In this document: positions 1-64,000 of the stretch, one piece after another
Layout of the letters: the number at the start of each line of letters is the position of its first letter
Position numbering within the stretch: position 1 is the first letter of the stretch
From: a virus
Virus record (IMG/VR): IMGVR_UViG_3300005077_000747
Coordinates: 23,944-87,943 of that record
Length of the DNA stretch: 64,000 nt
Strand: one strand, 5' to 3'
Translations under genes and position numbers: made by a program
The notes under the pieces: generated by a model
Database searches by the model: none
Seen by the model: the letters and a program-made list of their open reading frames with translations, nothing else
What the model was told of the DNA's origin: nothing

Positions 1-826
1 AACACCTCAACAACCAGTCAAAAGATGGGATTTCAGGTAGCCCCAAAAATGCTTCACCCATATCAGCTGGGTCCTTTCCAGGTGGAAGTTCTTTAATGTA
101 GACTGGATTATAAATCTCAAGTCTCTCGATGGTCTGCAATAGCTCTTTCATTTTGACATCTGTATCATAGGCTAATACAAGCTTCTTTTTCGGGATACCT
201 GCAATTAAGTTCGCTTGCTCAAGACTAACGGCTTTTCCAAAGGTGCATACGCCAGATGAAGGGGATGCCCTGATGACGTCAAGTACTCCCTCCATGATGA
301 ACAAAGTATCCACGCCAGATACCACTGAGTCGTAATTATATAACAATAACGATTTTTTAGTTTTTTTCTTATCCACGTCGTAGAAGACATACTTAGGTCC
401 TATAGAGGCAAGATGCCTAATCTGAATTGCTTTAATAACTGTATTCATTATAATTGGAAAGACTACAACAAAGGGCTTCGAAGAACTCCAGCCTAATTTA
501 AATTTCTTGACCAAGGCTCCATTTAGCCCACGAAAGTTGATATAGTCCCAAATAACTGATTCAAGGATGCATGAAGGGGGTTGAACGAGTTCCTGCCAAT
601 CAAGCTCCCTGATTTTAACTTCTTCAGGTGCTGATGGAGTTATCTTAATTGCTTTAAGTTCTGTTGGAAACCCCTTCCCCTTATAACCACATTTAAAACA
701 ATTAAAAAGACTCTTGGAAGGACTGTAATATAAATGGTATTTAGTATCAAGGCACTTTGGACAGTTAAACCGAACCTCTCCAGTACCAGTCTCTTTATAT
801 GGAAACGAGTATTTATGAAAGCTCAT
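1..826 (-). CDS. DnaG-like DNA primase, N-terminal part (runs off window edge)
   Basis: Open frame on minus strand from ATG at 826 to position 1 with no stop. N-terminal Zn-binding FNCPKC...CFKCGYKG is followed by a TOPRIM-like region (IMEGVLDV ... LAYDTDV). Confidence 0.5.
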   Translation of the reverse strand, partial: MSFHKYSFPYKETGTGEVRFNCPKCLDTKYHLYYSPSKSLFNCFKCGYKGKGFPTELKAIKITPSAPEEVKIRELDWQELVQPPSCILESVIWDYINFRGLNGALVKKFKLGWSSSKPFVVVFPIIMNTVIKAIQIRHLASIGPKYVFYDVDKKKTKKSLLLYNYDSVVSGVDTLFIMEGVLDVIRASPSSGVCTFGKAVSLEQANLIAGIPKKKLVLAYDTDVKMKELLQTIERLEIYNPVYIKELPPGKDPADMGEAFLGLPEIPSFDWLLRC

Positions 827-835
827 GGTGTGAGG

Positions 836-1237
836 TTATCTATTAACAATATATTCAAATGATACTTTGATTATACCATCTTGAACATCATTGATTATTC
901 CAATACAAAGACAGTCAGCACTTAAAGGGCACCCGGGGATGCATTCTCCCATACAGCACTTGATTTTGATTGAACATTCAGGACATCCTGCATCCCAGCA
1001 ATGATTTTGAGATGTCCTCGCGACCACAAAACTTTTCGTACAATGAGGACATCTCAAAAGAAAGTAATCGATTGATAAACATGGATCGTAAATATATGAT
1101 TGAGGTGCAAACGTACACACCGCCGTCCAATCACAAGAAGGAGCCAAATCAATGTTTAGCCCTTTAGCAGTATCAAAAAAAGAATACGTCATGCTACTCG
1201 ATGTTGGGTAGTAAATTTTTGGGTTCATACTGTGCAC
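836..1237 (-). CDS. Cys-rich hypothetical protein (133 aa)
   Basis: Minus-strand ORF with multiple CxxC/CC pairs (CPHC, CPEC, CC, CIPGC). Confidence 0.5.
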   Translation of the reverse strand: MHSMNPKIYYPTSSSMTYSFFDTAKGLNIDLAPSCDWTAVCTFAPQSYIYDPCLSIDYFLLRCPHCTKSFVVARTSQNHCWDAGCPECSIKIKCCMGECIPGCPLSADCLCIGIINDVQDGIIKVSFEYIVNR

Positions 1238-1250
1238 CGATAAAATGGGT

Positions 1251-1484
1251 CTAGATCACAGCAAACAGGCCATACCATCCACTGTTTGCAAAGCTTCGAG
1301 CGCAACTTCCAATTTTTCTTGTAGTCTCTACTGCGGTAAATGTCATCCCAAGCATTTGGAATATTTCTCCGTTTCCCTCTAACAAATAATGGAAATTCAT
1401 ATTGGTTCCTCCGTTCTTGAGTTGTTCTAGGGCATCTGAAGTACCGCATTTTTCTGGCTGACATAGAGACCTCCGAGTGTTCAT
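1251..1484 (-). CDS. hypothetical protein; frame ambiguous with overlapping ORF 1225..1464
   Basis: Two overlapping minus ORFs. GGAG RBS 9 nt upstream of the 1484 start; the alternative frame is basic and Cys-containing. Confidence 0.3.
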   Translation of the reverse strand: MNTRRSLCQPEKCGTSDALEQLKNGGTNMNFHYLLEGNGEIFQMLGMTFTAVETTRKIGSCARSFANSGWYGLFAVI

Positions 1485-1490
1485 TTGAGA

Positions 1491-1580
1491 TTATCTCCGC
1501 TTACGGCGTTTACGCCGCTCTCGCCTTTTCTTGCTACCTTGTTTACGCCGTCCGGAGCTTTTACGATGTTTGTTGGACAT
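1491..1580 (-). CDS. 29-aa Arg/Lys-rich peptide (MSNKHRKSSGRRKQGSKKRRERRKRRKRR)
   Basis: Translated by hand; AAAGGGGG RBS 5 nt upstream of ATG; extreme basic composition (protamine-like). Confidence 0.3.
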   Translation of the reverse strand: MSNKHRKSSGRRKQGSKKRRERRKRRKRR

Positions 1581-1590
1581 TATGCCCCCT

Positions 1591-2007
1591 TTAAATCATA
1601 TCTTGAAGCGTTTGAGCTAAAGGTTCATCCAATAAAAACACGTCTTTGATTCGGAACATTTCATCATAACAAGGACTCGCAAAGACAATTGGAATACCTA
1701 AAGCTGTAGCCTCATTCATTTCTTTTCTTACACCTACCGATTCTTCCCATTTAGGCAACATTAATACTAACAATTTTGAGCACTTACGAAGAAATGGGAG
1801 GTCGTGCTCTTCAACCCAAAGTTTATGGGTAATAGGACCATGCTTCCCTTCATTTATAGGGTGTGTGTGAGTTATAGGAGAATAAAAGACTCCAAGGTTT
1901 TTCTTGATGAGGCATCCTGTAGCCTCAGTAACTCTCTCATACCGCCATTCTTGAATATCCGGGTCTTCATGGGAGTAAGGGACCGCAATGTAAATAATTT
2001 TAGACAT
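1591..2007 (-). CDS. DUF1937-like (nucleoside 2-deoxyribosyltransferase-like fold) protein
   Basis: KIIYIAVPYSHEDPD...VFYSPITHTHP resembles the DUF1937 signature (YLASPYSHPDP...VFSPI.HSH) from memory. Confidence 0.45.
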   Translation of the reverse strand: MSKIIYIAVPYSHEDPDIQEWRYERVTEATGCLIKKNLGVFYSPITHTHPINEGKHGPITHKLWVEEHDLPFLRKCSKLLVLMLPKWEESVGVRKEMNEATALGIPIVFASPCYDEMFRIKDVFLLDEPLAQTLQDMI

Positions 2008-2015
2008 TAAACCTC

Positions 2016-3293
2016 CTAAAAGCCCGTACGCTCAGTCCATTGCGCACGAGAAAAATCAACATCATACAAAAAGCTCACCTTCTTTTGAGTTCGTCTTGAG
2101 TCCGCGATATATAAACGACGCTGATCAGGGCGTCCCACTACTTCATTGATACTAACAACAAAGTCAGCCGACCACGACTGCCCGTAAGCCTCCGCTGCAT
2201 TCTCTGATTCAATAAATGTCTTCTTTTTCCCCAATGCGTTACTCTGAGTAAGAACAACACCGGAAATTTGGTTTCTACCACAAACACCCCGAAGTTCAAC
2301 TGCCGCAGAAATGAGTCCAAATCTTGCATCTCCAGAAGACCCTACAACCGTACCTCTCATCAAGTCAATATAATCAACAACGAAACAATCTACCTTTCGA
2401 CCTAAACGTTGTTCGATCTCGAGAATCTCATTCTCCATAATTGTAACTGTTGGATATCCAGAAGGATACTCAACGACCTGAACATCCCCAAGAAGTTCGT
2501 CCTTCTTCTGCATTATGAGATCACGTATCTCATCTCGACTATCTTGGTAGACATCAAAATCAAAATTAGCAACTGAGCAATCAATTCGTTTAAGAAGGTC
2601 TGATCGAGACATTTCCATTGTAAAAACTACAGTAGTCTTCTTATTGAATAGAGCTGAACGGGCCAACCAAACAGCAAAAAAACTCTTCCCCGTAGATTTT
2701 AGACCAATAGTTAACATTAATTCACCAGGGTATAAACCCCCTCGTAGCAAACTATCCATAGAGGAAAACCCTGTAGGGGTCGGCTCACCTTTAAGAGAAA
2801 CATCTCTAAGTATCCAATCTTCCCAAAAGCTTCCATGACTCTTATGGCCGACGAATGACTCAACCCGAGCACGATGGAACAAGTTGAAAATTTCTTCGAA
2901 CTTCTCCTCATTTAATAAAACCGCTGCCTCTCTGACCGCTTTATAGAGTACCTTCCCCTGTAGCTTTTTTTCCAACTGGAATTCAAAGAATTCCAGGTTT
3001 TGCATCTCAGGAAGTGCTTCAATAAAATGTTTTAACTGATCGAATCGATCGGACTGATAATCACCATCTAGTCTCATAAATTCAATCAAGGTCTCAACTG
3101 TTGGCACCTCTCTAAACTTCTGGTGAAAAGTTTGGGCCTTACTAAAAATTTCTTTTAATTCAGGTGTTCCCAGCCACTCCGGTTTAAACTTTGTTAAAAT
3201 TTGTGCGCTAAATCGAGGGTGAAAGATCGCACTAACAATTTGGGCATCAGTCATTATCCCTTGTGTGCTTCTAGAATTTTCTTCGCCTGCCAC
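2016..3293 (-). CDS. DnaB-family replicative DNA helicase
   Basis: RecA-fold Walker A GLKSTGKS, FTMEMS Walker B region, C-terminal H4-like motifs; 425 aa typical DnaB length. Confidence 0.8.
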   Translation of the reverse strand: MAGEENSRSTQGIMTDAQIVSAIFHPRFSAQILTKFKPEWLGTPELKEIFSKAQTFHQKFREVPTVETLIEFMRLDGDYQSDRFDQLKHFIEALPEMQNLEFFEFQLEKKLQGKVLYKAVREAAVLLNEEKFEEIFNLFHRARVESFVGHKSHGSFWEDWILRDVSLKGEPTPTGFSSMDSLLRGGLYPGELMLTIGLKSTGKSFFAVWLARSALFNKKTTVVFTMEMSRSDLLKRIDCSVANFDFDVYQDSRDEIRDLIMQKKDELLGDVQVVEYPSGYPTVTIMENEILEIEQRLGRKVDCFVVDYIDLMRGTVVGSSGDARFGLISAAVELRGVCGRNQISGVVLTQSNALGKKKTFIESENAAEAYGQSWSADFVVSINEVVGRPDQRRLYIADSRRTQKKVSFLYDVDFSRAQWTERTGF

Positions 3294-3694
3294 GTATGGT
3301 TGACCTCCGCTAAAACTTTCGTATGTTTAATTTCAATCCACTCAGCTTCAACTTCGGATTGCACCCACTTGAAACTGAGTTCCCAAGGTAAGGGGAAATG
3401 CCCTAGAAGTTTTATACAACTCCTAACGTACCATCGAAAAGGCAAAAAAACCCTCTCACAAAATCTCTTCGCAGGATATAATAAATGAGGATTTATTTTG
3501 AGAGGGCAGGAATATTTTTGGTGGTATTCTTTCCAGGCGTGCACATACTCAAAAACAAGAGCTATATCTGACGCATCATGGGCGTCCCATCCATCGAACT
3601 CTGGCAAGTCTTGCAAACCGGAGAGGAGAGGTTTAGAAACTTCTGGGCAAGCTCGGGAGTCGCAGCTAGCTTCTCCCTGTATTTCGTCTCGCAT
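3254..3694 (-). CDS. hypothetical protein (start uncertain; overlaps neighbours)
   Basis: Minus ORF of 146 aa overlapping YkgJ-like ORF by 132 nt; true start probably internal. Confidence 0.35.
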   Translation of the reverse strand: MRDEIQGEASCDSRACPEVSKPLLSGLQDLPEFDGWDAHDASDIALVFEYVHAWKEYHQKYSCPLKINPHLLYPAKRFCERVFLPFRWYVRSCIKLLGHFPLPWELSFKWVQSEVEAEWIEIKHTKVLAEVNHTWQAKKILEAHKG

Positions 3695-4101
3695 TCTTCA
3701 CCTGTATTAAGGGTTTCGTATTCGATCCCCAAGATTTCAAGTACTGCCCGCCTATAGTAACACCAGGGGGTATAAAAGGCATCAGGGTTTTCGAGAAAAA
3801 TTTCGAACTGGGCATCAAAATCTGGATACTCTCGACACGTTTCAGGTCTCACGGAATAGTAAGAACAGAGGCCATCTTCGAGGTGAGGGCAAACAAAATA
3901 ATTATAATCCTTTGAAAGATCATATCCTACTAAACAACTAGGGAGCCAAGGATTTAAAATCTTCGCCTCCTCGAAAGTAATTTGACGCCAGAACTTTGGA
4001 AGATGCTCATCAATAGGTTGAGAGAAGAAATTTTTGTGGACGGAAACGCACCTACAGCACCACCCGCCACACTTGCTACAATCACTAACTAAATACTCCA
4101 T
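3562..4101 (-). CDS. YkgJ/UPF0153-family Cys-cluster protein (CxxCGxxCC)
   Basis: N-terminal CSKCGGWCC motif plus downstream Cys (CPHLEDGLC, TCREYP). Confidence 0.55.
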   Translation of the reverse strand: MEYLVSDCSKCGGWCCRCVSVHKNFFSQPIDEHLPKFWRQITFEEAKILNPWLPSCLVGYDLSKDYNYFVCPHLEDGLCSYYSVRPETCREYPDFDAQFEIFLENPDAFYTPWCYYRRAVLEILGIEYETLNTGEECETKYREKLAATPELAQKFLNLSSPVCKTCQSSMDGTPMMRQI

Positions 4102-4118
4102 TACGTCTCCCTATAGTC

Positions 4119-4379
4119 TTACATATAATCAGTGCTCGAACTTGTATCATAAGTACTAATGTAATCAGTTCCAGTAGTTGCAGTTGAGTCAGTCCAATTA
4201 GCTGTATACATGCGTACCTGGATTTTTTTACAGGCCTGGAATTCAGAGTATCCGTCGATCAAACAAGTTAATCTAGCTCCACATTCACCACATACGGGCC
4301 GCCTCCCACTACTGAATTGCAAGTGGCAGTGGCGGCAATAGAACTTGGCGCAGTAATGCATCTGGTCAAATTCTTCCAC
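4119..4379 (-). CDS. small Zn-ribbon protein, CxxCxxR[LVI]xCL family
   Basis: CRHCHLQ...CGECGARLTCL. Confidence 0.6.
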   Translation of the reverse strand: MEEFDQMHYCAKFYCRHCHLQFSSGRRPVCGECGARLTCLIDGYSEFQACKKIQVRMYTANWTDSTATTGTDYISTYDTSSSTDYM

Positions 4380-4520
4380 TTAGTAATACCAGCAGTCAGA
4401 TAGCTTGTCACAATGAGGACAATATATTCTTGCTTCCCAATAAGGGACAGCCTCTCGAAGATGTTGCCACCTTAAATAATTTGGAGGATTTGGAGGACCG
4501 GTGTTTTTCCCATTATTCAT
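4380..4520 (-). CDS. small CPHC protein (46 aa)
   Basis: Hand-translated: MNNGKNTGPP...RIYCPHCDKLSDCWYY. Stop TAA abuts GTG start of the next gene. Confidence 0.35.
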   Translation of the reverse strand: MNNGKNTGPPNPPNYLRWQHLREAVPYWEARIYCPHCDKLSDCWYY

Positions 4521-4580
4521 GTGTCAAATATCTCTCTAAAGAGATGCGCATTGCGGGGGTCCAAATTTAGTATGGCCCCC
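4521..4580 (-). promoter_or_regulatory. conserved upstream element: palindrome ATCTCTCTAAAGAGAT plus G5/C5 hairpin (copy 1)
   Basis: GTGTCAAATATCTCTCTAAAGAGATG.GC...GGGGGT.CAA..T.TTT..ATGGCCC recurs at 34437..34496; sits immediately 5' of a gene start. Confidence 0.45.
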
Positions 4581-4624
4581 TAAAAAATATTTTTTAATGA
4601 TCACGGGTTGACGGACCATCTCCA

Positions 4625-4954
4625 TCATTGAGGATAAACTAAATCTGAATCCGAGTCAGGGATAAATACGAAGCGATAGATTTTAATCGTTTGGAAATTT
4701 TCATCGACTTCACATTCAGCCCCAATAAACCCCCAACCTCTTTCATCAATTCCAAACAAGCCATTTATTAAGCCTAAGGGACTAATCCTAAATGACCCAT
4801 CAGAGAGCTCAAGGCCAGACTGAATCGTTGGATGGTCAGCCAAAGCTTTGTTGCATGGGATGCGGATATTAAGTAAATTTGTAATGGCCTCGGGATCAGC
4901 TTCGAGGGCTTCATTTAAAACATCAATTGCGGCCTGAATTTGTTCTTTCTGCAA
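4625..4954 (-). CDS. hypothetical protein
   Basis: Minus ORF 109 aa in co-directional array. Confidence 0.5.
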   Translation of the reverse strand: MQKEQIQAAIDVLNEALEADPEAITNLLNIRIPCNKALADHPTIQSGLELSDGSFRISPLGLINGLFGIDERGWGFIGAECEVDENFQTIKIYRFVFIPDSDSDLVYPQ

Positions 4955-5342
4955 GGCGGTTATCCTCCTCTACACCTTCTCTTATCTGATTTAATACTTC
5001 TATAACTATGTCCAAGTCATCCCTACAGTTAAATGCAGATGCAATTACAGAAGTAAATTTATCTAATCCAACTGAAAGGCATGATATGCGGTACCGACAA
5101 CGACTACATCTATCTAAATCATCTACGACATGTATCGCTGCATTACACAACATGCAGCGAGTGCTACATATATATGTGTATGCAGGACCAGGTGTAGAGT
5201 AATCAAAAGTAAATGTTAATTTATTGCATGTGGGGCATTGAAAGAATATATGTCTAAACACCGGTGCTGCTCTACGTAAATGTTTATGAGTGTGTTTCAT
5301 CTTTACAATCTCGAGGTAGCAACTCGAATCTGCTCTCCCCAT
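4923..5342 (-). CDS. small Zn-ribbon protein, CxxCxxR[LVI]xCL family
   Basis: CPTC...CSTRCMLC...CSRCRYRISCL. Confidence 0.6.
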   Translation of the reverse strand: MGRADSSCYLEIVKMKHTHKHLRRAAPVFRHIFFQCPTCNKLTFTFDYSTPGPAYTYICSTRCMLCNAAIHVVDDLDRCSRCRYRISCLSVGLDKFTSVIASAFNCRDDLDIVIEVLNQIREGVEEDNRLAERTNSGRN

Positions 5343-5688
5343 CCTTCAATCCTAAGCTATATTCTATCTGTCTCATTACACCATGAACCTCGAGTGTATC
5401 GAGGAGACTAAAGATAGACATCGCAATGACTGGTGAATGTGTCAAGCAATCAACCAGCCGATCTTTGCAAAGCGTGCATCTCTCGGAGCTATCTACAACC
5501 AAACATTCACCACCACAATATCTGCAGGTTGTAAAGCATTTATAATCACCCTGCTCTTCATCAACCCAGTACCAGTACCTAGAATAGGAAACACGATCAC
5601 AATTGGGACAAAGAAAGAATTCATAAGTCCTGCGTCGAAAAAAATCAAGCTCAGGTTTTGTCTTACCTGCGTCTATTTTTACGGCCAT
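5284..5688 (-). CDS. small Zn-ribbon protein, CxxCxxR[LVI]xCL family
   Basis: CPNC...CRYCGGEC...CTLCKDRLVDCLTHSP. Confidence 0.6.
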   Translation of the reverse strand: MAVKIDAGKTKPELDFFRRRTYEFFLCPNCDRVSYSRYWYWVDEEQGDYKCFTTCRYCGGECLVVDSSERCTLCKDRLVDCLTHSPVIAMSIFSLLDTLEVHGVMRQIEYSLGLKDGESRFELLPRDCKDETHS

Positions 5689-6010
5689 TGTTAATAGATC
5701 CCCCTAACGTCCTTCTGATTTTAGCCTGCGCCTTTCTTATTCCCGATGCAGTTAAACGCTTGGCAGACATAGCTATAATACACGTAATGCATCTATCAAA
5801 GAGGCACTCTAATCGATCCTTGCAGTCGATGCACCTTTCAATAGCATCGACTGCCCTAACTTCTTTGCCACAATTACCACACAGTGTTGAACAAATATAA
5901 TTTTCGCCGAGGGTTTTTGCTGTATAAAAAGTGTGGTCGACGTTACCACAGTAAGGACATTCAAAGAACTCAATAACTTCTCGCTCGTCGTCCCTATCGG
6001 ATATATACAT
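5663..6010 (-). CDS. small Zn-ribbon protein, CxxCxxR[LVI]xCL family
   Basis: CPYC...CGNCG...CIDCKDRLECL. Confidence 0.6.
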   Translation of the reverse strand: MYISDRDDEREVIEFFECPYCGNVDHTFYTAKTLGENYICSTLCGNCGKEVRAVDAIERCIDCKDRLECLFDRCITCIIAMSAKRLTASGIRKAQAKIRRTLGGSINNGRKNRRR

Positions 6011-6029
6011 GCATACACCCCCTAAACTA

Positions 6030-7031
6030 TTAACTGCGTACCGGATAAAAAGTAGAATGAACCTTTACCACCCTATTTGGGGCGATAATGATTTGAATGA
6101 TCCAAAAACCAATAGCGGCACTAATACGGCGCCCTCTCATAAACGGAGTTTGTTTCTGAGTCGTACCCGTCTGAAAAGAGACAACCCCTCGATAAAAAAG
6201 TTGCTCAGCTTTATGGTAGTGACCAATCAAAAGAATATCTGGCTTCGTACCAGATGGCAGTTCAGCAATGTATCGTTGAGGCTTATAAGAAATTGCATAA
6301 GCGGAACCATCTTCCCCGTGAAAGAGTCTAACTGTAGCTTTGCAATCATTTGAACCCACAGTTACATCAGCTTCTTGGTAACCTAGAAAAACTAGATCTC
6401 CACGCTGCGTAGAAACTCTAGCTCCAGTACAGACACCTGACCTCTTCCAAAAAGACCGATCGTGGTTTCCATCAATAAAATAGGTGGTAATCCCGGCTTT
6501 TCTGGGATATCGTTCGCAGCAGAAATCAACTTGAGCATCTGCTCCATGAACTGCAAGTTCATACTCATGCCCCTTATACATTTTTTCGCCATCAAGCAAA
6601 TCGCCTGCATGGAAGACCGCGGTTACTTCCTCTGACTCGAAAGTATCATAAGCGGTGTGTAGTAATGAAAGATCTGCGTACAACGAGCCCAGATGAGTAT
6701 CTCCCAGAACTCCAAACTTCTGGACGACACCATCAAGGTTAAGTGACGCTGTTTGAATATGCCTAGTGAGGTCTTCAACCTGCTGTCGCAGCTTTCGTAC
6801 TTCTGGATGGTCCTCTGGAGAAAGGCCGTCTCCAATATCGCTAGGTGTAGACTCCTGTTGAAGTTGAGTTTCACGGGCCGCAGCAAGACTTTTACTCCAT
6901 GAACCAAATCTCATGAAAAGAGTTGATCTAGACGGTTTTTCAATCGCTAGTTTATCATATTCTTGAGAGCTGGAAATGTTATACTTATTGATGATTTCGG
7001 CGAAGCGAGATAAAACATCGTCTCTGGACAT
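6030..7031 (-). CDS. calcineurin-like metallophosphoesterase (SbcD/Mre11-like nuclease candidate)
   Basis: GDTHLG, GDLLDG, GNHD, GHYH motifs in canonical order. Confidence 0.7.
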   Translation of the reverse strand: MSRDDVLSRFAEIINKYNISSSQEYDKLAIEKPSRSTLFMRFGSWSKSLAAARETQLQQESTPSDIGDGLSPEDHPEVRKLRQQVEDLTRHIQTASLNLDGVVQKFGVLGDTHLGSLYADLSLLHTAYDTFESEEVTAVFHAGDLLDGEKMYKGHEYELAVHGADAQVDFCCERYPRKAGITTYFIDGNHDRSFWKRSGVCTGARVSTQRGDLVFLGYQEADVTVGSNDCKATVRLFHGEDGSAYAISYKPQRYIAELPSGTKPDILLIGHYHKAEQLFYRGVVSFQTGTTQKQTPFMRGRRISAAIGFWIIQIIIAPNRVVKVHSTFYPVRS

Positions 7032-7063
7032 AGAAATTTCCTTTCATGTCCAACTCGCCCCCT

Positions 7064-7465
7064 CTAATAATGAATCCCTCGAACAGCTTCTGGCCACGTA
7101 AGGCATGAGATTTTATGCCTACAATTTCTGCAACCCTTCCTGGGCTTTTTATGTACAATGCATGTCCCACACCAAATACACGATATGAGACATTGCTTTC
7201 GAAGACTTGGATGGCTGTATCTCGATGGGTATTTCATGCATCGACCACATAGAGGACATTCAATCCCCTCTACTTGTACCGCACCGAGATGATGTAATTT
7301 AAAAGCCGTTGGGAATCGGGTGCGCTTGAATTTAGCCTTAGCCTCCACCTTAGTATCTGCTTTAATGACTTCGCTTGCCCCATTGTAATCAATGTCATCG
7401 GTATACAAACAAGATACAAGGAAAAATGTGGGCATTATTTTTGCACCGTGGATACAAATATCCAA
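7064..7465 (-). CDS. small Zn-ribbon protein, CxxCxxR[LVI]xCL family
   Basis: CPLCGRC...CIWCGTC...CRNCRHKISCLTWP. Confidence 0.55.
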   Translation of the reverse strand: MDICIHGAKIMPTFFLVSCLYTDDIDYNGASEVIKADTKVEAKAKFKRTRFPTAFKLHHLGAVQVEGIECPLCGRCMKYPSRYSHPSLRKQCLISCIWCGTCIVHKKPRKGCRNCRHKISCLTWPEAVRGIHY

Positions 7466-7725
7466 TCTGCATTGCTAAACGAAATCAGAGCATTCTCCAA
7501 AGCACTCTCCTCTGCGTAGTACTCTCTGGCATAGAGGACAAGACACTTTGACTCAATCTTCCAAACGAGGTCTCTTACGTAGAGCTTCTGGCCTTTAATA
7601 CTCAATCCGATTCCTTCGTAATTACCGAAAGGAACTTCCGTGTCGTACCTTAAGTTAAATTCCCGAGTGTTAGACTCAAGCAGCAAATGCACTTCAGCCG
7701 ACACATAGTTATCAGTGGGCATCAC
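7435..7725 (-). CDS. hypothetical protein
   Basis: Minus ORF 96 aa. Confidence 0.45.
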   Translation of the reverse strand: MMPTDNYVSAEVHLLLESNTREFNLRYDTEVPFGNYEGIGLSIKGQKLYVRDLVWKIESKCLVLYAREYYAEESALENALISFSNADWIFVSTVQK

Positions 7726-7953
7726 CTACAAATCCTCCGTGTAGATAAATTTCTTTATCTTGTATGTGATACCTAACTGCTTGGCCATTTCATCCGCCAC
7801 TGGTCTGAGAGATTCAACTCTTTTTAAATCCGCTCCGACCATTGGAATCCAGCTACCGCCATGTTCTTGAAATCCAAGAACCCCTTCATCGCCTTCTGCA
7901 TCTCCGGGATCAATGGCTACAAATGCAAACATCTCTTTAATGACGAAGCCCAT
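7726..7953 (-). CDS. hypothetical protein
   Basis: Minus ORF 75 aa, abuts neighbours. Confidence 0.45.
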   Translation of the reverse strand: MGFVIKEMFAFVAIDPGDAEGDEGVLGFQEHGGSWIPMVGADLKRVESLRPVADEMAKQLGITYKIKKFIYTEDL

Positions 7954-7963
7954 AACAACCCCC

Positions 7964-8257
7964 TCACTTTATTCGAACGTCTTTAACATCTTCCGATTTG
8001 AGATCTCGAATTTCATCTCCGTAGTGAAAAAGCAATCCCTCAACCACAATTCCCGGCTTTCCTGGATCCTTACACGAAAAGACTGCAGAGCTTTCTAGTA
8101 AATCCAAAAGCTCGTTCTTCGTCAATTTTTTACGCCTATCTCCACTCATCATCAACCTCCGCACAACGTCTTTAGGCACTTGTCGATTAAACTTATAAGC
8201 AGTATGCCCATGACAATCCACATAATTATATTTATGCGGCGGCTTCGCTTCCGCCAC
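7964..8257 (-). CDS. hypothetical protein
   Basis: Minus ORF 97 aa. Confidence 0.45.
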   Translation of the reverse strand: MAEAKPPHKYNYVDCHGHTAYKFNRQVPKDVVRRLMMSGDRRKKLTKNELLDLLESSAVFSCKDPGKPGIVVEGLLFHYGDEIRDLKSEDVKDVRIK

Positions 8258-8285
8258 TCCACTTCAGATCCTCTTGATTTAGGTT

Positions 8286-9659
8286 TCATTCGTCCACCTG
8301 CAGGTGTCTTGGTTTAATCTTGTATTGACGTTTGTAAAAACGAATCCGAGATTGGGAATGCTTGGCTAACATTTCATGACTGGTGTCAATGAAATCGAAA
8401 ATTCGACACTTTTCTTTTCCCTTAAACGTTCTCATCCCCCGACCTGTCCTCTGAACTAGTAGCCTTTCAGATTTCATCCCCGCAGCAATGATAACATTCT
8501 GGATGCGTTCAATGCTAACACCTTCGTCGTAAATCGCAGAAGCGATGAGCACTGGAAGAGATCCGGACTCAAATTCTTCTTTAGCTGATTCACGTTCTGG
8601 ATGATCTCCATGAATGAATCTGTGCTCGATGCCACCCAAAAGATTTGAAATTCTTTGCCCATGTGATAACCTCCAAACCAGAACAAGGACGTTCTCTCCT
8701 TTATCATATAGGTGTCGAATAATTTTCGCGATCTTTCGATTTCGGCTATCATTCTTCACTACGCCGATATCATAAACATCTTTAAACTCATACAAGATTG
8801 GAAGTTTGATCGCAGTGTCGATAGGTACTAAATAAATATCTAATGGGGCAACAACCCCGTCCTCAACAGCCTTATCATATTGATACGAGTAAATGACCGG
8901 GCCTGTAGCTGCAAAAACCGAAATAGAATCTCCTGATTCTCTGAAGGGGGTTGCCGTAAAACCATAACGATAATAGGCGTTCTCGCAAGCTTGAATGAGT
9001 TTAAAGTACTGCGACCTAGTAGAGCAATGATGGGACTCGTCAACAAGGACAGCGGATACTGATGTGATAAAGTCCTTAAGTTTATCAACTTTCGAAAAAA
9101 GCGATCCCACCATAGCCACGGTGACTCGTCTAGGGCGAACGCGATTAGCATTTATGACTCCTATCTCTTCTCCGATAAGATCGCTGCACCGTTGTACGAT
9201 GCTATCGAAAATCTCTTTCCTATGGGATAGAATAAGTACTGACTTATCAAATGTAGCCCCAAACCCCGCCTCGACATAAGTCTTTCCCATAGCAGTGATT
9301 CCTGCGATAGTTCCACGAGGATTCTCCCGCATTGCAAGAAGCGCCGCTTCTTGATGACCCGCACCATAATTCTTTACGCTATCTGGAACAGGCTGCCAGT
9401 CGATACTGGGAGGCTTGCGTAAGTCAACAATAGCCGCATCCGGGAATTGAAATAGAACTTTGTCCAAGACTCCTGTCGGAAAGATATTACTACGCTTATT
9501 GTAGAGGCTTCTAACAGATGGCGTATATCTCCCGGTGTATCTGAAAGTTTTAAAAGATTGCTGTTTGTCGACATAAGATAAAGCCTTAACCAGTTCTTCT
9601 GGAACCGGCACACCTTCTAGATCAACCTTACACCACGAATTGGTTACATAAATCTTCAA
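8286..9659 (-). CDS. SF2 DEAD/DEAH-box-like DNA/RNA helicase
   Basis: Motif I AMGKTY, motif II VDESHH, FTATP, motif VI QRTGRGMR. Confidence 0.75.
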   Translation of the reverse strand: MKIYVTNSWCKVDLEGVPVPEELVKALSYVDKQQSFKTFRYTGRYTPSVRSLYNKRSNIFPTGVLDKVLFQFPDAAIVDLRKPPSIDWQPVPDSVKNYGAGHQEAALLAMRENPRGTIAGITAMGKTYVEAGFGATFDKSVLILSHRKEIFDSIVQRCSDLIGEEIGVINANRVRPRRVTVAMVGSLFSKVDKLKDFITSVSAVLVDESHHCSTRSQYFKLIQACENAYYRYGFTATPFRESGDSISVFAATGPVIYSYQYDKAVEDGVVAPLDIYLVPIDTAIKLPILYEFKDVYDIGVVKNDSRNRKIAKIIRHLYDKGENVLVLVWRLSHGQRISNLLGGIEHRFIHGDHPERESAKEEFESGSLPVLIASAIYDEGVSIERIQNVIIAAGMKSERLLVQRTGRGMRTFKGKEKCRIFDFIDTSHEMLAKHSQSRIRFYKRQYKIKPRHLQVDE

Positions 9660-9710
9660 CGTCGGGCAATCTCCTATCGATTACCCAACCGGCCTTCCTC
9701 ATTGTTTTAA

Positions 9711-10313
9711 TTAATAGCTAGCCCATGACGAGATTCTAAAAAAGTCAACCCAGAAATCATTGACATGTACGGGGAACTTTGCTCGCTTCCTAATTTGAAC
9801 TCGAGATAAATTTGACAAGGCTACTAACCCATAATCAGTTATATAAAATCGAATCAATTGCTTCGAACCTCTGAACTCTGGTAACTCAGCCCGGAGTAAG
9901 CCAAGCATCAAAGCGATAGCTAATTCTTTACCCCGTGTAGAGAGCCTCTCATATAAAACTCCCGGGTTCTGTAATACATGAAGCAATACGTTGTGTAATC
10001 TTCCCCTACCTGGAGCACTATGTATCGGATCTTCTCTTTTTTGTTTAATGTAATCACTTAACGTTCTTTTCGTCTGCACCTGAACAATGGCTTTCGTGAG
10101 ACATGACAATCTGTCTCTACATCTATTACACTCCGCAGTATCAAAAACTACTTTAAGATTCGGTCTTGACCCCCCTGAAATTATAGTTTGTTGTTTCCAG
10201 TGGAACTCGCATTGAGGATTTGTACAATAAACCGATTCACAAAAATGTTGGGCATATCTAATAATCCTCTCTGTACCACACCCCGGACACGTATAGGTGT
10301 GCATATCATTCAA
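9711..10313 (-). CDS. Zn-ribbon (CxxCxxR[LVI]xCL family) fused to C-terminal domain of unknown function
   Basis: CPGCG...CTNPQC...CNRCRDRLSCL followed by ~110 aa extra. Confidence 0.55.
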   Translation of the reverse strand: MNDMHTYTCPGCGTERIIRYAQHFCESVYCTNPQCEFHWKQQTIISGGSRPNLKVVFDTAECNRCRDRLSCLTKAIVQVQTKRTLSDYIKQKREDPIHSAPGRGRLHNVLLHVLQNPGVLYERLSTRGKELAIALMLGLLRAELPEFRGSKQLIRFYITDYGLVALSNLSRVQIRKRAKFPVHVNDFWVDFFRISSWASY

Positions 10314-10574
10314 TTACTTTATAAACCTCACTTTCACATTATTGCAAGCTGGAGCGCCTTTTTCCTTAGGAATAAAACCCAAACCAGACAAATCAACGTA
10401 CCTTAAGTCTTGACCTAGATACCTTTCTATCTCACTTCGGGGAACAACAGTATGCTTCGTTCCAAGACTTATAGTTTTTATTTCACCTATCTTGATTAAA
10501 TGTCTCAATTTCCGGGTGCTTATTCTAAATATCTGTGCAACTTCTTTAATCGTATAAACAATTGGTAATGTCAT
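10314..10574 (-). CDS. HTH DNA-binding protein (excisionase/MerR-like)
   Basis: YTIKEVAQIFRISTRKLRHLIKIGEI helix-turn-helix. Confidence 0.5.
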   Translation of the reverse strand: MTLPIVYTIKEVAQIFRISTRKLRHLIKIGEIKTISLGTKHTVVPRSEIERYLGQDLRYVDLSGLGFIPKEKGAPACNNVKVRFIK

Positions 10575-10584
10575 TATGGACCTC

Positions 10585-11205
10585 TTATGAGAGAAACTCC
10601 TTAAGTTGGGCGAGGCCGGAGCAAATTAGGCTGCGGACGCGTTGCTTTGAGAGCTTAAAACTCCCTGCTATATCGGCAATAGGTAACGCTTCGCAGCCTA
10701 GACCTGCATACATAATGATCATACGTTTAGTTCGAACGTCTAAATGTTCGAGTGCCTGCATTATTGAGACACGATTGATGACCATCTCTTCATGCGATAT
10801 TGAATCAGTGGTTGTAGAATTTTCGGCGGGGGTTTTTAAAAGAGGTAAGATAAGTGCAAATTCGGGAGACTCTTCATCGCCCTCTCCCCGTCGGATGCGA
10901 TTAACAGTTTTGTTTAGATTTAAGGGTACCCGACAGGGGAAACGAGTCTCGCGGATTACTTTGATCATTTCATGTTGGACCCAAGAAGTTGCAAACGAAA
11001 TAAATTTCGATTCACGGTTCTCGTCATACTTCTTGGCAGCTTTTAGTAAGCCCAACATCCCCGCGTTAACAAGATCTCCAAAAGGTACACCACTTGACGC
11101 GTACTTATTTGCCATAGAATAAACAAAACCCCTGTTATCGAGGACGAGGTTCTGTTCAATCTCCCGGCGAGTCAGCTCTGTCACAATATAATCCTCCCAT
11201 AACAC
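10585..11205 (-). CDS. sigma-70 family RNA polymerase sigma factor
   Basis: Region 2-like FISFATSWVQHEMIKVIRE and region 4 HTH IADIAGSFKLSKQRVRSL. Confidence 0.7.
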   Translation of the reverse strand: MLWEDYIVTELTRREIEQNLVLDNRGFVYSMANKYASSGVPFGDLVNAGMLGLLKAAKKYDENRESKFISFATSWVQHEMIKVIRETRFPCRVPLNLNKTVNRIRRGEGDEESPEFALILPLLKTPAENSTTTDSISHEEMVINRVSIMQALEHLDVRTKRMIIMYAGLGCEALPIADIAGSFKLSKQRVRSLICSGLAQLKEFLS

Positions 11206-11299
11206 AGTTTTTTAAATAATTTGTTATGGTTGGATTATATCTGAATAATGCTAATAATTCAAGAGATTTAGCGCAAACCTTTTAAAAAAGGCTTGTTGA

Positions 11300-11638
11300 T
11301 CATTCCCACCGAGTTAGCCGGCGAGGCTTAATGAGCGAATAAGGTTTCCACATCTTCCTTGTATGAATAGTTGCGATCCCATTTGCACGACAATCCATTA
11401 CAATATTGCACAATCCATCCTGTGCTTTAACGCAGAAATCTTCAGCAGGAATTATACGAAACGCTTCCCAACAACGTTCACGTCTAACTGGTTGGCATGT
11501 TTCGACGACATAATTATATATGTGTAACATTCCACATTTAGGACACGTAAAAAATCTCTCGATATATGGCTTCTCTTGAACCTTGCGGTTAGGAATATAA
11601 ATGTCGCCAACATAGTCATTATCTACAATATCATCCAT
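11300..11638 (-). CDS. Cys-rich hypothetical protein
   Basis: CPKCG...C...C..C in 112 aa. Confidence 0.45.
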   Translation of the reverse strand: MDDIVDNDYVGDIYIPNRKVQEKPYIERFFTCPKCGMLHIYNYVVETCQPVRRERCWEAFRIIPAEDFCVKAQDGLCNIVMDCRANGIATIHTRKMWKPYSLIKPRRLTRWE

Positions 11639-12023
11639 CGTACCTTCGACTCATTTTCATTAAATAACCCTTCTCGAAGATGGCTTCAAACTCCCACCAC
11701 TCTCCACCTCCCCCTAGATTCACATCAGTAAATGTATAAAAGTTTAGACTGCCTGTAAAATCGGTAGGTTCAAAGCCGTCAGCCACATACTTGACACTTT
11801 CTACTAGCCATTTCTCAGCAAACTCTGGGGAGTTATAGTGAGGTCTTTCTTCGATAGGAACTACGACCTTCTTGTAGTTGTTTTTAACTAGCTCCCCGTT
11901 TTTTGTGATCGTATACGTCTCCATTCCACGGCCAAGACACTTTGTCTGTAGATCCTCCAGATACGTATCATCGGGTATATTGGGTAGAGGCAACTCACAA
12001 ATAATGCTATCAAATAGGCCCAT
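11631..12023 (-). CDS. hypothetical protein
   Basis: Minus ORF 130 aa. Confidence 0.5.
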   Translation of the reverse strand: MGLFDSIICELPLPNIPDDTYLEDLQTKCLGRGMETYTITKNGELVKNNYKKVVVPIEERPHYNSPEFAEKWLVESVKYVADGFEPTDFTGSLNFYTFTDVNLGGGGEWWEFEAIFEKGYLMKMSRRYDG

Positions 12024-12024
12024 C

Positions 12025-12258
12025 TTAGTAAGGAATGTCGTCGCTCAACTCTTTAGCCCTCTTGCTAAGTCTTGGCAACGCCTGCATTGATGATAGGATT
12101 GCATTATCCACCCATTGCTCTGCAATATTTTTGAGGGCATCAAAATCTGCAGCGACATCTACAGTATCTTTAACCACCTTTATTGATGCCGATATTCCCA
12201 CTGAATTGTAATTCAGTGATAACTTTTTATCCACAGCCACAGCCAATTCACATTTCAT
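12025..12258 (-). CDS. hypothetical protein
   Basis: Minus ORF 77 aa. Confidence 0.4.
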   Translation of the reverse strand: MKCELAVAVDKKLSLNYNSVGISASIKVVKDTVDVAADFDALKNIAEQWVDNAILSSMQALPRLSKRAKELSDDIPY

Positions 12259-12268
12259 GTTTATCCTC

Positions 12269-12553
12269 CTAGTTACAAAACTGGGCGTTATCTTTTTTCA
12301 TAATTGCGTATACATTTTTACGTGTAAATGTGACGGGTTCTCCGAACTTAAGCGGAATCCTAACCAAATCATTTGCAACGGTTCCAATCAATTTATCAAA
12401 AGTAATTTGAGTGAGCTCAACCCAAAACCTTTCATTTAATGCACAGACCTTAACGTAGTCACCAGGCATTAAAGCATTCAATTCTGTAGGTGATGGGGTT
12501 TCAAACGTTTGTGGGTATTTATAAGCCATCTCTTGAGCGTCTACAAAGAACAT
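12269..12553 (-). CDS. hypothetical protein
   Basis: Minus ORF 94 aa. Confidence 0.45.
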   Translation of the reverse strand: MFFVDAQEMAYKYPQTFETPSPTELNALMPGDYVKVCALNERFWVELTQITFDKLIGTVANDLVRIPLKFGEPVTFTRKNVYAIMKKDNAQFCN

Positions 12554-12556
12554 TGG

Positions 12557-12961
12557 CTACTCCGATGCTAGACATTCGATTCGCATATCACATTCAGAAC
12601 ACTTTCGATAAAAGCAAAGACGAAGCAACTTCCTACAGTCTCTACATTCCTGTAATCGGGGTTTGGAAAACATTTTAACGGTGTAAAGTTCCTTACATTG
12701 GGGGCAAGATACTTCCTCAAAGATCACTACAGATACCCAGCTCTCAACTGGAGGGACTACATGATTCGCATCAAAGCTCTCTCTAAGTGTAATGTGAATC
12801 CCTGATTTGTGCATCTTCTGAGATTCACTAACCCATTTTTCAAATCTCAGGAATCTATTCACAGCGGCCTTGAAGTCCTTAGCTCGAATCCTAAGTTCAC
12901 AATATGGCCAACCCTGATTATCATTGACTTGGAAAATGAATCGACGCGTTTTGGTTTTCAC
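12557..12961 (-). CDS. small Zn-ribbon protein, CxxCxxR[LVI]xCL family
   Basis: CPQC...CRDC...CSECDMRIECL. Confidence 0.6.
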   Translation of the reverse strand: MKTKTRRFIFQVNDNQGWPYCELRIRAKDFKAAVNRFLRFEKWVSESQKMHKSGIHITLRESFDANHVVPPVESWVSVVIFEEVSCPQCKELYTVKMFSKPRLQECRDCRKLLRLCFYRKCSECDMRIECLASE

Positions 12962-13161
12962 GGCTCTTTAGGGAATAAAGGTATCTCTGCAGGTGAAGGC
13001 TTTGGGATAATCTCAGTAACTACCCACTTTAAAAAAAGTCCCCCCTCCAGAAAAACTTCTCTCACCTGTTTTAAGGATTTCGCTTTATAAAAACCGTAAT
13101 GGTAAATGTTATAGTTACCACAAGTGTCACTGTAGTAAGTTTTCACTTCAAAAGTTTTCAC
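12958..13161 (-). CDS. hypothetical protein
   Basis: Minus ORF 67 aa. Confidence 0.4.
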   Translation of the reverse strand: MKTFEVKTYYSDTCGNYNIYHYGFYKAKSLKQVREVFLEGGLFLKWVVTEIIPKPSPAEIPLFPKEP

Positions 13162-13213
13162 ACAGTCTCCAAATAAATTGAGCCCCCTTTCGAGGGCTCA
13201 ATGGTATCCATAC

Positions 13214-13732
13214 TTACACAGTTGAATCTTTATCAGGAGTTGAAGTTACGGCCGGCTGGATAATTTCAGCCAACATTTTTAGTTGTGGGCTCCAAGTCCC
13301 AAATTGTTGAACTTCTTCAGGGAAAGCTTCAACTACGTGATCTCTCATGGACCACTTAGTGCCCTTCTTAGTTTCAGATCTTTCAATGTGTAGGAGTTCG
13401 TGATACAGAAGTGCGCGGCGCTCCAAGCTTGTGGCTTGCATCCAAAAGGTTTCCCAAACTTCAACTACGAAATCAAACCCAGTTAAATGCTTCCACTTCG
13501 CACCCGCCAACGCAATGGTGCCATTCGTTTTCGATTTCTCAGCCTGCTTGAACAAATATTTAATGCGGGCCATATCGGCGTCAATCAACCCTAGCTCTTC
13601 AATAACAGCATCCGCTAACTCTTGAACATCTGGAGCGTCACAGTATTCGGCTTTCTTGGAGCCTCCTTTAGGTTGTAACAAAGCATCAAGGAGATCCTCA
13701 TCCTGAGGAAGTCCGGCTAGTTGGTGTTGCAT
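13214..13732 (-). CDS. HExxH-motif protein (putative metallopeptidase-like)
   Basis: LLYHELLHIE motif; otherwise unrecognised. Confidence 0.45.
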   Translation of the reverse strand: MQHQLAGLPQDEDLLDALLQPKGGSKKAEYCDAPDVQELADAVIEELGLIDADMARIKYLFKQAEKSKTNGTIALAGAKWKHLTGFDFVVEVWETFWMQATSLERRALLYHELLHIERSETKKGTKWSMRDHVVEAFPEEVQQFGTWSPQLKMLAEIIQPAVTSTPDKDSTV

Positions 13733-13883
13733 AAATCCTCCTAATCGATGGTTAAAAAAATAATAAAGTGGTTTTGTTTCATAACTTAATTTGAATTGGA
13801 AACTGAGGAGGATTCAGTAAGAGAGAAAAATTCTTGGCGGTGAGTAAGAGATTTGAACTCCTAGAGCTATTACACTCGGCGAC

Positions 13884-14141
13884 TTAGCAAGCCGCTGCCT
13901 TTACCAATTCGGCCAACTCACCACTCCATGCAACTTTTGATACAGGGGAGGCGTTTGGAAGAGCCGTGAATACGAGAACTCTCTCTCCCTTCTCCTTGCT
14001 GAACTCTTTCAAATAAAGTTTAAACCCCTCATTATGCATATACTTAATAACAGTACTATCAAGAGTCTCATTTACGCCACTCGTGTGTGAATAATGAACT
14101 GCTACGCACAACCTAACCTCTGTTTGTACTAATGAATCCAT
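13884..14141 (-). CDS. hypothetical protein
   Basis: Minus ORF 85 aa. Confidence 0.4.
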   Translation of the reverse strand: MDSLVQTEVRLCVAVHYSHTSGVNETLDSTVIKYMHNEGFKLYLKEFSKEKGERVLVFTALPNASPVSKVAWSGELAELVKAAAC

Positions 14142-14152
14142 TTAATGTCTCC

Positions 14153-14344
14153 CTAAATTTGGTATTGACAATATTGGGAGCAGTAAGCAGGCAAGCATGG
14201 AGGCCTTTCTGCTACTACACATTGTACTCTCATAGTACATTCATTACAGTTTACAACGAATGGGAAATCAAGTCCACACCTTTCACAGTGCCCGGTCAAG
14301 TAAGTAAATTTACATTCCCGGTAAGTTGTCCCACTGAGCTGCAT
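14153..14344 (-). CDS. small Zn-ribbon protein, family variant
   Basis: CERCG...CNECTMRVQCV. Confidence 0.5.
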   Translation of the reverse strand: MQLSGTTYRECKFTYLTGHCERCGLDFPFVVNCNECTMRVQCVVAERPPCLPAYCSQYCQYQI

Positions 14345-14707
14345 CTATCCTTCCTTCTCGGCCTTCAACTCCTTGAGAAAGTCATTTAATTTCGCAATCC
14401 TTGCAGCCCACAACTCAGAAATTTCTGGGGCCAAAAAATCGTAGTGGATGGGGATCAAGGGTATATTATTTCCATCAACTGAAGTCCATTCAATAAACTT
14501 GTCGAGGAAATCTGCCTTCGGTGTTGGTTCATTCTTGAGAACTTTAACAGAGATAACTTTGAGGTCGGTCTCATGTAGAAACTCTCCCCATATATTTAGC
14601 GTCCACTCTTTTACATCTTCCGCAACTCCACCTTCAAAAAAGATGCGCTCAGTGTGAACTATATCACTATTGAGCCTGAACTTCACTTCAAACCATGTCT
14701 TACCCAT
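14345..14707 (-). CDS. hypothetical protein
   Basis: Minus ORF 120 aa. Confidence 0.5.
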   Translation of the reverse strand: MGKTWFEVKFRLNSDIVHTERIFFEGGVAEDVKEWTLNIWGEFLHETDLKVISVKVLKNEPTPKADFLDKFIEWTSVDGNNIPLIPIHYDFLAPEISELWAARIAKLNDFLKELKAEKEG

Positions 14708-14721
14708 AAAAACTCCTCAGT

Positions 14722-14799
14722 TGGCACCGAGGACAGGAGTCGAACCTGCATCATAAGGTTTTGGAGACCTCATCGCTAATCCTCAGGACATGCCCCGGC
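14722..14799 (-). tRNA. tRNA-Trp (anticodon CCA)
   Basis: Reverse complement GCCGGGG...GAGGTCTCCAAAACCTT...GCAGGTTCGACTCCTGT CCTCGGTGCCA. Anticodon arm matches bacterial tRNA-Trp; D-arm is non-canonical. Confidence 0.6.
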
Positions 14800-14825
14800 T
14801 CTTGTATTAATATTTCTTGACATTC

Positions 14826-15104
14826 CTACTCCATTTTCAATACTTTACTCTCGATTAAATTGCGGGCCATAATTCTTAATCCTTCTATCTCACAAGCGAG
14901 ACATGTATAACATGATTTAGTACAATCACCATGATGAGCAGGGTATCTCTCGTGCGCCTCTAAAAACTCTTTCTTCCACTTGGTGTTGTATAAGTATTCA
15001 ACATGCTCTTCATGCTTATCCGGGTCTTCAACATAATCACCAAGCCAATCAATTACCAATAGAAGCCCAGCGATTATATCTTCGAGTTCTTCGCTCTTAC
15101 TCAA
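14826..15104 (-). CDS. hypothetical protein
   Basis: Minus ORF 92 aa. Confidence 0.45.
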   Translation of the reverse strand: MSKSEELEDIIAGLLLVIDWLGDYVEDPDKHEEHVEYLYNTKWKKEFLEAHERYPAHHGDCTKSCYTCLACEIEGLRIMARNLIESKVLKME

Positions 15105-15309
15105 GTCTTAACACTCCTCTTTCTCTCAAGCGCCTGAGTAGATAGATTTGAGATTCAACACTAATGATGATACCCATACGAATGACATTGTTGAATGCAT
15201 TCGTCGTCTTGTCATTCATCAGCTCCTCAATCGGATCGCCTCCAGTATTTCCAATTAAATCCCTAAAAGGCTCCATCCACGCAGGCATAGTCCAATTTTC
15301 CCTACTCAT
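15097..15309 (-). CDS. hypothetical protein
   Basis: Minus ORF 70 aa. Confidence 0.4.
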   Translation of the reverse strand: MSRENWTMPAWMEPFRDLIGNTGGDPIEELMNDKTTNAFNNVIRMGIIISVESQIYLLRRLRERGVLRLE

Positions 15310-15337
15310 AGCTTGTCTCCTCTTAAGCCCTTTTGAA

Positions 15338-15414
15338 TGGTGATCCTGACGGGATTCAAACCCGTGTCACCAGATTGAAAGTCTCGTATCCTAACCAAGC
15401 TAGACGACAGGATC
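15338..15414 (-). tRNA. tRNA-Glu (anticodon UUC)
   Basis: rc GATCCTG...CGAGA CTTTCAA TCTGG...ACGGGTTTGAATCCCGT CAGGATC A CCA. Acceptor and T-arm clean; one G-G mismatch in anticodon stem. Confidence 0.55.
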
Positions 15415-15419
15415 ATTAA

Positions 15420-15498
15420 TGGCAGTCTGTACGGGATTTGAACCCGCGACCTCTGACTTGACAGGCTAGCGCTCTAGGCCAAACTGAGCTAACAGACT
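15420..15498 (-). tRNA. tRNA-Asp (anticodon GUC)
   Basis: rc AGTCTGT TA GCTCAGTTTGGCCTAGAGC ... CCTGTCAA ... GGTCGCGGGTTCAAATCCCGT ACAGACT G CCA. Close to the E. coli tRNA-Asp T-arm. Confidence 0.6.
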
Positions 15499-15676
15499 GT
15501 AAATCTAAAAATGGTAGTTGGTTATAATTCAGTCCTCTGATTGGTTCAGACTGTGAGTTATTGTGGACCCCCAACCAAGGCAACCCACCTTCACTCGCTA
15601 AGGTCAATAGCCCCATCGCACTGGGTTTAAGGCCTATTACCAAGCAGGTACTATATCTTCCACTCACGAGCTTAAC

Positions 15677-15751
15677 TGGCTGTGGCGGTAGGACTCGAAC
15701 CTACAACTCTTGGATTAACAGTCCAATACTCTGCCATTGAGTCACGCCACA
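15677..15751 (-). tRNA. tRNA-Asn (anticodon GUU)
   Basis: rc TGTGGCG TG ACTCAATGGCAGAGT A TTGGA CTGTTAA TCCAA GAGTT GTAGGTTCGAGTCCTAC CGCCACA G CCA. All stems pair. Confidence 0.8.
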
Positions 15752-15752
15752 A

Positions 15753-15959
15753 TTAAAAAGAACAATCAAGATTGATGCGGTGGGAGAGCGTAACTTCTCT
15801 GTTGTAACGTGCACAATCCCCATAATCGATGTACGTCTCCCCTTCCTTGAATTCGATGATATCTAATTCGTACTCGCCGCTATATAGTGGGAGATCTCCA
15901 TGTTCTTTGAACAATGCTTGGAGCTTAGTTATAGCCGATGAAAGTAGTATTGCGGGCAC
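15753..15959 (-). CDS. hypothetical protein
   Basis: Minus ORF 68 aa between tRNAs. Confidence 0.4.
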   Translation of the reverse strand: MPAILLSSAITKLQALFKEHGDLPLYSGEYELDIIEFKEGETYIDYGDCARYNREVTLSHRINLDCSF

Positions 15960-15973
15960 TATAAACTCCTAAT

Positions 15974-16059
15974 TGGCGGAAGGTGAAGGAGTCGAACCCT
16001 CATGTTTTACCATGGTCTGGTTTTCAAGACCAGTTGCCCACCGCTGAGCACCACCTTCC
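15974..16059 (-). tRNA. tRNA-Ser (anticodon UGA), class II
   Basis: rc GGAAGGT...CTGGT CTTGAAA ACCAG + long variable arm + GGTTCGACTCC...ACCTTCC G CCA. Close to E. coli tRNA-Ser(UGA). Confidence 0.8.
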
Positions 16060-16067
16060 ACAGTATC

Positions 16068-16820
16068 TTAAATCTTTTCAATGTAAGATTCTGCAAGGGA
16101 TTTAATCTTAGTGGCCTGATCTAATCCGTTGATACATCTCCTTGCATTGTAGAAATCACATTTATCCTGCTTGATATAATCCGATATCTTCCTACCTGTA
16201 AATGCTCCGGTTAGGAAGCCATGAACAAGTATGAATAATGAAGTTTCAGGATCGAGGGCGAGATTTGGATCTTTATCAAGATCAATTCCAAGAATACGTC
16301 CATACTGCCGGTAGTTATTGTACCAAGTTAATTGCACATATCCTCTACCATAGTAAGGATAGTATCTCAGATTTGCTTTACGCCAGGCGTCAGCATTCTT
16401 ACCCTTCCAGTAAGCTTCTTCAACTGGCTTTAACGTGCCGGCAGTTTCCCAATGCGCCGTAGCAACAACATAAGCCTTCTGTGTATTCAATCTTAATCCA
16501 AATCGATCGCAGCATTTCGCGATCGATTTAATGACATCATCCTTTGTATCAAAGCAATACTCAGCATGTATGTCGCTAACGCACTGCTGCAGTTTTGTTA
16601 CGGCTTCGAGTGTTACTAATTTAGGATTCCCGAAATAATAGTCAGCACAAAACTCGGCCCAAGCTGCTCGAGTCTTCGGGCCTATATCCCCGTCAACGTT
16701 TCCGCTAGGGAGTCCCAGGAAGTTCAACGCCCTCTGAATATCTTCCAGTTCGCAGGACAGAAGATCTTCCAGTTCAGTCGTTGCAGCTAATTCTGAAATA
16801 TGACTCAAATCAATTTTCAT
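16068..16820 (-). CDS. endolysin: N-terminal peptidoglycan-binding domain + GH19 (chitinase/lysozyme-like) catalytic domain
   Basis: PG_binding_1-like LNFLGLPSGNVDGDIGPKTRAAW; GH19 signature GRGYVQLTWYNNY. Confidence 0.7.
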   Translation of the reverse strand: MKIDLSHISELAATTELEDLLSCELEDIQRALNFLGLPSGNVDGDIGPKTRAAWAEFCADYYFGNPKLVTLEAVTKLQQCVSDIHAEYCFDTKDDVIKSIAKCCDRFGLRLNTQKAYVVATAHWETAGTLKPVEEAYWKGKNADAWRKANLRYYPYYGRGYVQLTWYNNYRQYGRILGIDLDKDPNLALDPETSLFILVHGFLTGAFTGRKISDYIKQDKCDFYNARRCINGLDQATKIKSLAESYIEKI

Positions 16821-16990
16821 GTTCTCCTCCTCACCAGATCATACACCGCTCCACACTCCGGGCATATGAGCACTGGTCGCCCTTCCAATATCCTCGGCTG
16901 TAATACCCCATACCCACATGGTGGATACTGAAAATTATCACGACACGAGCAATGCAACACCCCATTCGCAAATACCGGCATACCGCTCAT
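16817..16990 (-). CDS. small Cys-containing protein translationally coupled (ATGA) to endolysin
   Basis: Hand translation MSGMPVFANGVLHCSCRDNF...LICPECGAVYDLVRRRT. Stop overlaps the endolysin ATG; start overlaps the upstream gene's stop. Confidence 0.35.
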   Translation of the reverse strand: MSGMPVFANGVLHCSCRDNFQYPPCGYGVLQPRILEGRPVLICPECGAVYDLVRRRT

Positions 16991-17127
16991 GGTTCCTTAC
17001 CATCCTTATTTAAAACTCGTCTGAGCCACTCAATACACTCTGGGCATCCAGCTAAAGAGCAAACATCACACTTATACCAAGACTCAGAAAACTTCTGCAT
17101 TCCTCTTGAGCATCTCGGGCATAACAT
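16987..17127 (-). CDS. small Zn-ribbon protein (46 aa)
   Basis: MLCPRCSRGMQKFSESWYKCDVCSLAGCPEC... Longer ORF-track call 16987..17322 overlaps tRNA-Tyr, so the start is taken at internal Met. Confidence 0.45.
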   Translation of the reverse strand: MLCPRCSRGMQKFSESWYKCDVCSLAGCPECIEWLRRVLNKDGKEP

Positions 17128-17135
17128 TTTATCAG

Positions 17136-17222
17136 TGGTGGGGAAGGAAGGATTCGAACCTCCACGCTCATCAGCGACTACTGGGTTACAGCCAGGTGCG
17201 TTAGCCTTTCCGCCACTTCCCC
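17136..17222 (-). tRNA. tRNA-Tyr (anticodon GUA), class II with long variable arm
   Basis: rc GGGGAAG...CTGTAAC...long variable arm...GGTTCGAATCCTTCC TTCCCC A CCA. Bacterial-type Tyr tRNA. Confidence 0.8.
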
Positions 17223-17261
17223 TAAGGATTTTTCCAAACCCTTTAGTGATATCTGATATTG

Positions 17262-17615
17262 TCACTTTGAAATCTTTTCTATGTATTGAATTGTAGGGCA
17301 AATATTCCACGCAGCGCCACACGAGCTACAGTAAATATTGACACTCAAGCCGCCACTAGGACCTTCATAAAAAGACGTTGAATAACAACACGGGAGGACA
17401 TAAAGCCCATAAAAAAGCTTCTCCTCCCGTGTTGGCGGTATCAAGTTACCTTCTGCGTCCCTCGTTGGTATTAAATTATCATAGCACTTCTTGCCTTCTT
17501 TTGAAAAGTTGAGGCATTCAACGTGCAAGTCGCAATCATCGCAAAGGGTCTTTTCTGGAGGCTCCTCGCTAGATTCTTTGGGACGCCGGATGAGGTTAAG
17601 AAGTTTTTTAAGCAT
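17262..17615 (-). CDS. Zn-ribbon family variant protein (start trimmed to internal Met)
   Basis: MLKKLLNLIRRPKESSEEPPEKTLCDDCDLHVECL... ; ORF track start 17705 would overlap the next gene by 98 nt. Confidence 0.45.
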   Translation of the reverse strand: MLKKLLNLIRRPKESSEEPPEKTLCDDCDLHVECLNFSKEGKKCYDNLIPTRDAEGNLIPPTREEKLFYGLYVLPCCYSTSFYEGPSGGLSVNIYCSSCGAAWNICPTIQYIEKISK

Positions 17616-17868
17616 TGGAGCCCAGCATAGGTTCAAGTTGAACGTTAAAATCCGCCTCAGGGCGGGAGTCAGAATCTGTCGCACGATGGAAGGGCTGTTG
17701 GCCAAAGCCAGTTACAACTTCATGCCCACACTTCGGACATACATAGAGATCGGCACTCACTGTGTAATAATAAGAACCATCTCTAATATGACACGCAAGA
17801 TCGACTCCATTCTTCTTGGGTCTCATAGGGATACAACATACAGCACATACTAAGGTTGGCATTTCCAT
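17608..17868 (-). CDS. small Zn-ribbon protein
   Basis: CAVCC...C...CPKCGHEV. Confidence 0.45.
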   Translation of the reverse strand: MEMPTLVCAVCCIPMRPKKNGVDLACHIRDGSYYYTVSADLYVCPKCGHEVVTGFGQQPFHRATDSDSRPEADFNVQLEPMLGSNA

Positions 17869-17894
17869 GACTCCCGCTCCGAAGTTAAAAGTGT

Positions 17895-17990
17895 TTACCC
17901 CTCAAACATTGGCTTACGGAGCCAATTGGTTTTTCCCATAACAAAACCAACCCCAAAACCAAGTCCCAATGCGAGTGCAAAGTAAAACAT
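17895..17990 (-). CDS. 31-aa hydrophobic peptide (MFYFALALGLGFGVGFVMGKTNWLRKPMFEG)
   Basis: Hand-translated; GGAGG RBS; single TM-like segment; lies in the lysis region. Confidence 0.3.
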   Translation of the reverse strand: MFYFALALGLGFGVGFVMGKTNWLRKPMFEG

Positions 17991-17999
17991 GTAACCTCC

Positions 18000-18311
18000 T
18001 TAAGTAGTGGTAGTTTTATTACTACGGAGAGTTCCGTAGGTGAAAAAGGTTAAGATTAATGCCAGTATCAAAATAGGTTTGACAAGCCATAATGAAAGGA
18101 CTTGCCATCCTAACGCCGACGTAGAGAGACCTAAAACAATAGCTCCACAAATAACCAGCCACATTGAGTAGACGAAACCGAAAAGCTTGAGTTTACCTGC
18201 AACTGTGTCTGAGTGGAGTCCGTGTTCTCGTATCCTCTTCCATAACCGAGCCGCGACCCAAGCCGCTGCAGCGGCTATCGCGAGCCCCATAAATATAGCG
18301 ATAAGTTTCAT
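18000..18311 (-). CDS. membrane protein (3 predicted TM helices; holin candidate)
   Basis: Hydrophobic stretches IAIFMGLAIAAAAAWVAA, FGFVYSMWLVICGAIVLGL, ILILALILTFF. Confidence 0.5.
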   Translation of the reverse strand: MKLIAIFMGLAIAAAAAWVAARLWKRIREHGLHSDTVAGKLKLFGFVYSMWLVICGAIVLGLSTSALGWQVLSLWLVKPILILALILTFFTYGTLRSNKTTTT

Positions 18312-18320
18312 AGCCAGCTC

Positions 18321-19457
18321 CTAACCCCACAAGCGGCTCTTTAAGGTAATGAACGTCTCATGATCCAGGATTTTCTGTGCAAGCTGTTGGGAGTGTCCTT
18401 GAATCATCCGCAGGAAGAGAGCGTTAACTTCGTCCTGCTCAACGCGCACTAAGAACTTGCGCAAGTTGGAAACTTGATCTGAGGAGGGACCTCCGGGTAA
18501 CCGAGTGATATGAGTGACCAACCGAATGTAAGTTAAGTAAATAAGATCGGGACGATCGAGCATCTGGCTGAATACGTCTTCCCGAATTTTGCCTCCGAGA
18601 ATTTCTTCAGGCTGTAAAATCTTGCTCTGGGTTTTGAGGTTGGTAAAGAAGGATGCCCTGATGAGGTCACCAACGATAGCATCCAAGCGAATCCTGGCGA
18701 TGTCACTATCCAAGTTAAATCCACGAAACTGGATGGTATTAAGAGCCTGAGATGCAAATTCCGCAGTTCTAGGCGATATAGCCGTGGTCCCATTGCCTGA
18801 GCTCTTTTTCTTTGAATCGTCGGGGATGTCGACAAACATATCCGGGTAAGCTTTACAGAAGGCTGTCCATTCGGGATTGAAGCCATTCATGATCGCGTAC
18901 TCAATAAATTCATCTGTATCGAATTTAACCTTGATGGTCTGAATACGATCAGATTGAGCTTTATCAAGAGCGCGAGCCGCATACTCTTTGGAGCCCGCAG
19001 GATTGCCAGTAAGAACAATCCTTACTTCGTTCTCTAAGGGCATCGCGCCGACTTTGTAGTCCAGGAAGATACTCATCATGCTTTGAAGCACTTGAGCCGG
19101 CACCCGGTTGAAGTCATCAAAACTCAATATGACTTTACGGTCAGGCGATTTACTGTTCCGGATTTCAGTGGCGTAATTGTTTGCTTGCAAAGCCCAGAAG
19201 ACGGGGGCATAAACCGTGTGCCCGTTATCTTTCATAGGCATACCTAAAATGTCACCTGGCTCCGTCACAGCTGCGGCTGTATTGACTTCCACTAAAGGAT
19301 AGTCACGCTTCTCGCAAAACTGCCGCACGATAGAGCTTTTCCCAACTCCCGCAGGGCCCTCAATATTGCAAGTAACCCGCCGAGGACCTTCTGAGGTGAT
19401 GAGATCTAAAAGTTGGTCTACTTGTTTCAACGTTACGTCCAAGTGCTTCCTCCTCAA
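18321..19457 (-). CDS. MoxR-like AAA ATPase (copy 1)
   Basis: Walker A GPAGVGKSS, Walker B ILSFDDFNR, VLTGNP sensor; 45-50% identical by eye to 59860..60960. Confidence 0.7.
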   Translation of the reverse strand: MRRKHLDVTLKQVDQLLDLITSEGPRRVTCNIEGPAGVGKSSIVRQFCEKRDYPLVEVNTAAAVTEPGDILGMPMKDNGHTVYAPVFWALQANNYATEIRNSKSPDRKVILSFDDFNRVPAQVLQSMMSIFLDYKVGAMPLENEVRIVLTGNPAGSKEYAARALDKAQSDRIQTIKVKFDTDEFIEYAIMNGFNPEWTAFCKAYPDMFVDIPDDSKKKSSGNGTTAISPRTAEFASQALNTIQFRGFNLDSDIARIRLDAIVGDLIRASFFTNLKTQSKILQPEEILGGKIREDVFSQMLDRPDLIYLTYIRLVTHITRLPGGPSSDQVSNLRKFLVRVEQDEVNALFLRMIQGHSQQLAQKILDHETFITLKSRLWG

Positions 19458-19774
19458 GGTTTTGGATTTTATATTTAGGCATGCGCCTGGGTTCTCATTA
19501 AAACAGGTTGAGTGAGAACCGGGGCTTACTCACCGTGACATTCTCACTCAACCTTCCTCGGAGTGGTTTTTAATGCAAAAAACCCTCTGCCACTAAAACA
19601 CGCTTTTTAGTTAGTCGCAACTGTTACTCTTATCGAGAAGTAACCAACGCCGCTTGATGATGCTCAAAACCGGGAAAGCATTCTATTCTAACGGGAATAG
19701 TGACGTCTATTTTATGGAGATAGATCACCCCTACCATTACCGCAGGTAGGCCGCCTCTGAGGTACTAGCCGGCA
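19458..19774 (-). other. 317-bp structured non-coding spacer with perfect 14-bp inverted repeat
   Basis: AGGTTGAGTGAGAA-N22-TTCTCACTCAACCT plus GGTTTTT/AAAAACC hairpin; no ORF; absent from paralogous module 2. Confidence 0.4.
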
Positions 19775-20035
19775 TTACCTCATACTTTTAAATTTCAAGA
19801 CTGCAATTGGGCGAGTTAAACAATCGACTCGTTGTCGACAATATTCACACCAATCACCGGGCAGTCTAAATTCTGTTAAGCAGTTATGACAAATATGCAA
19901 ACAAAGCACTGAAGACTGTTCACCCGGAGCTGAGCCCAAAGAATTCATATAGAGCATACGCATCAATCTAGTATTCGGATAAACAGATGTCCAGCCGCAG
20001 ATTGAGCATTTAGATCCTTCAGATGTTTGATGCAT
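19775..20035 (-). CDS. small Zn-ribbon protein, CxxCxxR[LVI]xCL family
   Basis: CSICG...CHNC...CEYCRQRVDCLTRPIAV. Confidence 0.6.
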   Translation of the reverse strand: MHQTSEGSKCSICGWTSVYPNTRLMRMLYMNSLGSAPGEQSSVLCLHICHNCLTEFRLPGDWCEYCRQRVDCLTRPIAVLKFKSMR

Positions 20036-20040
20036 TCAAA

Positions 20041-21273
20041 CTAATACTCCATTGTTCTCGAATTTAACTTCATTCGAATTGTGTGACCCCAAGGCATATT
20101 ATCAGGAGCATCCGGTGTAAGTACCCAAACTATTTCTGGATCTGGGGGCCCGTGATGAAGGTCTCCTACATAGCCATCTGTAAGACAGATAATCTGTTCA
20201 CACTCCGGATAGTTTTCAGCAATATGAGCGAATGATGTCTGAAACATTGTACCGCCTCCCCCTTTAACCTTTGGAGGCGTTCCTTCATACACATATTCTC
20301 GTTGTAATTTTGCATCAACTTCGAATATGTGGATTAAGTATCCAATCCTTGCTAATTGCTCCACAACATTAAAACAGGCTCCGATTTCTTTAGGGCCCAT
20401 AGATCCTGAAGTATCAACTATTAAAAACAGCTTCCCTAGGTAGTCATGAATAACCCCCGGGATTGTATCATACCTCTTCGAGAATCTTCTCTTAGTGAAA
20501 GTCCATTCTTCCGAAAGTTCTGCTCTTTGGGCGGCTCGCAGGAATTCAAGTTTCCAATCGACTTCGGCTCTTACTTTATACAACTCTCCAAGAGCTCCCC
20601 CAGGATCTGTACCTGCAGCTTTAGCCGTAGCATACAATCTCCCGGAAAGCTCTTCAGCTTCAGTCTCTGAAACCTTTATTTCCCACTTATGATTCTGGCC
20701 GGCACCGTGTCTCTTGTCTTTATTGTCTCCTTTACCATCACCTTTACCATCACCAGCTTTGCCTTGCTGTTTTTTATTGTTCCCATTATTTCCACCCCCG
20801 TTTCCCTCTTTTTGGTGCTGCTGTTTCATTAATTGGTGAAGGTACCACTCGTAAGTACGATCCCAATCAAGGTTGAAGCTGGATGGAGTAAGTGCATGCT
20901 CAGGAAGGGGGAGGCTAGAGTGGCGCTGGAGGAAGCTATTAACAGCTAAATCCATTGCAAGATTTTTCACATCGGTCAACTGCTTCCCAGCTCTTGTAGG
21001 GTGCTGGAATAGAAAGTGTGCAACTTCGTGCAGCATGATAAATCGCTGATTGGTATAACTAATTTCCTTGTCAAAGAATTTGTCACCCAATCTAACCGTC
21101 AAACATTCATCAACAAGCAAACCAGCCGTCTCAACTTCTTTTGACCGAACGAAGCGACAACAAGCAAATACATGCCCAAAGAAAGGAAACTCTTTCGTAA
21201 GCCGCATTGAAATACGCCTCACTGCGAGACGTTCTTGATGGTTTAAAGCAGTGTCCGCCATTCTCCCTCCCAA
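20041..21273 (-). CDS. VWA-domain protein with N-terminal HExxH metallopeptidase-like domain (DUF2201-like; copy 1)
   Basis: HEVAHFLFQH; MIDAS-like DTSGSM; paralogue of 60971..62149. Confidence 0.65.
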   Translation of the reverse strand: MGGRMADTALNHQERLAVRRISMRLTKEFPFFGHVFACCRFVRSKEVETAGLLVDECLTVRLGDKFFDKEISYTNQRFIMLHEVAHFLFQHPTRAGKQLTDVKNLAMDLAVNSFLQRHSSLPLPEHALTPSSFNLDWDRTYEWYLHQLMKQQHQKEGNGGGNNGNNKKQQGKAGDGKGDGKGDNKDKRHGAGQNHKWEIKVSETEAEELSGRLYATAKAAGTDPGGALGELYKVRAEVDWKLEFLRAAQRAELSEEWTFTKRRFSKRYDTIPGVIHDYLGKLFLIVDTSGSMGPKEIGACFNVVEQLARIGYLIHIFEVDAKLQREYVYEGTPPKVKGGGGTMFQTSFAHIAENYPECEQIICLTDGYVGDLHHGPPDPEIVWVLTPDAPDNMPWGHTIRMKLNSRTMEY

Positions 21274-21281
21274 TATAAAAA

Positions 21282-21962
21282 TTATACGCCTCTCATATCA
21301 ACGGGCCATATCAGTTTGTGCAACTGGATTTGCAGCCGCGCAAAAGGCATTTTACTCAACACCCAGTCAGCTAGCTCTGGAAGAAGGATCTCATCCCAAA
21401 TTGGTGAGATCAATACCTCATTCTGAGGTGTTACAATAGGATACTGAGCGCATACATCCTGCGCGAACTCAAGATCTTCTTTAGTTCCAACTACAAATTT
21501 AAATTGATCTCCAGGTGTTGGTGCCGCTAGGTTAGTCCACTTTATATGCTCAGACATTCCTGATGATGGTGTTTTAATATCTACTACACAAACCAAGTTG
21601 GCTGGAGACTTTTTAAAAACCGCTAGTGATTGTGACCCATTGGTTTCAATTAGAACCGTCTTGTACTGTATTAATTTTTGACATGCTTCGACAAGTTCTT
21701 CCAGCTGTAATAAAGGTTCCCCGCCCGTAAATTCAATCACCTGGGCAGGGGAGTTGATACATTGGCTGATAATATCTTTTACACCCACTTCAGTACCTGA
21801 GTTCTTATCTTGAGCGTATTGCGTATCACAATATGTACAGGCTAAGTTGCACCCAGCAAGCCGCACAAAAAAGCAAGGTCTTCCGGCATACGTCGACTCA
21901 CCTTGTATCGAATAAAATGTTTCAACGATTTTCAATCTCCCCCTCCTTGCAAAATTGATCAC
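21282..21962 (-). CDS. queE: 7-carboxy-7-deazaguanine synthase (radical SAM)
   Basis: IQGEST..GRPCFFVRLAGCNLACTYCDT, TGGEP, ETNG, C-terminal W/RGV; matches QueE architecture. Confidence 0.75.
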   Translation of the reverse strand: MINFARRGRLKIVETFYSIQGESTYAGRPCFFVRLAGCNLACTYCDTQYAQDKNSGTEVGVKDIISQCINSPAQVIEFTGGEPLLQLEELVEACQKLIQYKTVLIETNGSQSLAVFKKSPANLVCVVDIKTPSSGMSEHIKWTNLAAPTPGDQFKFVVGTKEDLEFAQDVCAQYPIVTPQNEVLISPIWDEILLPELADWVLSKMPFARLQIQLHKLIWPVDMRGV

Positions 21963-22245
21963 TTCTAATTTTAGTTGATGCTACTCTTACAGTATAAGCT
22001 AAACATGTGACTCTATCAGCACACTTTGAACATCGAGACTTCCTGTCTACTCCTACAAATGTGCAATTACACATAACGCATTGAATTTTACAATTAAAGC
22101 AAGTGAAATCCTGGGCTGCGGCTATTTGCTGACCACAGCCCGGACATTCATAAATCCAATAGAACTGCCAATGACCTGCATTTTTAACTCGGGGATACAA
22201 TTCAATCATAGGGATCCCCCAGCATGAAATGCCTGGAACTCTCAT
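21922..22245 (-). CDS. small Zn-ribbon protein, CxxCxxR[LVI]xCL family
   Basis: CPGCG...CFNC...CSKCADRVTCLAYTV. Confidence 0.6.
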   Translation of the reverse strand: MRVPGISCWGIPMIELYPRVKNAGHWQFYWIYECPGCGQQIAAAQDFTCFNCKIQCVMCNCTFVGVDRKSRCSKCADRVTCLAYTVRVASTKIRSDQFCKEGEIENR

Positions 22246-22247
22246 CC

Positions 22248-22817
22248 TTACTCCTTGATATAGCCATTAATAGTGAGTTCCTCCTTAAACCTTCTTGCCG
22301 CACCTAGTACAGCTTTTCCATAAGAGCCCTTAAATTCTGTATTGTACCTACGTAGTCTCTTAAGCTGGAGGGTTTTATTATCTCCCACCCCCCTTAAGGC
22401 TCGGGCACCTACCTCGATATTAATTCGAGGGTCATCGATCCGCCACTTACTTAGTGATCCATAATGAATCGCCATTGGACCAAAATATGTCCCATCACAA
22501 ATTATTTGTCTCCTCTTGTTTCGAACTGGCTTACCAATTGGGCCATATCTAAATTCAGATACTTCATGGCCCCACCTAAGTTGACGGCTTTCAATATAAG
22601 CAACAGCAACAAGAAAGGACGGATCGACATTCCACCGCTTTGCGGCATCGACCATAACCTTTTTAGCCTCTTCAAATGTGAGAGGTTTATCAGTCGGCTT
22701 CATACGTAACAAGAAGAGCTCTGCATCATAGTATGCAGAGCTTATCTTGGCAAATCCAAATTGTGGAAGGCATACAACCATCATCATCATTACAACGAGC
22801 AAAGACTTTAATTTCAT
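22248..22817 (-). CDS. secreted SLT-like lytic transglycosylase / lysozyme-like protein
   Basis: N-terminal signal-like MKLKSLLVVMMMMVVCLPQFGFA; LVAVAYIESR catalytic-Glu context. Confidence 0.5.
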   Translation of the reverse strand: MKLKSLLVVMMMMVVCLPQFGFAKISSAYYDAELFLLRMKPTDKPLTFEEAKKVMVDAAKRWNVDPSFLVAVAYIESRQLRWGHEVSEFRYGPIGKPVRNKRRQIICDGTYFGPMAIHYGSLSKWRIDDPRINIEVGARALRGVGDNKTLQLKRLRRYNTEFKGSYGKAVLGAARRFKEELTINGYIKE

Positions 22818-23004
22818 TTCTCACCCCTGTGCTTTAGTATAGTCAGTCATAGGGGTTCCCCTGAGGCACTCCCTCCTGGAAGTATAAATATTTTAAGTAG
22901 TTACGACGCTTTCATTAGCGACGCGAACAAAGGGGAACCTAGTGGTCTTATAAAGACCCGAGGACTCTTTAATTCGTGCGCCCTCTAGTTGTCAATAAAA
23001 TGAC

Positions 23005-23244
23005 CTATTCGGTCTCTTCGAGGAGCTCGACGGGAATAAATATAACATCATTAGTAGTAGTGTCCTGACACCAGAAACACTCCTTCTCATGAATATCACC
23101 GGATCGAGTATCTCGAAACTTTACGATTGAACCAGTTGCTAACACTCTGAACTGATGTTCGAGTAGCTCTTCTCTATCGACAGAGTACTTTCCATCAGCA
23201 GTAATGGTGCGAGCAATACGATGCAGCACTTCTTTCTCTGCCAT
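23005..23244 (-). CDS. hypothetical protein
   Basis: Minus ORF 79 aa. Confidence 0.4.
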   Translation of the reverse strand: MAEKEVLHRIARTITADGKYSVDREELLEHQFRVLATGSIVKFRDTRSGDIHEKECFWCQDTTTNDVIFIPVELLEETE

Positions 23245-23309
23245 TTAAAAATCATTCCTTTCTTTCCAATAAGTCCAAAGAATGACAGCTATGAGGAAGA
23301 GTATGAGTT

Positions 23310-23489
23310 TCACTTGAGCCCCGCGAGCTTCATGATCACATCTACTTCCACATCAGTTGCCTTCTGTCGTTTCCTTGGAACATTACCAAAAAACTCAATA
23401 GTTTGGATGTATGACCCCTTCTTGAGTCTCGGTAAATCTGGTTGACATTCGATGGGATGCAGTCTACGTTTCTTCGTTTTAAGAGCCAT
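23310..23489 (-). CDS. small basic protein (start at internal Met MALKTKKRR)
   Basis: GGGGGG RBS 5 nt before this ATG; the longer ORF-track N-terminus overlaps the promoter. Confidence 0.4.
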   Translation of the reverse strand: MALKTKKRRLHPIECQPDLPRLKKGSYIQTIEFFGNVPRKRQKATDVEVDVIMKLAGLK

Positions 23490-23522
23490 GATTCCCCCCA
23501 ACCATTGATTTATTTTTATTAT

Positions 23523-23553
23523 ATTATAATGGCTTAAAGGGCTAAAAATCAAT
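23523..23553 (-). promoter_or_regulatory. sigma70-type promoter (TTGATT-18-TATAAT) with conserved AGCC-N6-AGCCAT spacer
   Basis: Minus-sense GCATTGATTTTTAGCCCTTTAAGCCATTATAATAT. Confidence 0.55.
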
Positions 23554-23606
23554 GCTTAATTAAATGGCTTTTAAAAATTCAAGACATTTAGAATCGTAGG
23601 CTGTTA

Positions 23607-24182
23607 TTATCCCATCTTAGAAGTTTCGTTCAAATCTTCAACTGGAACTAAACATCTATCCCGAGCGGCTTCCAAATGGACAATAGCGTCAGTGAGTGAT
23701 TGATGCTCATTCGGAAACAGCTCCGAAAAGCCTGGAACTTTTTTAGACACTCTTGAGAGACATCCACAAAGTGTTGAAAGAAGCTTGCTTAGGATAGATC
23801 TAAAGTGAGTCCCATTAAAGAAGGCGAGATCAAATTGATCTGCCTCAGTAATCAAAAACGTTGTTTGTGCTTTAAGAACAGTGCTTGTTAAAGTACCTAC
23901 AGGTGGGCAGGCATCTCCTCGAATAGGAATACACGTTACGTGAAATGTATACTCTGTCTTGCATTTAAAACATTTAAACCTTCGCGCATTCCAGCCGGTT
24001 CTTGCAAAACCTACAAGTGGGACTCTGATATGAGTCCCACAATCAGGACAAACAAAATTGACTCGAAACTGCCCACCCCGATTCCCCTTCCTTCTTCCAT
24101 TGTTGTAAGAAGCGTGTGAGTTCATTTTTAGAAAATACCTTTCTAGGCTGGAACAATCGGGGCAAGGTTTGGGAATCTGCAA
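23607..24182 (-). CDS. Cys-rich hypothetical protein (191 aa)
   Basis: CPDC, CPDCG, CFKCK, C..C pairs. Confidence 0.5.
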   Translation of the reverse strand: MQIPKPCPDCSSLERYFLKMNSHASYNNGRRKGNRGGQFRVNFVCPDCGTHIRVPLVGFARTGWNARRFKCFKCKTEYTFHVTCIPIRGDACPPVGTLTSTVLKAQTTFLITEADQFDLAFFNGTHFRSILSKLLSTLCGCLSRVSKKVPGFSELFPNEHQSLTDAIVHLEAARDRCLVPVEDLNETSKMG

Positions 24183-24895
24183 CCACTTCTAATATCTTGG
24201 ATGGTCCAATTCCGAAGCCAGGCTAATTGGAAGTGCATTGGATCAAATGGACTATTCCAAATTCCCCCCCATTCAAACCCTTGCTCCGCAAAGCATATAA
24301 CAAATTCTGGAGTCATGTCCCACTCAGATGCATTGTACGGATTGGTGGCTGCATTCAAATCGACTGCCATTCCATATGAATGGCATGATAAAAATTTCCC
24401 CGACTTTGCGTTTCGTACAACATAACAACCATCAAAAGTCTTTAACTGCTTTGCTATACCCCTATTAATTACACTCCTAATCGCAGCCTTGAATCTCTGT
24501 TTTATAGAATAATGACCCCAAAAACCGAACTTCGAAGAACCTAATCCCTTTACATGACTCAAATCACTTTTGAACTCGGAGAGGTCGATAAATATAATGT
24601 TTGAACCCTTGAAACTTGGTTCAAGAGGCGACCCAAAAGTACTTAAAAGACTGGACTGATAGATAATCTTGGGAACTTCAGGCTGTGGAAAGCTACTATT
24701 AAATAAGGCTTTCCATGTAAACTCCCCTACTACACCATCTGCACCTAACTTTTGGTCTTTCTGAAAATTAAAAACTGCAATGTAAGTTCCATCGCTAAAA
24801 TCACCGTCAACAATTTTTTTATAATAGCCTAACTCTTTAAGCCGTGACTGTACTTGGCTGACGTACTCCCCCTTCGAACCGTACTTCAGTAGCAT
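24143..24895 (-). CDS. endolysin: peptidoglycan-binding domain + M15-family (VanY/L-Ala-D-Glu peptidase-like) domain
   Basis: PG_binding_1-like YGSKGEYVSQVQSRLKELGY; SCHSYGMAVDL (HxxGxAxD) and DPMHFQ (DxxHF). Confidence 0.65.
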   Translation of the reverse strand: MLLKYGSKGEYVSQVQSRLKELGYYKKIVDGDFSDGTYIAVFNFQKDQKLGADGVVGEFTWKALFNSSFPQPEVPKIIYQSSLLSTFGSPLEPSFKGSNIIFIDLSEFKSDLSHVKGLGSSKFGFWGHYSIKQRFKAAIRSVINRGIAKQLKTFDGCYVVRNAKSGKFLSCHSYGMAVDLNAATNPYNASEWDMTPEFVICFAEQGFEWGGIWNSPFDPMHFQLAWLRNWTIQDIRSGCRFPNLAPIVPA

Positions 24896-25205
24896 CAGTT
24901 TGCCCTCCTATTGTTTCATATACCCTCCAATAATTTAATGAGTTAGTTTCAACTACCGGAGATCCTAAGCACTCAACTCTTAATATGCAGAACCTGCAAA
25001 AGCAAAAATTATTGACAATGCGAAATGTTATTCCACATTCGTGACATTCAAAGGATTTACATGCAAGCCCTCTATCCGAAAATTTTACCCACTGAACTTG
25101 TAACGTGTCGGCATCACAAACAAATGTATCTTTACCAACCCATTCATTATAAATCTTGACTAGGCTCTTACAATTCGGACAATACAGATCACAGGAAAGT
25201 CTCAA
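24837..25205 (-). CDS. small Zn-ribbon protein, CxxCxxR[LVI]xCL family
   Basis: CPNC...CHECG...CRFCILRVECLGSPV. Confidence 0.6.
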   Translation of the reverse strand: MRLSCDLYCPNCKSLVKIYNEWVGKDTFVCDADTLQVQWVKFSDRGLACKSFECHECGITFRIVNNFCFCRFCILRVECLGSPVVETNSLNYWRVYETIGGQTDATEVRFEGGVRQPSTVTA

Positions 25206-25216
25206 TTTGGCCTTCC

Positions 25217-25603
25217 TTAATGAATCGTCCCTTTAACTTCGGGCATTATAAACGTTGGTGGTCTATTCTCATTTGCAGTACTTGCCGCATTAGTTTCAAC
25301 CATTTGATTGATCTTAACAAAGACCGCAATTATATACTGCACCCGAACAAAAATTTCGGCGGCACGTACTAAAATTTCGGGAGGGATATTATCCTGGTCA
25401 ACTACATCACCAATGGATTCAAGAATTTCTAAATTGCGTTGAGTGCTAGCAATCAAGCCAGCCTCTTCATCTTTAAGCGACTCAATCTCTTTTATTAAAG
25501 AATCAAAGTGCTCACAAACACTTACAGTCCTATTTAGGACATCTTCAACTTGGTCTAATGCGACGAGAAACTTTTCTTGGAGTTCGGCCCAGGTGATCGC
25601 CAT
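25217..25603 (-). CDS. hypothetical protein
   Basis: Minus ORF 128 aa. Confidence 0.5.
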   Translation of the reverse strand: MAITWAELQEKFLVALDQVEDVLNRTVSVCEHFDSLIKEIESLKDEEAGLIASTQRNLEILESIGDVVDQDNIPPEILVRAAEIFVRVQYIIAVFVKINQMVETNAASTANENRPPTFIMPEVKGTIH

Positions 25604-25967
25604 TCAATTGCTCCCATGTATTTACGAATGCTCTCATTTCCTGCCTCGTAAATTTTTCTGAATTCGTCCCTCTTCGCCTCCTCGGATTACCACAACAAAA
25701 TGGGTTGCTACAAAAAACTTTCGTCTTTCTATACTTCCCTACTTCTGGTAGGCTATCTGGTTCATACCATTCAATAGGAAAACTTGATTGGGCATGATAT
25801 TTTTTCCATACCCTCAATGCTTTACAATTCGCAGTATTTAGCCTCTCGCCTCTCATTTTATTTTCCATATTCGTACAGGATTGTTTGTTTACGAAAGTAC
25901 TTAAGGGTCCATCGCTCAAAAGAACCCAAGCCATCCTGAGCGTACCGCTCAATGCATTCATTAGCAT
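25545..25967 (-). CDS. hypothetical protein (start uncertain)
   Basis: 140-aa ORF overlapping neighbours at both ends. Confidence 0.35.
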   Translation of the reverse strand: MLMNALSGTLRMAWVLLSDGPLSTFVNKQSCTNMENKMRGERLNTANCKALRVWKKYHAQSSFPIEWYEPDSLPEVGKYRKTKVFCSNPFCCGNPRRRRGTNSEKFTRQEMRAFVNTWEQLNGDHLGRTPRKVSRRIRPS

Positions 25968-26280
25968 TGTCTAATATATTGTAAGGGATATTATAGAATC
26001 GAGCCACAGGTATTCTGTAGGTACACCAAGGCACTCCAAAACGATCAGGTCCGAAGATGAGAGGAGCGCAGCTATAGTCAAATAGAGGCGCTCCTTCACA
26101 AGCCCTTGGGCGGTCAATATAACATGAACAAAGATTATTTTGTAAATATTTACACGCTGGTCCCAGCCAATGTCTATTAGGGAACTTTGTGAAATCAAGT
26201 TTATGGCAACAATACCCACATAACCCCACAACTTGATCATTTACAATCTCTGTACACCCTTTTACAAAATACAGCATCAA
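25858..26280 (-). CDS. YkgJ/UPF0153-like Cys-cluster protein (paralogue of 3562..4101)
   Basis: GLCGYCCH ... C..C...CEG. Confidence 0.5.
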   Translation of the reverse strand: MMLYFVKGCTEIVNDQVVGLCGYCCHKLDFTKFPNRHWLGPACKYLQNNLCSCYIDRPRACEGAPLFDYSCAPLIFGPDRFGVPWCTYRIPVARFYNIPYNILDNANECIERYAQDGLGSFERWTLKYFRKQTILYEYGK

Positions 26281-26465
26281 TTAAGCCTCATATATCGACG
26301 TAAATGAAAGAGGGGGGAAAGAGCCGTTCTATCATCTGTTAAGAATAACGGCATTCCCCCCTCATCATCCACTTCAAGATCTTCCACACACTGGTTATAT
26401 ACTTGTTTAAGATAACACATGCAAGGTTTTAAATGATGGAAATCCCTTCTCGCTCTGCGACCCAT
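26277..26465 (-). CDS. hypothetical protein
   Basis: Minus ORF 62 aa. Confidence 0.35.
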   Translation of the reverse strand: MGRRARRDFHHLKPCMCYLKQVYNQCVEDLEVDDEGGMPLFLTDDRTALSPLFHLRRYMRLN

Positions 26466-26523
26466 AATTCACTCCCTCATTCGTCGAAGTAGTTTTCGGG
26501 ACTCAACCTTGAATTTACTCTCT

Positions 26524-27030
26524 TTAAAAATCGGCCGAATCGAACTCATCTTCTTCAATTGGAACCTCCTCTACGTGGACTTCTTCAATAGGCATTGTCC
26601 GAGCGACAACTATGATCTCGCTATCCCTTGCAAGGGGCGAGGTCCAATAAAACTTTACAAGAACAAGGCATGGGTCATCATCTAAAACTCTTAATGCTCG
26701 ATACCTCTCCTTAGCATACTCTTCATCAAGCCAGAGATGCATCCCCGCGAGGTAGATTTGCCCATTAATTGCCTTTGCAAGCTTCTTATGTCGCACTCGA
26801 GACATCTCATTATAATAATAAGTTGCCTGTGTTTTGGTAATCATGTCTTTAAGGTAATGAGGAACATCTTCATTCGCCATTACCGCTCCCCCGATTCCGC
26901 TCTTCATAAAATGTGAAAAGTAAGGTCGATAGGCGCCCTCCATGCTTAATCGAATTCTACGTACAACCTTATATCCAAAACCTTTTTGATTTCGCTCACG
27001 CCCGACATATTTAAGACACATAAAACTCAC
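26524..27030 (-). CDS. hypothetical protein
   Basis: Minus ORF 168 aa. Confidence 0.5.
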   Translation of the reverse strand: MSFMCLKYVGRERNQKGFGYKVVRRIRLSMEGAYRPYFSHFMKSGIGGAVMANEDVPHYLKDMITKTQATYYYNEMSRVRHKKLAKAINGQIYLAGMHLWLDEEYAKERYRALRVLDDDPCLVLVKFYWTSPLARDSEIIVVARTMPIEEVHVEEVPIEEDEFDSADF

Positions 27031-27093
27031 TCCTCCTTTTTCTTAATCTTGACTTAGAATTAAGAGGAGCGGTAAATCTTTTTAGGATCCTGT

Positions 27094-36385: not shown

Positions 36386-36730
36386 TCAACCTTTGTTAGG
36401 CTTTCGAGGTAAAACGATTCGAGCTGATTTACCTACTTCGTCGCCTCCATTAAGCCGACGAAGTTTTCGTTCGTCAATCAGCTTCGATACCTTTTTACTC
36501 ACCTCGTGATAACTACACATTGGCAACTGGGCCGCAATTTGAGCGATGCTTACCCCTTTACGAAGCTTTTTAACTCCTCCGCCACAATTTGATACTTTAG
36601 GCGGACTCAGGGTTAAATAATGGACAATTCCCAGAATAGCCGCTTCAGGGATTTCAAGACCTGTGGGTCTTCCTCTGGTGGCACCTCGTAATGCGAGCTC
36701 ATAAATCTGCTCATCAATCTTATTAGACAT
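36386..36730 (-). CDS. hypothetical protein, possible HTH
   Basis: GVSIAQIAAQL. Confidence 0.4.
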   Translation of the reverse strand: MSNKIDEQIYELALRGATRGRPTGLEIPEAAILGIVHYLTLSPPKVSNCGGGVKKLRKGVSIAQIAAQLPMCSYHEVSKKVSKLIDERKLRRLNGGDEVGKSARIVLPRKPNKG

Positions 36731-36844
36731 TTCGTCTTCCTCCGACTCGAAGTAACATCGGTTGAAATAGTGTTAAAAGTTAACTTAAGTCTTCCGCGCA
36801 TATTCAACCTCCCAAGCGTAATGCTAGAGTCAATAGTTTCCATA

Positions 36845-37195
36845 TCAGTTATGATGTGTGTCTCTGGTGGGCAGGTAATGTCGACGAGTCCGACGGTCAA
36901 TAGGTTGATAACCTAGACAATCGACGCGTGAGTTACATGTACTACACTCACTGCGGGTCACGCAGAAATCAATGTCACATCGATTGCACCTTAGAATACA
37001 TCCATCAAAATTTCTTGGATGTAAATCAAAGGAACAAATTGGGCAAATTCTTCTTGGTCCGTCTCTCTTTCTGTTGAAACTCGACATACTCTGAATCCTC
37101 CAGGCACCAATAATGGTGATTTTTAGTATGTACAAGATATACCATGTTAACGTTGTTACTCTCCAATATCCTGAAGCCGAGAGTAAGGCAATCAA
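36845..37195 (-). CDS. small Zn-ribbon protein, CxxCxxR[LVI]xCL family
   Basis: CPICS...CNRC...CSTCNSRVDCLGYQPI. Confidence 0.55.
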   Translation of the reverse strand: MIALLSASGYWRVTTLTWYILYILKITIIGAWRIQSMSSFNRKRDGPRRICPICSFDLHPRNFDGCILRCNRCDIDFCVTRSECSTCNSRVDCLGYQPIDRRTRRHYLPTRDTHHN

Positions 37196-37373
37196 ATCTT
37201 TTATAGCACTTATGACATTTTCGTTGGTGGGGCTTAACTACGGCATTTCGGATGCAATAAGCCTCCCAAGAAACTTTACATTTAATAAAACGAGTCTTCT
37301 TTGGCTGGGTCTTTAAACTGTAGTAACACCACTTATCGCAGACAGGACATTTCCATTTTAAGAACCAAGCCAT
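37026..37373 (-). CDS. small Zn-ribbon protein, CxxCxxR[LVI]xCL family
   Basis: CPVCD...CHKCYKRFDCL. Confidence 0.5.
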   Translation of the reverse strand: MAWFLKWKCPVCDKWCYYSLKTQPKKTRFIKCKVSWEAYCIRNAVVKPHQRKCHKCYKRFDCLTLGFRILESNNVNMVYLVHTKNHHYWCLEDSEYVEFQQKERRTKKNLPNLFL

Positions 37374-37648
37374 TACTCATAGCACTTTCTTGATTGTGCC
37401 AAACATTTTAATCTATCCGGACAGTCATCACAGGTGAACGGCTCATCAGTATAAATTTCCTTCATTGTGTTTAAGTTAATAATCAACCAGTCTGCTTGCT
37501 GGTTGATCATATCGCAATCACACTCAAAGTGACCCCAATCTAAATCCCATGAAGGGAATAAGTGAGCACCTGTAGGTAACACATCTATTTGAGCACTATA
37601 AACACTTCGCAAATCCGTTTTACATGTACGACAAAGAAATCTAAACAC
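37373..37648 (-). CDS. small Zn-ribbon protein, CxxCxxR[LVI]xCL family
   Basis: CRTC...CDDCPDRLKCLAQS. Confidence 0.55.
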   Translation of the reverse strand: MFRFLCRTCKTDLRSVYSAQIDVLPTGAHLFPSWDLDWGHFECDCDMINQQADWLIINLNTMKEIYTDEPFTCDDCPDRLKCLAQSRKCYE

Positions 37649-37898
37649 GTCTCAACACTACTACATGGTGTATAGAACTTTTAATCATGCATTCAACCCT
37701 ATACCCGCAATCACTGCGGCATTTTGTGTAAACACATATATTGAAAGACGCGTTACATGCATAACAGTGTAATCGACGGACTGGCCTAATTTGCAAACTC
37801 ATGTGAGACATTTTACCCATACAAATGTAATAATCAATGTCATTGTGTGCTTTACATTCAGGGCATATAGCAACCTTTATACGATAAACTCGTTTCAT
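37641..37898 (-). CDS. small Zn-ribbon protein, family variant
   Basis: CPECK...CYAC...CRSDCGYRVECM. Confidence 0.5.
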   Translation of the reverse strand: MKRVYRIKVAICPECKAHNDIDYYICMGKMSHMSLQIRPVRRLHCYACNASFNICVYTKCRSDCGYRVECMIKSSIHHVVVLRRV

Positions 37899-37900
37899 AA

Positions 37901-38233
37901 CTAATCAATGAAGATCTGTGGGTATTCAAAGGCCCTCCTTGTAAACTTTCTTGTTCTATAGAGACGGTCTCGATACTTTATTACTACGATCTTCCGAAAG
38001 TTACTTACATACCAACCTAATATTTCAACGTGTGGATCTTTCTCGTCGATATCAACTTCCCACAATATTTGGTGGAGGAATTTTGCTTTCATTGTAGTGA
38101 CTTTAAAAGCCGGAGTGGTCTTTGTTAATGACACAGCTTCCGGGCTGACATCACCCACATCTAATTGTATAATACTATCTTCCGCCGTCTGCGTAAAAGT
38201 ACTATCCACAGGTCCTGTAGCCATCTTCATCAC
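37901..38233 (-). CDS. hypothetical protein
   Basis: Minus ORF 110 aa. Confidence 0.45.
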   Translation of the reverse strand: MMKMATGPVDSTFTQTAEDSIIQLDVGDVSPEAVSLTKTTPAFKVTTMKAKFLHQILWEVDIDEKDPHVEILGWYVSNFRKIVVIKYRDRLYRTRKFTRRAFEYPQIFID

Positions 38234-38475
38234 ACAAGCTCCTCAAGCTCTGCACATACATAAGGAACAGAATCAATATCCAAAGATGCCCCCAAGAACG
38301 CTACTCGATCGAATACTAAATAATACACCTGATCTAAATCATTGTGACAACGTTTCTTAGAGTAGACGACTTTAACTTCATCCACACAATGATTGGCTGT
38401 AACCCGTATGCCTCTTGGTTCGTTACATATTGGGCACACCCACCAATACCTATACTTATACTTTCTATCACTCAT
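38230..38475 (-). CDS. small Zn-ribbon protein (degenerate family tail)
   Basis: CPICN...VFDRVAFL. Confidence 0.45.
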   Translation of the reverse strand: MSDRKYKYRYWWVCPICNEPRGIRVTANHCVDEVKVVYSKKRCHNDLDQVYYLVFDRVAFLGASLDIDSVPYVCAELEELV

Positions 38476-38476
38476 T

Positions 38477-38683
38477 TTATGAAAACTCGATTAAGATACA
38501 TTGAAGTCGGTTCGGACACACTTTACAATAACCATCATCAAGCTCCAACTTCTTACCACACTCCAAACAAAAATAGATGTGCATGTGCTCGCACTTTTTA
38601 GACTGTGCATATGCGAGATACTTAGCCCCACATTTAGGGCATCTCAGATGGTAAATTGGGTGTGGCTGTATGAAAGTAAGCAC
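38477..38683 (-). CDS. small Zn-ribbon protein, CxxCxxR[LVI]xCL family
   Basis: CPKCG...CLECG...CKVCPNRLQCI; GTG start 12 nt after TATAAT (near-leaderless). Confidence 0.55.
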   Translation of the reverse strand: MLTFIQPHPIYHLRCPKCGAKYLAYAQSKKCEHMHIYFCLECGKKLELDDGYCKVCPNRLQCILIEFS

Positions 38684-38694
38684 TTTTTTATTTT

Positions 38695-38725
38695 TATTAT
38701 AAGTGCTCTTTGGGCTGAAAATAAA
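38695..38725 (-). promoter_or_regulatory. sigma70-type promoter (TTTATT-18-TATAAT) with AGCC..AGC spacer
   Basis: Minus-sense GCGTTTATTTTCAGCCCAAAGAGCACTTATAATAAAAATAAAAAA GTG. Confidence 0.5.
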
Positions 38726-38776
38726 CGCTGATTAAAATGGCTCCACAAAAAATCCATGCAGCCTAGGCTGAGAGTC

Positions 38777-39016
38777 CTACACAGAACCCTCAGCTAAGAC
38801 AATTGGCTGCAGTAGACAATCCACCGATAAAGCTTCACACTTACTACACCTTTCTAGCGTATCCACCCCCCTAAATATCCCTCCACACCATTTGCACCTG
38901 GTCTTACAAGTATAATTTTTAGCAGGATATTTGCCGCCACAATACTCGGCATCGAAGATCCTTTTGCAAAAAGGGCAAGTATAAAGCTCAGTCGAACAAA
39001 CTTCCATCGGCATCAA
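38777..39016 (-). CDS. small Zn-ribbon protein, CxxCxxR[LVI]xCL family
   Basis: CPFC...CKWCGG...CSKCEALSVDCLLQPIVL. Confidence 0.55.
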   Translation of the reverse strand: MMPMEVCSTELYTCPFCKRIFDAEYCGGKYPAKNYTCKTRCKWCGGIFRGVDTLERCSKCEALSVDCLLQPIVLAEGSV

Positions 39017-39245
39017 TCAACCTTGAAAATTTAATTCCGGTATTTCTATAAGACCTAGTCGTGTAATCAACTTCATAGACTTGGTCTTTCCATTCAAAGA
39101 ATGGGTACTTAGTTTCAAGAACGGTTTTGAAAAACCAGTCAATGTGATGCCAAACACCATAAGCCGGACGTAGCACTTCAACTGGTCTCACTTCTCGGAC
39201 CTCATAAATTTCATCTCCTATTAAATCAATTAAGGTCACAAACAT
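38988..39245 (-). CDS. hypothetical protein
   Basis: Minus ORF 85 aa. Confidence 0.4.
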   Translation of the reverse strand: MFVTLIDLIGDEIYEVREVRPVEVLRPAYGVWHHIDWFFKTVLETKYPFFEWKDQVYEVDYTTRSYRNTGIKFSRLIDADGSLFD

Positions 39246-39763
39246 TAATGTAGGACCCTATCCGAAGATAATGCTGTTTCGGTGAATCGATCATAAGTAG
39301 GAGTATTGAGCTCCACTAGGTCTCCAAAAATAATTTGACCCCCCTCATCGCGGGTGAATGGTTGCATTAAGCATTTTGACCCAGATAAAGTGTGACCTTG
39401 AACTGAAATGGCTTCACGCCTATCTAACTGCTCATTAACAGACCCTTCCAACCCTTTAAAACCCTTCAAGTCTTTCAGGTCCTTTGTCGTGAACCAAACC
39501 TTAGAAACCATGATTACCGCAAAGGCTTTCATCTGGCGGCATGCAAACTTTAACACCTCCGCAAAAAGTGCCTTCTCATCATCATTTGTGTATGGCATCG
39601 GCATCACACCTACTGCGTGTTTCTTTCCCTCCATACCTGGGCCAAACAAGAATGCCATTGGTAAAAGTGCTCCATCCTTGGAGAATACATGCTTCGCTCG
39701 ATCAAGCGCCGATTGCATGATCAATCCTAAATCCTCATCAGTCATCATCTTCACAACCTCCAA
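39245..39763 (-). CDS. hypothetical protein
   Basis: Minus ORF 172 aa. Confidence 0.5.
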   Translation of the reverse strand: MEVVKMMTDEDLGLIMQSALDRAKHVFSKDGALLPMAFLFGPGMEGKKHAVGVMPMPYTNDDEKALFAEVLKFACRQMKAFAVIMVSKVWFTTKDLKDLKGFKGLEGSVNEQLDRREAISVQGHTLSGSKCLMQPFTRDEGGQIIFGDLVELNTPTYDRFTETALSSDRVLH

Positions 39764-39804
39764 TAAAGTTTATCCCATAAATTCCCTCACAGCATTAACT
39801 TGTG

Positions 39805-40116
39805 CTACTTAACCCTCCCATCATTTTTATTTAACCATGCCTCAACATTAAAGACGAGACTAAAATCACGCGCAGGTAGTTTAGCGATCACGTCCCACTT
39901 AAATCGCTGGTAGTATTGAGTGGCGACTTCTTCAGGAAAGCACTCCAATAAAACTGCGAGCGCAAGTTGAGCAGGGCCTGACCCACCGTAAGACCAACTA
40001 AATCCAGTTGGACTATGGTTGTAGACCTTCAAACTCTTTCGAGGATTTAAGGGAAATCCATTCAATTTGACTTTTCCGGATTTCCAGTCGCCTTCCAATA
40101 CTATTACCCTACTCAT
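39805..40116 (-). CDS. hypothetical protein
   Basis: Minus ORF 103 aa. Confidence 0.45.
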   Translation of the reverse strand: MSRVIVLEGDWKSGKVKLNGFPLNPRKSLKVYNHSPTGFSWSYGGSGPAQLALAVLLECFPEEVATQYYQRFKWDVIAKLPARDFSLVFNVEAWLNKNDGRVK

Positions 40117-40366
40117 CTCCAGCTAACCACTTTTCAACCACCTCCCGAGATCCATAGCACTTAACAGATAAGTCATCCCAAATGGCTCGGCACAACTCCG
40201 GAAGTGCAGCAAGATTTTCACTATCGGCCCGAAGAATTGCCCCAATGAGGTCGTTTTCAAGAACCGACCTTAAAAACGACCCAGGCGCAACTCGGTGAAC
40301 GAGATACCTTTCAAGAGCCTCTACCGTTCTAGGAGGGACATTAGCCCAACGTTGACTATTAGCCAT
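40109..40366 (-). CDS. hypothetical protein
   Basis: Minus ORF 85 aa. Confidence 0.45.
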   Translation of the reverse strand: MANSQRWANVPPRTVEALERYLVHRVAPGSFLRSVLENDLIGAILRADSENLAALPELCRAIWDDLSVKCYGSREVVEKWLAGDE

Positions 40367-40516
40367 ATCACACCCCTAAGTAAGAGTTATTATGGTAGAA
40401 TACCACTTAGCGCTCATGTAGGCATTATACCCGATGTAGATAATACTCCAGGCAAAAATTGCAGCCGCAATCCACACGCCCACTCTTCTCCGAGTAATTT
40501 GCATAGTTATCACCCC

Positions 40517-40720
40517 CTATTTACCGAAAACGTTATTTTGGCATTGTTGGCATAACCCCGAGATGGTATACTCCTTACGGGATAACTCATCATCAAACTC
40601 CAGGGCATCCCCACCACATTCAACGCACTTGTTCGACCTGATTACTTCTCGGCGGTCGATCCCAAAAAAGTCTTTGATAAACCTTTCCATATCTAAGGAC
40701 TTGTCCGAAGGTGTTGCCAT
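40517..40720 (-). CDS. small Zn-ribbon protein
   Basis: CVECGG...CQQCQ. Confidence 0.45.
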   Translation of the reverse strand: MATPSDKSLDMERFIKDFFGIDRREVIRSNKCVECGGDALEFDDELSRKEYTISGLCQQCQNNVFGK

Positions 40721-41022
40721 CCCACTGCCTCCAATCTATATTTCGTTAAACACTCAATTCCTCTATGCCGGCATGTAACGCAGTTATCGGGCTTGAATAT
40801 AATACAGTAGGCCATCTTGCAGAACATGCACGACGCAGATCTAAACCCCATATTCTTGCCATCCGAAACCGAGAAGAAAATTTCTTGTCCACACCCTTTA
40901 CACTGATAAGGCCCGAATAGCAGGAAGCGGAGTGTAATGGCGAACCTGCTTTTCTTGTCAAGCTTCCAAAAATAAACCTTTTCAAGAGTGGAGGGCTTAA
41001 AGACCGGAGTTTCCTCTTCCAT
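40693..41022 (-). CDS. small Zn-ribbon protein, CxxCxxR[LVI]xCL family
   Basis: CKGCG...CMFC...CVTCRHRGIECL. Confidence 0.55.
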   Translation of the reverse strand: MEEETPVFKPSTLEKVYFWKLDKKSRFAITLRFLLFGPYQCKGCGQEIFFSVSDGKNMGFRSASCMFCKMAYCIIFKPDNCVTCRHRGIECLTKYRLEAVGWQHLRTSP

Positions 41023-41211
41023 GTATTTCCTAACGTTTCTGCTGTGGCTAAGAACGAAAGTTCTTCCACAAAATTTTGGGGTTCTTTAAGGGTCGCTCGA
41101 ACGAGCCGGTACGAAAGGCAAGCAAATCTTTTTAGAATAATACGTGGGGGGTCTGCTACATTATGTAGCAAGACAGCTTGAAAGATTTCGTCGTCACTTA
41201 ACATTGAAACC

Positions 41212-41439
41212 TCAATGTAATTTAGGAGAATCAGATGGTTGATCCTCGTCACTAGTCCCCTGAATAACTTTGAACCATTTTATATACTTATCATTCATGT
41301 CTTCAAGCTTTCGAATCACGTCTTGTTGTAATGCGATTATGGTTTGTTGGCTCCTCCAATTAAGAAACACCTTGTAGAGAACGTATAGAAGGAACCCGAC
41401 AATACAATGCAAAAATCCTAGGTAAATATTGTATATCAT
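41212..41439 (-). CDS. small membrane protein (N-terminal TM)
   Basis: IYLGFLHCIVGFLLYVLYKVF. Confidence 0.45.
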   Translation of the reverse strand: MIYNIYLGFLHCIVGFLLYVLYKVFLNWRSQQTIIALQQDVIRKLEDMNDKYIKWFKVIQGTSDEDQPSDSPKLH

Positions 41440-41445
41440 GAAAGG

Positions 41446-41468
41446 TTGGGGGAGCTTGACTCCCCCAA
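41446..41468 (-). terminator. GC-rich hairpin immediately after stop of AAA+ gene (putative terminator/attenuator)
   Basis: TTGGGGGAG-cttga-CTCCCCCAA, followed on minus strand by TTTC. Confidence 0.4.
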
Positions 41469-41472
41469 TCCC

Positions 41473-43314
41473 CTACAGTGAGATGCGCTTTGCAGCGGCT
41501 TTCTTCTCAGCGGCTTTCTTCTCCGCCGCAGCAGCTTCACCGCTACCGTTATTGGCCTTCGCAACGATTTTAAGCATAGAAGCGCCCAGCTCTTCTTCCG
41601 GAGACTTGGCTTTATCCCGCGGCCTATTGAGAAGTTCCAGGTGCTCCACCATGCCCTCAGCGGCTGACGTGAGGTCTTTTCCCGTCAAAGAAATGTTCGC
41701 AGAACCACTGCGCTTGATAGCGTACAGCTTGCTGCGCTCCACCACTTCACGAATCGTTGCCGGGATTTGACCTTTAAGGGCTCTACCCACTTCACGGAGA
41801 TCTTCTTCAGGGTCAAGCAACTGCCGAGAATAAACCCGAATAAGTCTCTGGACCGCTTCTTCATCCGGAGCTCTCAAAGAAATTACAGCATCGAGCCGGC
41901 CTGGGCGAAGCATTGCGGGGTTGATACCCTCAACGTTGTTAGTAGTCAAAATGGTGATAACTTCTACGCCCTTCCCCGCGACACCATCAATGGTATTCAA
42001 AATAGTATCCATGGACGTATTCCGCTCACCGCTCATAGCACGGTCGATATCTTCCGCGAAAACCATTACCGGCTGATAAAGACGAGCAAAATCCAACGCT
42101 GCCCGAAGAGCCACAACGTTGTCAACAATGATGAAAGTCCAATCATTGTCTTCGCAGGTCTGAGCAGCAGCAGTGGCCGTCAAAGTTTTGCCGGTGCCGA
42201 AGGGGCCTTCGAGCAGGATCCCACGACTTAGGGGGATATTGTTTGCCCGACATGCGTGAGTATGCCGAACAGGCGTAAAGATATTGGTTTCAATCTGCTC
42301 TTCCAGGTTGCGGTTAAAGACGAGGTCTTTAAGGTTCACCGTTCTGGTATTAATGAATTCAGGGGGCCGGCCATAATCGACATCCCTATTCTCATCGGAG
42401 AAGATCCGAAAAGCTTTCCCGCGATAGATGGATCTTTGCTTGACGTATTGCCGAGTTAATTCAGCCAACGCCTTAACTTCAGGGTGATGTTTCCGTCTCA
42501 CCCAACCACCGAGACAAAAGATCTGGCGGCCATCTTTCCGGGAAGTTTCGCAGGCGAGCTCGCCTTCAATTCCGGGGATTTTAAAATTGCCCCAGATAAT
42601 TTCGGCACGCTCTTCAAACCCGACATCGATAGTGATAACCCGCGGCTCTGAACCAGGATCAAAGAAGCCCTTTGGAGGGGACTTAACTGCTTGCCCCCAA
42701 CCAAACATATCACTCATAGCCATGAAGAAGCAATAAGCTCCATCCCATGGGAATGCTTCAATAGGTTCAACAACCTCTACCGCAGTCTCATCTTCTTCGA
42801 GCTGAGCCTGGAGGGTATCAATTGCTTGCCGCAACGGCATCCTTGCCGGTTCTGCGGGAAGCACCATTTTTTTACCCGCAAACTCAACGCCCACCTTAAT
42901 CCCTTTAAATGGATTTTTCTTCTTTATCAATCCGCCTTCCTCCTCTGTGTCAAATTCTTCGCGATCAACGGCCATCGAACCTCCCGCACTTTTATATTCC
43001 CCAGATGCATACTTCCCGCTCTCCTTGTATGTCGGGCACGTCCATCTAGGTTCAAATTGATACCAACGGCGGCGGCCAGTTTTTATCATCACCTCGTGAG
43101 GTGGTTCACATTGAACTTTACCCCTTTGGCAATAACTACATTCTCCGCACGGAGTCTTAGTACCTACCGCCTCAAACCGCCCGCAATTATCATCCACTTG
43201 TGGGCAGATAGTGTCACTAAATTTGCATTTAGGATCACATTCATCTCCCTCATTGAACTTGCACTGCGAGCACAGCGTTAAACTCCTCCTTTGCTCAGAC
43301 ATCGCCCTCCTCAT
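41473..43314 (-). CDS. AAA+ ATPase (classic AAA clade) with Cys-rich N-terminal region
   Basis: Walker A GPFGTGKT, Walker B VMVFAEDID, SRH TTNNVEGINPAMLRPGRLD; N-terminal C-x2-C/C-x3-C clusters; C-terminal AAAEKKAAEKKAAAK tail. Confidence 0.75.
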   Translation of the reverse strand: MRRAMSEQRRSLTLCSQCKFNEGDECDPKCKFSDTICPQVDDNCGRFEAVGTKTPCGECSYCQRGKVQCEPPHEVMIKTGRRRWYQFEPRWTCPTYKESGKYASGEYKSAGGSMAVDREEFDTEEEGGLIKKKNPFKGIKVGVEFAGKKMVLPAEPARMPLRQAIDTLQAQLEEDETAVEVVEPIEAFPWDGAYCFFMAMSDMFGWGQAVKSPPKGFFDPGSEPRVITIDVGFEERAEIIWGNFKIPGIEGELACETSRKDGRQIFCLGGWVRRKHHPEVKALAELTRQYVKQRSIYRGKAFRIFSDENRDVDYGRPPEFINTRTVNLKDLVFNRNLEEQIETNIFTPVRHTHACRANNIPLSRGILLEGPFGTGKTLTATAAAQTCEDNDWTFIIVDNVVALRAALDFARLYQPVMVFAEDIDRAMSGERNTSMDTILNTIDGVAGKGVEVITILTTNNVEGINPAMLRPGRLDAVISLRAPDEEAVQRLIRVYSRQLLDPEEDLREVGRALKGQIPATIREVVERSKLYAIKRSGSANISLTGKDLTSAAEGMVEHLELLNRPRDKAKSPEEELGASMLKIVAKANNGSGEAAAAEKKAAEKKAAAKRISL

Positions 43315-43352
43315 TTTTGTGTATTAAAAAGAAAAAGCCCTAACGGGTACCA

Positions 43353-43859
43353 TTACTTTCTTGAAGAATTTACCAAGAAGGCCACCATATTTGCTAGCCC
43401 TGCTTGAGCTTTTGGGTGTAGATGTGTTTCAGGGTGCCTCAAATGAATTCTTTTGTTTTTCTCGAGCGCATCGATGATCATAACGATCATCCCAATAATA
43501 TGGCACACCCCATCTCCAGATATCCTCAACTCACTAACCGTTTTCGGCATCCGGACATTCTGGCCTTTAAAAACTAAATCAAATAACTCTACTGCCCCTA
43601 TTGTATGCAAGGCATCCAACTCAGCCTGGATCAACTTTCTGGAAACATCTAAAGTTTCCGGAGACCCGATTTCTACTGCATCTGGAATGGTGATTTTTTG
43701 CCAAATGCCATCCGATGGAACCAAGATTGTGAGCGGCTTTACTGCAACACAAACCTTTTCATCTCCCACCATCACAACATGGTGGTCATCGGAGTCTGCA
43801 AGGCACTCTAGCCTCTTATCACAAGTTTCACATAACTCCTGCACTTCAGGGCTATCCAT
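43353..43859 (-). CDS. protein with N-terminal CxxCxxR[LVI]xCL motif + larger C-terminal domain
   Basis: MDSPEVQELCETCDKRLECLADSDDHH... Confidence 0.5.
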   Translation of the reverse strand: MDSPEVQELCETCDKRLECLADSDDHHVVMVGDEKVCVAVKPLTILVPSDGIWQKITIPDAVEIGSPETLDVSRKLIQAELDALHTIGAVELFDLVFKGQNVRMPKTVSELRISGDGVCHIIGMIVMIIDALEKNKRIHLRHPETHLHPKAQAGLANMVAFLVNSSRK

Positions 43860-43895
43860 CGTCCCACCTGCAAAATAATGTTTTATTTTTGATTA

Positions 43896-43927
43896 TATTA
43901 TAATGGCTCAAAAGGCTAAAAATCAAG
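43896..43927 (-). promoter_or_regulatory. sigma70-type promoter (TTGATT-18-TATAAT) with AGCC..AGCCAT spacer
   Basis: Minus-sense GCCTTGATTTTTAGCCTTTTGAGCCATTATAATAT. Confidence 0.55.
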
Positions 43928-43952
43928 GCAAAATAAAATGGCTTTTAAAAAT

Positions 43953-44477
43953 TTATGAGTCACCCTCTCCCCTCCAAATCCACCTTGCGGGTAAATTGAA
44001 CGCATTTAAAAATCGTTCAAATTTCTCCGTCCCCAGTTCAAGTATATTTGTTGCAAGACAATCCACCTTGTGGTAGCAAGATCCAGTCATTCCAATACAA
44101 TATCTAGTAACAATCATTTTACTGCCACATTCGAGGCACTGAATCCTTAAACAGGCTGCCTCGCCTGTCTTTAACTCTACCGGCCCATTCTTCGCGGAAC
44201 CACTAAATAGTATTACTTCATCTATTCTAGCATATGGATGTGGGACTGATGTTTTAGTTACAAATTTCCAGGACCACTGTTTGAATTTGCTTCCGTTCAC
44301 ATTATCACAGGAACAGGTGAAGAACTGGGGCGCAAACTTAAACTTGCCCAGAAATTTATCCGCAATATCGGCCTGATCCAGAAACGTGCCAAGATACGAT
44401 TCAAAAGTTTTCTCTATCCATCGATCTCGAATCTCCTCATGCTCTGGCCGGAGAATATATCCACCTGGTAAAATCAT
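43953..44477 (-). CDS. Zn-ribbon family protein
   Basis: CLRIQCLECG...CYHKVDCL. Confidence 0.5.
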   Translation of the reverse strand: MILPGGYILRPEHEEIRDRWIEKTFESYLGTFLDQADIADKFLGKFKFAPQFFTCSCDNVNGSKFKQWSWKFVTKTSVPHPYARIDEVILFSGSAKNGPVELKTGEAACLRIQCLECGSKMIVTRYCIGMTGSCYHKVDCLATNILELGTEKFERFLNAFNLPARWIWRGEGDS

Positions 44478-44728
44478 TTCCTACGTCCTTCCAAATCTAT
44501 ACCGTGCAACAGAAAATGAGAACATTCTGGGCATCGGTATTTGTTAAAGTAATAACATGTTGTACTAATAAGGCACGTGATCCGCCGACTGCACTTCTCA
44601 CAATCATCTTTCTGCATGTCAAGAATGCAGAAAGAACACTTGCTGTCCCGGCGGGTATTAGCCCTCGGCTTAGGAGGCTTAGGGGGCTTAGGTAACTTAA
44701 TCTTTTTTTGCCTGCCCATTACGATCAC
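44474..44728 (-). CDS. small Zn-ribbon protein, CxxCxxR[LVI]xCL family
   Basis: CSFC...CEKCSRRITCL...CPECS. Confidence 0.55.
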   Translation of the reverse strand: MIVMGRQKKIKLPKPPKPPKPRANTRRDSKCSFCILDMQKDDCEKCSRRITCLISTTCYYFNKYRCPECSHFLLHGIDLEGRRK

Positions 44729-44949
44729 CTAGGAATGGTAAACTTAAGAACCTCAGTTGGTAACCAACCCCCCTCAATATCCCACACCATTTCACGAGAC
44801 CATACAGTCTGAGTAGACATATGGATCCCGCCTACTTCCTGAATAGAATTTAGATCGACGTAGTATTCTTTCCCCAACTCAATATCCCCGTGAAAGTTTA
44901 TCAAGCCATCCTTGGTACTCGTTTTAACTAAAACAGCTTTTACGATCAT
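44725..44949 (-). CDS. hypothetical protein
   Basis: Minus ORF 74 aa. Confidence 0.4.
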   Translation of the reverse strand: MIVKAVLVKTSTKDGLINFHGDIELGKEYYVDLNSIQEVGGIHMSTQTVWSREMVWDIEGGWLPTEVLKFTIPR

Positions 44950-45308
44950 GGCACAATCCTCTCACTCCACTTAGAATGAATTCGTAACACTCTGGCCTTA
45001 ATTTTATCTAGGTCTAATGGCTCTCGAGGCTTCTTAATCCTGATAGCAGGGTGCAATCCATCACTTATTACATACACCTCACTAATGGATGGACGCAACC
45101 ACTTAGATAAAAAGCTGATTGTAGTAGTCAAGCTAATCGGCTCCTTATGGCTTCGAGCCACACACCTAGTGACGTGGTATGTCCAACTGGGCACTTTACC
45201 AATATCATCACTAAATAAAACCCCCCAGCTTTCCACCTCACCAAGATTTTGGCGTACAATACTCGCAGCGGCGAATCTTCTTGCCATCATCGACCCTCCT
45301 TCGTACAA
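44946..45308 (-). CDS. hypothetical protein
   Basis: Minus ORF 120 aa. Confidence 0.45.
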   Translation of the reverse strand: MYEGGSMMARRFAAASIVRQNLGEVESWGVLFSDDIGKVPSWTYHVTRCVARSHKEPISLTTTISFLSKWLRPSISEVYVISDGLHPAIRIKKPREPLDLDKIKARVLRIHSKWSERIVP

Positions 45309-46231
45309 TTCTCTTTCAAGTATTCATCCCAGCTAGCCTTAAAGGCTCTGGGAAGACTTAAACACCTTATTCGGTCTTCACAAAGATCACAGGTATACAT
45401 CGCTGTTTGAAACTCTATCCCGCATATACATTGCTGTATACACTCTCGAAAAGTGGCTAGCCTAAGCCTCCCACACTCTGGACACCTATAGCAATAGTTA
45501 AAACCATTAACACATCCGGAATAAGGGGGACACCTCACGCAGTCAAAATAAAAAGTCCATCCATCCTTTATCAACTTTCTAACAGATGCTGACCTTTGCT
45601 TATTCTTCGCCCTGAACTGATCTATTCCTACCTTTGTGTAAGAGTTTCCAAAGTAGTTAAAGATAACTTCGTCTTCGGTTAATGCCAAGAGAGTTCGAGG
45701 ACTTTCATAACCTGTATAAATCATTCGCTGATCGTAATCGATGTGTGCAAATAACCAATCATGTTCGCATACATCCGTCTCATCAGCCATTGTAGGACCC
45801 TTATAGGCGGGCACCGTCCCTAATTCATATATATCAGCCAAGAAATCCTCAGCGGCGTTGAACCCACCAGATCTTTGTTCGTAACAAATATGAACCCCAT
45901 TACGTGTGATGCCATTTCTTCCATGAGTGCCCATAGTAGCTAACCTCTTAGTGAAAGATGGGTATAACCACGTCCCGCCTTTGGGTGATAATATCATTAC
46001 ACTGTCTCCGCTCCTCTTCAAGAAGTCGTCGAACTTCATCAGGGCTTGCTGTATAAATTTTTGAGCCTGGGATATTTTCGAGGGTATAAGTAGTGGCCGG
46101 ATCGAAATGGGGGTAAGCCTCGGATCCTTCAATTTCTTCTTTGGAGGAAAATACCATAGGCCCACACACACGTACAGGACTATTAACGAACCGGATTTCA
46201 CACTCATACGCGAGTGCTTTGGCTCGCTCAA
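45287..46231 (-). CDS. hypothetical protein with C-terminal CxxCxxR[LVI]xCL Zn-ribbon (N-terminal ~60 aa probably not translated)
   Basis: C-terminal CPECG...CDLCEDRIRCLSLPRAF; N-terminus overlaps 45948..46478 by 284 nt in another frame. Confidence 0.45.
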   Translation of the reverse strand: MSEPKHSRMSVKSGSLIVLYVCVGLWYFPPKKKLKDPRLTPISIRPLLIPSKISQAQKFIQQALMKFDDFLKRSGDSVMILSPKGGTWLYPSFTKRLATMGTHGRNGITRNGVHICYEQRSGGFNAAEDFLADIYELGTVPAYKGPTMADETDVCEHDWLFAHIDYDQRMIYTGYESPRTLLALTEDEVIFNYFGNSYTKVGIDQFRAKNKQRSASVRKLIKDGWTFYFDCVRCPPYSGCVNGFNYCYRCPECGRLRLATFRECIQQCICGIEFQTAMYTCDLCEDRIRCLSLPRAFKASWDEYLKENCTKEGR

Positions 46232-46478
46232 AATATTGGGAGGGAATACAAATGTGGACGAGCTTCACTGACTTGAACGTGTTGAGATGAAACATAAAGA
46301 GATCATTTAAAGGAGTACCGGGCGGGAAGAGGCCATACTCCAGAGATGTTGCAAACAGCATAACTCCATATCGAGGGGGAAGAATTAAACCAATCAAGTT
46401 AACGAGGTTCGTGTCTCCTGTTAACTTCCTGAAGTGCTCTTCAGGATTTTCAATGTCTACAACTTTTCCATCATACAT
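45948..46478 (-). CDS. hypothetical protein (overlaps previous ORF; possible frameshift junction)
   Basis: 176-aa ORF with plausible composition throughout. Confidence 0.4.
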   Translation of the reverse strand: MYDGKVVDIENPEEHFRKLTGDTNLVNLIGLILPPRYGVMLFATSLEYGLFPPGTPLNDLFMFHLNTFKSVKLVHICIPSQYFERAKALAYECEIRFVNSPVRVCGPMVFSSKEEIEGSEAYPHFDPATTYTLENIPGSKIYTASPDEVRRLLEEERRQCNDIITQRRDVVIPIFH

Positions 46479-46634
46479 CCCGGTTACCTCCTTGGGCCTC
46501 GAGCCATCTCTTTAATTTCTTACTCCAACCCGGGAGTCGGAACTTCAATCTCTCCCCCTCCCACCATTTTACCTCGATAGACCCAAACGAAGCTGCCCAA
46601 ATCAAGGTAAGTATCACCTTTGTTATAAATGTTC

Positions 46635-46940
46635 TCATATCTCAACTACCTCCCTCCAACAGTGCTTAAGTCGCTCGGGGCATTCACACTGCTTACACTT
46701 TATTATTGTATAGACTTTATCATACCCACATTGAGTACACCACCGCAATTCACATTTTCGGTATGTGCCATCCGCATAGTTAAACGGTAATGCATAAACA
46801 CTCTGACCACAAACTGGACATGATGAAGATAGCATTGCAGTATGGTAAATGACATCCTTGAATACCCACTTCCGTATATACCCAATAAGTTTATCCAACA
46901 TCTTCCTTACGGCTATTCGGTTTAAAGTCTTGCATGGCAA
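46635..46940 (-). CDS. Zn-ribbon family variant
   Basis: CPVCG...CTQCG...CKQCECPERLKHCW. Confidence 0.45.
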   Translation of the reverse strand: MPCKTLNRIAVRKMLDKLIGYIRKWVFKDVIYHTAMLSSSCPVCGQSVYALPFNYADGTYRKCELRWCTQCGYDKVYTIIKCKQCECPERLKHCWREVVEI

Positions 46941-47331
46941 GACAGTCTAACTTCCGCCTACATTGCTTACAGTTATCACCGGGTAAACGAGTAGTGAATG
47001 GAGTGTCGCATATAAAACACTTAACTATACATGCCTCCCTTTCAGCTCGAAAAAATTCGTAGCCACATGTTGGACATACCACCGCCAGGCCTAGTGAATA
47101 CTCCGAACTCCCATCCCGGATCACAATATCAACACGGAGCTTTTTACACTCTTTCCGGAAAGTTCGAACTCTCCTGTGTACCTGCTCGAACGACGATGCC
47201 TTGATAACTAAGGCCGCTGTAGCCGAGTATTTTACTACGAACGTTGCCAACATCGCCTCCATACATACACTATAACAATTATGTTTACTACCACTATACC
47301 CCCAGATATAAACGCAAACAGGGAGCCCCAT
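46891..47331 (-). CDS. small Zn-ribbon protein, CxxCxxR[LVI]xCL family
   Basis: CPTCG...CFIC...CKQCRRKLDCLAMQD. Confidence 0.55.
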   Translation of the reverse strand: MGLPVCVYIWGYSGSKHNCYSVCMEAMLATFVVKYSATAALVIKASSFEQVHRRVRTFRKECKKLRVDIVIRDGSSEYSLGLAVVCPTCGYEFFRAEREACIVKCFICDTPFTTRLPGDNCKQCRRKLDCLAMQDFKPNSRKEDVG

Positions 47332-47537
47332 ATACCACTATTCGATATAATTAAACCCGTTAGATTACCTATACACAAGATGGTGAAATAGGTTGCCTGG
47401 GCGAATGGATTACCATATATCTCATCCAATATAAATACAAATAAGTTCCCCAAATGTTTCATTGGAAGGTGTATAGACCTCGATAAAACCAGGAAACAAA
47501 TCGGCAGTCTAAACACTCCAAATACGTAATGTTCCAT
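47235..47537 (-). CDS. multi-pass membrane protein
   Basis: Several hydrophobic helices in 100 aa. Confidence 0.4.
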   Translation of the reverse strand: MEHYVFGVFRLPICFLVLSRSIHLPMKHLGNLFVFILDEIYGNPFAQATYFTILCIGNLTGLIISNSGIWGSLFAFISGGIVVVNIIVIVYVWRRCWQRS

Positions 47538-47634
47538 TTAAAAAACCTCTTACGCGGGTAACCTGTGAGCCAATCCCACAGTAGGCTTTATGAGGAGGCA
47601 TGTACCCTGTTACCCGCGCAAGATTTCCCTCCAC

Positions 47635-47736
47635 CTATTTTCTATTCATTGGCGGGCCGATTCTATAGCCTGCCGCCCGGAGGCCTGCATAAGTCATAAT
47701 TGCTAATATTAACGCCCAAAACGGATACGTTCCCAT
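47635..47736 (-). CDS. 33-aa hydrophobic peptide (MGTYPFWALILAIMTYAGLRAAGYRIGPPMNRK)
   Basis: Hand-translated; AAGGGAGGA RBS. Confidence 0.3.
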   Translation of the reverse strand: MGTYPFWALILAIMTYAGLRAAGYRIGPPMNRK

Positions 47737-47780
47737 TTTTAGGTCCTCCCTTAGGGCCAGGGGCTGAATTTAACTGTATT

Positions 47781-47815
47781 AAAAAAAGGTGGGAGCTCCT
47801 AACTCCCACCTTTTG
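47781..47815 (-). terminator. rho-independent terminator (bidirectional-capable)
   Basis: AGGTGGGAG-ctcctaa-CTCCCACCT perfect 9-bp stem flanked by A7 and T4. On minus strand the hairpin is followed by TTTTTTT, 27 nt after the stop of 47842..48279. Confidence 0.7.
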
Positions 47816-47841
47816 GTTAGGGATTACTAATTGGGAGGGTA

Positions 47842-48279
47842 CTAAGCAGTGGCCGCAACCTTCTCGGCCTTGTCTTTGGTTTCCTTGGTTTCTTTGGTTT
47901 CTTTGACCGGAGTGGCAGCAGCGCCGGTGATCTTGACGATCATCTGGATTCCACCAACATCCTTTAATTCCCAGCCCCAGTTTTTGAGGTTCTGTCCCAT
48001 CTGACGCAGGTAACGATAGGAGCGGCCATAGCGGTTGTTTTCATCGACGCTGACGAACAAGCCCTTCAAGGCATTCGCAACGGCGCCGGCCTTCAACTGT
48101 TTGACAGGCATCGTGGGGTTGCTATCCACACGATCGAGCACCATCTTCAGCTTGTCGCGATAGGCGCCCATTACCGAATCGCCGGAACCACCACCGCGGC
48201 GGCTGTTGTTTTCCATGACCTGCTCGAACAGCAGATCGTCATTTTCCAAAATGTTGATGTCGGATGCGGTCTTATCCAT
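47842..48279 (-). CDS. paralogue-A family small protein (acidic N-terminus, KETKETKE tail), likely highly expressed
   Basis: DDLLFEQVMENNSRRGG...GAVANALKG core shared with 56207..56572 and 62781..63362; tandem promoter upstream, terminator downstream. Confidence 0.6.
   Translation of the reverse strand: MDKTASDINILENDDLLFEQVMENNSRRGGGSGDSVMGAYRDKLKMVLDRVDSNPTMPVKQLKAGAVANALKGLFVSVDENNRYGRSYRYLRQMGQNLKNWGWELKDVGGIQMIVKITGAAATPVKETKETKETKDKAEKVAATA
47872..47905 (-). repeat. 9-bp tandem repeat (x3.5) encoding KETKETKE
   Basis: ttccttggt/ttctttggt/ttctttgac. Confidence 0.6.
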
Positions 48280-48379
48280 GATACTTCCTCCTTAGGAGCT
48301 TTACCGGCTTAGCCGGTTTATTTTTATCCCCACTAAGTGGGGTTGGTACGCTAACCTTAATTCCTTCATTTTTGATTTT

Positions 48380-48410
48380 ATTATAAATGCCCAAATGGCT
48401 TTTTTTCAAC
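48380..48410 (-). promoter_or_regulatory. sigma70-type promoter copy 1 (TTGAAA-18-TATAAT)
   Basis: Minus-sense GCGTTGAAAAAAAGCCATTTGGGCATTTATAAT. Confidence 0.55.
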
Positions 48411-48502
48411 GCTGAAAAAGAGGGGATCCTAAATTTCGTTTCAATAAATCCCCTTGCCCTCAATTACGTCCCCCCATCTTTAATTCCTTCATTTTTGATT
48501 TT

Positions 48503-48533
48503 ATTATAAATGCCCAAATGGCTTTTTTTCAAC
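48503..48533 (-). promoter_or_regulatory. sigma70-type promoter copy 2 (TTGAAA-18-TATAAT)
   Basis: Duplicate of 48380..48410. Confidence 0.55.
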
Positions 48534-48580
48534 GCTGAAAAAGATGGCTTTTTAATTTCCATTTGAATCCCCGGCTTGTG

Positions 48581-48982
48581 TCACCTCCGATAAAGTTTAG
48601 CTACCACATCCTCAAAAGTCAACCCCGTAAGTCGTTTAAAAACCTCCTCATCGGCACCTGGGGAGTCTTGTATATGTACCTCCTTCCCGCCAGCCGCAGG
48701 GATTTTCTTGATAAAGTAAACACCTTGCCTTGACCCATTACATACATGCCATACAACTTTATTGTAGCAGGGATTAAGGGAAACTAAACATGCAACTCGT
48801 TCATCACACTTCTCACACAGTTTGGCACTCGCTGCGTTTGAAGTTATTACAGTTATTTCTAAACACGGATGCTCAACAGTATTACACTCGCACCACTCAT
48901 AATAAACCTGATTTACTCTGGTCTTTATATAGATCATCCTACTCATTAGGTCCCTGCTCTTTCTTACACAATTCACATTCAC
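48581..48982 (-). CDS. Zn-ribbon family protein
   Basis: CEKCDERVACLVSLNPC. Confidence 0.55.
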   Translation of the reverse strand: MNVNCVRKSRDLMSRMIYIKTRVNQVYYEWCECNTVEHPCLEITVITSNAASAKLCEKCDERVACLVSLNPCYNKVVWHVCNGSRQGVYFIKKIPAAGGKEVHIQDSPGADEEVFKRLTGLTFEDVVAKLYRR

Positions 48983-49124
48983 AAGCTATTTTAGGGCCTA
49001 CTACTTTTATCCCGGACCCTATAGGCCTACCACACTTCTCACAAACTAAATCCCATTCACCACCCACATAAACCAATTCCCAGTGAGCCATACAGCACCT
49101 GGAATGCACATACATTATACCCAT
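48939..49124 (-). CDS. small Zn-ribbon protein
   Basis: CEKCGRP...CECELC. Confidence 0.4.
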   Translation of the reverse strand: MGIMYVHSRCCMAHWELVYVGGEWDLVCEKCGRPIGSGIKVVGPKIACECELCKKEQGPNE

Positions 49125-49133
49125 ATCCCCTCC

Positions 49134-49673
49134 TCACCAATGTACTTTCTTTGCTCTTTCAACCCAGTATAAATTTAGCTCGTACTCTACTTGAATAAAC
49201 TTCGGGCGCATGTTTCCAATCCGAATCACGCCAGTGCCCCTAATACACCCATTTCCAGTGTAGTCACGATACGCATGGAAAAACTTATCAGTTCCATTAA
49301 GAATTCTCAACGCCCGTATCCCCAGCTCTGTTATTCGGTACGTCCCTCCTCTCCCTTCCAATCTCGAGCGAGCAATAAGTCCTCCGACTAATAATTGGAG
49401 GACATATAAATGAGTATTGCTAAACCGAATATCTCGGAGCGGAACTTCTCCAAACCTATCAAGAAATGCTAAAGTACGGTGTGCATTAGACCCCTGCAGG
49501 ATTGAGAACTTTTGAGTTTCCAAAAGCCTCCACACCCACCTACGATGCCAGGGCATTTTACAGGTATGGCCTCCCAAGCATGAAACACGCTTCATACATG
49601 TTTCGCATACAAGCATATTTCCAATAGCCCCTTTTCGGGTGTAATAAGTTCCGCTCCGCATTCTACATCTCAC
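49134..49673 (-). CDS. protein with N-terminal CxxCxxR[LVI]xCL motif + C-terminal domain
   Basis: MLVCETCMKRVSCLGGHTC... Confidence 0.5.
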   Translation of the reverse strand: MRCRMRSGTYYTRKGAIGNMLVCETCMKRVSCLGGHTCKMPWHRRWVWRLLETQKFSILQGSNAHRTLAFLDRFGEVPLRDIRFSNTHLYVLQLLVGGLIARSRLEGRGGTYRITELGIRALRILNGTDKFFHAYRDYTGNGCIRGTGVIRIGNMRPKFIQVEYELNLYWVERAKKVHW

Positions 49674-50164
49674 TTATCGCAGGGGTGTGTAATATCCATA
49701 CTTTGAAGGACTGCCGCCACCTTCTCTGAGGGTCTTGGGACCTCTACCTTGTTCTTTGCCCTCTCTTCCTCCAAGTCACCAACCAGCAACTCAATAACCG
49801 TATGGAGCTCGTTAATGTAGGCAATCGCTTCTTGAAAGTTTCGTGGCGGCCCCGCTGCAGGAGCTTTGATGTCTTCTTTCGGCTCTTCAAGCCTAACCGT
49901 CTCAGCAACCTTTGATGAAGTTGGCAATGCAATTATCCGGGCAGCCCCTCCAATTTTTACAGGACAACTATTGGGGAGGATTTTACGGGAGTCATAAACG
50001 ATGTACTTAATTTCTCTACGAGCCGTGACATCGTACTCCTTCTTCATATCGAACCCCTGTTTTCGTAGCCATCGACCTACAGCCGCCATTTGCTGAATGC
50101 TTAAACTCCGCCCCGGAAATACATCTTTGATGTATTCCTGGAACGCCTTCTTTGATTGTCCCAT
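49670..50164 (-). CDS. hypothetical protein
   Basis: Minus ORF 164 aa. Confidence 0.5.
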   Translation of the reverse strand: MGQSKKAFQEYIKDVFPGRSLSIQQMAAVGRWLRKQGFDMKKEYDVTARREIKYIVYDSRKILPNSCPVKIGGAARIIALPTSSKVAETVRLEEPKEDIKAPAAGPPRNFQEAIAYINELHTVIELLVGDLEEERAKNKVEVPRPSEKVAAVLQSMDITHPCDK

Positions 50165-50170
50165 TATGTA

Positions 50171-50344
50171 CCTCCTCTATTTTGTAGTAAAGAATAATAT
50201 CGTACCGCTGCTTATTAACCCCATACGTATTCTGTATGCGTGATGATCAATAAATTCTAACGCCTCCGATGACAATGTTACTGAAGGGATAACAAGACAC
50301 TCGAGTCTCTCTTTACACTCCTTACAACGTTCATTTGCGTTCAT
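50171..50344 (-). CDS. small protein with N-terminal family motif (MNANERCKECKERLECL...)
   Basis: Hand-translated, 57 aa; below the ORF-track threshold. Confidence 0.35.
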
Positions 50345-50432
50345 AATATGAGCTCGGCCACAATAAGCACAATGAATCTTGCACTCTTTAGAGCCCCAAT
50401 AGGAAACTAGTCAACCTATACGGCCACACACT

Positions 50433-50681
50433 TTACATTTTACTATTAAAGGATCCATCAGCATTTCTCTGGAAGTAACCTAACAGATCGGCGGCACCCC
50501 ACGTCTGGATACAATGTTCACAAAAATAAGTAAAGGCACAAACATTTCCAGCGAGACATTGTACCCGTCCATCACAAATATCACAACAGCCTAAGCGAAT
50601 AAAGAAATGGTCACCGCACCACATGCAGCTATTTTCTTGGCTCATGTCCATACATCCGAACGTATACTCGATGTATTGCAT
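50433..50681 (-). CDS. small Zn-ribbon protein, CxxCxxR[LVI]xCL family
   Basis: CMWCG...CCDICDGRVQCL...CEHC. Confidence 0.55.
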   Translation of the reverse strand: MQYIEYTFGCMDMSQENSCMWCGDHFFIRLGCCDICDGRVQCLAGNVCAFTYFCEHCIQTWGAADLLGYFQRNADGSFNSKM

Positions 50682-50853
50682 TGACTTCTTCAGTGGTATA
50701 TGCTAAATCAATGTTCTTGATGATCCCAAGTAACTGCTCTTCAGTTTTCTCCCTCCACATTTCCATAGCCCATGTATCTGCATTTCTCATGAAACCTCCT
50801 CCACCTCTATAACAGCTAACGGGTTTGCAAAACAATCGACACGACCAAGACAA
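50629..50853 (-). CDS. hypothetical protein
   Basis: Minus ORF 74 aa overlapping neighbours. Confidence 0.35.
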   Translation of the reverse strand: MSWSCRLFCKPVSCYRGGGGFMRNADTWAMEMWREKTEEQLLGIIKNIDLAYTTEEVNAIHRVYVRMYGHEPRK

Positions 50854-50990
50854 TTAGAACAGTCAGTACCATTTACAATTACTCTTGCTCTACACTGATT
50901 ACATCTAGCCCAACAATACGCGGGTATGTGCTCGACTGTTTCAACCAATAAATCTTTACACACCGGACAATAGAACTTATAAACCTTCAT
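50787..50990 (-). CDS. small Zn-ribbon protein, family
   Basis: CPVC...CNQC...CSNCLGRVDCFANPLAV. Confidence 0.55.
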   Translation of the reverse strand: MKVYKFYCPVCKDLLVETVEHIPAYCWARCNQCRARVIVNGTDCSNCLGRVDCFANPLAVIEVEEVS

Positions 50991-51312
50991 TACATCTTCC
51001 AGGAACCGCTAAGCACTTAATCCTATCAAGACACTCCTCACACGTCAAATCATACAAACGACATACCCTAATTACCATTTTACATGAAGGACATTGACAT
51101 ACCCCTCTAATCGGTTCAGACCATAAAATGAGTTGTGCACCACAATGTGGACAAGGGTAATCTAATTGAGCTATTAATTCTTGCCCACCCGAACAGGATT
51201 GCAATGCTTGTGGAAAGTGAAAGTAGCTGCCCCCAGAGCGTTTAATACACAAACCCTCATTATGATCCTTATAGTAAATCGTTCCGTAATACTCTAGGAT
51301 TCGCTTACTCAA
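50977..51312 (-). CDS. small Zn-ribbon protein, family
   Basis: CPHCG...CPSC...CEECLDRIKCLAVPG. Confidence 0.55.
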   Translation of the reverse strand: MSKRILEYYGTIYYKDHNEGLCIKRSGGSYFHFPQALQSCSGGQELIAQLDYPCPHCGAQLILWSEPIRGVCQCPSCKMVIRVCRLYDLTCEECLDRIKCLAVPGRCNEGL

Positions 51313-51709
51313 TTACCTCCCCTTCACCCGCGAACGTTAATTTACATCTACGTACCTCTGGTAATCTTTCAATCACCTCAAGAACATCTGACAACCCGAA
51401 GAAGAACTTAGGGCTTACCGCGAAGTTAATTTCATCAGGCACTTCATATACAACAGGGGTATGAGGACATTCCGCTCCAACAATGCATAATAGCCGCCTA
51501 TCACAGATCGTGCATGGATTCTCATAGCGGCTTGCCAACCGTGGTATATCCGTCTCGTTTACGACCTCTTTAAGTTCCTGGTTGTAAAACTTTACCCGCA
51601 ACAAGTATTCAATCACTGGCTTCCTGAACTCATTGAATATTTGTTGGATGGAGTCGAACATTACATCCTCGAAGCAATTATCATCCTCTCGGTAGATCAG
51701 GTACTTCAT
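51305..51709 (-). CDS. Zn-ribbon family protein
   Basis: CTICDRRLLCIVGAECPH. Confidence 0.5.
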   Translation of the reverse strand: MKYLIYREDDNCFEDVMFDSIQQIFNEFRKPVIEYLLRVKFYNQELKEVVNETDIPRLASRYENPCTICDRRLLCIVGAECPHTPVVYEVPDEINFAVSPKFFFGLSDVLEVIERLPEVRRCKLTFAGEGEVIE

Positions 51710-51710
51710 A

Positions 51711-52022
51711 CTACCTCCGATCGAATGGGAAGTTCATTTCCTTATGTATGCTTCTCAACTTACTGCATACATCTTCAAGGAACTTCTGCTGATCTTCGGG
51801 GAATCCCTTAAACTCCTCATCGGTACACTCTCGGAGGGTTAGATCATTATTAAATCTGAGCACTGCGGTGCAATAAATACAGAGACTTAGATCCCCGGGC
51901 TTTGGACCTCTGGTACTTATTGCCCTAGCCCTATCTAGCTGCTTACCACACACAGGACAGCCCACCGCTGGCACTACAAAATCTTTATCCATTCCTCGCT
52001 CCCTACTCAACGTCAATCCCAA
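51711..52022 (-). CDS. small Zn-ribbon protein (no terminal motif)
   Basis: CPVCG...CIYC. Confidence 0.45.
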   Translation of the reverse strand: MGLTLSRERGMDKDFVVPAVGCPVCGKQLDRARAISTRGPKPGDLSLCIYCTAVLRFNNDLTLRECTDEEFKGFPEDQQKFLEDVCSKLRSIHKEMNFPFDRR

Positions 52023-52296
52023 TACTTCTAAAAAAGTCCAGGTTTGTTGGCTTAATCAGCATCTTCAGCTTTATGCTTGACCTCCCATCCCTGCAGTCCT
52101 TACTGGCCTTTAAATGCTCCTTCATAGGAATGTCAGCCTTATTAAACAGATCTGTATAAATGGACCCCCCTATAGGCACCTTACCGAATTTAAATCCACA
52201 ATAAGGACAGTAGATTTCCAAGTCCCTGCCCGTTTGTTTAACCGCAACGATAAACTCCATCCCCATCAAGATATCATGAATATCCATAATCTTCAT
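52003..52296 (-). CDS. small protein with CPYCG knuckle
   Basis: Minus ORF 97 aa. Confidence 0.4.
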   Translation of the reverse strand: MKIMDIHDILMGMEFIVAVKQTGRDLEIYCPYCGFKFGKVPIGGSIYTDLFNKADIPMKEHLKASKDCRDGRSSIKLKMLIKPTNLDFFRSIGIDVE

Positions 52297-52492
52297 CTCC
52301 TCTATCCGCTACGGGAAAAATAAGACATCTTAACCGACCAATACATGTGTCACATTCAGGGGCCTCCACTGTTTTAAATGTCGTCCCACATGAAGCACAA
52401 CAATAAACAATGCAATACTTCCACCTTGCATACCTCACCTTAGCTCCGCATGAAGGGCATATACTCATTCCACCTCCTTCGCGGTCAGACAT
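52274..52492 (-). CDS. small Zn-ribbon protein, family
   Basis: CPSCG...CASCG...CDTCIGRLRCLIFPVAD. Confidence 0.55.
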   Translation of the reverse strand: MSDREGGGMSICPSCGAKVRYARWKYCIVYCCASCGTTFKTVEAPECDTCIGRLRCLIFPVADRGDEDYGYS

Positions 52493-52809
52493 ATATGTTC
52501 ATTCAAGAACAGAGTGTGTATACCTTCTTCATGGTAGTATTCCTTCCAACTACGTATTGACTTAATACACATCAGTGTTTTAAGATCCACTGGTATATGT
52601 ATCTGATCACAACACAGATTTAATGAGCTCCCCACCGCGGGAACAAATACACAATCCTCTGGGGTATTGATACCTCCCTTAATTAAATACCCAGCCTCTC
52701 CACTTTCATACACATGAGGTGTCGAAAGGAATTTAATACCACATCCACCATTTTGAACTATGCAATCCAACCTATTCCTACAATGATTACAATTCAAATC
52801 GGTTGTCAT
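52465..52809 (-). CDS. protein with N-terminal family motif
   Basis: MTTDLNCNHCRNRLDCIVQNGGC. Confidence 0.5.
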   Translation of the reverse strand: MTTDLNCNHCRNRLDCIVQNGGCGIKFLSTPHVYESGEAGYLIKGGINTPEDCVFVPAVGSSLNLCCDQIHIPVDLKTLMCIKSIRSWKEYYHEEGIHTLFLNEHICLTAKEVE

Positions 52810-53009
52810 TTTTCTACCTCAAATGTAGACATGGTTAAACAAGAGAGCTTATGGACACAAGATTCGCACTCCGTGTAATGAATAATACTCCAAACCCCAC
52901 AACTACATTGATACCTACAAGGAAACGTTTCTATAAACCCGAAGAAACTAATCCCGGCCTTACATGACGGACATATAAACCTGTACGACTTTGGTCTCTT
53001 CATAACCAT
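52806..53009 (-). CDS. small Zn-ribbon protein, family
   Basis: CPSC...CSCG...CESCVHKLSCL. Confidence 0.55.
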   Translation of the reverse strand: MVMKRPKSYRFICPSCKAGISFFGFIETFPCRYQCSCGVWSIIHYTECESCVHKLSCLTMSTFEVEK

Positions 53010-53233
53010 TTATGAGTCCCTGCAACTATCGTGTCTGCAGTCACTTCCTTGTATTCCGTAACTCGTTTCATACCTAAACATGTAACTCTCAGGCAACATT
53101 CATCACAATTATCTAAAGGTATGGCAAATGATTCACCACACCCACATTCTTTAAAACAACAGGTACTGTGGAAGATTTTTATCTCTCCACAGGCCGGACA
53201 TTTGAAAATTATGAATTCATGTTCTACGCCCAT
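53000..53233 (-). CDS. small Zn-ribbon protein, family
   Basis: CPACG...CGCG...CDECCLRVTCL. Confidence 0.55.
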   Translation of the reverse strand: MGVEHEFIIFKCPACGEIKIFHSTCCFKECGCGESFAIPLDNCDECCLRVTCLGMKRVTEYKEVTADTIVAGTHKWL

Positions 53234-53463
53234 TCTTCATACTCCTCAATGGTGTACGGTGTGATATCGGTAGGTCTAGCATATGCTAAACACTCTACTC
53301 GTTTATGGCAACCACTGCAATCAACATCTTCTCTAACGTTCATTAAGTTATCACATTCTTCACAAACCGTTAAGCACATAATAGTGGGTGTTATAATAAT
53401 GAATCCACAATATGGACACGTATACCTAAACAAGTCAACGTCTTTCACTTCCCATCTACTCAT
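53224..53463 (-). CDS. small Zn-ribbon protein, family
   Basis: CPYCG...CEEC...CSGCHKRVECLAYARP. Confidence 0.55.
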   Translation of the reverse strand: MSRWEVKDVDLFRYTCPYCGFIIITPTIMCLTVCEECDNLMNVREDVDCSGCHKRVECLAYARPTDITPYTIEEYEEWA

Positions 53464-53469
53464 CTTAGT

Positions 53470-53871
53470 TTACACTCCATCCGCATCTCTTAACAAACAT
53501 TTAACCCTATGCATACATTCTTCACAATCATCACACACTATAAACTTTTCGTGACAATCAAAACACTTGATCATCTTTCCAGCCCAACTAAGTAATAGGT
53601 ATGATTTGAATCCACAATGTGGGCAGACTTGTTCAATGTAGAGTTTCTTTGGAGAGCGAAACTTGAAGTCTTGGGAGGGGCCGAAGTTCCGATCAATATC
53701 CAAGGTAGGCGCTTGAACTTCTATGAAGGCATTGTTCTTAAACAATGATACAAGACTTGAATACACCACTCTGGCTTCCATGGTGTTACGGGCACTAAAA
53801 CTAAACCGGGTTAACATTACTCTAGTATTGCCCCACATATCTTCGCTGAACCCGAATTGATACCTTGGCAT
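53470..53871 (-). CDS. Zn-ribbon family protein
   Basis: CPHCG...CFDC...CDDCEECMHRVKCL. Confidence 0.55.
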   Translation of the reverse strand: MPRYQFGFSEDMWGNTRVMLTRFSFSARNTMEARVVYSSLVSLFKNNAFIEVQAPTLDIDRNFGPSQDFKFRSPKKLYIEQVCPHCGFKSYLLLSWAGKMIKCFDCHEKFIVCDDCEECMHRVKCLLRDADGV

Positions 53872-53881
53872 TATTAACCCC

Positions 53882-54097
53882 CTATATAATTGCCCGTGGC
53901 GTTATCAAACATTCAAGCCTCTTTTCGCACCCATCACATTCAACAGGATCAGTGACAAGGATTTGAATGGTAAGACAGAAGATACAACATGTTCTGCATG
54001 ATAATGGCTTTGTGCGAGATGAAATCAACAAACTCATCCCACAACCCACGCAAACATAATCGTATCCATGTTTACCAACCACCTGCACGGATTTCAT
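53882..54097 (-). CDS. small Zn-ribbon protein, family
   Basis: CVGCG...CRTCC...CDGCEKRLECLITPRA; first gene behind promoter 54118..54148. Confidence 0.55.
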   Translation of the reverse strand: MKSVQVVGKHGYDYVCVGCGMSLLISSRTKPLSCRTCCIFCLTIQILVTDPVECDGCEKRLECLITPRAII

Positions 54098-54117
54098 TTG
54101 TATCCTCTTTTATTTTT

Positions 54118-54148
54118 ATTATAATGGCTTTTTGGGCTGAAAATAAAG
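54118..54148 (-). promoter_or_regulatory. sigma70-type promoter (TTTATT-18-TATAAT) with AGCC..AGCCAT spacer, heads the tandem Zn-ribbon array
   Basis: Minus-sense CCACTTTATTTTCAGCCCAAAAAGCCATTATAATAAAAATAAAAGAGGATACAAATG. Confidence 0.55.
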
Positions 54149-54282
54149 TGGAAATAAAAAGGCTAAATAAAAAATGTATCAATGTCGGCTAAAAGGCTTT
54201 TGGAAGTTTGCACAAGTTCAAGGCACAAAATAAAATGGGGACCCTAATGGGTCCCCTATCGGTCCCAACACCTTTGCCTTTC

Positions 54283-54519
54283 TTATGGAACAGCCAAAGC
54301 GTCTTTCATGATCTCCACTTGATCATCTTCCTCGAACAAGTAAACTTCGGTGCTTTCGATAGCCTCGAAAATTTCCCAATCGGACCATTGTTCCCGCGGG
54401 AATAGATCAAGCAGCCGTCTCCAATTCTCTACCATACTATTGGCCCAAGTCGGAACTGTTTTGCTTTCCACTTGCTCCGGAGTCAACTTACACCGTTTCT
54501 GCCATGCTTGCATCTTCAT
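54283..54519 (-). CDS. hypothetical acidic protein
   Basis: Minus ORF 78 aa. Confidence 0.4.
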   Translation of the reverse strand: MKMQAWQKRCKLTPEQVESKTVPTWANSMVENWRRLLDLFPREQWSDWEIFEAIESTEVYLFEEDDQVEIMKDALAVP

Positions 54520-54532
54520 TCCTCCTTTAAAG

Positions 54533-54787
54533 TTATCTCAGTTCGTTTGGAATCCCATAACCATCACCCAACTTCTTATTACCACTATACTTCTCATAGA
54601 ACGGTAAGTTATGAAAAGTAAACTCCCAACACAGATCACATGTGGGACATATCACATTTATAATAACCATCTCATTATAGAACGCGACAATCGATCTCGA
54701 TAGAGCTCCACCACATTCAGGACATTTCTCAGTCATCTCCATACCCCCCACCAATTTAATATCGTTCCTTTTGGTTGAATTAAACAT
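54533..54787 (-). CDS. small Zn-ribbon protein
   Basis: CPECGG...CPTC. Confidence 0.45.
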   Translation of the reverse strand: MFNSTKRNDIKLVGGMEMTEKCPECGGALSRSIVAFYNEMVIINVICPTCDLCWEFTFHNLPFYEKYSGNKKLGDGYGIPNELR

Positions 54788-54800
54788 ACAACCAACTTCA

Positions 54801-55316
54801 TTATCCCCAACCCTTTTTGAGGATCAATATCATCTGAAAGATCCCTGAACCAGCTTCATCATAGTGTTGGAATGAATGAACGTTTTCATCATCGATCTCG
54901 ATAGAGACCGTAGCAAAAACCCATTTACTAAAGACCTGTTTCATATTAGTCAACCATTCCCTAACCGAAACAGTTATGAGTTCATCCTTCTCAGGATCAT
55001 ACCACTGGTTATAATCCTTTATGATTAACGTCGATCTATCTTTCGTTATACGATCAATTTCGTCTGCAATACTTTGGCGTTCGCCGAAACTGCAACTATA
55101 CAGTCCAAACGAGTACCACACCATATCATATTCTTTGTCTTCGGCGGGTGTTGGATTTTCTGTACTGGCATGTTGCAAATAAATTACTTGATCAGTTATA
55201 GCTCCAACACTTTTGCATTCCTCAATGTCTTCTTCGGTTAAGTTCCCACAACACAAGTCAGCTCCAGGAAGTTGCGTTGCAGGTTCATACCCCGTACCCA
55301 AATCTAATACTTTCAT
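54801..55316 (-). CDS. possible small SAM-dependent methyltransferase-like protein
   Basis: N-terminal VLDLGTGYE resembles class-I MTase motif I; weak. Confidence 0.35.
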   Translation of the reverse strand: MKVLDLGTGYEPATQLPGADLCCGNLTEEDIEECKSVGAITDQVIYLQHASTENPTPAEDKEYDMVWYSFGLYSCSFGERQSIADEIDRITKDRSTLIIKDYNQWYDPEKDELITVSVREWLTNMKQVFSKWVFATVSIEIDDENVHSFQHYDEAGSGIFQMILILKKGWG

Positions 55317-55540
55317 TTAGTCCCTCCTACGGGTAAGACATTTAACTCGATGTTTACATACATCACACGCATCCATCTTCTCATCAACGTTATGTTACAC
55401 CGATCACAACTCATCATACACATTGGATTACCATCATACCACTCTTCAAAGAAGAGTGACTTTGTTGTCTTACATTCTGGACAAGTAACACCAAGATACT
55501 CCGCAGACAAAATATGTTCCTTAAAATTAAACTCTGACAT
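55313..55540 (-). CDS. small Zn-ribbon protein
   Basis: CPECK...CDRC. Confidence 0.45.
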   Translation of the reverse strand: MSEFNFKEHILSAEYLGVTCPECKTTKSLFFEEWYDGNPMCMMSCDRCNITLMRRWMRVMYVNIELNVLPVGGTK

Positions 55541-55770
55541 TACTCGTTCTCACCATCTCTAAGTGTCCAATCTTTCCAATCGCCCTCTGTCGTTATAGTA
55601 ATTGGCGGTTTCGCCACGCAACTAAGACGTGACTTACATTCGTCACACTTCTCTGTCCATCGTACAAACAACGTCTTACAACCCAAACAAAAAAAGGAAT
55701 TCGGACAGGCCGGAGAGGCAACTATAGTCTGTTCACATTTAGGACAGGCATCTTTAAAGAAGACCGGCAT
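55540..55770 (-). CDS. small Zn-ribbon protein, family
   Basis: CPKCE...CLGCK...CDECKSRLSCVAKPPIT. Confidence 0.55.
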   Translation of the reverse strand: MPVFFKDACPKCEQTIVASPACPNSFFCLGCKTLFVRWTEKCDECKSRLSCVAKPPITITTEGDWKDWTLRDGENE

Positions 55771-55891
55771 TAGTTACTTGAACTCCGTATAGCACGTTCA
55801 TTACTATCTTAACGTAGGTTTGATGGACAAGTAAGTTTGTAGTAACCAAGATCCAACTAATCAATCCACCCTCTCGTATGAAACGTTTCAT
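55754..55891 (-). CDS. 45-aa hydrophobic small protein
   Basis: Hand-translated MKRFIREGGLISWILVTTNLLVHQ...; RBS AAGGGGG. Confidence 0.3.
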   Translation of the reverse strand: MKRFIREGGLISWILVTTNLLVHQTYVKIVMNVLYGVQVTNAGLL

Positions 55892-55925
55892 GGTACCCCC
55901 TTATAATGAAACATCTTTTGTTTTT

Positions 55926-55956
55926 ATTATAAGGGCTCCTTTGGCTAAAAATAAAG
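55926..55956 (-). promoter_or_regulatory. sigma70-type promoter (TTTATT-18-TATAAT) with AGCC..AGCC spacer
   Basis: Minus-sense CACTTTATTTTTAGCCAAAGGAGCCCTTATAAT. Confidence 0.5.
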
Positions 55957-56206
55957 TGAGAAAAAGAGGGCTCAAAAATTTTTGGATCATACCCACTAAA
56001 AATCGGGGTAAAAAATTTTTGACGTGCAGTTTTTTAGGTGCGGACCTTCCTAGGGATTTGTATAATTGACCCACTAAAATTGGTCCGCGAATTTGGAGAG
56101 AGCTATCCCCGGCCCTATGCGGCGGCGAGCGTGATTGTATATTGTTCGACCGTATCGGGGGAGACCCAAATCCAACTTGCTTATGGCTAATAAATCGCTA
56201 GCACAA

Positions 56207-56572
56207 TTAAAGGGGACAATAGACCAAGGCGGCTCCATGCCAATCTCTCCATAGGCTTAAGGCTAAAAAATCATAGTTCCTTTGCACAATAAGCAGGAGA
56301 GGTTGAATGGGTAGCTTCCGACGATACCTTTGCTCGGCAGACACTAAGTTAAAGATACCTTGATCAACCGCACCATTAACTAACGTACCTGCGGTAACAT
56401 TAACTTTACGTTTCTCTGCTACCTTAAGTATACGTAACATATAGATACGGAACTTAGAGAATGCACTATTCTCATCACGGGTACGAGAACCGGTAGTACG
56501 AGGTTCGATTAACTGTTCGAACAAAGCCTCGTCTTCATCTACCACGTTTACTTCTTTGTTAGTCTCGGTCAT
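56207..56572 (-). CDS. paralogue-A family small protein (C-terminal extent uncertain)
   Basis: EDEALFEQLIE...RDENSAFSKFR...VAEKR...GAVDQGIFNLVSAEQRYRR shared with 62781..63362. Confidence 0.5.
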   Translation of the reverse strand: MTETNKEVNVVDEDEALFEQLIEPRTTGSRTRDENSAFSKFRIYMLRILKVAEKRKVNVTAGTLVNGAVDQGIFNLVSAEQRYRRKLPIQPLLLIVQRNYDFLALSLWRDWHGAALVYCPL

Positions 56573-57263
56573 GGTTTAATGCCTCCTTGTTTGTTTTCAT
56601 TTTTGATTATATTATAACGGCTCCATAAGGACCAAAGCAAGTCGAAAAATGAGGGGTCATTAATTTTCGTATCGACTCCGGCCCGGCTTATGGATTACTT
56701 AGTCAATGCTAAATTTAATGGCTGAATTAGAAGGGCTGTGGATGAATAAGACGCTGCACAAGAAGAAGGCTAAATTTAAAGGGACGGCTCATCTGCCTTT
56801 GGGTTTTGCACAATTAAATGGGACAATAGATCGGTAAGGGATGCCGGCTGAGCTGTCTTTGCCCAATTAAATGGGACAATAGGAAAGGTTCGTCGATGTA
56901 CGTCTTAATGCTGACTAATACAGATAGAGTGGCCCGGCGTTGTACGGATGAGAAGAGGGGACCTAGAATGGCAAGTATATGGTCTGACTAAATGGAGAGG
57001 ACTAGCCCCCGGGGCGGGGCGTGGAATAGGAAGCTGGACGCTGGAAGAGTGGGAGTTAAAAACCGGCGGGCCTGCAAGTTAAGGAAGTTGGATGTTAAAG
57101 ACGAAGCGTCTCAAAGGCTGCAGGAGCTCGAAGCCACTTAAAGACAAGGCCTTCCTGTAAATCAATAAGTGGTTAATAGAAACAGCCTAGACGTATTCAT
57201 CTAGCCTGAAGCTCTAGTAGGGAGAAGGGTCGTCCTTAACCCTTCTCCAACTACAAATTCAGA
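56573..57263 (-). other. 691-bp non-coding island (GC-richer, structured; possible ncRNA or iteron/origin-like region)
   Basis: No ORF >=60 aa on either strand. 19-bp motif CAATTAAA[TG]GGGACAATAG at 56811 and 56864 (plus 56204). Stem-loops include GGAGAAGGGT-N8-ACCCTTCTCC at 57222..57249. Confidence 0.5.
56611..56641 (-). promoter_or_regulatory. sigma70-type promoter (TTGCTT-18-TATAAT)
   Basis: Minus-sense GACTTGCTTTGGTCCTTATGGAGCCGTTATAATATAAT...AAGGAGG..ATG. Confidence 0.5.
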
Positions 57264-57575
57264 TTAGGTTAGCGGGTCTTCATCGATCCACTCTTTCTCA
57301 AGTATGTCTTCCTGCTCATCCATATCGAAGACGTAGTGAGACCTTTCAAAGTGGGCACTCTCAATTACAAAGTTGCCATCATTCCTTAAAACCAGTTCGA
57401 TCGACACACTGCATACCTCTGTACGGTCGTCCTCAGGGCATACAGTGTGATCAATGCTAATGTCAATAATCCCCCCATCGAAAAGATCAACGCCCTTTGT
57501 GGTCAGCACTTTGACCGCGGCCGCAATTGCTTCTGCAATCGCATCTGCTAATGGTTTTGGTTGGAACTCTCTCAT
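57264..57575 (-). CDS. hypothetical acidic protein
   Basis: Minus ORF 103 aa. Confidence 0.45.
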   Translation of the reverse strand: MREFQPKPLADAIAEAIAAAVKVLTTKGVDLFDGGIIDISIDHTVCPEDDRTEVCSVSIELVLRNDGNFVIESAHFERSHYVFDMDEQEDILEKEWIDEDPLT

Positions 57576-57590
57576 CGTACTCTCCTTTGG

Positions 57591-58199
57591 TTAATCGTTA
57601 ACTAAATTGTTCCATAGGTTATGAAGCTCACTACCATACATAACCGTACCGATAAGGATGTCATGCTTTTTCAATAGCCACGCCTGGATGGCGGCATTTA
57701 AAGTGCTTCCCGAAACTGAAACGCCACAGCAGGTGTTAGATCCAATCTCACCCAATGCCAAGCTAACCCCAACAGGGACTTTAGAGTCCTCATCATGAAA
57801 TTCTATTTGGGGTTCGAATCCGAGTTGCTTGAAACGTGCTACAATCAACTCAAGCCGTTTGGACTCATTGAACAACGAACTTGGAGTCTTAAGTTGATTG
57901 AGAAACTCGACATCGGCAATCAGGAAGCAATCTGTCGCATGTGCAGGGTAGAGAAAGTAGTCGGCCTTCCAAAGGTTGGCATCGTTGAGAGTGTAGAAGT
58001 AGTTGGGAGGAGTCTTAATCTCGATGTCATATAAAACTTCATCACACTCAACCAACAGGATCTCAACGCACGACATAACTTCATCCACGGGGATTCCCTC
58101 TCCAAAGTCACTCCTTAACCCTGTTGCAACTAAATCATAGAAGCAGGATCCAGAAAGGCAATTAACTTTTCGGATTGGGCAGGTCTCACAATCTCTCAT
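57591..58199 (-). CDS. protein with N-terminal family motif + larger domain
   Basis: MRDCETCPIRKVNCLSGSC... Confidence 0.5.
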   Translation of the reverse strand: MRDCETCPIRKVNCLSGSCFYDLVATGLRSDFGEGIPVDEVMSCVEILLVECDEVLYDIEIKTPPNYFYTLNDANLWKADYFLYPAHATDCFLIADVEFLNQLKTPSSLFNESKRLELIVARFKQLGFEPQIEFHDEDSKVPVGVSLALGEIGSNTCCGVSVSGSTLNAAIQAWLLKKHDILIGTVMYGSELHNLWNNLVND

Positions 58200-58510
58200 T
58201 GGTCACACACCTCTCTTTGGAAACATGTCTTACAGTCCCGAGCTGGATCGGCTTTACAGAAGTAAAACCACTTCGTCCCGTCCTTACGATCCTGCCAATG
58301 AACTTTAACCTTGGGCCAAGCCAGTTGGGGCATGTCCTTAAGAGCCGACCAGATACGATCATATCGATCGTCGAAAGGAAGTTCCTGGAGGAGTGACTTG
58401 CAAAGTAACCTCGCGGCATGGACTGCTCGCACTCGAGGAATCCTTTTTGCGATTGACATGTCCTGCCACTTTACGAACACTTGAATCAGCCTGCCGATAA
58501 ATTCATCCAT
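58196..58510 (-). CDS. hypothetical protein with C-terminal C-x2-C-x5-C variant
   Basis: ...CKTCFQREVCDQ. Confidence 0.45.
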   Translation of the reverse strand: MDEFIGRLIQVFVKWQDMSIAKRIPRVRAVHAARLLCKSLLQELPFDDRYDRIWSALKDMPQLAWPKVKVHWQDRKDGTKWFYFCKADPARDCKTCFQREVCDQ

Positions 58511-58512
58511 AG

Positions 58513-58758
58513 CTATCTCCTCCTTAATACTTCAACGTGTCGTGCGTTACGGGTCCAATGCCATTCCTCAAATCTGTGGGCGAACCTGGATACAATGTGG
58601 AACGCTTGAGAGATTCGAGCTCGAGGGGGAAGGTGGGTAAGTTTATCTCTAATTTCAAATACCAGGACATCCCGTTGAATCTCTGTAACCCCCTTGGCCG
58701 TTAAGTTGTTTAAACACTCAGCCATTAAATCCATTACATTTGGTCCTTGTACCATCAT
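58513..58758 (-). CDS. hypothetical protein
   Basis: Minus ORF 81 aa. Confidence 0.4.
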   Translation of the reverse strand: MMVQGPNVMDLMAECLNNLTAKGVTEIQRDVLVFEIRDKLTHLPPRARISQAFHIVSRFAHRFEEWHWTRNARHVEVLRRR

Positions 58759-58774
58759 GACATATCACCTCCTC

Positions 58775-59248
58775 TCAAATCAAATCATCTTCAGAGACAT
58801 ATACAGGCTTGGCATGAGGAGTTGTTAAGCACGCCAATCTTTCTGAGCACGCATCACAACCACCTTGATCTCTCTTAATGTATCCCTGGATGACGATGAA
58901 CTTCTTGCCACATGACCTACAGTGGCCGAAACAGGTTTCCCATTTAGAACTAAGTGGAAACCATTGTTCATGTTCACAATCTGGGCATCGCCAGGCTAGC
59001 TCCGCCTTCCAGCTTTGGGGATCCGCTTTGTGCATCGTTGCGGATCCAAGCTCCGGGGGACTCACTATAACATCTCCGTGCTTGAGAGCATCGTGCATTT
59101 GCTTTCTAGCATTAACGATGTTAGTCGCGGGCTGGCAGATTGGAACGACTAAGGGGACATGGAAGCGGAACTTTAGAAACCTAGGTTTCTTTTTCACCAC
59201 AACCTCCTTTCTACGTTGGGAATGGATAAGGGTAGTACAGGGGAACAT
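58775..59248 (-). CDS. Zn-ribbon family protein
   Basis: CPDCE...CRSCG...CDACSERLACLTTPHAK. Confidence 0.55.
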   Translation of the reverse strand: MFPCTTLIHSQRRKEVVVKKKPRFLKFRFHVPLVVPICQPATNIVNARKQMHDALKHGDVIVSPPELGSATMHKADPQSWKAELAWRCPDCEHEQWFPLSSKWETCFGHCRSCGKKFIVIQGYIKRDQGGCDACSERLACLTTPHAKPVYVSEDDLI

Positions 59249-59534
59249 CGAATCCGGATCTTATTCCATACTCGACTAAGTCACATACGGATTGAAGGCG
59301 ATTACCTTCAGACCAGTATTGCTGACTCATTAGAACCCCTTCAGGAAGGAAGTAAAGCACTGTCAACAGTTCGGTACTAAATCGAGGTTTGATGAACAGC
59401 ATCGTTGGAGTCATACTGTCCCGAAGATACTCACATTGATATGGGTGCCCCGTATCATCTATTAGCATTCCAAGTTCAGGGCTGACCATACAATCGAGCC
59501 TACGTTCACACCATTCACAAATGTGTTTGTTCAT
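59211..59534 (-). CDS. protein with N-terminal family motif
   Basis: MNKHICEWCERRLDCMVSPELG. Confidence 0.5.
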   Translation of the reverse strand: MNKHICEWCERRLDCMVSPELGMLIDDTGHPYQCEYLRDSMTPTMLFIKPRFSTELLTVLYFLPEGVLMSQQYWSEGNRLQSVCDLVEYGIRSGFDVPLYYPYPFPT

Positions 59535-59615
59535 TTCGTCATCACCTCCTTTCTTAGCAAGTAGCTCTGGAGAGGGTAAGGTACCTCGAGTCTTACCCTC
59601 ATCCGCAACTACTTG

Positions 59616-59819
59616 TTAGAAGCTAGTACAACCATAACCGAAGTTACGGCCCCACCAATAGCAAGCGACCTTAACATTGCCAATGGTACATAAGTCTTCA
59701 CGATGCGTCGCAAGATTGACGTGCCTATGCTGAGTCCCATCATCGCGATAGTATAACCCACTGCATGCACTCACAATCTCTCCAGTCGAAGTTACGCTCT
59801 TTCTTTCCATATTAAACAC
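59616..59819 (-). CDS. hypothetical protein
   Basis: Minus ORF 67 aa; AAGGAGG RBS. Confidence 0.4.
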   Translation of the reverse strand: MFNMERKSVTSTGEIVSACSGLYYRDDGTQHRHVNLATHREDLCTIGNVKVACYWWGRNFGYGCTSF

Positions 59820-59832
59820 CTCCTTGGGATTT

Positions 59833-59851
59833 AGGGGGACTTAGTCCCCCT
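59833..59851 (-). terminator. GC-rich hairpin after MoxR-2 stop (U-tract-less terminator/processing site candidate)
   Basis: AGGGGGAC-tta-GTCCCCCT. Confidence 0.35.
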
Positions 59852-59859
59852 TGGTTGGT

Positions 59860-60960
59860 TTATGCACCGTACACTCTTTTGCGAATCTCTTTCATGACTT
59901 CGCCCGTGAGAATCTTGAGGGCAAGGTCTTGGGGAAGGGACTTCAGGAATACGAACGTGAGCTCATCGCTCTCGTGTTTGAGCATGAACTGTTGGACGTT
60001 CGTGACTGCCTCCTTACCGAGCCCCTTCAGTTCATGCAGCTTGGATGAGAGCCGGGAGTAAGTAAGGTTGATGATATCGGGCTTCTTCTTCAACGCTTCA
60101 AACTTTGTCGCAGAGTACTTGCCTGAGATGATCTCTTCAGGGAGAATAACCTGTTCCTGGGTCTTGACGCAGGTGACGAAGGAGGTACGTATAGCGGCAC
60201 CCACCCGAGCATCAAGTCTCAACTGAGCGATCTCGGACAAGATGGACTGTCCGCCATCCTTAATGCACCGCAGAGCTTGGTTGGCGAAGTCGCAGGTTCT
60301 TGGAGAGGCACCTTCACCATCAGTCCCGACCACTTCTTTGTAGAGATTGAGGAACGCAGTCCATTCAGGGACCCAATTATTCTTCAGGGCGTACTGCATA
60401 AAGACATTGAAGTCCAGACGGACGTGAAGGGTCTCCATCCTCTCTACTTGTGCAAAGTCAAGGCCACGAGTGGAGTACTTATCGGAGGTGCTGGGATTGG
60501 AAGTCAGCACGACTCTTACATCAGGATGGAGATCAAGAGCGCCGACTTTGTAGTCCAGGAAGACGGGCATGAGGGATTGAAGGATCTGAGCGGGTACACG
60601 GTTGTAGTCATCTAACAAGAGGATGACTCTTTTGAAGTTCCCGGAAGCTGCAGCCTCGTTGGCTTCCACAGCCCAATACGGAGCAGCATAAATAGTCCGA
60701 GCACCCGAATCCCCATTTGCGGTCTTGGGCATACCAGCGATGTCACCGGGCTCCGTGATAACCGCAGCAGTAGGAACGAAGATCACCTTGTAGGCCGGAT
60801 CTTCCTCAAAGCTCCGAATGATGGAGGTCTTTCCAATACCTGCACCGCCTTCTAAGTTAACGGTTACTCGGCGAGGACCCTCGTTCAGCATCATTCGAGT
60901 AAGTTCCATGGCCTGATTCAAATCTACTTCCGCATACCTCTCATTAACACCTTTACTCAT
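59860..60960 (-). CDS. MoxR-like AAA ATPase (copy 2)
   Basis: Walker A GGAGIGKTS, Walker B ILLLDDYNR, VLTSNP; paralogue of 18321..19457. Confidence 0.7.
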   Translation of the reverse strand: MSKGVNERYAEVDLNQAMELTRMMLNEGPRRVTVNLEGGAGIGKTSIIRSFEEDPAYKVIFVPTAAVITEPGDIAGMPKTANGDSGARTIYAAPYWAVEANEAAASGNFKRVILLLDDYNRVPAQILQSLMPVFLDYKVGALDLHPDVRVVLTSNPSTSDKYSTRGLDFAQVERMETLHVRLDFNVFMQYALKNNWVPEWTAFLNLYKEVVGTDGEGASPRTCDFANQALRCIKDGGQSILSEIAQLRLDARVGAAIRTSFVTCVKTQEQVILPEEIISGKYSATKFEALKKKPDIINLTYSRLSSKLHELKGLGKEAVTNVQQFMLKHESDELTFVFLKSLPQDLALKILTGEVMKEIRKRVYGA

Positions 60961-60970
60961 AATACCTCCC

Positions 60971-62149
60971 TTATTTGTTTACTCCGCGCATACGGAGAGT
61001 CGTTGCCCAGTCAGGCAGGTTAGCATGGCTATCTTCAGTGAGGACGATCAATACCGACTTCAGGCCAGCAGGAATGCCTCCGCTCACATCAAAGATGTAC
61101 CCATCAGTCAGGATAATCACTTCTTGCATCTCAGGGAAACCTTCTTGGACTTTCACAATGGCTTCGCGAAACATTGTCCCGCCACCTCCATGAACTTTCG
61201 GAGGTGTGCCGGTGTAGATATAACTATCATGAAGTGCAGCATCAACTTCATGAACCCAGATGCGGTAGCCCATAAGATGAAGTTTATGTATGATGCTGAA
61301 ACAGGCACCGATCTCTTTATTAGACATCGACCCTGAAGTATCTACCATGATGTGAACCTCCCCCTGATAATCATGCTTAGCTCCAGGAGGTATAGAATAT
61401 CTTCGGGAGGTATGACGCTTACAGAAACGCCAGTCTTCGCTTTGCTCCGATGACTGAGCATAAGTAATGAACTGGTCTTTCCAATCGACGTCAGCAGTAG
61501 TTTTGTATAGATCTCGAAGTGCTCCACTGGGAGCCGTCCCCGCCATCTTGCATGCTCCCTCAAAGAGGTTGCGCGCAAGTCCCTCAGCTTCTATCTCAGG
61601 GACGTCGACCTTCCAGAAGTGCTCCGGAACTTCAACTTCGAATTCCTCATCCGTCTGACTGCCACCTTTCGAAGGATCTCCCTTCCCATCCCCTTTGACC
61701 TTAACTTTAATCTTCTTAGTAGGGAGGTTTGAAAGGTACCACTCATACGTTTTGTTCTTATCCAACTTGAACTGAGACGGCATAAGAACAAATTCCGGTT
61801 CGTGGATGTGGCAGGCATCTGAAAGGAAGGAGTTGGTTGCTAAGTCCATGGCGATGTTATTAATCATATGGGACCTATCAGCCCCCGCATTCCTAGCTCG
61901 CCAAGGGTGCTTAAACAAGAAGTGGGCAATCTCGTGCATAAGAATGTACCTCTGATCGGCTTCCTTATACTCAAAGAACTCATCAGGGTTAATTACGATG
62001 CACAAGCTTTCACGGACAATCATTCCCGCAGGTGCTGGGAGATCCTTTTCAAAAGACCAAGTACACACTGCGAGGACGTGACCGAAGAAAGGTCGTTGCT
62101 CTAGAAGATTCATTACGAGCCTACGAATCTTCTTTCGATCCTCACTCAT
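60971..62149 (-). CDS. VWA-domain + HExxH (DUF2201-like) protein (copy 2)
   Basis: HEIAHFLFKH; DTSGSM; paralogue of 20041..21273; immediately precedes MoxR-2. Confidence 0.65.
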   Translation of the reverse strand: MSEDRKKIRRLVMNLLEQRPFFGHVLAVCTWSFEKDLPAPAGMIVRESLCIVINPDEFFEYKEADQRYILMHEIAHFLFKHPWRARNAGADRSHMINNIAMDLATNSFLSDACHIHEPEFVLMPSQFKLDKNKTYEWYLSNLPTKKIKVKVKGDGKGDPSKGGSQTDEEFEVEVPEHFWKVDVPEIEAEGLARNLFEGACKMAGTAPSGALRDLYKTTADVDWKDQFITYAQSSEQSEDWRFCKRHTSRRYSIPPGAKHDYQGEVHIMVDTSGSMSNKEIGACFSIIHKLHLMGYRIWVHEVDAALHDSYIYTGTPPKVHGGGGTMFREAIVKVQEGFPEMQEVIILTDGYIFDVSGGIPAGLKSVLIVLTEDSHANLPDWATTLRMRGVNK

Positions 62150-62188
62150 TCGTATCCCCCTTGTATTTATAAATATTTATACAATTAT

Positions 62189-62220
62189 ATTATAAAGGCT
62201 TTTTGAGGGGACAAAAAAGT
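62189..62220 (-). promoter_or_regulatory. sigma70-type promoter (TTTTTT-18-TATAAT)
   Basis: Minus-sense CCACTTTTTTGTCCCCTCAAAAAGCCTTTATAATATAAT. Confidence 0.45.
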
Positions 62221-62253
62221 GGAAATAAAATTGCCCCCTCAAAAAAGCGTACA

Positions 62254-64000: not shown

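Follow-up and report, generated by a model that had tools for sequence, protein, structure and literature searches.

A large and old family of small eight-cysteine proteins encoded by an uncultivated tailed phage

Results

The window, i.e. the whole stretch of 64,000 nucleotides that was analysed, covers the larger part of an uncultivated tailed phage's genome. The genome is represented by an 88-kb contig with a G+C content of 43% and is not that of a jumbo phage. Its phage origin was confirmed; only few genes are widely conserved, and these are distant counterparts of N4-like phage genes. About 50 of the approximately 141 genes on the minus strand belong to one family, whose hallmark is a Cys-containing motif named knuckle in the following. 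The copies are listed below; class A designates members with eight Cys, M and H indicate detection by sequence motif and by profile HMM, and (-) the minus strand.

836-1237: possible copy, doubtful, outside 4119-59534
4119..4379 (-): member, reduced ribbon, 86 aa, CGECGARLTCL; M, H
4923..5342 (-): class A, 139 aa, CSRCRYRISCL; M, H (E 2e-15)
5284..5688 (-): class A, 134 aa, CTLCKDRLVDCL; M, H
5663..6010 (-): class A, 115 aa, CIDCKDRLECL; M, H
7064..7465 (-): class A, N-terminal extension, 133 aa, CRNCRHKISCL; M, H
9711..10313 (-): class A domain, then winged-helix-like domain, 200 aa, CNRCRDRLSCL; M, H
11300..11638 (-): divergent, degenerate knuckle, ribbon kept; H (E 7e-4)
12557..12961 (-): class A, N-terminal extension, CSECDMRIECL, fifth Cys behind knuckle 2; M, H
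14153..14344 (-): member, 63 aa, CNECTMRVQCV; M, H
17262..17705 (-): divergent, CDDCDLHVECL (His for Arg), Cys downstream; H
19775..20035 (-): class A, 86 aa, CEYCRQRVDCL, VWA and AAA genes on either side; M, H
21922..22245 (-): class A, 107 aa, CSKCADRVTCL, adjoins radical SAM gene; M, H
24837..25205 (-): class A, 122 aa, CRFCILRVECL; M, H
27498..27749 (-): class A, 83 aa, CDKCGRKVSCL; M, H
30395..30649 (-): class A, 84 aa, CTVCKDRLKCL; M, H
35563..35967 (-): class A, divergent, CPCRHVEVDCL; H (E 3e-3)
35888..36310 (-): winged-helix-like domain, then minimal knuckle CSRCFKRIDCL-x5-C; M
36845..37195 (-): class A, CSTCNSRVDCL; M, H
37026..37373 (-): class A, 115 aa, CHKCYKRFDCL; M, H
37373..37648 (-): member, 91 aa, CDDCPDRLKCL-x6-C; M, H
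37641..37898 (-): class A, divergent, CRSDCGYRVECM, C-x3-C; H
38477..38683 (-): class A, 68 aa, CKVCPNRLQCI, orthologue in L002; M, H
38777..39016 (-): class A, divergent, CSKCEALSVDCL, without Arg; H (E 4e-13)
40693..41022 (-): class A, 109 aa, CVTCRHRGIECL; M, H
43353..43859 (-): N-terminal minimal knuckle CETCDKRLECL, C-terminal fragment like the C-lobe of a defence-type ABC ATPase; M
43953..44477 (-): divergent, degenerate domain at C-terminus (...SCYHKVDCL); H (E 2e-5)
44474..44728 (-): member, 84 aa, CEKCSRRITCL-x5-C; M, H
45287..46231 (-): 314 aa, class A domain at C-terminus, CDLCEDRIRCL; M, H
46635..46940 (-): class A, divergent, CKQCECPERLKHCW; H
46891..47331 (-): class A, N-terminal extension, CKQCRRKLDCL; M, H
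48581..48982 (-): member, internal knuckle CEKCDERVACL-x6-C; M, H
49134..49673 (-): N-terminal minimal knuckle CETCMKRVSCL-x5-C, winged-helix-like domain; M
50177..50344 (-): member, 55 aa from first ATG, CKECKERLECL, upstream Cys in the same open frame; M, H
50433..50681 (-): member, 82 aa, CDICDGRVQCL-x5-C; M, H
50787..50990 (-): class A, 67 aa, CSNCLGRVDCF, modelled by AF2; M
50977..51312 (-): class A, CEECLDRIKCL; M, H
51305..51709 (-): 134 aa, internal minimal knuckle CTICDRRLLCI-x5-C; M
52274..52492 (-): class A, 72 aa, CDTCIGRLRCL; M, H
52465..52809 (-): N-terminal minimal knuckle CNHCRNRLDCI-x6-C, unrelated domain; M
52806..53009 (-): class A, 67 aa, CESCVHKLSCL; M, H
53000..53233 (-): class A, 77 aa, CDECCLRVTCL; M, H
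53224..53463 (-): class A, 79 aa, CSGCHKRVECL; M, H
53470..53871 (-): class A, N-terminal extension, CEECMHRVKCL; M, H
53882..54097 (-): class A, 71 aa, CDGCEKRLECL; M, H
55313..55540 (-): class A split by frameshift, ribbon in one frame, knuckle CDVCKHRVKCL in another; M, H
55540..55770 (-): class A, 76 aa, CDECKSRLSCV; M, H
57591..58199 (-): N-terminal minimal knuckle CETCPIRKVNCL-x4-C, unrelated 185-aa domain; M
58196..58510 (-): knuckle variant at C-terminus, CKTCFQREVCDQ then stop; divergent copy missed by regular expression
58775..59248 (-): class A, N-terminal extension, CDACSERLACL, orthologues in L002, L003, L004; M
59211..59534 (-): N-terminal minimal knuckle CEWCERRLDCM, syntenic L002 orthologue; M
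63594..63740 (-): possible copy, CKFCRYRIDCL-x5-C, no upstream start codon found; M, H

The strict pattern C-x2-C-x2-[RK]-x2-C-[LIMFV] matched 40 times in the three minus-strand frames, compared to zero matches in the three plus-strand frames. A relaxed pattern (2-3 residues ahead of the last Cys) yielded 44 matches, all of them on the minus strand. A profile HMM trained on 69 members detected 47 minus-strand ORF segments at E<0.01 but had no match on the plus strand; eight of the segments are divergent copies that the regular expressions had overlooked. The total of about 50 follows from these counts. The called genes contain 36 strict copies, whereas 500 within-protein residue shuffles that kept the Cys content gave a mean of 0.088 (maximum 2). 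Moreover, the knuckles draw on all six codons for Arg and on five or more for Leu, and their 33-nt stretches share on average 53% of their nucleotides. The copies do not correspond to any DNA repeat family, and purifying selection acts on orthologues in other contigs. A chance or compositional artefact, or non-coding repeats read in frame, would have nothing in its favour but the Cys-richness that the minus-strand frames show in general; this reading is therefore refuted, and its residual probability is negligible.

Thus, the first-pass annotation was right in describing a genuine, very large paralogous family that accounts for about one third of the genes and is conserved at the protein level. 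The range of 4119-59534 that it had assigned to the family holds for 42 of the 44 relaxed matches, but possible extra copies exist at 836-1237 and 63594-63740. Two further details did not hold. The knuckle is not always the end of the gene; of the 39 called carriers, 22 have it at the C-terminus, six at the N-terminus and 11 in the interior. Likewise, the Pro said to follow it often is the fourth residue past the last Cys and is found in only 13 of the 40 copies.

The core domain comprises approximately 60 residues with eight conserved Cys, which by sequence logic probably form two four-ligand sites. Site 1 is an N-terminal, ordinary zinc ribbon (CPxCG, 12-25 residues, CxxC). Site 2 consists of the invariant knuckle with a short helix (C-x2-C-x2-R-[LVI]-x-C-L) and one "floating" Cys. 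In an alignment of 69 sequences, C5, C8, C41, C44, and C50 are invariant, C23, C27, and C30 are conserved to at least 90%, and 68 sequences contain at least eight Cys. This agrees with the zinc-ribbon-like layout with an extra Cys noted in the first pass. The floating (fifth) Cys is mostly located 3-4 residues ahead of the second ribbon knuckle and in some copies behind it; the spacing is C-x3/4-C-x2-C in 42 sequences and C-x2-C-x4/6-C in others, and one sequence lacks this Cys. Beyond the ligands, the Arg, the Leu and the following Pro/hydrophobic strand, all positions are variable, and the net charge of the domain ranges from -8 to +13 (25 of the 69 are acidic, seven neutral). In the minimal form, the knuckle is joined by one Cys, located either 4-6 residues further downstream or some 19 residues upstream; this form sits as a cap at one end, N- or C-terminal, of domains that are otherwise unrelated. 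The four-Cys arrangement C-x19-C-x2-C-x5-C is kept across L002, L003, and L004. Three fusions (9711, 35888, and 49134) have a winged-helix-like domain in common (HTH_45, E 0.13).

For the product of 50787..50990, AF2 reached a pLDDT of 77 and a pTM of 0.60, which corresponds to only moderate confidence. The first model contained four short strands, a helix across R47-C50 and a strand at the C-terminus; with a deeper alignment, two of the four strands were resolved as elements, and the helix and the C-terminal strand were kept. The domain would bind metal, with two zinc ions as the default. Since [4Fe-4S] sites show a C-x2-C-x5-C spacing more typically than zinc sites do (WhiB-like (Wbl) proteins, Cas4/AddB, EndoIII), this default may be wrong.

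The family is new to curated databases. Pfam, PHROGs, and NCBIfam contain no significant entry, and no significant match was found in PDB and BFVD; the N-terminal half scores against PDB ribbon proteins such as RPA12, S27e, TFIIS, and LysW without reaching significance. The family is thus undescribed, as had been supposed, and profile searches linked it to no well-characterised family. Nor does it abound in ordinary small phages: a tblastn search with one representative member in 50,697 cultured-phage records retrieved no family member. An exhaustive profile search of 1.84 billion representatives added about 55 small members, all from metagenomes. Three related phage contigs carry dense sets; there are 12 copies per 16 kb in L002 and seven per 13 kb in L007.

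The expansion is old. Even the closest paralogues of the window share no more than 40% identity across the domain, so that there are no recent duplications, and several members have syntenic orthologues in the related phage L002. The dN/dS values of orthologue pairs are 0.06 and 0.15, and purifying selection acts on every copy. Of the "large, fast-diverging" set postulated initially, the size is therefore correct, but the fast divergence is contradicted by paralogue identity, synteny and dN/dS.

Between 23 and 62 kb, the coding strand carries ten copies of a promoter element, TTGAtt-17-TATAAT, ahead of gene blocks. Judged by their consensus only, they are apparently near-consensus promoters of the host sigma-70 type. 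AGGAGG sites are enriched upstream of starts. The promoters also contain phased AGCC repeats, which could be operator sites.

Discussion

Only the ligands, the Arg, the Leu and the Pro/hydrophobic strand are constant and the charge varies; we therefore favour, with a probability of about 0.5, a two-metal, eight-Cys mini-scaffold that was diversified into many binding modules and is expressed early from sigma-70-type promoters. The eight Cys would staple the domain of about 60 residues via two four-ligand metal sites, and variation of its surface would create many different modules that bind proteins or nucleic acids. Their role would be binding and not catalysis. The modules would be synthesised early from the near-consensus promoters and may reprogramme the host or regulate the phage. 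A role in host takeover, in anti-defence or as adaptors is compatible with these promoters and with the single fusion (43353..43859) to an ABC ATPase fragment. However, old paralogues under strong purifying selection are no less expected if the members have fixed housekeeping roles in the phage, e.g. as regulators, than if they form an arms-race arsenal.

Alternatively, the knuckle might be a docking or targeting tag through which otherwise unrelated proteins are delivered to a partner that they share, e.g. the phage's vault-protein homologue, its AAA+/VWA chaperone pairs or the capsid. The minimal knuckle does lie at the very end, N- or C-terminal, of unrelated domains, and R, L, and P are the non-ligand knuckle residues conserved among all paralogues. 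The phage further encodes a full-length homologue of the vault protein MVP and two MoxR-AAA/VWA pairs that are flanked or interrupted by family genes, an arrangement also found in L002 and L007. However, most members consist of the Cys8 domain alone and thus have no cargo, and a three-Cys tag with a compensating fourth Cys resembles a metal site in the first place. Within 20 kb on each side of the MVP genes of the huge phages LR756500 and LR756501, family members are missing, and the cultured phages with homologues of the AAA ATPases are N4-like; in the cultured-phage collection, tblastn with one member found nothing. Hence, we consider this alternative improbable.

Somewhat more plausible, though still doubtful, is a set of regulators that bind specific DNA or RNA sequences, or of structural proteins that bind nucleic acids. 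Zinc ribbons commonly bind nucleic acids, three members are fused to the winged-helix-like domain, the knuckle Arg is invariant, and the AGCC repeats are candidate operators. Possible analogues are the zinc-ribbon expansion of Bacillus phage G (about 35 copies), for which Iyer et al. proposed nucleic-acid binding (PMC7824862), and the numerous small CxxC proteins that haloarchaeal viruses encode outside the assembly module (PMC7911831). On the other hand, so many acidic and neutral domains are unexpected if all members bind nucleic acid, the Arg might equally be structural and neutralise a Cys4 site, and the phage G family differs in sequence. Slightly less probable is that site 2 holds a [4Fe-4S] cluster as in actinobacterial Wbl proteins and that the paralogues rewire transcription, by docking on a sigma factor or RNA polymerase or by redox/NO sensing. 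Wbl proteins are small (81-139 residues) and multi-paralogous, bind the primary sigma factor at region 4, and are defined by four invariant Cys, a remote one plus C-x2-C-x5-C (PMC6282962). The four-Cys members here show C-x19-C-x2-C-x5-C. In addition, the phage possesses a radical SAM enzyme, whose gene adjoins the family gene 21922..22245, and its own sigma-70/ECF-like factor, encoded two genes upstream of a winged-helix-like-fused member. However, Wbl proteins occur only in Actinobacteria and in phages of these bacteria (PMC6282962), whereas this genome has 43% G+C and relatives among the N4-like phages of Proteobacteria. PF02467 gave no match even at E<=10, and the AF2 model is a beta-ribbon with one short helix and not a helical bundle. 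Homology to WhiB was dismissed: hhalign assigned it a probability of 0.85% over 19 columns, and no minus-strand frame contains G[V/I]WGG.

The phage G family is characterised by CPxC...C-x3-C followed by KYWKENDRYLA and has no knuckle. G[VI]WGG distinguishes WhiB from the present family, but the WhiB1 motif C37-x2-C40-x5-C46-L47 is in register with the knuckle.

Copy number and level of conservation

All genes of the window are encoded on the minus strand. The motif C..C..[RK]..C[LIMFV] was found in 40 copies in the three minus-strand frames and in none in the plus-strand frames. Allowing two or three residues ahead of the final Cys raised the number of knuckles to 44, of which 40 have the spacing C-x2-C-x5-C. 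Within-protein shuffling of residues, which keeps the Cys content, yielded a mean of 0.088 copies compared to 36 observed in the same called proteins. At E<0.01, a profile HMM of the domain matched 47 ORF segments, all of them on the minus strand, and it contributed eight further, divergent copies. The estimate of about 50 copies, or one third of all genes, made in the first-pass annotation is therefore correct; it corresponds to about 50 of about 141 ORFs. The annotation had also proposed that conservation is at the protein level. At the invariant positions, Arg is encoded by all six of its codons and Leu by at least five, the copies are only 53% identical over the 33 nt of the motif, and no DNA repeat family covering them was found in the window. 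These observations confirm that it is the protein that is conserved. The chance that the family is an artefact is practically negligible.

Domain architecture and candidate ligands

About 27 members share one architecture (class A), which consists of CPxC(G), 12-25 residues, C-x3/4-C-x2-C, 9-15 residues and the knuckle C-x2-C-x2-R-[LVI]-x-C-L. Across 69 aligned members, taken from the window and from other sources, five Cys never vary and a further three reach conservation of 90% or more; at least eight Cys are present in 68 of the 69 sequences. The fifth Cys is floating: it precedes the second knuckle in most aligned members, follows it in others, and is absent in only one of the 69. Such compensation is expected if the three Cys of the knuckle need a fourth ligand, and the alignment implies two putative Cys4 sites, namely a zinc ribbon and a second site formed by the floating Cys and the knuckle. 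Besides the ligands, only the Arg, the Leu and a Pro are conserved. Cys makes up 7.6% of the family residues, and the net charge of the domains ranges from -8 to +13.

About a dozen members carry a minimal knuckle that lacks the ribbon and is placed at the N- or C-terminus of unrelated domains. It is usually accompanied by a Cys 4-6 residues downstream or by one about 19 residues upstream. A domain of about 70 residues, winged-helix-like in its pattern, recurs in three of the fusion partners (HTH_45, E 0.13); this assignment found no confirmation against the PDB.

Members with additional features are the following.

7064-7465, 12557-12961, 46891-47331, 53470-53871 and 58775-59248, minus strand: class A with an N-terminal extension of about 70-110 aa
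55313-55540, minus strand: member split by a frameshift
43353-43859, minus strand: 168-aa protein with the knuckle at residues 10-20

Inspected by eye, the N-terminal extensions seemingly have a strand-helix-strand pattern in common (F-x-F-x-V ... A-x3-A-x3-F) and may constitute a second domain, so far unrecognised, by which a subfamily would be defined. The extension of the member at 58775 is conserved in the non-window proteins P0036, P0040, P0057 and P0059, and an N-terminal extension is also present in P0127. In the split member, the ribbon CPEC...C-x3-C-x2-C and the knuckle CDVCKHRVKCL are read in different frames, which could reflect a pseudogene, an assembly error or programmed frameshifting. 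The last 55 or so residues of the 168-aa protein match the C-lobe of the defence ABC ATPases NsnB, AriA (PARIS), GajA, PtuA and PD-T4-4 A (PADLOC, E 1e-4 to 5e-2); the N-terminal half of the ATPase is covered by no PADLOC match. The protein may counter such defences as a decoy or as a poison subunit.

Predicted fold

In a first AlphaFold2 model, based on 25 sequences, residues R47-C50 form a helix, which is accompanied by four short strands and by a strand at the C-terminus; the C-terminal strand explains the conserved Pro and the hydrophobic residues after the motif. With the deeper alignment of 69 sequences (pLDDT 77, pTM 0.60), only two strands were resolved as elements, and the helix and the C-terminal strand were retained. 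The helix comprises 4-6 residues and is located beside short beta-strands. The pattern expected of zinc ribbons in general, two CxxC knuckles at beta-hairpin turns, is found in the CPxC and CxxC pairs, whose conservation is 90% or more. In the first model both knuckles are flanked by short strands; in the deeper-alignment model this holds for the second knuckle only.

Genome context

The phage genes of the window include a primase, a DnaB-type helicase and an SF2 helicase, and furthermore an FtsH-like AAA protein, two peptidoglycan hydrolases and a phage metallopeptidase. Among cultured phages, the conserved window proteins have their nearest relatives in N4-like phages (23-43% identity); no nucleotide match to cultured phages was obtained (megablast, 20 kb). 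Other features of the context are the following.

3562-4101, minus strand: putative zinc- or iron-chelating CxxCxxCC protein (PF03692)
10585-11205, minus strand: sigma-70 family (ECF-like) factor (Sigma70_r2 E 6e-14, r4 E 1e-4)
13835-17222, minus strand: seven tRNA genes (Ser-GCT, Trp, Glu, Asp, Asn, Ser-TGA, Tyr)
18321-21273 and 59860-62149, minus strand: two paralogous pairs of a MoxR-type AAA protein (phrog_1297) and a DUF2201 metallopeptidase/VWA protein (phrog_1314)
21282-21962, minus strand: radical SAM / Fer4_12 protein, present also in the related contig L007
30705-33266, minus strand: full-length major-vault-protein (MVP) homologue of 853 aa, homologous to eukaryotic MVP over residues ~479-830
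23495-62265, minus strand: ten sites of a putative promoter element, near 23.5, 29.8, 38.7, 43.9, 48.4, 48.5, 54.1, 55.9, 56.6 and 62.2 kb

The sigma factor gene lies two genes upstream of a winged-helix-like fusion member (9711-10313). The tRNA cluster contains no tRNA-Cys. The two AAA genes share a 90-nt stretch of 76% identity (19045-19134 and 60539-60628), and family genes are found beside or between the AAA/VWA pairs, likewise in L007 and in a second related contig, L002. At the edge of the window, which truncates it, lies a Toprim-type primase (2-826, minus strand) whose N-terminal zinc ribbon, CPKC...CFKCG, is matched weakly by the family HMM (E 0.087); an origin of the family ribbon from a primase zinc-binding domain is speculative. 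The gene at 62781-63362 (minus strand) codes for a Cys-free protein of 193 aa with three tandem repeats of 54 nt (18 aa) at 63175-63320, and has three paralogues in a row in L002. A 37-nt sequence, GTGTCAAATATCTCTCTAAAGAGATG..., occurs at 4521-4557 and 34438-34474, 30 kb apart and 89% identical; it contains the short palindrome ATCTCT/AGAGAT, and both copies are intergenic.

The MVP homologue matches Pfam MVP_shoulder (E 3.6e-30) and MVP chains of the PDB (phmmer, E 3e-13), and has full-length homologues of 42% identity in the uncultured huge phages LR756500 and LR756501 (462 kb and 735 kb). The first report of MVPs in phages was a 2023 preprint (10.1101/2023.11.10.566534). Within 20 kb on either side of the MVP genes in these two huge phages no gene of the Cys-rich family was found, and no link between the family and the vault protein emerged from these two phages.

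The putative promoter element is an intergenic stretch of about 80 nt. Its ten copies are on the coding strand within 23-62 kb, the region with the highest density of family genes, and share the consensus GAGCC-ATTTTATT-nAGCC-TTGATTTTnAGCCnTTTGAGCCnT-TATAAT. The element combines a near-consensus sigma-70 promoter (TTGAtt-17-TATAAT) with four phased AGCC boxes at intervals of roughly one helical turn; these boxes could serve as an operator that a regulator of the phage or of the host recognises. AGGAGG is enriched 5' of start codons. Judging from the promoter consensus, the family genes would be transcribed early by the host RNA polymerase.

Distribution and evolution

Searched exhaustively with HMMER, 1.84 billion cluster representatives yielded 287 matches at E<=1e-3. 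The best 150 of these 287 comprise 14 window proteins and about 55 other small eight-Cys proteins with the knuckle; the remainder of the best 150 are generic multi-finger proteins that match the ribbon half only. All ten non-window members looked up originate from metagenomes only, and those with a name are called 'hypothetical protein'. When 5.8 billion proteins were searched through a word index with the family profile, the only matches were two proteins of the window's own contig. A metagenome scan gave three short contigs only, and a scan of IMG/VR with the back-translated motif gave nine chance matches and no family member. The AAA ATPase, used as the query of a locus search, led only to a distant phage without the family (L001). 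The family is dense again in L002 (IMG/VR, 41 kb), with 12 copies in 16 kb, and in L007 (JGI, 33 kb), with 7 copies in 13 kb; L007 also contains the same radical SAM, VWA/AAA and metallopeptidase genes. Two copies each are present in the contigs L003 and L004. In a tblastn search with one representative member, no family member was detected in 50,697 cultured-phage records; the abundance in ordinary small phages that the first-pass annotation had named as counting against its proposal is thus not observed. The orthogroup of the member at 58775 has no match in 185,579 species genomes, which yielded no host or prophage lead.

Over the domain, even the closest paralogues in the window do not exceed 40% identity. 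The region 58.7-62.7 kb is syntenic with L002, two family members included, and two orthologue pairs of L002 and L003 have dN/dS values of 0.06 and 0.15, with dS near saturation. Taken together, these findings indicate an old, stably maintained set of distinct genes and are at odds with the earlier description of the family as fast-diverging. Given the age of the paralogues and the purifying selection on each of them, every one of the roughly 50 copies presumably has a separate function that has been maintained.

Interpretation

We conclude that the family is a real, undescribed, metal-binding derivative of the zinc ribbon, with a probability of roughly 0.9. Two metal ions would staple a minimal fold and leave its surface free to diversify, and the invariant Arg would neutralise the Cys4 site or hydrogen-bond to it. 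The paralogues would then bind different targets, as modules expressed from sigma-70-type promoters. For the whole statement, including this function as diversified metal-stapled binding modules, we see about even odds. It is unlikely that the members are nucleic-acid-binding regulators; the winged-helix-like fusions and the ribbon half are to be set beside domain charges that span acidic and basic values. Very improbable is a role of the knuckle as a docking tag for one common partner, even though it sits at the ends of unrelated domains; in the two huge phages with a vault protein, no link to the family was found.

A further alternative concerns the metal at the second site. The WhiB-like (Wbl) [4Fe-4S] transcription factors of Actinobacteria and actinophages have the same ligand spacing as the family, C-xn-C-x2-C-x5-C followed by Leu, and are likewise small proteins with many paralogues per genome that also occur in phages. 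The knuckle, to which one remote Cys is added, is in register with C37/C40/C46 of WhiB1, and the register is identical in the WhiB-like motif C-x2-C-(PV)R-x2-C-L. This exact match of spacing and register would be compatible with a [4Fe-4S] cluster at site 2, as would the fourth ligand, which is free in position as in Fe-S proteins. Homology, however, is not detectable (hhalign probability 0.85%), and PF02467 was absent in scans of 42 members with E up to 10. The G[V/I]WGG turn after the last Cys, which is universally conserved in and defines Wbl proteins (PMC6282962), does not occur in any minus-strand ORF segment. Wbl proteins form a helical bundle round the cluster, whereas the family is modelled with short beta-strands and one short helix, and no Wbl structure is among its PDB structural neighbours. 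The family further differs in its zinc ribbon and its non-actinobacterial context. WhiB homology was therefore rejected on the hhalign, turn, PF02467 and fold results, and the resemblance is a lead on metal chemistry, not on membership. That the members act as a Wbl-like Fe-S module on sigma or RNA polymerase is distinctly unlikely. Rated lower again, as a long shot, is the scenario of a genuine [4Fe-4S] or other redox-active centre at site 2 in a convergent, non-actinobacterial counterpart of Wbl. Some 50 cluster-bearing mini-proteins would then flood the cell, each with its own docking target in host or phage (sigma factors, RNA polymerase, defence ATPases), and takeover would be coupled to the iron-sulfur or redox state. 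An iron-sulfur cluster at site 2 would make this the first Wbl-like system outside Actinobacteria.

Under the preferred reading of diversified binding modules, a 60-residue fold pinned by two Cys4 sites, with nearly all other residues variable, would be a natural minimal evolvable binding scaffold. In this mid-sized phage one family accounts for roughly one gene in three, and it is dense again in related phages. A single structural and biochemical study could give access to this large portion of viral dark matter, and the targets of the paralogues would map host control by this phage clade.

Comparison with known systems

The N-terminal half of the domain resembles classical zinc ribbons such as the C-terminal ribbons of RPA12 and TFIIS, S27e and LysW in its CPxCG ... 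CxxC pairs and beta-hairpins. LysW, RPA12 and S27e are also the top structural neighbours of the model, and profile matches to PDB ribbon proteins are weak (E 1e-3 to 1e-2, profile positions 2-36). For none of the named small ribbon families (DZR, Zn_ribbon_3/8, FmdB, Lar, ECs_2282, YacG, rubredoxin-like) was a score above the curated cut-off seen. The commonest matches were DZR (9 of 42 members), Zn_ribbon_3 (8 of 42), ECs_2282 (6 of 69), FmdB (5 of 69) and Lar (4 of 69), with best E-values of about 1e-4 to 5e-3 and every shown bit score below the curated cut-off. The family proved absent from Pfam and PHROGs, which the first-pass annotation had proposed to search, and from NCBIfam; the PDB and BFVD gave no significant match either.

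The IBR/RING2 domains of RBR ubiquitin ligases likewise place a ribbon and a second, sequential site within about 60 residues, and those of HOIP, HOIL-1, parkin, RNF216 and HHARI recur as weak structural neighbours. Membership was rejected, as it requires a C6HC ligand pattern and a significant structural match. An iron-staple nuclease of the Cas4/AddB type, in which C-xn-C-x2-C-x5-C flanks the nuclease domain, was rejected as well: domain scans detected a PD-(D/E)XK nuclease domain in no family member, and the only contact was one to DUF2800 (E 0.27 over 26 residues). Weak matches to DDE_Tnp_1_6 (E 0.01, one member) and to DUF2800, considered as hints of a wider CxxC-P-x-R-xx-C motif, were not reproducible across members. 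The retroviral-type CCHC zinc knuckle, C-x2-C-x4-H-x4-C, is similarly compact to the minimal form of the family, C-x2-C-x5-C-x4-6-C, which has four ligands in 16-17 residues. The family form, in contrast, is all-Cys, each spacer is one residue longer, and Arg and Leu are invariant.

The closest precedent for the expansion is Bacillus phage G, in which one small CPxC-type, gp32-like ribbon family has undergone a lineage-specific expansion to about 35 copies (Iyer et al. 2021, PMC7824862). As read directly from gp32, gp34, gp35, gp37 and gp46 of NC_023719, the phage G ribbons have only four Cys, CPxC...C-x3-C, and a conserved KYWKENDRYLA tail, and lack the knuckle. This tail occurs in no window member, and the first 50 kb of phage G, which hold the genes read, contain no in-ORF knuckle copy. 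Due to the different Cys pattern and tail and the missing knuckle, identity of the two expansions was rejected. The density differs too, with about 35 copies in 498 kb of phage G versus about 50 in 64 kb here. Haloarchaeal viruses such as Hardycor1 possess many small CxxC proteins outside the assembly module, beside an AAA ATPase and vWA pair; in Hardycor1 they account for 10 of 53 genes and are reported just as hypothetical CxxC-motif proteins (PMC7911831). They have an archaeal host and are not reported as one family with a common signature. Small ribbon proteins and their viral expansion are already known kinds. New are the Cys8 architecture, with two sites and an invariant knuckle, the lack of the family in all libraries searched, and a density of one third of a mid-sized phage genome.

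Follow-up and report, generated by a model that had tools for sequence, protein, structure and literature searches.

Two pairs of genes on the minus strand of an uncultured large phage, each coupling a VWA protein to an AAA+ ATPase, raise the question of what kind of system they represent and in what sense one phage may hold it twice. In the window, a stretch of 64,000 nucleotides, the four genes are arranged as two VWA→AAA pairs, module 1 (18321-21261) and module 2 (59860-62149), with features listed in Table 1. Sequence comparison indicates that in these pairs one two-gene cassette, of the coliphage N4 gp24/gp25 type, is present twice, in copies that diverged long ago. Since the genes are of the same kind as the N4 pair, they constitute an already known type, and what is unusual here is only their duplication and their gene context. 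The traits derived in this lineage are the VWA→AAA order, a Walker B motif ending in DD, the duplication itself, and a conserved QueE-like radical-SAM gene lying directly upstream of modules of the copy-1 type only.

All four open reading frames described in an initial annotation of this DNA were recovered on the minus strand at the positions given there, while two of the start codons most probably lie elsewhere. For VWA1 the likeliest start is the ATG at 21261, which is preceded by the SD sequence GGAGGGAG and matches the database protein P0001, the TTG at 21273 being less likely; for AAA1 it is the TTG at 19442, behind a perfect AGGAGG SD, and not 19457. In module 2 the stop of VWA2 and the start of AAA2 are separated by 10 nt, and AAA2 has GGGAGG as its SD.

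Table 1. Coordinates of the two modules, their sequence motifs and their neighbouring features in the window.
Feature	Position	Strand	Description
VWA1	20041..21261	-	406 aa; zincin-like HExxHxxxxH domain (aa 1-250), disordered loop, minimal VWA/MIDAS domain (aa 276-396); HEVAHFLFQH at 21001-21030, DTSGSM at 20398-20415
VWA1 loop	20692..20838	-	aa 142-190; disordered, G/N/K/D/Q-rich; GDGKGDGKGDNKDK at 20713-20754
AAA1	18321..19442	-	373-aa AAA+ ATPase, AAA_5 class, partner of VWA1; identical to P0092; Walker A 19335-19358, Walker B DD 19104-19124, sensor-1 N 18999-19013, AQxxR 18945-18959
VWA2	60971..62149	-	392-aa paralogue of VWA1, same architecture; identical to P0015; HEIAHFLFKH at 61907-61936, DTSGSM at 61325-61342
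VWA2 loop	61622..61732	-	aa 140-176; equivalent of the VWA1 loop, with complementary charged strands KIKVKVK / EFEVEV; KGDGKGDPSKGG at 61661-61696
AAA2	59860..60960	-	366-aa paralogue of AAA1; identical to P0103; Walker A 60826-60849, Walker B DD 60598-60618
QueE-like radical-SAM gene	21282..21962	-	directly upstream of VWA1; phrog_2076 6.6e-40; CX3CX2C present
Cys-rich ORF	19775..20035	-	86 aa, between VWA1 and AAA1; CxxC...CxxCxxRxxCL family expanded in the window
Non-coding spacer	19443..19774	-	332 nt upstream of AAA1; 14-bp perfect inverted repeat at ~19505-19554
Predicted membrane protein	18000..18311	-	103 aa; starts 9 nt after the AAA1 stop

The initial annotation had taken the two pairs for diverged paralogous modules, and the protein comparisons bear this out, AAA1 and AAA2 being 43% identical over their full length (E 2e-106) and VWA1 and VWA2 44% identical (E 1e-110). 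At the DNA level, by contrast with the near-identity against which that annotation had cautioned, the alignable part of the two modules is confined to three patches of 43-77 nt at ~79% identity, and an assembly duplication is ruled out because almost no DNA similarity exists between them. The clade structures of the AAA and VWA proteins are congruent, which indicates divergence as whole modules. Possession of two copies had been called unusual, and none of ~200 other loci or contigs examined carries two; likewise, IMG/VR, the JGI metagenomes and the GTDB genomes, which do not contain the contig of the window itself, yielded no second contig with both copies, and look-ups of the exact proteins VWA1 and P0001 gave no match. 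Each copy has orthologues at 56-79% identity and in collinear contexts in other samples. Orthologues collinear with both modules are present in one assembly and in one sequencing run, and it is probable that a relative, too, has the two copies; run SRR25508642 and assembly GCA_040960625.1 represent relatives.

The VWA proteins combine two domains that Pfam recognizes. VWA1 matches DUF2201_N with 60.7 bits (cutoff 23.2) and DUF2201 with 41.8 bits (cutoff 26.4), and VWA2 matches DUF2201_N at 8.3e-8 and 32.6 bits (cutoff 23.2); its DUF2201 match (4.4e-5, 24.0 bits) is marginally under the gathering cutoff of 26.4, and this region is 44% identical to that of VWA1. The fusion of an HExxH domain to a VWA/MIDAS domain proposed earlier is thereby substantiated. 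The motifs DTSGSM, GGGGT and LTDG are present in both proteins, and the residues of a complete MIDAS, D283, S285, S287, T338 and D362 (VWA1 numbering), are invariant in an alignment of 17 homologues. H78, E79 and H82 of the HExxH motif are invariant in the same alignment and are found also in the distant homologues P0023-P0055. Two candidate third metal ligands, H87 (HExxHxxxxH) and D104 (NxAxDxAxNS), are both invariant among the 17 homologues, and structure modelling gives the N-terminal domain a zincin fold; the initial annotation had considered that this domain might lack further metal ligands, for which H87 and D104 are available as candidates. The VWA domain adopts a minimal VWA (Rossmann-like) fold of ~125 residues, and the fold matches of the VWA protein include NorD-VWA and MDN1-MIDAS; searches of the PDB with its single sequence and with a profile gave no significant match. 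The low-complexity loops noted earlier in both VWA proteins are real. That of VWA1 has a pLDDT below 50 in two models, and the region is hypervariable among homologues, four of which carry two CxxCxGxG motifs there.

By sequence, the ATPases can be assigned to the AAA_5 (dynein/midasin/MoxR-like) class. AAA1 matches Pfam AAA_5 at 3.3e-6, the match of AAA2 is not significant (E 0.16), and neither protein matches AAA_3; the bpMoxR model reaches only E 0.21 and the CbbQ model E 0.83. The only significant solved relatives of the ATPase profile are the AAA modules of midasin (5e-7), while a single-sequence PDB search with AAA1 returned EF-G matches only, which we regard as spurious. When the family profiles were aligned by hhalign to the RavA-ViaA system of E. 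coli, the ATPase profile gave a probability of 22.8% over 18 columns covering Walker A only, and the VWA profile aligned to ViaA over the MIDAS motif only, for which reason direct kinship to RavA/ViaA was rejected. The earlier designation of these proteins as MoxR therefore holds insofar as an AAA+ partner is paired with a VWA protein, and is overstated as regards MoxR itself. Walker A (GxAGxGK[ST]), sensor-1 N147 and AQxxR166 are invariant in the ATPase alignment. Walker B is DD in clades A-C, and DE in 103 of the 128 AAA partners of the wider family; with DD in place of DE, the proteins could be weak ATPases.

Sequence profiles place both genes among the homologues of coliphage N4 gp24 and gp25, a relationship that the initial annotation missed. 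AAA1 and AAA2 match phrog_1297 at 5.6e-42 and 3.5e-38, as does N4 gp24 at 2.1e-136, and VWA1 and VWA2 match phrog_1314 at 3e-43 and 4.5e-35, as does N4 gp25 at 1.3e-135. In profile comparisons by hhalign, both alignments are nearly full length, that of the AAA profile with gp24 extending over 259 columns (98.2%, E 3.9e-14) and that of the VWA profile with gp25 over 336 columns (98.0%, E 1.5e-13). The N4 genes, a pair without known function, are among the 14 core genes of N4-like phages and belong to the middle transcripts (PMC4193335; PMC2784036). The label attached to phrog_1314, "HNH endonuclease", looks wrong, no HNH Pfam match being obtained at E<=1, and it leads to the mis-annotation of these genes by automated pipelines. 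In the wider family, a same-strand AAA gene lies within 5 kb in 151 of 214 VWA homologues, in the order AAA→VWA at 124 of these paired loci and VWA→AAA at 27; both modules of the window show a close operonic pairing of the two genes. Among 39 diverse non-redundant loci, whose 150 flanking ORFs were screened with Pfam, no neighbour of the cassette recurred more than three times. The cassette is widespread and self-contained. Full-length structural homologues exist in many cultured phages, and the pair recurs in cyanophages, in crAss-like viruses and in the Bacillus jumbo phage PBS1, as well as in numerous bacterial genomes and MAGs.

The gene contexts of the two modules differ, as the initial annotation had advised checking. 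The QueE-like gene is co-oriented with VWA1 and ends 20 nt before its start, whereas copy 2 has no such neighbour and stands alone. The match of this gene to TIGR03963 (2.3e-58, 197.5 bits) is below the NCBIfam equivalog cutoff of 260.1. Neither QueC, QueD, FolE nor DpdA was detected in 29 other ORFs of the window searched with PHROGs and/or Pfam (one also with NCBIfam), and no other queuosine-pathway gene or annotated client lies near either module, the neighbours being ORFans. All 13 clade A/B loci for which upstream sequence is available have a radical-SAM gene ahead of VWA, and none of the clade C loci does; in clade A/B, the order radical-SAM, 0-2 small ORFs, VWA and AAA has been kept despite protein identities of ~42-52% between the clades and a heavy turnover of flanking ORFs. 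Module 1 is further distinguished by an insert of ~580 bp that separates VWA1 from AAA1 and holds the Cys-rich ORF and the non-coding spacer, while in the relatives L001-L005 the VWA-AAA gap is 4-14 nt and in L210 a different ORF, of 123 aa, occupies that place. The spacer matches no Rfam family of structured RNA at E<=1 and has no repeat elsewhere in the window. Downstream, the predicted 103-aa membrane protein is possibly co-translated with AAA1; it is not conserved in relatives, BLAST at 1e-5 giving no match in either L001 or L003. Scans for promoters and terminators around both modules gave counts equal to the shuffled expectation.

Taken as a whole, these observations are best explained, with moderate confidence on our part, by two N4-type cassettes that combine client remodelling with sub-functionalisation, a mechanism drawn by analogy from midasin, CbbQ/CbbO, NorQ/NorD and RavA/ViaA. 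A specific client protein would be captured by the MIDAS metal through one of its acidic residues; the ATPase ring, docked to the VWA partner, would use ATP to remodel or extract this client, and the zincin domain would then either cleave it or hold it via the metal site; putative proteolysis is possible by the same reasoning. The change from Glu to Asp in Walker B may mean slow, switch-like hydrolysis. Sub-functionalisation would have given the two copies different clients or separate stages of infection, which we infer only from their context and the retention of both. The role of chaperone for metal-centre insertion suggested in the initial annotation stands as an analogy.

Several other explanations deserve consideration. 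It is unlikely that the cassettes act in host takeover or counter-defence as ATP-regulated proteases cleaving host proteins (e.g. those of defence or stress), with two copies broadening the targets, as the core status of the pair in N4-like phages and its middle-phase expression beside genes of replication and nucleotide metabolism fit a housekeeping role better than that of an accessory gene in an arms race, no match to a PADLOC defence or anti-defence system was found, and likeness to ArdC is no stronger than to many other zincins. We consider slightly less likely an assembly chaperone for the virion or the replication complex that works without proteolysis, its HExxH motif being only structural or metal-binding. 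Such a function would follow the MoxR-vWA chaperone paradigm and the example of the Acidianus two-tailed virus (ATV), whose MoxR-like p618 and VWA protein p892 form a virus-encoded pair with a proposed chaperone role in tail development (PMC7159879), and it would agree with the weak structural match to ATV ORF892 (E 3.5e-4, 272 columns) and with the place of the pair in the N4-like core; yet the catalytic-type Glu of HExxH is strictly invariant across distant homologues, which suggests catalysis, and the family spans phages with very different virion types as well as bacteria.

Dedicated metalloenzymes are served by each of the pairs NorQ/NorD, CoxD/CoxE and CbbQ/CbbO. Accordingly one may imagine a chaperone of cofactor maturation in which module 1 matures or activates the QueE-like enzyme, by Fe-S or metal insertion or by remodelling, and module 2 serves another client. 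The conserved adjacency in clade A/B loci, the short gap and the presence of NorD-VWA among the structural matches speak in its favour. We nevertheless find it doubtful, ranking it just below both preceding explanations, since the wider family, N4 included, has no radical-SAM neighbour, clade C modules also lack one, descent-based synteny within one phage lineage accounts equally well for the adjacency, and an insertase is not expected to carry a peptidase-like domain. Lower again we would place the fuller proposal that both cassettes are client-specific maturases, copy 1 having the QueE-like protein as an obligate partner through cofactor or metal loading or through activating cleavage; if true, it would provide the first functional handle on N4 gp24/gp25 and make the paralogues a natural experiment in client specificity. 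Very improbable, finally, is a reading in which one of the copies lacks a function of its own, whether as a decaying or redundant duplicate or as a xenologue captured recently. Large clade B relatives do have a single copy on contigs of 144-189 kb, and GC3 differs between module 1 (0.38 and 0.52) and module 2 (0.50 and 0.59), but both modules retain intact reading frames and every invariant motif, each has collinear orthologues in other samples, and one relative appears to keep both. With two diverged copies retained in this lineage, one of them always tied to a radical-SAM gene, contrasts in client, in timing and in motif changes such as Walker B DD may guide experiments across the family.

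Compared with known systems, the pair resembles midasin/Rea1, which has six AAA_5 modules and a C-terminal MIDAS domain, and the RavA-ViaA, CbbQ-CbbO, NorQ-NorD and CoxD-CoxE pairs in that an AAA_5-type ATPase is combined with a MIDAS-bearing VWA domain, and differs from all of them in that its minimal VWA domain is fused to a zincin-like domain that they lack. With M48/M56-type and "minigluzincin" peptidases (BlaR1, ZMPSTE24, selecase, abylysin), Wss1/Spartan and ArdC there is no significant sequence similarity; unlike those zincins, the domain described here has HExxHxxxxH followed by NxAxDxAxNS, includes additional helices as well as a disordered loop, and is not embedded in a membrane. ATV p892 belongs to an archaeal virus and has a different VWA architecture, with 892 aa and without DUF2201_N. 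In bacteria and phages, proteins with Pfam DUF2201_N (PF13203, putative metallopeptidase) and DUF2201 (PF09967, VWA-like) usually have an AAA ATPase as their neighbour, and their HExxH and MIDAS motifs are likewise conserved here, although the clades of the window depart from most of that family in the order of the genes and in the state of Walker B. The closest parallel is the gp24 AAA ATPase and gp25 vWFA protein of N4 (Schitoviridae), with the same PHROGs, the same domain architecture and adjacent same-strand genes, at an identity of only about 23-25%. The phage itself is not N4-like: a sigma factor, a DnaB-type helicase and tRNAs are present, and the window showed no vRNAP. Whereas the single copy of N4 runs AAA→VWA and has the canonical Walker B DE, the two copies of this phage run VWA→AAA and have DD in Walker B.

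All four genes of the two modules described in the initial annotation were found in the window, on the minus strand, where a VWA and an AAA gene form module 1 (VWA1 and AAA1) and a second pair forms module 2 (VWA2 and AAA2). As proposed there, the modules are diverged paralogues, AAA1 and AAA2 aligning over their full length at 43% identity (E = 2e-106) and VWA1 and VWA2 at 44% (E = 1e-110). At the DNA level just three patches of 43-77 nt align, at ~79% identity, which argues that the copies are old paralogues and led us to reject an assembly artefact as the source of the second one. Two starts were moved to the most likely codons: VWA1 from 21273 to an ATG at 21261 (with GGAGGGAG ahead of it and the stop of a QueE-like radical-SAM gene 20 nt before), and AAA1 from 19457 to a TTG at 19442 preceded by AGGAGG, in agreement with the database proteins P0001 and P0092, respectively.

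The VWA/AAA gap is 10 nt in module 2 and 4-14 nt in close relatives, and in module 1 an 86-aa Cys-rich ORF (19775-20035) intervenes, together with a non-coding spacer of 332 nt that had no Rfam match and no further copy within the window. Because the corresponding junction in a relative (locus L210) is occupied by another ORF, of 123 aa and unrelated, the junction may be an insertion hot-spot. The Cys-rich ORF belongs to a massively expanded family of small proteins, counting 32 coding-strand (minus) ORFs between 4122 and 63740 versus none with the motif on the opposite strand of the window; another member lies just upstream of the QueE-like gene. Further CxxC pairs usually precede the family motif, Pfam returned weak generic zinc-ribbon matches only, and related contigs carry orthologues.

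Features of the window discussed in the text
Feature	Coordinates	Strand	Basis or remark
AAA1	18321-19442	-	module 1
VWA1	20041-21261	-	module 1
AAA2	59860-60960	-	module 2
VWA2	60971-62149	-	module 2
QueE-like radical-SAM gene	21282-21962	-	adjoins VWA1
Non-coding spacer, 332 nt, in module 1	19443-19774	-	perfect 14-bp inverted repeat, ~19505-19554
Cys-rich family (examples)	4926-5345, 19775-20035, 21925-22266, 37376-37651, 50180-50410, 53003-53236, 53227-53469, 53885-54109, 58778-59260	-	motif C-x2-C-x2,3-R-x2-C-[LMI]
Cluster of 7 tRNAs	13835-17222	-	Ser-GCT, Trp, Glu, Asp, Asn, Ser-TGA, Tyr
Endolysin-like gene with PG-binding motif	16068-16820	-	clear cell-wall hydrolase
M15_4 peptidase with PG_binding_1	24143-24895	-	clear cell-wall hydrolase
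Secreted protein	22248-22817	-	candidate third cell-wall hydrolase, by eye alone
Major Vault Protein-like protein, 853 aa	30705-33266	-	Pfam MVP_shoulder 3.6e-30
Third AAA ATPase, 613 aa	41473-43314	-	classical AAA PF00004 1.1e-13; phrog_10440 2e-124
Small paralogous family	62781-63362, 56207-56572, 47842-48279	-	several match ORFs of L128, a relative's locus

The genes, mostly small, form a one-strand array on the minus strand. The window also encodes seven tRNAs, endolysins, a sigma factor, DnaB-type and SNF2-type helicases and the QueE-like gene, and is therefore part of a large phage genome. The tRNA cluster lies between module 1 and the replication-gene region; mechanically listed ORFs overlying tRNA-Tyr (17136-17222) are spurious because of the tRNA beneath them. 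The two clear cell-wall hydrolase genes share one region, and the secreted candidate had no PHROG match. The third AAA ATPase is unrelated to AAA1 and AAA2. Several members of the small paralogous family match L128 ORFs 8243-8779 and 14377-14742 at 30-60% identity, and in the 62781-63362 protein 'NTNEEANTMTENTNPET' is repeated in tandem. The 853-aa protein has weaker Vault_3 and Band_7 Pfam matches, aligns over residues ~480-830 with residues ~460-824 of the solved Major Vault Protein (phmmer, E = 3e-13) and had no PHROG match. A phage-encoded homologue of this eukaryotic protein is unexpected.

The HExxH plus VWA architecture read initially from the sequence was borne out, both VWA proteins matching Pfam DUF2201_N (a putative metallopeptidase) and DUF2201 (VWA-like), the latter just below the Pfam cutoff in VWA2. 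HExxH (H78/E79/H82), H87, D104 and the full MIDAS set (D283-x-S285-x-S287, T338, D362) are invariant in an alignment of 17 homologues, and the N-domain, modelled separately (residues 1-252; pLDDT 81.5, pTM 0.75), structurally matched zincin-type metallohydrolases only. The low-complexity segment also noted is a disordered, hypervariable G/K/D/Q-rich loop (aa 142-190 in VWA1), whose base bears two DnaJ-type CxxCxGxG motifs in four homologues; these are absent from the VWA1 and VWA2 loops, the latter having complementary charged strands in their place.

Among the AAA homologues, Walker A, the sensor-1 Asn and the AQxxR arginine are all invariant. Walker B is DD, not DE, in AAA1 and AAA2; DE occurs in 103 of the 128 AAA partners of the wider family, and beyond the window's clades DD is limited to a few others. 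AAA1 matches Pfam AAA_5 (3e-6) and AAA2 has no significant Pfam match, the sole significant solved match of the family profile is the midasin AAA modules (5e-7), and only Walker A aligns with E. coli RavA and only the MIDAS motif with ViaA, so the label MoxR is justified only in the sense of the broad AAA_5/MoxR-like class.

In a survey of 208 fetched loci plus the window, 151 of 214 VWA homologues had an AAA of this type on their own strand and no more than 5 kb away, ordered AAA→VWA in 124 and VWA→AAA in 27, all the window's clades being among the latter. When 150 ORFs flanking 39 non-redundant loci were scanned with Pfam, no partner proved recurrent (maximum 3 occurrences), which makes the cassette a self-contained unit.

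The VWA homologues form four clades, namely A (VWA1), its sister B, C (VWA2) and, further out, D. The AAA homologues group likewise by identity, which indicates that whole modules diverged jointly. Inverted order and the Walker B DD are common to clades A-C, whereas clade D retains AAA→VWA and DE, which would place the split of the window's copies after both changes and before that of A and B. Carrying two copies is unusual, as first supposed: no other two-copy contig was found in IMG/VR, JGI metagenomes or GTDB genomes, and contigs with a clade B module, 144-189 kb long, showed one copy. However, a single assembly (GCA_040960625.1) has a clade A module (L210; orthologues of VWA1 71% and of AAA1 79%) on one contig and a clade C module (L128; orthologues of VWA2 68% and of AAA2 68%) on another, and both modules occur in one run (SRR25508642), each collinear with its counterpart in the window and similarly diverged from it; very probably some relative carries both, judging from co-assembly and equal divergence rather than a single contig. 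In DYKD01000004.1 (L133 / L131), a 90-kb sulfidic-cave contig assigned to a 'Brevinema andersonii' MAG, the genes next to a clade B module are of phage type (PhageMetallopep, endolysin), and the contig probably belongs to a phage and was mis-binned.

By analogy with midasin, CbbQ/CbbO, NorQ/NorD and RavA/ViaA (AAA+/VWA systems reviewed in PMC7159879), we propose that the MIDAS site would capture an acidic residue of a client protein, the AAA ring would remodel the client using ATP, and the zincin domain would cleave or hold it. The parts are shown, the workings are inferred, and the initial interpretation was partly right. Catalysis by the N-domain is predicted, being favoured by the invariant HExxH glutamate, and an assembly chaperone without proteolysis seems quite unlikely; that the cassette is a host-directed protease is unlikely.

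The pairs differ in their neighbours, a point that the initial annotation had proposed to check. The QueE-like gene lies directly upstream of VWA at all 13 clade A/B loci whose sequence extends far enough and is absent there at every clade C locus, module 2 being surrounded by a run of ORFans. The QueE-like gene falls short of the QueE equivalog cutoffs, and no other 7-deazaguanine pathway genes occurred among 29 other window ORFs scanned. A module 1 acting as dedicated maturase for the radical-SAM enzyme is distinctly improbable. Sub-functionalisation of the modules is favoured, because both copies keep all motifs and have different conserved contexts, and simple redundancy of one copy is very improbable.

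In both modules the AAA genes fall in PHROG 1297 and the VWA genes in PHROG 1314. The label of the latter, 'HNH endonuclease', was rejected, no HNH Pfam model matching VWA1 or VWA2; phrog_1314 members, N4 gp25 included, are DUF2201_N plus VWA proteins, so that the label appears to be a misannotation with which automated phage annotators would misname genes of this type. Coliphage N4 gp24 and gp25 match the same PHROGs (2e-136 and 1e-135) and the window's family profiles over nearly their full length (98% hhalign probability). They are two of 14 core genes common to N4-like phages (PMC4193335), with middle-phase transcripts and function given as unknown (PMC4193335; PMC2784036), and an N4-like Delftia phage has the same domains (PMC5735904). 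Foldseek against viral structures identified full-length homologues in cyanophage S-TIM5, Bacillus phage PBS1, N4-like Pseudomonas, Klebsiella and Ruegeria phages and a crAss-like virus, and many bacterial genomes and MAGs hold related genes. The window genes are new, divergent members of this known, uncharacterised phage family, unusual only in their duplication and in the link to a radical-SAM gene.

Follow-up and report, generated by a model that had tools for sequence, protein, structure and literature searches.

What does a run of tiny, tightly packed genes in a phage genome encode, how is it expressed, and how did it arise? We addressed these questions in a window of 64,000 nt (the whole stretch of DNA analysed) from an uncultivated tailed phage. 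On the minus strand, from 55,891 to 50,177, 21 small genes abut or overlap one another and are split into two units, A and B; such packing had been described in an earlier sequence-only reading, and every ORF coordinate quoted there was recovered in a mechanical ORF list. Specifically, adjacent genes overlap by 1–28 nt or are separated by at most 13 nt, with three exceptions: the 185-nt terminator/promoter spacer between the units, a gap occupied by an extra 53-aa gene (50629–50790, coordinates inferred from the ORF translation), and a gap that takes in the 5' portion of a broken gene. Since start codons were set by the longest-ORF rule, some of the overlaps are inflated. GGAGG-type sites precede many of the starts. 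Dense packing is general rather than specific to the array, the whole window being about 90% coding and on one strand.

The transcriptional layout was derived from a long conserved promoter element, for which a pattern search gave three matches versus 0.00 expected (100 shuffles). The regulatory features and flanking genes are as follows.

55910–56005, minus strand: predicted promoter element of unit A, core 55921–55949 (TTTAGCCAAAGGAGCCCTTATAATAAAAA); pattern search, alignment with the two other copies, nhmmer E=4e-23.
54237–54256, minus strand: predicted strong intrinsic terminator closing unit A, GGGGACCC-ATTA-GGGTCCCC followed by ATTTTATTTT; 8 pairs, 7 of them G-C.
54102–54197, minus strand: predicted promoter element of unit B, core 54113–54141; pattern search, alignment, nhmmer E=3.4e-24.
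48581–50164, minus strand: probable continuation of unit B, four genes (49670–50164, 49134–49673, 48939–49124 and 48581–48982), two of which carry the cysteine motif described below; the product of 49134–49673 is very basic (pI 10.4).
48357–48568, minus strand: next promoter copies, an 89-nt unit duplicated in tandem; downstream limit of unit B.
38680–38776, minus strand: third, near-identical promoter element, core 38691–38719 (E=5e-25), heading an array of the cysteine family at 38.7–35.5 kb.

The element belongs to a wider promoter class of about ten copies, all on the coding strand and all ahead of genes, which share TTGAxx or TTTATT, an 18-nt spacer with an AGCCNT end, and TATAAT. In the three array promoters the -35 is poor (TTTATT); they might need a phage activator, in which case they would be middle rather than early promoters. 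No additional copy of the conserved element lies inside either unit, and generic sigma-70 promoter and terminator scans across the region stayed at chance level, with no excess inside the units. Since the interval from 54197 to 48568 is free of promoter copies, unit B probably extends to 48,581. The region is therefore best read as two adjacent operons on the minus (coding) strand, not one, because it has two promoters and one terminator, all predicted: unit A with its promoter, six genes and the terminator, and unit B with its promoter, 15 genes down to 50,177 and probably four more down to 48,581. The sequence-only reading had placed the genes behind a single promoter; both promoter positions that it gave coincide with cores of the conserved element, while the single transcription unit gives way to two. 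Its proposal of co-expressed polycistronic paralogue cassettes is retained in part: the genes include paralogues and are grouped into operon-like units, each headed by a conserved promoter element, and their geometry suggests polycistronic transcription and translational coupling.

The array genes are linked by a cysteine motif, C-x2-C-x2-[RK]-[LVI]-x-C-L, present in 14 of the 21. In 11 of them the motif closes a module of about 50 residues with eight cysteines, of the pattern CPxC(G), 12–18 residues, C-x3-C-x2-C, 9–14 residues, and then the motif. In transcription order, the genes of unit A are:

55754–55891, minus strand: hydrophobic ORF of 45 aa without cysteine, from the ORF list; GGGGG Shine-Dalgarno-like run before its ATG; uncertain as a real gene.
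55540–55770, minus strand: family member, 76 aa, motif CDECKSRLSC; profile E=3.1e-14; 8-Cys variant with one scaffold cysteine displaced.
55313–55540, minus strand: broken family member; zinc-ribbon half in frame (family profile matches positions 2–31 only), motif CDVCKHRVKC (55338–55367) in the -1 frame.
54801–55316, minus strand: class I SAM methyltransferase-like protein, 171 aa, non-family; PF08241 at 22.5 bits versus a cut-off of 21.2; homologue present in the relatives L003/L004.
54533–54787, minus strand: small zinc-ribbon protein, 84 aa, without the motif; from sequence, weak zinc-ribbon matches only.
54283–54519, minus strand: acidic protein, 78 aa, calculated pI 4.5, non-family; ORF list.

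Those of unit B are:

53882–54097, minus strand: family member, 71 aa, motif CDGCEKRLEC; profile E=2.5e-14.
53470–53871, minus strand: family member, 133 aa, C-terminal module, motif CEECMHRVKC; profile E=6.8e-16.
53224–53463, minus strand: family member, 79 aa, acidic (pI 4.4), motif CSGCHKRVEC; motif and profile.
53000–53233, minus strand: family member, 77 aa, motif CDECCLRVTC; motif and profile.
52806–53009, minus strand: family member, 67 aa, motif CESCVHKLSC; motif and profile.
52465–52809, minus strand: motif-only variant, 114 aa, N-terminal motif CNHCRNRLDC; fourth cysteine 7 residues downstream.
52274–52492, minus strand: family member, 72 aa, motif CDTCIGRLRC; profile E=5.1e-16.
52003–52296, minus strand: small protein, 97 aa, CPYC knuckle, without the motif; sequence and domain search.
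51711–52022, minus strand: zinc-ribbon protein, 103 aa, without the motif; domain search; the sole gene of the array with a recognisable counterpart in the relative L006 (49% identity).
51305–51709, minus strand: motif-only variant, 134 aa, mid-protein motif CTICDRRLLC; fourth cysteine downstream.
50977–51312, minus strand: family member, 111 aa, motif CEECLDRIKC; motif and profile.
50787–50990, minus strand: family member, 67 aa, motif CSNCLGRVDC; motif and profile.
50629–50790, minus strand: the 53-aa gene, without cysteine; internal start of ORF 50629–50853, its ATG overlapping the preceding stop (ATGA).
50433–50681, minus strand: cysteine-rich motif-bearing protein, 82 aa, motif CDICDGRVQC; profile; fourth cysteine downstream.
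50177–50464, minus strand: full family module with an in-frame TGA at 50411–50413 (translation MLMDPLIVKCKVCGRIG, stop, LVSYWGSKECKIHCAYCGRAHIMNANERCKECKERLECL...); profile E=5.8e-10; a 55-aa ORF (50177–50344) is left downstream of the TGA.

With the motif in 14 of 21 genes, the description of the genes as mostly family members is borne out; at E<=0.01 the family profile picks up 12 open frames in the array region. The window as a whole contains 42 copies of the motif in minus-strand reading frames and none in plus-strand frames, and called ORFs account for 37 copies versus 0.08 in within-protein shuffles (maximum 2). At E<=1e-3 the profile recovers 41 open frames on the minus strand, including 19 that were not used to train it, and it matches no plus-strand frame of the window even at E<=0.1. 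The family takes roughly a third of the phage genes. Because these ORFs are very short, without database homologues, and from a metagenome assembly, we considered whether they are artefacts, with a DNA-level repeat or compositional bias mimicking a protein family. This reading is effectively refuted, and its probability is close to nil: the motif arginine is written with all six codons and the leucine with five, which places conservation at the protein level, the 33-nt motif has a mean nucleotide identity of just 53%, the strand and frame asymmetry is strict, homologues are kept in frame in three divergent lineages, and the family alignment yields an AlphaFold model of high confidence. The family genes are real and protein-coding.

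Searches of Pfam, PHROGs, PDB, BFVD and 50,697 phage genomes gave no family match beyond the generic zinc-ribbon half, and other members were found only in a few related metagenomic phage contigs from IMG/VR. The cysteine family is thus previously undescribed and limited to a small clade of related phages. As to the wider context, the window contains a tRNA cluster, the phage-collection matches of a gp41/DnaB-type helicase include T4-type gp41 helicases (best 25.8% identity), and in the relative L001 a replication and nucleotide-metabolism module with a TGT-like gene lies just downstream.

To describe the fold, we used an AlphaFold2 model of the module (pLDDT 89.2, pTM 0.73), which has four strands and two short helices and was built without metal. 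In this confident model a zinc ribbon precedes the two helices, which bear the motif. Three alignments of the module show seven to eight (nearly) invariant cysteines, the C-x2-C-x5-C spacing of the motif is invariant, and a candidate fourth cysteine lies near the motif in 38 of 42 copies, upstream in the module and downstream in the motif-only form; the other four copies have no obvious one. On the basis of this conservation and the metal-free model, the module would hold two metal ions, site 1 formed by the four ribbon cysteines and site 2 by the extra cysteine before the second knuckle together with the three motif cysteines.

Zinc and iron–sulfur are not separable by sequence alone, and the terminal motif may instead be an iron–sulfur site, the family then being redox-, oxygen-, NO- or iron-sensing mini-regulators. 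C-x2-C-x5-C plus a remote cysteine is the spacing of the [4Fe-4S] proteins WhiB-like, FNR and endonuclease III, which the invariant motif spacing and the fourth cysteine, upstream or 5–8 residues downstream, would fit; additionally, the motif is fused to basic proteins (49134–49673 and 35888–36310) that look winged helix-turn-helix-like by eye, without Pfam support. However, 20 family proteins searched at permissive thresholds matched neither Whib (PF02467) nor any other Fe-S family, a motif-only profile run against the PDB at E<=10 found no WhiB, FNR or EndoIII chain, and the G[VI]WGG turn was not found anywhere. The WhiB fold is all-alpha, whereas the model combines a beta-ribbon and two short helices, and its weak structural neighbours are all zinc proteins. 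We consider the iron–sulfur reading unlikely.

The motif also stands alone, at either terminus or in the middle of proteins that otherwise have nothing in common, usually with its fourth cysteine 5–8 residues downstream. Its terminal positions would suit a portable address tag, modelled on encapsulin cargo-loading peptides, that directs proteins to the capsid for ejection or to the shell of a vault-like MVP homologue; the genome does encode an MVP-shoulder protein, at 30705–33266 (E=3.6e-30). With its three invariant cysteines and, in most copies, a fourth close by, the motif looks more like a metal site than a linear docking peptide; it appears in the model as an integral, confidently folded part of the 8-Cys module, and neither co-variation nor genomic linkage tied it to the MVP gene. 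This idea, purely an analogy, is very improbable. The small size and cysteine content of the products likewise recall precursors of ribosomal, modified or secreted peptides of the bacteriocin or toxin kind, and a radical SAM protein is encoded at 21282–21962. That gene is 30 kb from the array and, because of the TGT-like gene in the L001 module, is suspected of acting in a DNA-modification pathway; moreover, the N-termini show no visible leader- or signal-peptide-like stretch, the array and its neighbourhood contain no maturase, protease or exporter, and the metal ligands of the module form a regular two-site pattern. We regard a peptide-precursor role as extremely unlikely.

How the array arose was judged from similarity between modules. 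The sequence-only reading had proposed serial tandem duplication and diversification, and in its strict form, in which neighbouring genes were recently duplicated step by step and then diverged, array order should mirror genealogy. The members are indeed side-by-side paralogues, but no trace of such a history was found: adjacent modules have a mean similarity of 18.35 versus 19.28 when permuted (p=0.61), with p=0.91 for 29 modules and p=0.43 within the array, and similarity does not correlate with genomic distance (Spearman rho about 0). Outside the cysteines, array members are about 20% identical to one another and likewise about 20% identical to members elsewhere in the window, and the best partners of array members usually lie 10–48 kb away. 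Stepwise duplication is thus undetectable in the array, neighbours being no more alike than distant copies, and a recent origin of this kind is improbable. The adjacency signal may be saturated, and tandem duplication may be ancient here. Tandem duplication does operate in this clade, as three adjacent members in the relative L002 (15.3–16.4 kb) share 31–46% non-Cys identity; within the window, the neighbours 5663–6010 and 5284–5688 are among the more similar pairs. The two further arrays reported at 35563–38683 and 4119–6010 are both real by motif and profile searches. Since family members occur throughout the 64 kb and some are fused to unrelated proteins, the array is a local cluster within an expansion that spans the genome.

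Divergence is about twice as fast in the family as in nearby core genes: identity to relatives is 28–46% for family genes versus 55–76% for the core. The sequence-only reading had set ongoing turnover against an identical, fixed array in related phages, and the arrays differ: the syntenic position in L006 holds different genes in a different order behind a promoter copy, and the content in L003 is likewise different. Two copies are broken, one by the in-frame TGA (50177–50464) and one by a frameshift (55313–55540), although both could be assembly errors instead of decay. On the strength of the differing arrays in relatives and the two broken copies, we take turnover to be real.

Together, these data favor, with a probability of roughly 60%, a new two-metal mini-domain that has expanded in this lineage and whose copies are co-expressed as a diversified set of small binders. 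The operons, with their sigma-70-type promoters, would be transcribed by host RNA polymerase during the early or middle phase, the tight junctions would couple translation of neighbouring genes, and the metal scaffold would keep each tiny protein folded while its surface varies freely. By analogy to other fast-evolving accessory gene arrays, the products may bind host or phage macromolecules, with possible roles in regulation, host take-over or counter-defence.

The closest precedent for such an expansion is the zinc-ribbon family of Bacillus phage G, which has about 35 copies and for which Iyer et al. proposed transcription factors or structural DNA-binding proteins (PMC7824862). A corresponding role here, as sequence-specific transcription factors or structural DNA-binding proteins, is possible but doubtful. 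The median pI of 8.2 in motif-bearing proteins versus 6.7 in others, the winged-helix-like appearance of some fusions by eye, and the conserved AGCC-containing boxes of the promoter class, which are candidate operator sites, are consistent with it. However, array members span a pI of 4.4 to 8.5 and many are acidic or neutral (4.4, 4.5, 5.4, 5.5 and 5.7), and a Pfam search detected no DNA-binding domain. The phage G family has four to six cysteines and a WKENDRYL helix at the C-terminus; the motif is missing from it, and its homology to our family stops at the ribbon: when our family profile was run on phage G proteins, the ribbon half alone matched.

The window encodes a hugely expanded, clade-restricted domain family with a portable terminal motif. 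The motif reads C-x2-C-x2-[R/K]-[L/V/I]-x-C, usually with Leu in the next position and often with Pro three residues on. Its copies number 42 in the minus-strand frames of the window and 0 in the plus-strand frames, and 37 of them fall in called ORFs, compared with 0.08 expected and a maximum of 2 in within-protein shuffles. The motif Arg uses all six Arg codons and the Leu five, with a mean nucleotide identity of 53% over the 33-nt motif; conservation therefore acts at the protein level, and a DNA-level repeat as the source of the family is ruled out. In the related loci examined, the motif was found on the coding strand only, at 0.14–0.68 copies per kb. That the family is an artefact we consider next to impossible.

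About half of the motif copies terminate a module of ~50 residues, which consists of CPxC(G), 12–18 residues, C-x3-C-x2-C, another 9–14 residues and the motif. The module contains eight Cys, seven or eight of them invariant or nearly so, in alignments whose mean column identity is only 14–27%. A profile of the module recovers 41 minus-strand open frames at E ≤ 1e-3, including 19 outside the training set, and 48 at E ≤ 0.01; the best plus-strand frame of the window reaches only E = 0.13. The remaining motif copies stand alone at the N-terminus, in the middle or at the C-terminus of unrelated small proteins, where the fourth Cys is typically located 5–8 residues downstream, while in the full module a remote Cys lies 16–24 residues upstream of the invariant C-x2-C-x5-C. 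Altogether, a candidate fourth ligand Cys is present near 38 of the 42 copies, and degenerate motif variants with one-residue insertions also occur. The notion that the motif is a targeting tag we judge very improbable. As a separate observation, the predicted proteome of the window contains 3.6% Cys, which is several-fold more than is common in bacteria or phages.

The family is hard to find elsewhere. Megablast of 50,000–56,000 and tblastn of the member protein P0024 (E ≤ 1) against 50,697 phage records gave no match. Word-indexed searching of 5.8 billion proteins led back to the window's own contig (JGI, 88,095 bp) and, beyond it, to seven proteins encoded on other contigs. Further members came only from an exhaustive HMMER scan of 1.84 billion representatives, which yielded 634 matches at E ≤ 0.001. 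Among the best 150 of these, large proteins match in the ribbon half only and small ones end to end, and ~14 are full-length members from outside the window, all with the eight-Cys pattern and the motif. Two array-adjacent proteins found nothing in IMG/VR. A search with A5, the alignment of a conserved orthologue, found one 2.5-kb metagenome contig, in IMG/VR only an already known contig, and had no match among 185,579 species genomes. The clade is seldom represented in public data, and no host is indicated.

The window is nearly all minus-strand coding, with 142 mostly small ORFs (greedy ORF selection) covering ~90% of the sequence and a negative GC skew throughout, and Rfam detected tRNAs only. 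Individual features are as follows.

13835–17222, minus strand: seven tRNA genes (Ser-GCT, Trp, Glu, Asp, Asn, Ser-TGA and Tyr) with small ORFs between them
18321–21273, minus strand: first of two paralogous pairs of MoxR-like AAA and DUF2201 (metallopeptidase-like plus VWA) genes
59860–62149, minus strand: second of these pairs
21282–21962, minus strand: radical SAM / Fer4_12 protein
30705–33266, minus strand: MVP homologue of 853 aa, with the shoulder domain (PF11978, E = 3.6e-30) and weak Vault_3 and SPFH matches

The matches of the gp41/DnaB-type helicase in the phage collection include T4-type gp41, the best being Microcystis phage Mel-JY01 at only 25.8% identity, and SNF2-type and phosphoesterase genes are also encoded. 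The two copies of the MoxR-like AAA/DUF2201 pair are ~40% identical to each other, and both are conserved in relatives. Just past the window start, after the helicase, the related contig L001 (11248–21017) encodes a formyltransferase, a TGT-like protein, a UDG-PolA fusion (835 aa), a phage PD-(D/E)XK nuclease and a ThyA-like gene. Together with the radical SAM gene, these suggest a DNA-modification pathway, possibly of the 7-deazaguanine type, and a replication module with a family A polymerase. The relatives carry the PhageMetallopep domain, the phage PDDEXK domain and the UDG-PolA fusion, and related contigs are present in IMG/VR. The window itself contains neither a capsid nor a terminase gene; the hallmark genes and their context are those of a tailed phage. 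From these features and the relatives, we therefore assign the window to the early/replication part of an uncultivated tailed phage that is deeply divergent. Separately, 'first viral MVPs' have been reported in gut phages (bioRxiv 10.1101/2023.11.10.566534), and the MVP homologue at 30705–33266 would add a further phage-encoded example from a different context.

The 50–56 kb array contains 21 minus-strand genes from 55,891 down to 50,177, and the small ORFs named in the sequence-only reading were each recovered in the ORF list at the coordinates quoted there. Specifically, the array comprises 11 full modules (two of them broken), 3 motif-only genes, 3 other zinc-ribbon-like genes and 4 unrelated genes, one of which is methyltransferase-like and lies slightly over the Pfam threshold. 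Neighboring genes overlap by 1–28 nt or are separated by at most 13 nt except at three larger gaps, and GGAGG-type sites precede many starts. The first of these gaps (185 nt) holds a strong intrinsic terminator at 54,237–54,256 (8 pairs, of which 7 are G-C, then ATTTTATTTT) and, after it, a promoter element; the second is occupied by a 53-aa gene (50629–50790) whose ATG overlaps the preceding TGA; the third includes the 5' part of a broken gene.

Both promoters proposed earlier turned out to be copies of a conserved element, ...CACTTTATTTTYAGCCMAARRAGCCNTTATAATAAAAAYAAAAGA, which occurs three times (0.00 expected), at 55,921–55,949, 54,113–54,141 and 38,691–38,719, the last copy heading the other large array of the family. 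The three copies can be aligned over ~90 nt, and their likeness ends ~10 nt past the -10 box; as the first downstream genes are moreover unrelated, we rejected a segmental duplication of promoter plus genes. An element profile reveals a wider promoter class of ~10 copies, all on the coding strand, and copies are also present at syntenic positions in the related contigs L002 and L006. A second paralogous family, unrelated to the first and without the Cys motif or a Pfam match, has several copies directly behind a promoter copy in the window and L006.

5' ends 62254, 56682, 56004, 54197, 48554, 48425, 43966, 38776, 29876 and 23570, minus strand: copies of the promoter class, located by profile
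62781–63362, minus strand: second paralogous family
56207–56572, minus strand: second paralogous family
L006 13471–13962 and 15318–15710: second paralogous family in this relative
L003 12466–13432: second paralogous family in a more distant relative

Common to the class are a -35-like hexamer, either TTGAxx or TTTATT, then an 18-nt spacer with AGCCNT at its end, TATAAT and an A-rich stretch. Within it, the promoters of the three arrays make up a subclass that has TTTATT in place of TTGAxx and in which a further ~60 nt upstream are alike; because of the weak -35 and this additional conservation, they may be activator-dependent promoters of a middle class. The element profile found no copy of the class inside either of the two units into which the terminator and promoter divide the array (A upstream, B downstream), and scanning the units for generic promoters and terminators gave matches at chance level. 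Since the next promoter copies downstream of unit B are a tandem pair at 48,357–48,568, unit B probably runs past the end coordinate first assigned to the array, to 48,581. The pair is itself a tandem duplication of an 89-nt promoter-bearing unit (48357–48445 and 48480–48568; 90% identity, 123-nt spacing). Of the proposal of one array behind a single promoter, the operon-like anatomy stands, but the genes form two units with two promoter elements and one terminator. This anatomy fits polycistronic, coupled operons, in which host polymerase would transcribe the units from sigma-70-type promoters and translation would be coupled.

Related contigs allow the array to be followed between phages. 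L001 and L002, both from sample 3300036980, are syntenic to 12.2–0 kb and 29.7–13.2 kb of the window, respectively, and L006 from the same sample to ~71–53 kb, while L003–L005 represent a more distant lineage, 25–48% identical and syntenic to 62–54.8 kb. Between the window and its closest relatives, core genes are 55–76% identical, compared with 28–46% for syntenic family genes. At the array-syntenic position in L006, the upstream gene is the same and a promoter copy is present (16,014–16,081), with different genes behind it: the first is closest to 38477–38683 of the window (40%), the next recognizable one is a homologue of 51711–52022 (49%), and the other array members have no one-to-one counterpart in L006. 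L003 has the methyltransferase-like gene in common with the window, followed by unrelated small genes. In L002, four members follow the AAA gene at a place that other genes occupy in the window, and the member located between the AAA and DUF2201 genes of the window is missing. The gene sets of L006, L003 and L002 are thus unlike that of the window, no identical array recurs, and the arrays are therefore not fixed, as had been expected of a region in turnover. Fast divergence and variable content characterize the family.

Two array copies are broken. The first, 50177–50464, encodes an otherwise complete module but carries an in-frame TGA at 50,411–50,413 (minus strand), and in the second, 55313–55540, the motif lies in the -1 frame, with a one-base frame change at 55377–55395 (minus strand). 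Judged from the sequence, they may represent either real gene decay or assembly errors. We rejected programmed frameshifting, no slippery heptamer being visible at 55,377–55,395, as well as TGA recoding, in view of TGA ending 10 of the 24 genes examined and a negative ARAGORN search for suppressor tRNAs.

The sequence-only reading had further supposed that the array grew by serial tandem duplication. With Cys-Cys matches removed before scoring, adjacent modules scored 18.35 compared with 19.28 in random orders (p = 0.61), which does not bear out stepwise duplication; an adjacency signal was also absent from a larger set of 29 modules (p = 0.91) and from the array alone (p = 0.43). Module similarity shows no correlation with genomic distance, and identity within the array equals that between the array and the rest of the window (~20%). 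In L002, three neighboring members are clearly related (31–46% non-Cys identity), which shows that tandem duplication takes place in the clade. We consider it rather improbable that the present gene order arose by recent tandem duplication; in the 50–56 kb array, either the tandem history has been erased or the genes came by other routes.

Neither Pfam nor PHROGs places the family members in any family at threshold. The commonest weak match is Zn_ribbon_6 (PF07191, double zinc ribbon), seen in 11 of 24 members with a best E of 0.002, one scanned member reaching 18.5 bits where 25 are required. DZR (PF12773) gives a best E of 0.053, and the gathering threshold that defines membership of the Pfam double zinc ribbons is reached by neither. 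Among PDB sequences, only profile positions 1–33 match, to generic zinc ribbons (RPA12, eS27, LysW and RPB12), and a motif-only profile retrieved nothing meaningful from the PDB (best E 0.07; no WhiB, FNR or EndoIII chain). A first AlphaFold run on 22 sequences (pLDDT 58.8) was discarded. The model built from 35 sequences has a pLDDT of 89.2 and a pTM of 0.73, and predicts with confidence a ribbon-plus-helices fold, which is mostly beta and comprises four strands in two hairpins, then two short helices bearing the motif. Its N-terminal half displays the zinc-ribbon arrangement of two CxxC knuckles, each on a beta-hairpin, which would form one tetrahedral site. Foldseek against the PDB and BFVD gave no match at E ≤ 0.001, the alignments of ~35 columns covering the ribbon only. 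The idea that the genes encode peptide precursors strikes us as exceedingly improbable.

Sequence and model together suggest two putative metal sites in the module. The first would be the zinc ribbon, formed by CPxC and the second CxxC, and the second would unite the three motif Cys with the extra Cys that precedes the second knuckle. Zinc and iron-sulfur are not distinguishable by sequence. The Cys spacing of the terminal motif is identical to that of the [4Fe-4S] sites of WhiB-like proteins, FNR, endonuclease III/MutY and AddB/Cas4 (C-x2-C-x5-C plus a remote Cys), which also have in common with it a hydrophobic residue after the last Cys, and the family contains the WhiB-like Cys pattern C-x(n)-C-x2-C-x5-C. 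This shared spacing is what favors Fe-S sensors, a reading that is nevertheless rather unlikely, for no sequence or fold relationship of the family to WhiB, FNR or EndoIII is detectable. Specifically, Whib (PF02467) matches none of 10 family proteins (E ≤ 1) or 10 motif-fusion proteins (E ≤ 0.1), the G[VI]WGG turn is absent from every predicted window protein, and the WhiB-like (Wbl) fold is all-helical, whereas the model of the family is mostly beta. A broader version, in which C-x2-C-x2-R-[LVI]-x-C-L is a portable [4Fe-4S]-type sensor cassette pasted onto zinc ribbons, winged-helix-like and other small proteins, we hold to be distinctly unlikely. If it were true, about a third of the proteome would respond to redox state, oxygen, NO or iron, and host take-over and phage gene expression would be tied to the physiological state of the host; we know of no such redox/iron-responsive proteome fraction in any virus. 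An iron-sulfur cluster at the second site would make the finding considerably more interesting.

We infer that the family products would act as a diversified set of small binders. Phage genomes are rich in tiny genes of unknown function, mostly singletons beyond analysis; here one sharply defined domain occurs in at least 41 copies in 64 kb, far more densely than in phage G. A confident predicted fold, an invariant core and free variation elsewhere amount to a natural library of one mini-scaffold, comparable in its logic, by analogy, to the zinc-finger or knottin expansions of eukaryotic arms races, and therefore to a tractable entry point into the roles of small early phage proteins. These are striking and clear-cut facts, and the family offers good experimental access to small phage proteins. 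The domain merits a family entry, given that Pfam, PHROGs and structure libraries do not recognize it at present.

Among known systems, generic zinc ribbons (RPB12/Rpo12, eS27, LysW, TFIIS/RPA12, FmdB-type CxxC_CxxC_SSSS and haloarchaeal CPxCG small proteins, e.g. the DUF1610 protein 6YDH) resemble the N-terminal half, with its CPxCG hairpin and second CxxC hairpin, by profile and, over ~35 residues, by fold. Generic ribbons, however, have four ligands for one metal and lack the C-terminal helical motif as well as an additional Cys ahead of the second knuckle; none matches over the whole module, and all Pfam ribbon matches are below threshold. The two-zinc IBR and RING2 (Rcat) domains of RBR ubiquitin ligases and the DNL-type zinc fingers are also among the closest systems considered. 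As for gene organization, T4-type and other large phages have hyperplastic regions of tiny packed early genes with host-type promoters, which evolve fast and vary between relatives. Such regions contain mostly unrelated ORFans, whereas here one domain family supplies most array genes.

The zinc-ribbon expansion of Bacillus phage G, with ~35 copies, was termed unprecedented by Iyer et al. (2021, PMC7824862), who suggested that its ribbons serve as specific transcription factors or as DNA binders with a structural role. As in the window, dozens of small zinc-ribbon paralogues are found in one phage, many of them adjacent (gp32, 34, 35, 37 and 46; gp32 is YP_009015343.1). By analogy, the family members could be transcription factors, which we place on the unlikely side: array members have pI values between 4.4 and 8.5, which speaks against nucleic-acid binding as their uniform role, even if some fusions of the motif are very basic (49134–49673, pI 10.4, net charge +19). 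Judged by eye, 49134–49673 and 35888–36310 (minus strand) are fusions of the motif to winged helix-turn-helix-like proteins, with no support from Pfam. The two expansions differ in density, ~35 copies in 498 kb compared with at least 41 in 64 kb, and in the proteins themselves: phage G gp32, gp34, gp35, gp37 and gp46 have 4–6 Cys and a C-terminal ...WKENDRYL... helix, and lack the motif. The first 50 kb of phage G contain no copy of C-x2-C-x2-R-[LVI]-x-C-L, and the window profile matches the phage G region at ribbon positions 2–29 only (best E = 7.6e-5, in the gp29 frame). Since the phage G proteins lack the motif and match in the ribbon half only, the window family is not homologous to that of phage G beyond the generic ribbon, and constitutes an independent, much denser case. 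The general phenomenon has a precedent in phage G; the domain itself is new.

Follow-up and report, generated by a model that had tools for sequence, protein, structure and literature searches.

The winged-helix protein Nu1 of phage lambda binds the R repeats in cosB, and TubR binds the iterons of tubC. In the lambda immunity region, the regulator gene cI is positioned between the OL and OR operator triplets, which are looped by the repressor. The defining idea of the iteron replicons, among them P1 incC-repA-incA, F oriS-repE-incC, and Vibrio cholerae ori2/RctB, is the presence of iterons near an initiator gene, accompanied by titration arrays (PMC6090056). A further large untranslated region, the injection stop signal (iss) of phage T5, lies in the terminal repeat, where DnaA boxes, palindromes, and inverted repeats form a conserved set (bioRxiv 10.1101/866236).

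Here, we describe a gene-poor region of 1.5 kb within a 64-kb stretch of viral DNA (the window; 64,000 nucleotides of IMG/VR record IMGVR_UViG_3300005077_000747), which we read as a probable control locus, conserved within a group of uncultured phages, and in which a small gene for a predicted winged-helix protein lies between two untranslated spacers. The phages concerned form a large, uncultured clade with neither a cultured nor a GenBank relative, as blastn and tblastn comparison with 50,697 GenBank phage records returned no match. The region had been singled out, from its sequence, as two large noncoding islands (island 1, 55771 to 56206, and island 2, 56573 to 57263) with a repeated 19-bp motif, for which a replication origin, regulator binding sites, or a structured RNA were suggested. 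This original prediction was borne out in part as an observation, and its interpretation is likewise supported in part.

Organization of the locus

The sole gene of appreciable size in the region (56207 to 56572, − strand), termed paralogue A, encodes a predicted winged-helix protein of 121 amino acids (aa). All other open reading frames (ORFs) are of 63 aa or fewer, in keeping with the gene-poor character described. Contrary to the assertion that neither island contains an ORF of at least 60 aa, island 1 contains a 63-aa ORF (55878 to 56069, + strand), which is probably spurious because it crosses a promoter. Island 1 additionally harbors a 45-aa ORF (55754 to 55891, − strand), the ATG of which follows a Shine-Dalgarno sequence, AAGGGGG, at a distance of 4 nt, and which overlaps the start of the next gene, a zinc-ribbon gene at 55540 to 55770. 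This ORF, for which no homologue was found in the relatives, is probably a small gene or a leader ORF.

Contrary to what had been claimed, neither island exceeds its surroundings in GC content: island 1 has a value of 0.406 versus 0.409 in the 2 kb to its left, and island 2 has a value of 0.456 versus 0.465 in the 2 kb to its right. GC content does step at the locus, and the strand composition is unusual in that, on the gene strand, C exceeds G in the islands and G exceeds C in the genes, the skew of the islands being −0.10 to −0.24 in all lineages.

Approximately 300 bp of the islands is of an ordinary nature, comprising two copies of a ~75-nt promoter module, terminator-like hairpins, and the 45-aa Shine-Dalgarno-preceded ORF. 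Both modules are predicted sigma70-type promoters, positioned just upstream of a Shine-Dalgarno-preceded gene. That of the 121-aa gene (56603 to 56677, − strand; nhmmer E=3.5e-17) contains a −10 hexamer, TATAAT, at 56611 to 56616, a −35-like hexamer, TTGCTT, and a T/A-rich upstream part. The second (55918 to 55993, − strand; nhmmer E=5.4e-18) has its −10 hexamer at 55926 to 55931 and is followed upstream, at 55998 to 56021, by an extra copy of its A/T-rich part; the region thus delimited (55918 to 56021) includes repeat families D1, D3, and I3 and contains GGAGCCCTTATAAT. The motif ACCCACTAAAA (repeat family D10), previously reported as duplicated, was confirmed in two copies, at 55991 and 56069, one of them being located between the module and the extra A/T-rich copy. 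About 10 copies of the ~75-nt module occur in the window, all on the − strand and, where checked, in intergenic gaps upstream of genes; an alignment of six of them displays the TATAAT −10 hexamer, a −35-like hexamer at a distance of 17 to 18 bp, and the A/T-rich upstream part.

Two hairpins at 57187 to 57248 (− strand), one at 57221 to 57248 and the other at 57187 to 57204 followed by GCTGTTTCTA, lie just 3′ of a 103-aa gene and probably constitute the terminator of the upstream operon; a clear intrinsic terminator occupies the matching position in the related locus L003. Both stems listed by the original prediction can be read from the sequence, namely, GGAGAAGGGT/ACCCTTCTCC at 57221 to 57248 and GCGGACC/GGTCCGC at 56040 to 56088. 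The latter is an inverted repeat with a 35-nt loop, which overlaps the 3′ end of a conserved block (block c; see below) and is not kept in the relatives.

The winged-helix topology predicted for the 121-aa protein, an H-strand-H-H-hairpin order in which the hairpin is the wing, was evident in the model of its orthologue P0003 (pLDDT 77), the elements of which are H36-53, E58-60, H61-70, H79-96, E101-106, and E109-114. The top structural matches are all winged-helix domains, many of them protein binding; sequence-specific DNA binding by the 121-aa protein is a putative activity. A paralogous (B-type) gene is present at 62781 to 63362. The C-terminal 36 aa of the 121-aa protein are divergent, and the DNA encoding them bears island-type motifs (a half-site near 56290 and TTTAGCC/TTAAGCC at 56260 to 56267); no frameshift that would rescue the C terminus was found, and the gene, unlike its relatives, is not followed by a terminator.

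A co-oriented bipartite repeat on the gene strand

The 19-bp motif CAATTAAA[TG]GGGACAATAG is present in exactly the three copies initially noted, at 56204, 56811, and 56864, all on the + strand as written, and no further copy was detected in the 64-kb window even at 3 mismatches (chance expectation, 0.03). While the repeat itself is genuine, its description proved too narrow, as the three copies extend to 25 nt (repeat family D2) and are the best-preserved portion of a set of four tandem units, a fifth unit, and one half-site. The tandem array (56706 to 56882, − strand), situated upstream of the winged-helix gene, consists of four bipartite units at 56859 to 56882, 56806 to 56829, 56754 to 56777, and 56706 to 56729, with a period of 53, 52, and 48 bp, each a pair of TTGTSC/TTNAGC-type half-sites at a distance of 13 bp. 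The motif copies at 56864 and 56811 are the first two of these units, and the four units score 23.9, 26.6, 15.3, and 9.0, respectively, against a position-weight matrix built from the window and the related loci L004, L006, and L008. The fifth unit (56198 to 56222, − strand), which corresponds to the copy at 56204, attains the best score in the window (28.4) and overlaps the 121-aa gene across its final five codons and its stop codon; the extra half-site near 56290 is also on the − strand. All units thus lie on the gene strand, to which all 14 half-site matches within the region are confined (none on the opposite strand), and the four best matrix scores of the window all fall within 56218 to 56878.

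Several other readings of the motif were rejected. A T7-like or ECF-type promoter is contradicted by the presence of only three copies, all at the locus, and by the lack of a conserved −35 (GAAC-type) element upstream of the CGTCT motif. CRISPR arrays are composed of regular repeats, usually more than three of 28 to 37 bp, with unrelated spacers, whereas the 25-nt repeat occurs at the 53-bp spacing only twice and its “spacers” are alike (GGCTCATCTGCCTTTG versus GGCTGAGCTGTCTTTG); a mini-CRISPR was likewise dismissed, the neighboring units being degenerate tandem copies of one unit. Translation of the + strand would yield the small peptide AQL[KN]GTID, but no ORF accompanies the third copy, and Shine-Dalgarno sequences are absent. 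Exact matches to the motif in two IMG/VR records (L001 and L002) were attributed to chance, being located inside an HNH endonuclease ORF (..TIKWDNR..) of an unrelated AT-rich phage.

Conservation in related phages

The original prediction would have been undermined by the absence of its motifs from related phages; the relatives do carry them. A bipartite element of ~20 bp, YSMYCC-nTTTAATTGTGCW, is present in 5 to 11 copies per related locus, almost always co-oriented, and in most of the related loci recovered these copies fall in the two noncoding islands that flank the orthologous gene. In L013 and L016, which were left out of matrix building, matches on the gene and opposite strands numbered 9 and 0 and 10 and 1, respectively, with 9 of 9 and 9 of 11 located inside the two flanking islands. 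The spacing of the repeats, 48 to 53 bp in the window, is 33 to 88 bp in the relatives, with no helical phasing. L003 possesses a diverged variant of the repeat (TTTAATTWAGCC/TCATCCTTAAGCC) despite the near-identical putative recognition helix of its orthologous protein, so that no co-variation between the protein and its presumed site is visible.

An arrangement of promoter, 112- to 121-aa gene, and terminator between spacers was observed in L003, L004, L006, L008, L013, L016, L018, and L019, the flanking spacers measuring 380 to 950 nt where the data include both ends. Coding regions among these phages are ~67% identical, compared to 72 to 79% for the spacer blocks, which contain invariant cores, a difference which points to selection on the spacers. 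Two such blocks, each with cores that are invariant across lineages, accompany the repeats. The X core (57005 to 57078, − strand), a single-copy, C-rich block with the pattern GCAGGCC..TTTTT..CCAGCTTCC..CGCCCCGCCCCG, could be aligned in six lineages (the window, L003, L004, L013, L016, and L008). Block c (56064 to 56141, − strand), composed of TATACAATCACGC, 20 variable nt, GGGATAG, N, and GGACCAATTTTAGKGGGTCA, occurs once in the window and, with invariant spacing, in every related lineage. Block c looks like a promoter or leader joined to a translation initiation region: it starts with the invariant −10-like TATACAAT and directly precedes a start codon in L003, L007, L013, and L016 (TTG in L006), yet has no downstream ORF in the window and L004. 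Four matches to its pattern in genome contigs were all antisense to a conserved Flavobacteriia coding gene and were ascribed to chance.

This conservation bears on the suggestion that the spacers are nonfunctional debris, i.e., promoter modules and gene ends that were duplicated and are now in decay, with the repeats persisting through recent tandem duplication only. A part of the upstream island (56674 to 56834) matches the downstream island of L004, and duplication and rearrangement have, therefore, occurred; furthermore, the islands contain promoter-like fragments (TTTAGCC and A/T-rich upstream copies), block c lacks its ORF in two loci as noted above, and each of the three exact motif copies terminates in a reading frame for YCP(L/I)-stop, as does the 3′ end of the gene itself. 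Nonetheless, we consider such an origin of the spacers quite unlikely, given that the element is multicopy and co-oriented in lineages whose coding DNA has diverged to ~67% identity, that the promoter modules themselves score nothing with the repeat matrix, and that the X core and block c retain invariant cores and spacing.

Evaluation of an RNA product

The spacers might alternatively specify noncoding RNA, be it a long structured RNA, a small RNA from block c, or an unstructured C/U-rich (or antisense purine-rich) protein sponge. This notion draws on the strand-asymmetric composition seen in all lineages, in which C exceeds G on the gene strand, on the invariant −10-like TATACAAT that opens block c, and on the GGA-rich + strand (20 copies in 572 nt). 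However, the long structured RNA originally put forward finds no backing in Rfam matches, excess stability, consensus structure, or covariation. The Rfam scan that had been recommended returned nothing at the locus: tRNAs were the only matches in the whole window at gathering thresholds, and at E<=10 over 55600 to 57400 only noise was recovered, with nothing above 17.5 bits and nothing at E<0.4. Minimum free energy z-scores, taken on both strands, were −1.2 and 0.0 in the 572-nt island; the 196-nt island gave −1.0 and −0.75. Both conserved blocks gave consensus folds near zero: the X core yielded neither a consensus structure (RNAalifold, −0.4 and −3.5 kcal/mol) nor covariation, and block c yielded no structure supported by covariation; its only hairpin is broken, without compensation, in L004, L014, and L015, and a long-range stem enclosing TATACAATCACGC, seen with 5 sequences, was gone with 10. 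A CsrA-type sponge RNA on the + strand was rejected, as the 20 GGA copies in the window do not exceed the shuffled expectation (16.4±2.7 in dinucleotide shuffles), with L003 and L004 falling below it. Moreover, the arrays are placed after terminators and ahead of the next promoter, and the + strand of island 2 showed no sigma70-like promoter. An RNA product is regarded as highly improbable.

Candidate functions of the repeat arrays

A conserved, co-oriented family of elements confined to both spacers fits the “binding sites for a phage regulator” and the “iteron-type” repeats of the original prediction. We tentatively favor, with somewhat less than even confidence, a locus that acts in cis at the DNA level and controls transcription through a phage protein bound to its arrays, this protein probably being the product of the embedded winged-helix gene. 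The observed basis of this proposal consists of the repeats, their orientation, spacer confinement, and conservation among lineages, together with the promoter modules, the fold prediction, and the lack of RNA-structure signals; the binding of a protein to the repeats, the identity of that protein, and the regulatory outcome are inferences. The winged-helix gene has a strong predicted promoter of its own, of the sigma70 type, and in the relatives ends at its own terminator. The spacers on either side of it, each between a terminator and the next promoter, carry arrays of co-oriented bipartite elements, in which a pair of TGTSC-like half-sites spaced 13 bp apart encloses an A/T-rich core. These arrays are presumed to be occupied by a phage DNA-binding protein, the likeliest candidates being the embedded winged-helix protein or its paralogue encoded at 62781 to 63362, which would bind head to tail in the manner of OmpR/PhoB-type winged-helix proteins on direct repeats. 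The nucleoprotein complex formed in this way, perhaps with a loop joining the array upstream of the gene to that downstream of it, would determine the expression level of the winged-helix gene and gate the adjacent early promoter driving the zinc-ribbon gene cluster. As the repeats do not overlap the −35 and −10 hexamers of the promoters, simple promoter occlusion is unlikely, and looping or upstream activation must be assumed. Also running counter to such a regulator are the near-identical putative recognition helix in L003 alongside a diverged site and the 33- to 88-bp spacing without helical phasing.

A possible, though rather doubtful, alternative is that the locus is an iteron-type replication origin or a replication control locus with the winged-helix protein as initiator. 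In that case, one array would function as the origin, with the second used for titration or handcuffing, as in P1 incC-repA-incA or F oriS, while the strong promoters would supply transcriptional activation. Of the iteron-type origin as first suggested, the ~20-bp direct repeats beside a gene stood, and the hallmarks of an origin (spacing, DnaA boxes, an unwinding element, and Rep) did not. Direct repeats in the range of ~17 to 22 bp are present (five units in the window, 5 to 11 per related locus), are co-oriented on both sides of the winged-helix gene in most of the related loci recovered, and are adjoined by the conserved G+C-rich X core. In spacing, by contrast, their irregular 33 to 88 bp departs from the regular head-to-tail arrangement of origin iterons, at 10 to 23 bp or about one or two helical turns. 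A Rep-family protein would display two winged-helix domains and a Rep Pfam signature, whereas the product of this locus has a single winged-helix domain in 112 to 121 aa and no Rep-family Pfam match, and no Rep protein was among the top structural matches. DnaA boxes are not conserved (0 to 1 per locus at <=1 mismatch, with the caveat that the consensus may differ from that of the host), no separate unwinding element was identified, the most A/T-rich 40-mers being promoter or 5′ untranslated segments, and the DnaB-like helicase gene is 53 kb away.

Cumulative GC skew, which had been proposed as a check, is ambiguous. Gene-strand skew is −0.02 to +0.09 upstream and +0.09 to +0.25 downstream in 6 of the 7 lineages measured, the flanks of L004 being too short to judge, and this lower upstream value is the polarity expected at an origin. 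Yet the step coincides with a boundary in GC content and gene modules, which could account for it, and the cumulative-skew minimum of L003 lies ~9 kb upstream, at a divergent switch in transcription direction.

Another DNA-based role appears very unlikely, whether as a pause signal in stepwise genome entry, comparable to the injection stop signal of T5, or as a site at which a small winged-helix protein would act in packaging or partition. The region is large, untranslated, repeat-rich, and conserved across relatives, as the T5 iss is also conserved, untranslated, and full of repeats (bioRxiv 10.1101/866236), and it is located where a GC-richer block of upstream genes gives way to a block of many small genes of early type that have strong promoters. 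Nevertheless, its neighborhood revealed no terminase, no NTPase of the ParA/ParM/TubZ type, and no terminal repeat, and the DnaA boxes proposed as a hallmark of the T5 iss are not conserved here.

Comparison with known systems

In this clade without a cultured or GenBank relative, the locus represents the most conspicuous conserved noncoding feature, offering three handles, namely, a defined 20-bp element, a protein that is a candidate for binding it, and two additional invariant blocks. Should the arrays be plain operators, this would be an ordinary, though nicely conserved, phage regulatory region; if a single winged-helix protein of 112 aa were instead to operate them as an origin or a timing device, the initiator or regulator system would be an unusually small one.

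With the T5 injection stop signal, the locus shares the character of a large, conserved, untranslated, and repeat-dense region beside early genes (bioRxiv 10.1101/866236), but its repeats are direct and no DnaA boxes are conserved. The pho box of OmpR/PhoB-type regulators is similarly bipartite, with two short direct TGTSC-like half-sites and an A/T-rich spacer; its half-site period is 11 bp as opposed to 13 bp here, and the protein of this locus, the binding of which is putative, has neither a receiver domain nor sequence similarity to these regulators. As in the lambda immunity region, a small regulator gene is flanked by clusters of ~17- to 20-bp sites several hundred base pairs apart, an arrangement in which looping and autoregulation would be possible. 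The lambda operators are, however, palindromic and overlap divergent promoters, whereas here direct repeats in one orientation lie off the −35 and −10 hexamers and all genes run one way.

From the iteron replicons, the locus differs in its single small winged helix without a Rep-family signature, in the irregular 33- to 88-bp spacing of bipartite elements with half-sites 13 bp apart, and in having no conserved DnaA boxes or separate unwinding element, and a role as an origin is a candidate function only. In common with P1 incC-repA-incA, F oriS-repE-incC, and V. cholerae ori2/RctB (PMC6090056), it has co-oriented direct repeats (~19 to 22 bp), the arrays of which flank a winged-helix-type gene with its own promoter, and a G+C-rich conserved block nearby. 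There is a low but real probability that the arrays and the single-domain winged-helix protein together form an undescribed minimal initiator-iteron (or handcuffing/timer) system acting as an origin or a replication control locus.

A directional repeat family in two gene-poor spacers

The original prediction, that two non-coding islands (55771-56206 and 56573-57263) with a repeated motif flank a 121-aa gene (56207-56572, - strand, here the gene strand), is a real finding, whose conservation and structure exceed what its author could see. The 19-mer on which it centered occurs exactly three times (56204, 56811, and 56864) and nowhere else in the window, even at three mismatches, against a chance expectation of 0.03 matches, and the sequence shared by the copies reaches 25 nt. 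Two copies of ACCCACTAAAA were likewise recovered, as were both proposed stems, the coordinates of which had been off by one base. The islands are indeed gene-poor, although island 1 does contain an ORF above the 60-aa limit claimed (63 aa, + strand), which is probably spurious, together with a 45-aa - strand ORF which has a good Shine-Dalgarno sequence and overlaps the start of the next gene. Contrary to expectation, neither island is GC-richer than its surroundings (0.406 versus 0.409 in the flank for the left island and 0.456 versus 0.465 for the right); the unusual feature of these spacers is instead their strand composition, with more C than G and more T than A on the gene strand, a bias that is reversed in the genes.

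The 19-mer copies are the best-kept members of a family of bipartite repeats of approximately 20 bp, each of which on the gene strand consists of two half-sites 13 bp apart with an A/T-rich core between them (e.g., cTATTGTCCCATTTAATTGTGCAaa). Two degenerate units add to the three exact copies: four units form a tandem array (period 53, 52, and 48 bp) upstream of the promoter of the 121-aa gene, the fifth overlaps the stop codon of this gene, and a single half-site lies inside the divergent 3′ part of its ORF. Half-site matches in the region number 14 on the gene strand versus 0 on the opposite strand. A weight matrix built from four loci, from which the related uncultured phage loci L013 and L016 were left out, returned 9 matches in L013 (gene strand) and 10 gene-strand matches and 1 opposite-strand match in L016, 18 of these 20 being located within the two spacers. 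In L003 the element takes a diverged form (TTTAATTWAGCC and TCATCCTTAAGCC). Rearrangement is evident from the window's upstream array, which matches the downstream spacer of L004. A weak match to the element was also observed at 54227, just upstream of a promoter module (54110-54182).

Shared layout of the related loci

Related loci were retrieved through protein searches and contig look-ups (one NCBI MAG, JGI metagenomes, IMG/VR, and Logan assemblies), the resulting set including several near-duplicates; coding DNA identity to the window is only about 67%. Every locus with an A-type gene, the type represented by the 121-aa gene, shares a common layout: an upstream gene and its terminator (seen in L003; hairpins in L004 and in the window, where they are terminator-like and directly follow a 103-aa gene), a spacer, a promoter module, the 112- to 121-aa gene, a strong terminator which the window lacks, a second spacer, and a further promoter module preceding a zinc-ribbon gene (55540-55770 in the window). 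Spacers with both ends in the data measure 380 to 950 nt. The locus is also a compositional boundary in the window, L003, L013, L016, L006, and L008, the upstream 1 to 6 kb being GC-richer with gene-strand GC skew near zero, and the downstream region GC-poorer with higher skew (clear in the window, L003, and L013).

Residues 12 to 85 of the predicted winged-helix protein encoded by the 121-aa gene are 67% identical to part of a 193-aa ORF (62781-63362). Its last 36 residues are divergent and encoded by DNA carrying island-type motifs. The small family to which it belongs has no sequence match in Pfam, PHROG, or PDB. One member, P0004 (322 aa; 2.5-kb contig, JGI 3300075153), extends beyond the winged-helix domain; the added sequence includes an apparent repeat of the protein's own N-terminal part (MIVKQATSAAPAT...) and, at the C terminus, a Cys-rich motif (CPACGGDGGPGGRCYKCDGSG).

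The two predicted promoter modules of the islands (approximately 75 nt; 55918-55993 and 56603-56677), each comprising a T/A-rich upstream part, a -35-like hexamer, GGAGCCnT, and TATAAT, account with their 5′ untranslated regions for roughly 300 bp. Searching the window with an HMM of the module gave about 10 copies, all in one orientation and situated, where checked, in intergenic gaps upstream of genes; those outside the islands (54110-54182, 43889-43952, 38688-38751, 62184-62243, 23516-23577, 48372-48444, 48495-48549, and 29791-29854) share the strand of the genes. A perfect 14-bp inverted repeat upstream of the 193-aa paralogue (63472-63513; CTTGGATTATAATT...AATTATAATCCAAG around TTAGCCTCAGCCTT), with outward-reading TATAAT on both strands, looks like a divergent promoter pair, and corresponds to the strand-switch point of L003 (~7 kb), its cumulative GC-skew minimum.

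Conserved blocks and the case against a structured RNA

Two single-copy blocks are conserved within the spacers, namely, the C-rich X core (57005-57078), alignable in six lineages, and block c (56064-56141), alignable in all, with an invariant TATACAATCACGC at its start and GGACCAATTTTAGKGGGTCA at its end. Block c is immediately followed by a start codon in L003, L007/L008, L013, and L016 and by a TTG in L006, the G-run of the block is positioned like a Shine-Dalgarno sequence, and the genes which follow are not all related to each other. Block c is read as a putative conserved promoter, leader, and translation-initiation cassette. No ORF follows it in the window or L004, where transcription from it may still run into the next promoter region. 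A second gene in L003 reuses the 3′ part of block c (GGACCAAATTTTGGGGGGTCAATTATG; 17837-17870) for translation initiation, with similar extra copies in L013 (3578-3604) and L014 (2136-2162).

That the spacers specify a structured RNA is argued against by several results. The locus has no Rfam match, and on both strands the minimum free energies of the spacers match those of dinucleotide-shuffled sequence (for the 572-nt spacer, z = -1.2 and 0.0). Block c (10 sequences) and the X core (6 sequences) have essentially no consensus fold, the sole small hairpin in block c being broken in three sequences without compensation. On the purine-rich strand, GGA motifs are no more enriched than in shuffled sequence, and a CsrA-type sponge RNA is therefore not indicated. 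Furthermore, the arrays occupy intervals that run from a terminator to the following promoter, and island 2 yielded no sigma70-like promoter on its + strand. What is kept in the conserved blocks is sequence and exact spacing rather than base pairing, and they look like protein-binding DNA.

Gene content of the phage

All genes in the window lie on the - strand. Neither the DNA nor the proteins of the window matched any of 50,697 GenBank phage records, and it appears to belong to a large phage genome. Among its products are a DnaB-like helicase, an SNF2 helicase, two DUF2201 proteins, a vault-shoulder/SPFH-domain protein, and an ECF-like sigma factor. The last is a 206-aa sigma-70 family protein of ECF-like size with only regions 2 and 4 (10585-11205, -); the phage therefore has its own sigma factor. 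The vault-type protein (853 aa; 30705-33266, -), unusual content for a phage, strongly matches the major-vault-protein shoulder domain (E=3.6e-30) and has one Vault_3 repeat and weak SPFH/Band-7 similarity. The DUF2201 paralogues (metallopeptidase-like and VWA-like) are located at 20041-21273 and 60971-62149 (both -), the latter being syntenic with L003 11735-12928. Seven tRNA genes (Ser x2, Trp, Glu, Asp, Asn, and Tyr) cluster at 13835-17222 (-), two of them added by ARAGORN and missed by the Rfam gathering scan. The two genes adjoining island 2 on its upstream side (103 aa and 202 aa; 57264-58199, -) have no PHROG match and no counterpart at that position in L003; tblastn of the 103-aa protein against all related loci fetched gave no match, and the pair look like an insertion confined to the window phage.

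Operator-like arrays or a possible replication origin

The locus is best described as cis-acting, a winged-helix gene flanked by arrays that resemble iterons or operators, with ordinary promoters mixed in. Its main rival is a replication origin, consistent with the conserved G+C-rich block and with gene-strand GC skew, which in six of the seven lineages measured is higher downstream of the locus (+0.09 to +0.25) than upstream (-0.02 to +0.09). This skew step, however, falls where GC content and gene type also change, and the cumulative-skew minimum of L003 lies approximately 9 kb upstream, at the divergent transcription switch. Moreover, the protein is one small winged helix without a Rep signature, repeat spacing is irregular (33 to 88 bp), DnaA boxes are not conserved, and a separate A/T-rich element is absent. 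Because of these points for and against, an origin is ranked below the cis-acting array reading. The direct repeats of approximately 20 bp on both sides of the winged-helix gene, which also favor an origin, have their likeness in the P1 and F plasmid replicons, where direct repeats similarly flank such a gene. Systems of this kind are known; what is new is the element, the protein family, and the phage clade.
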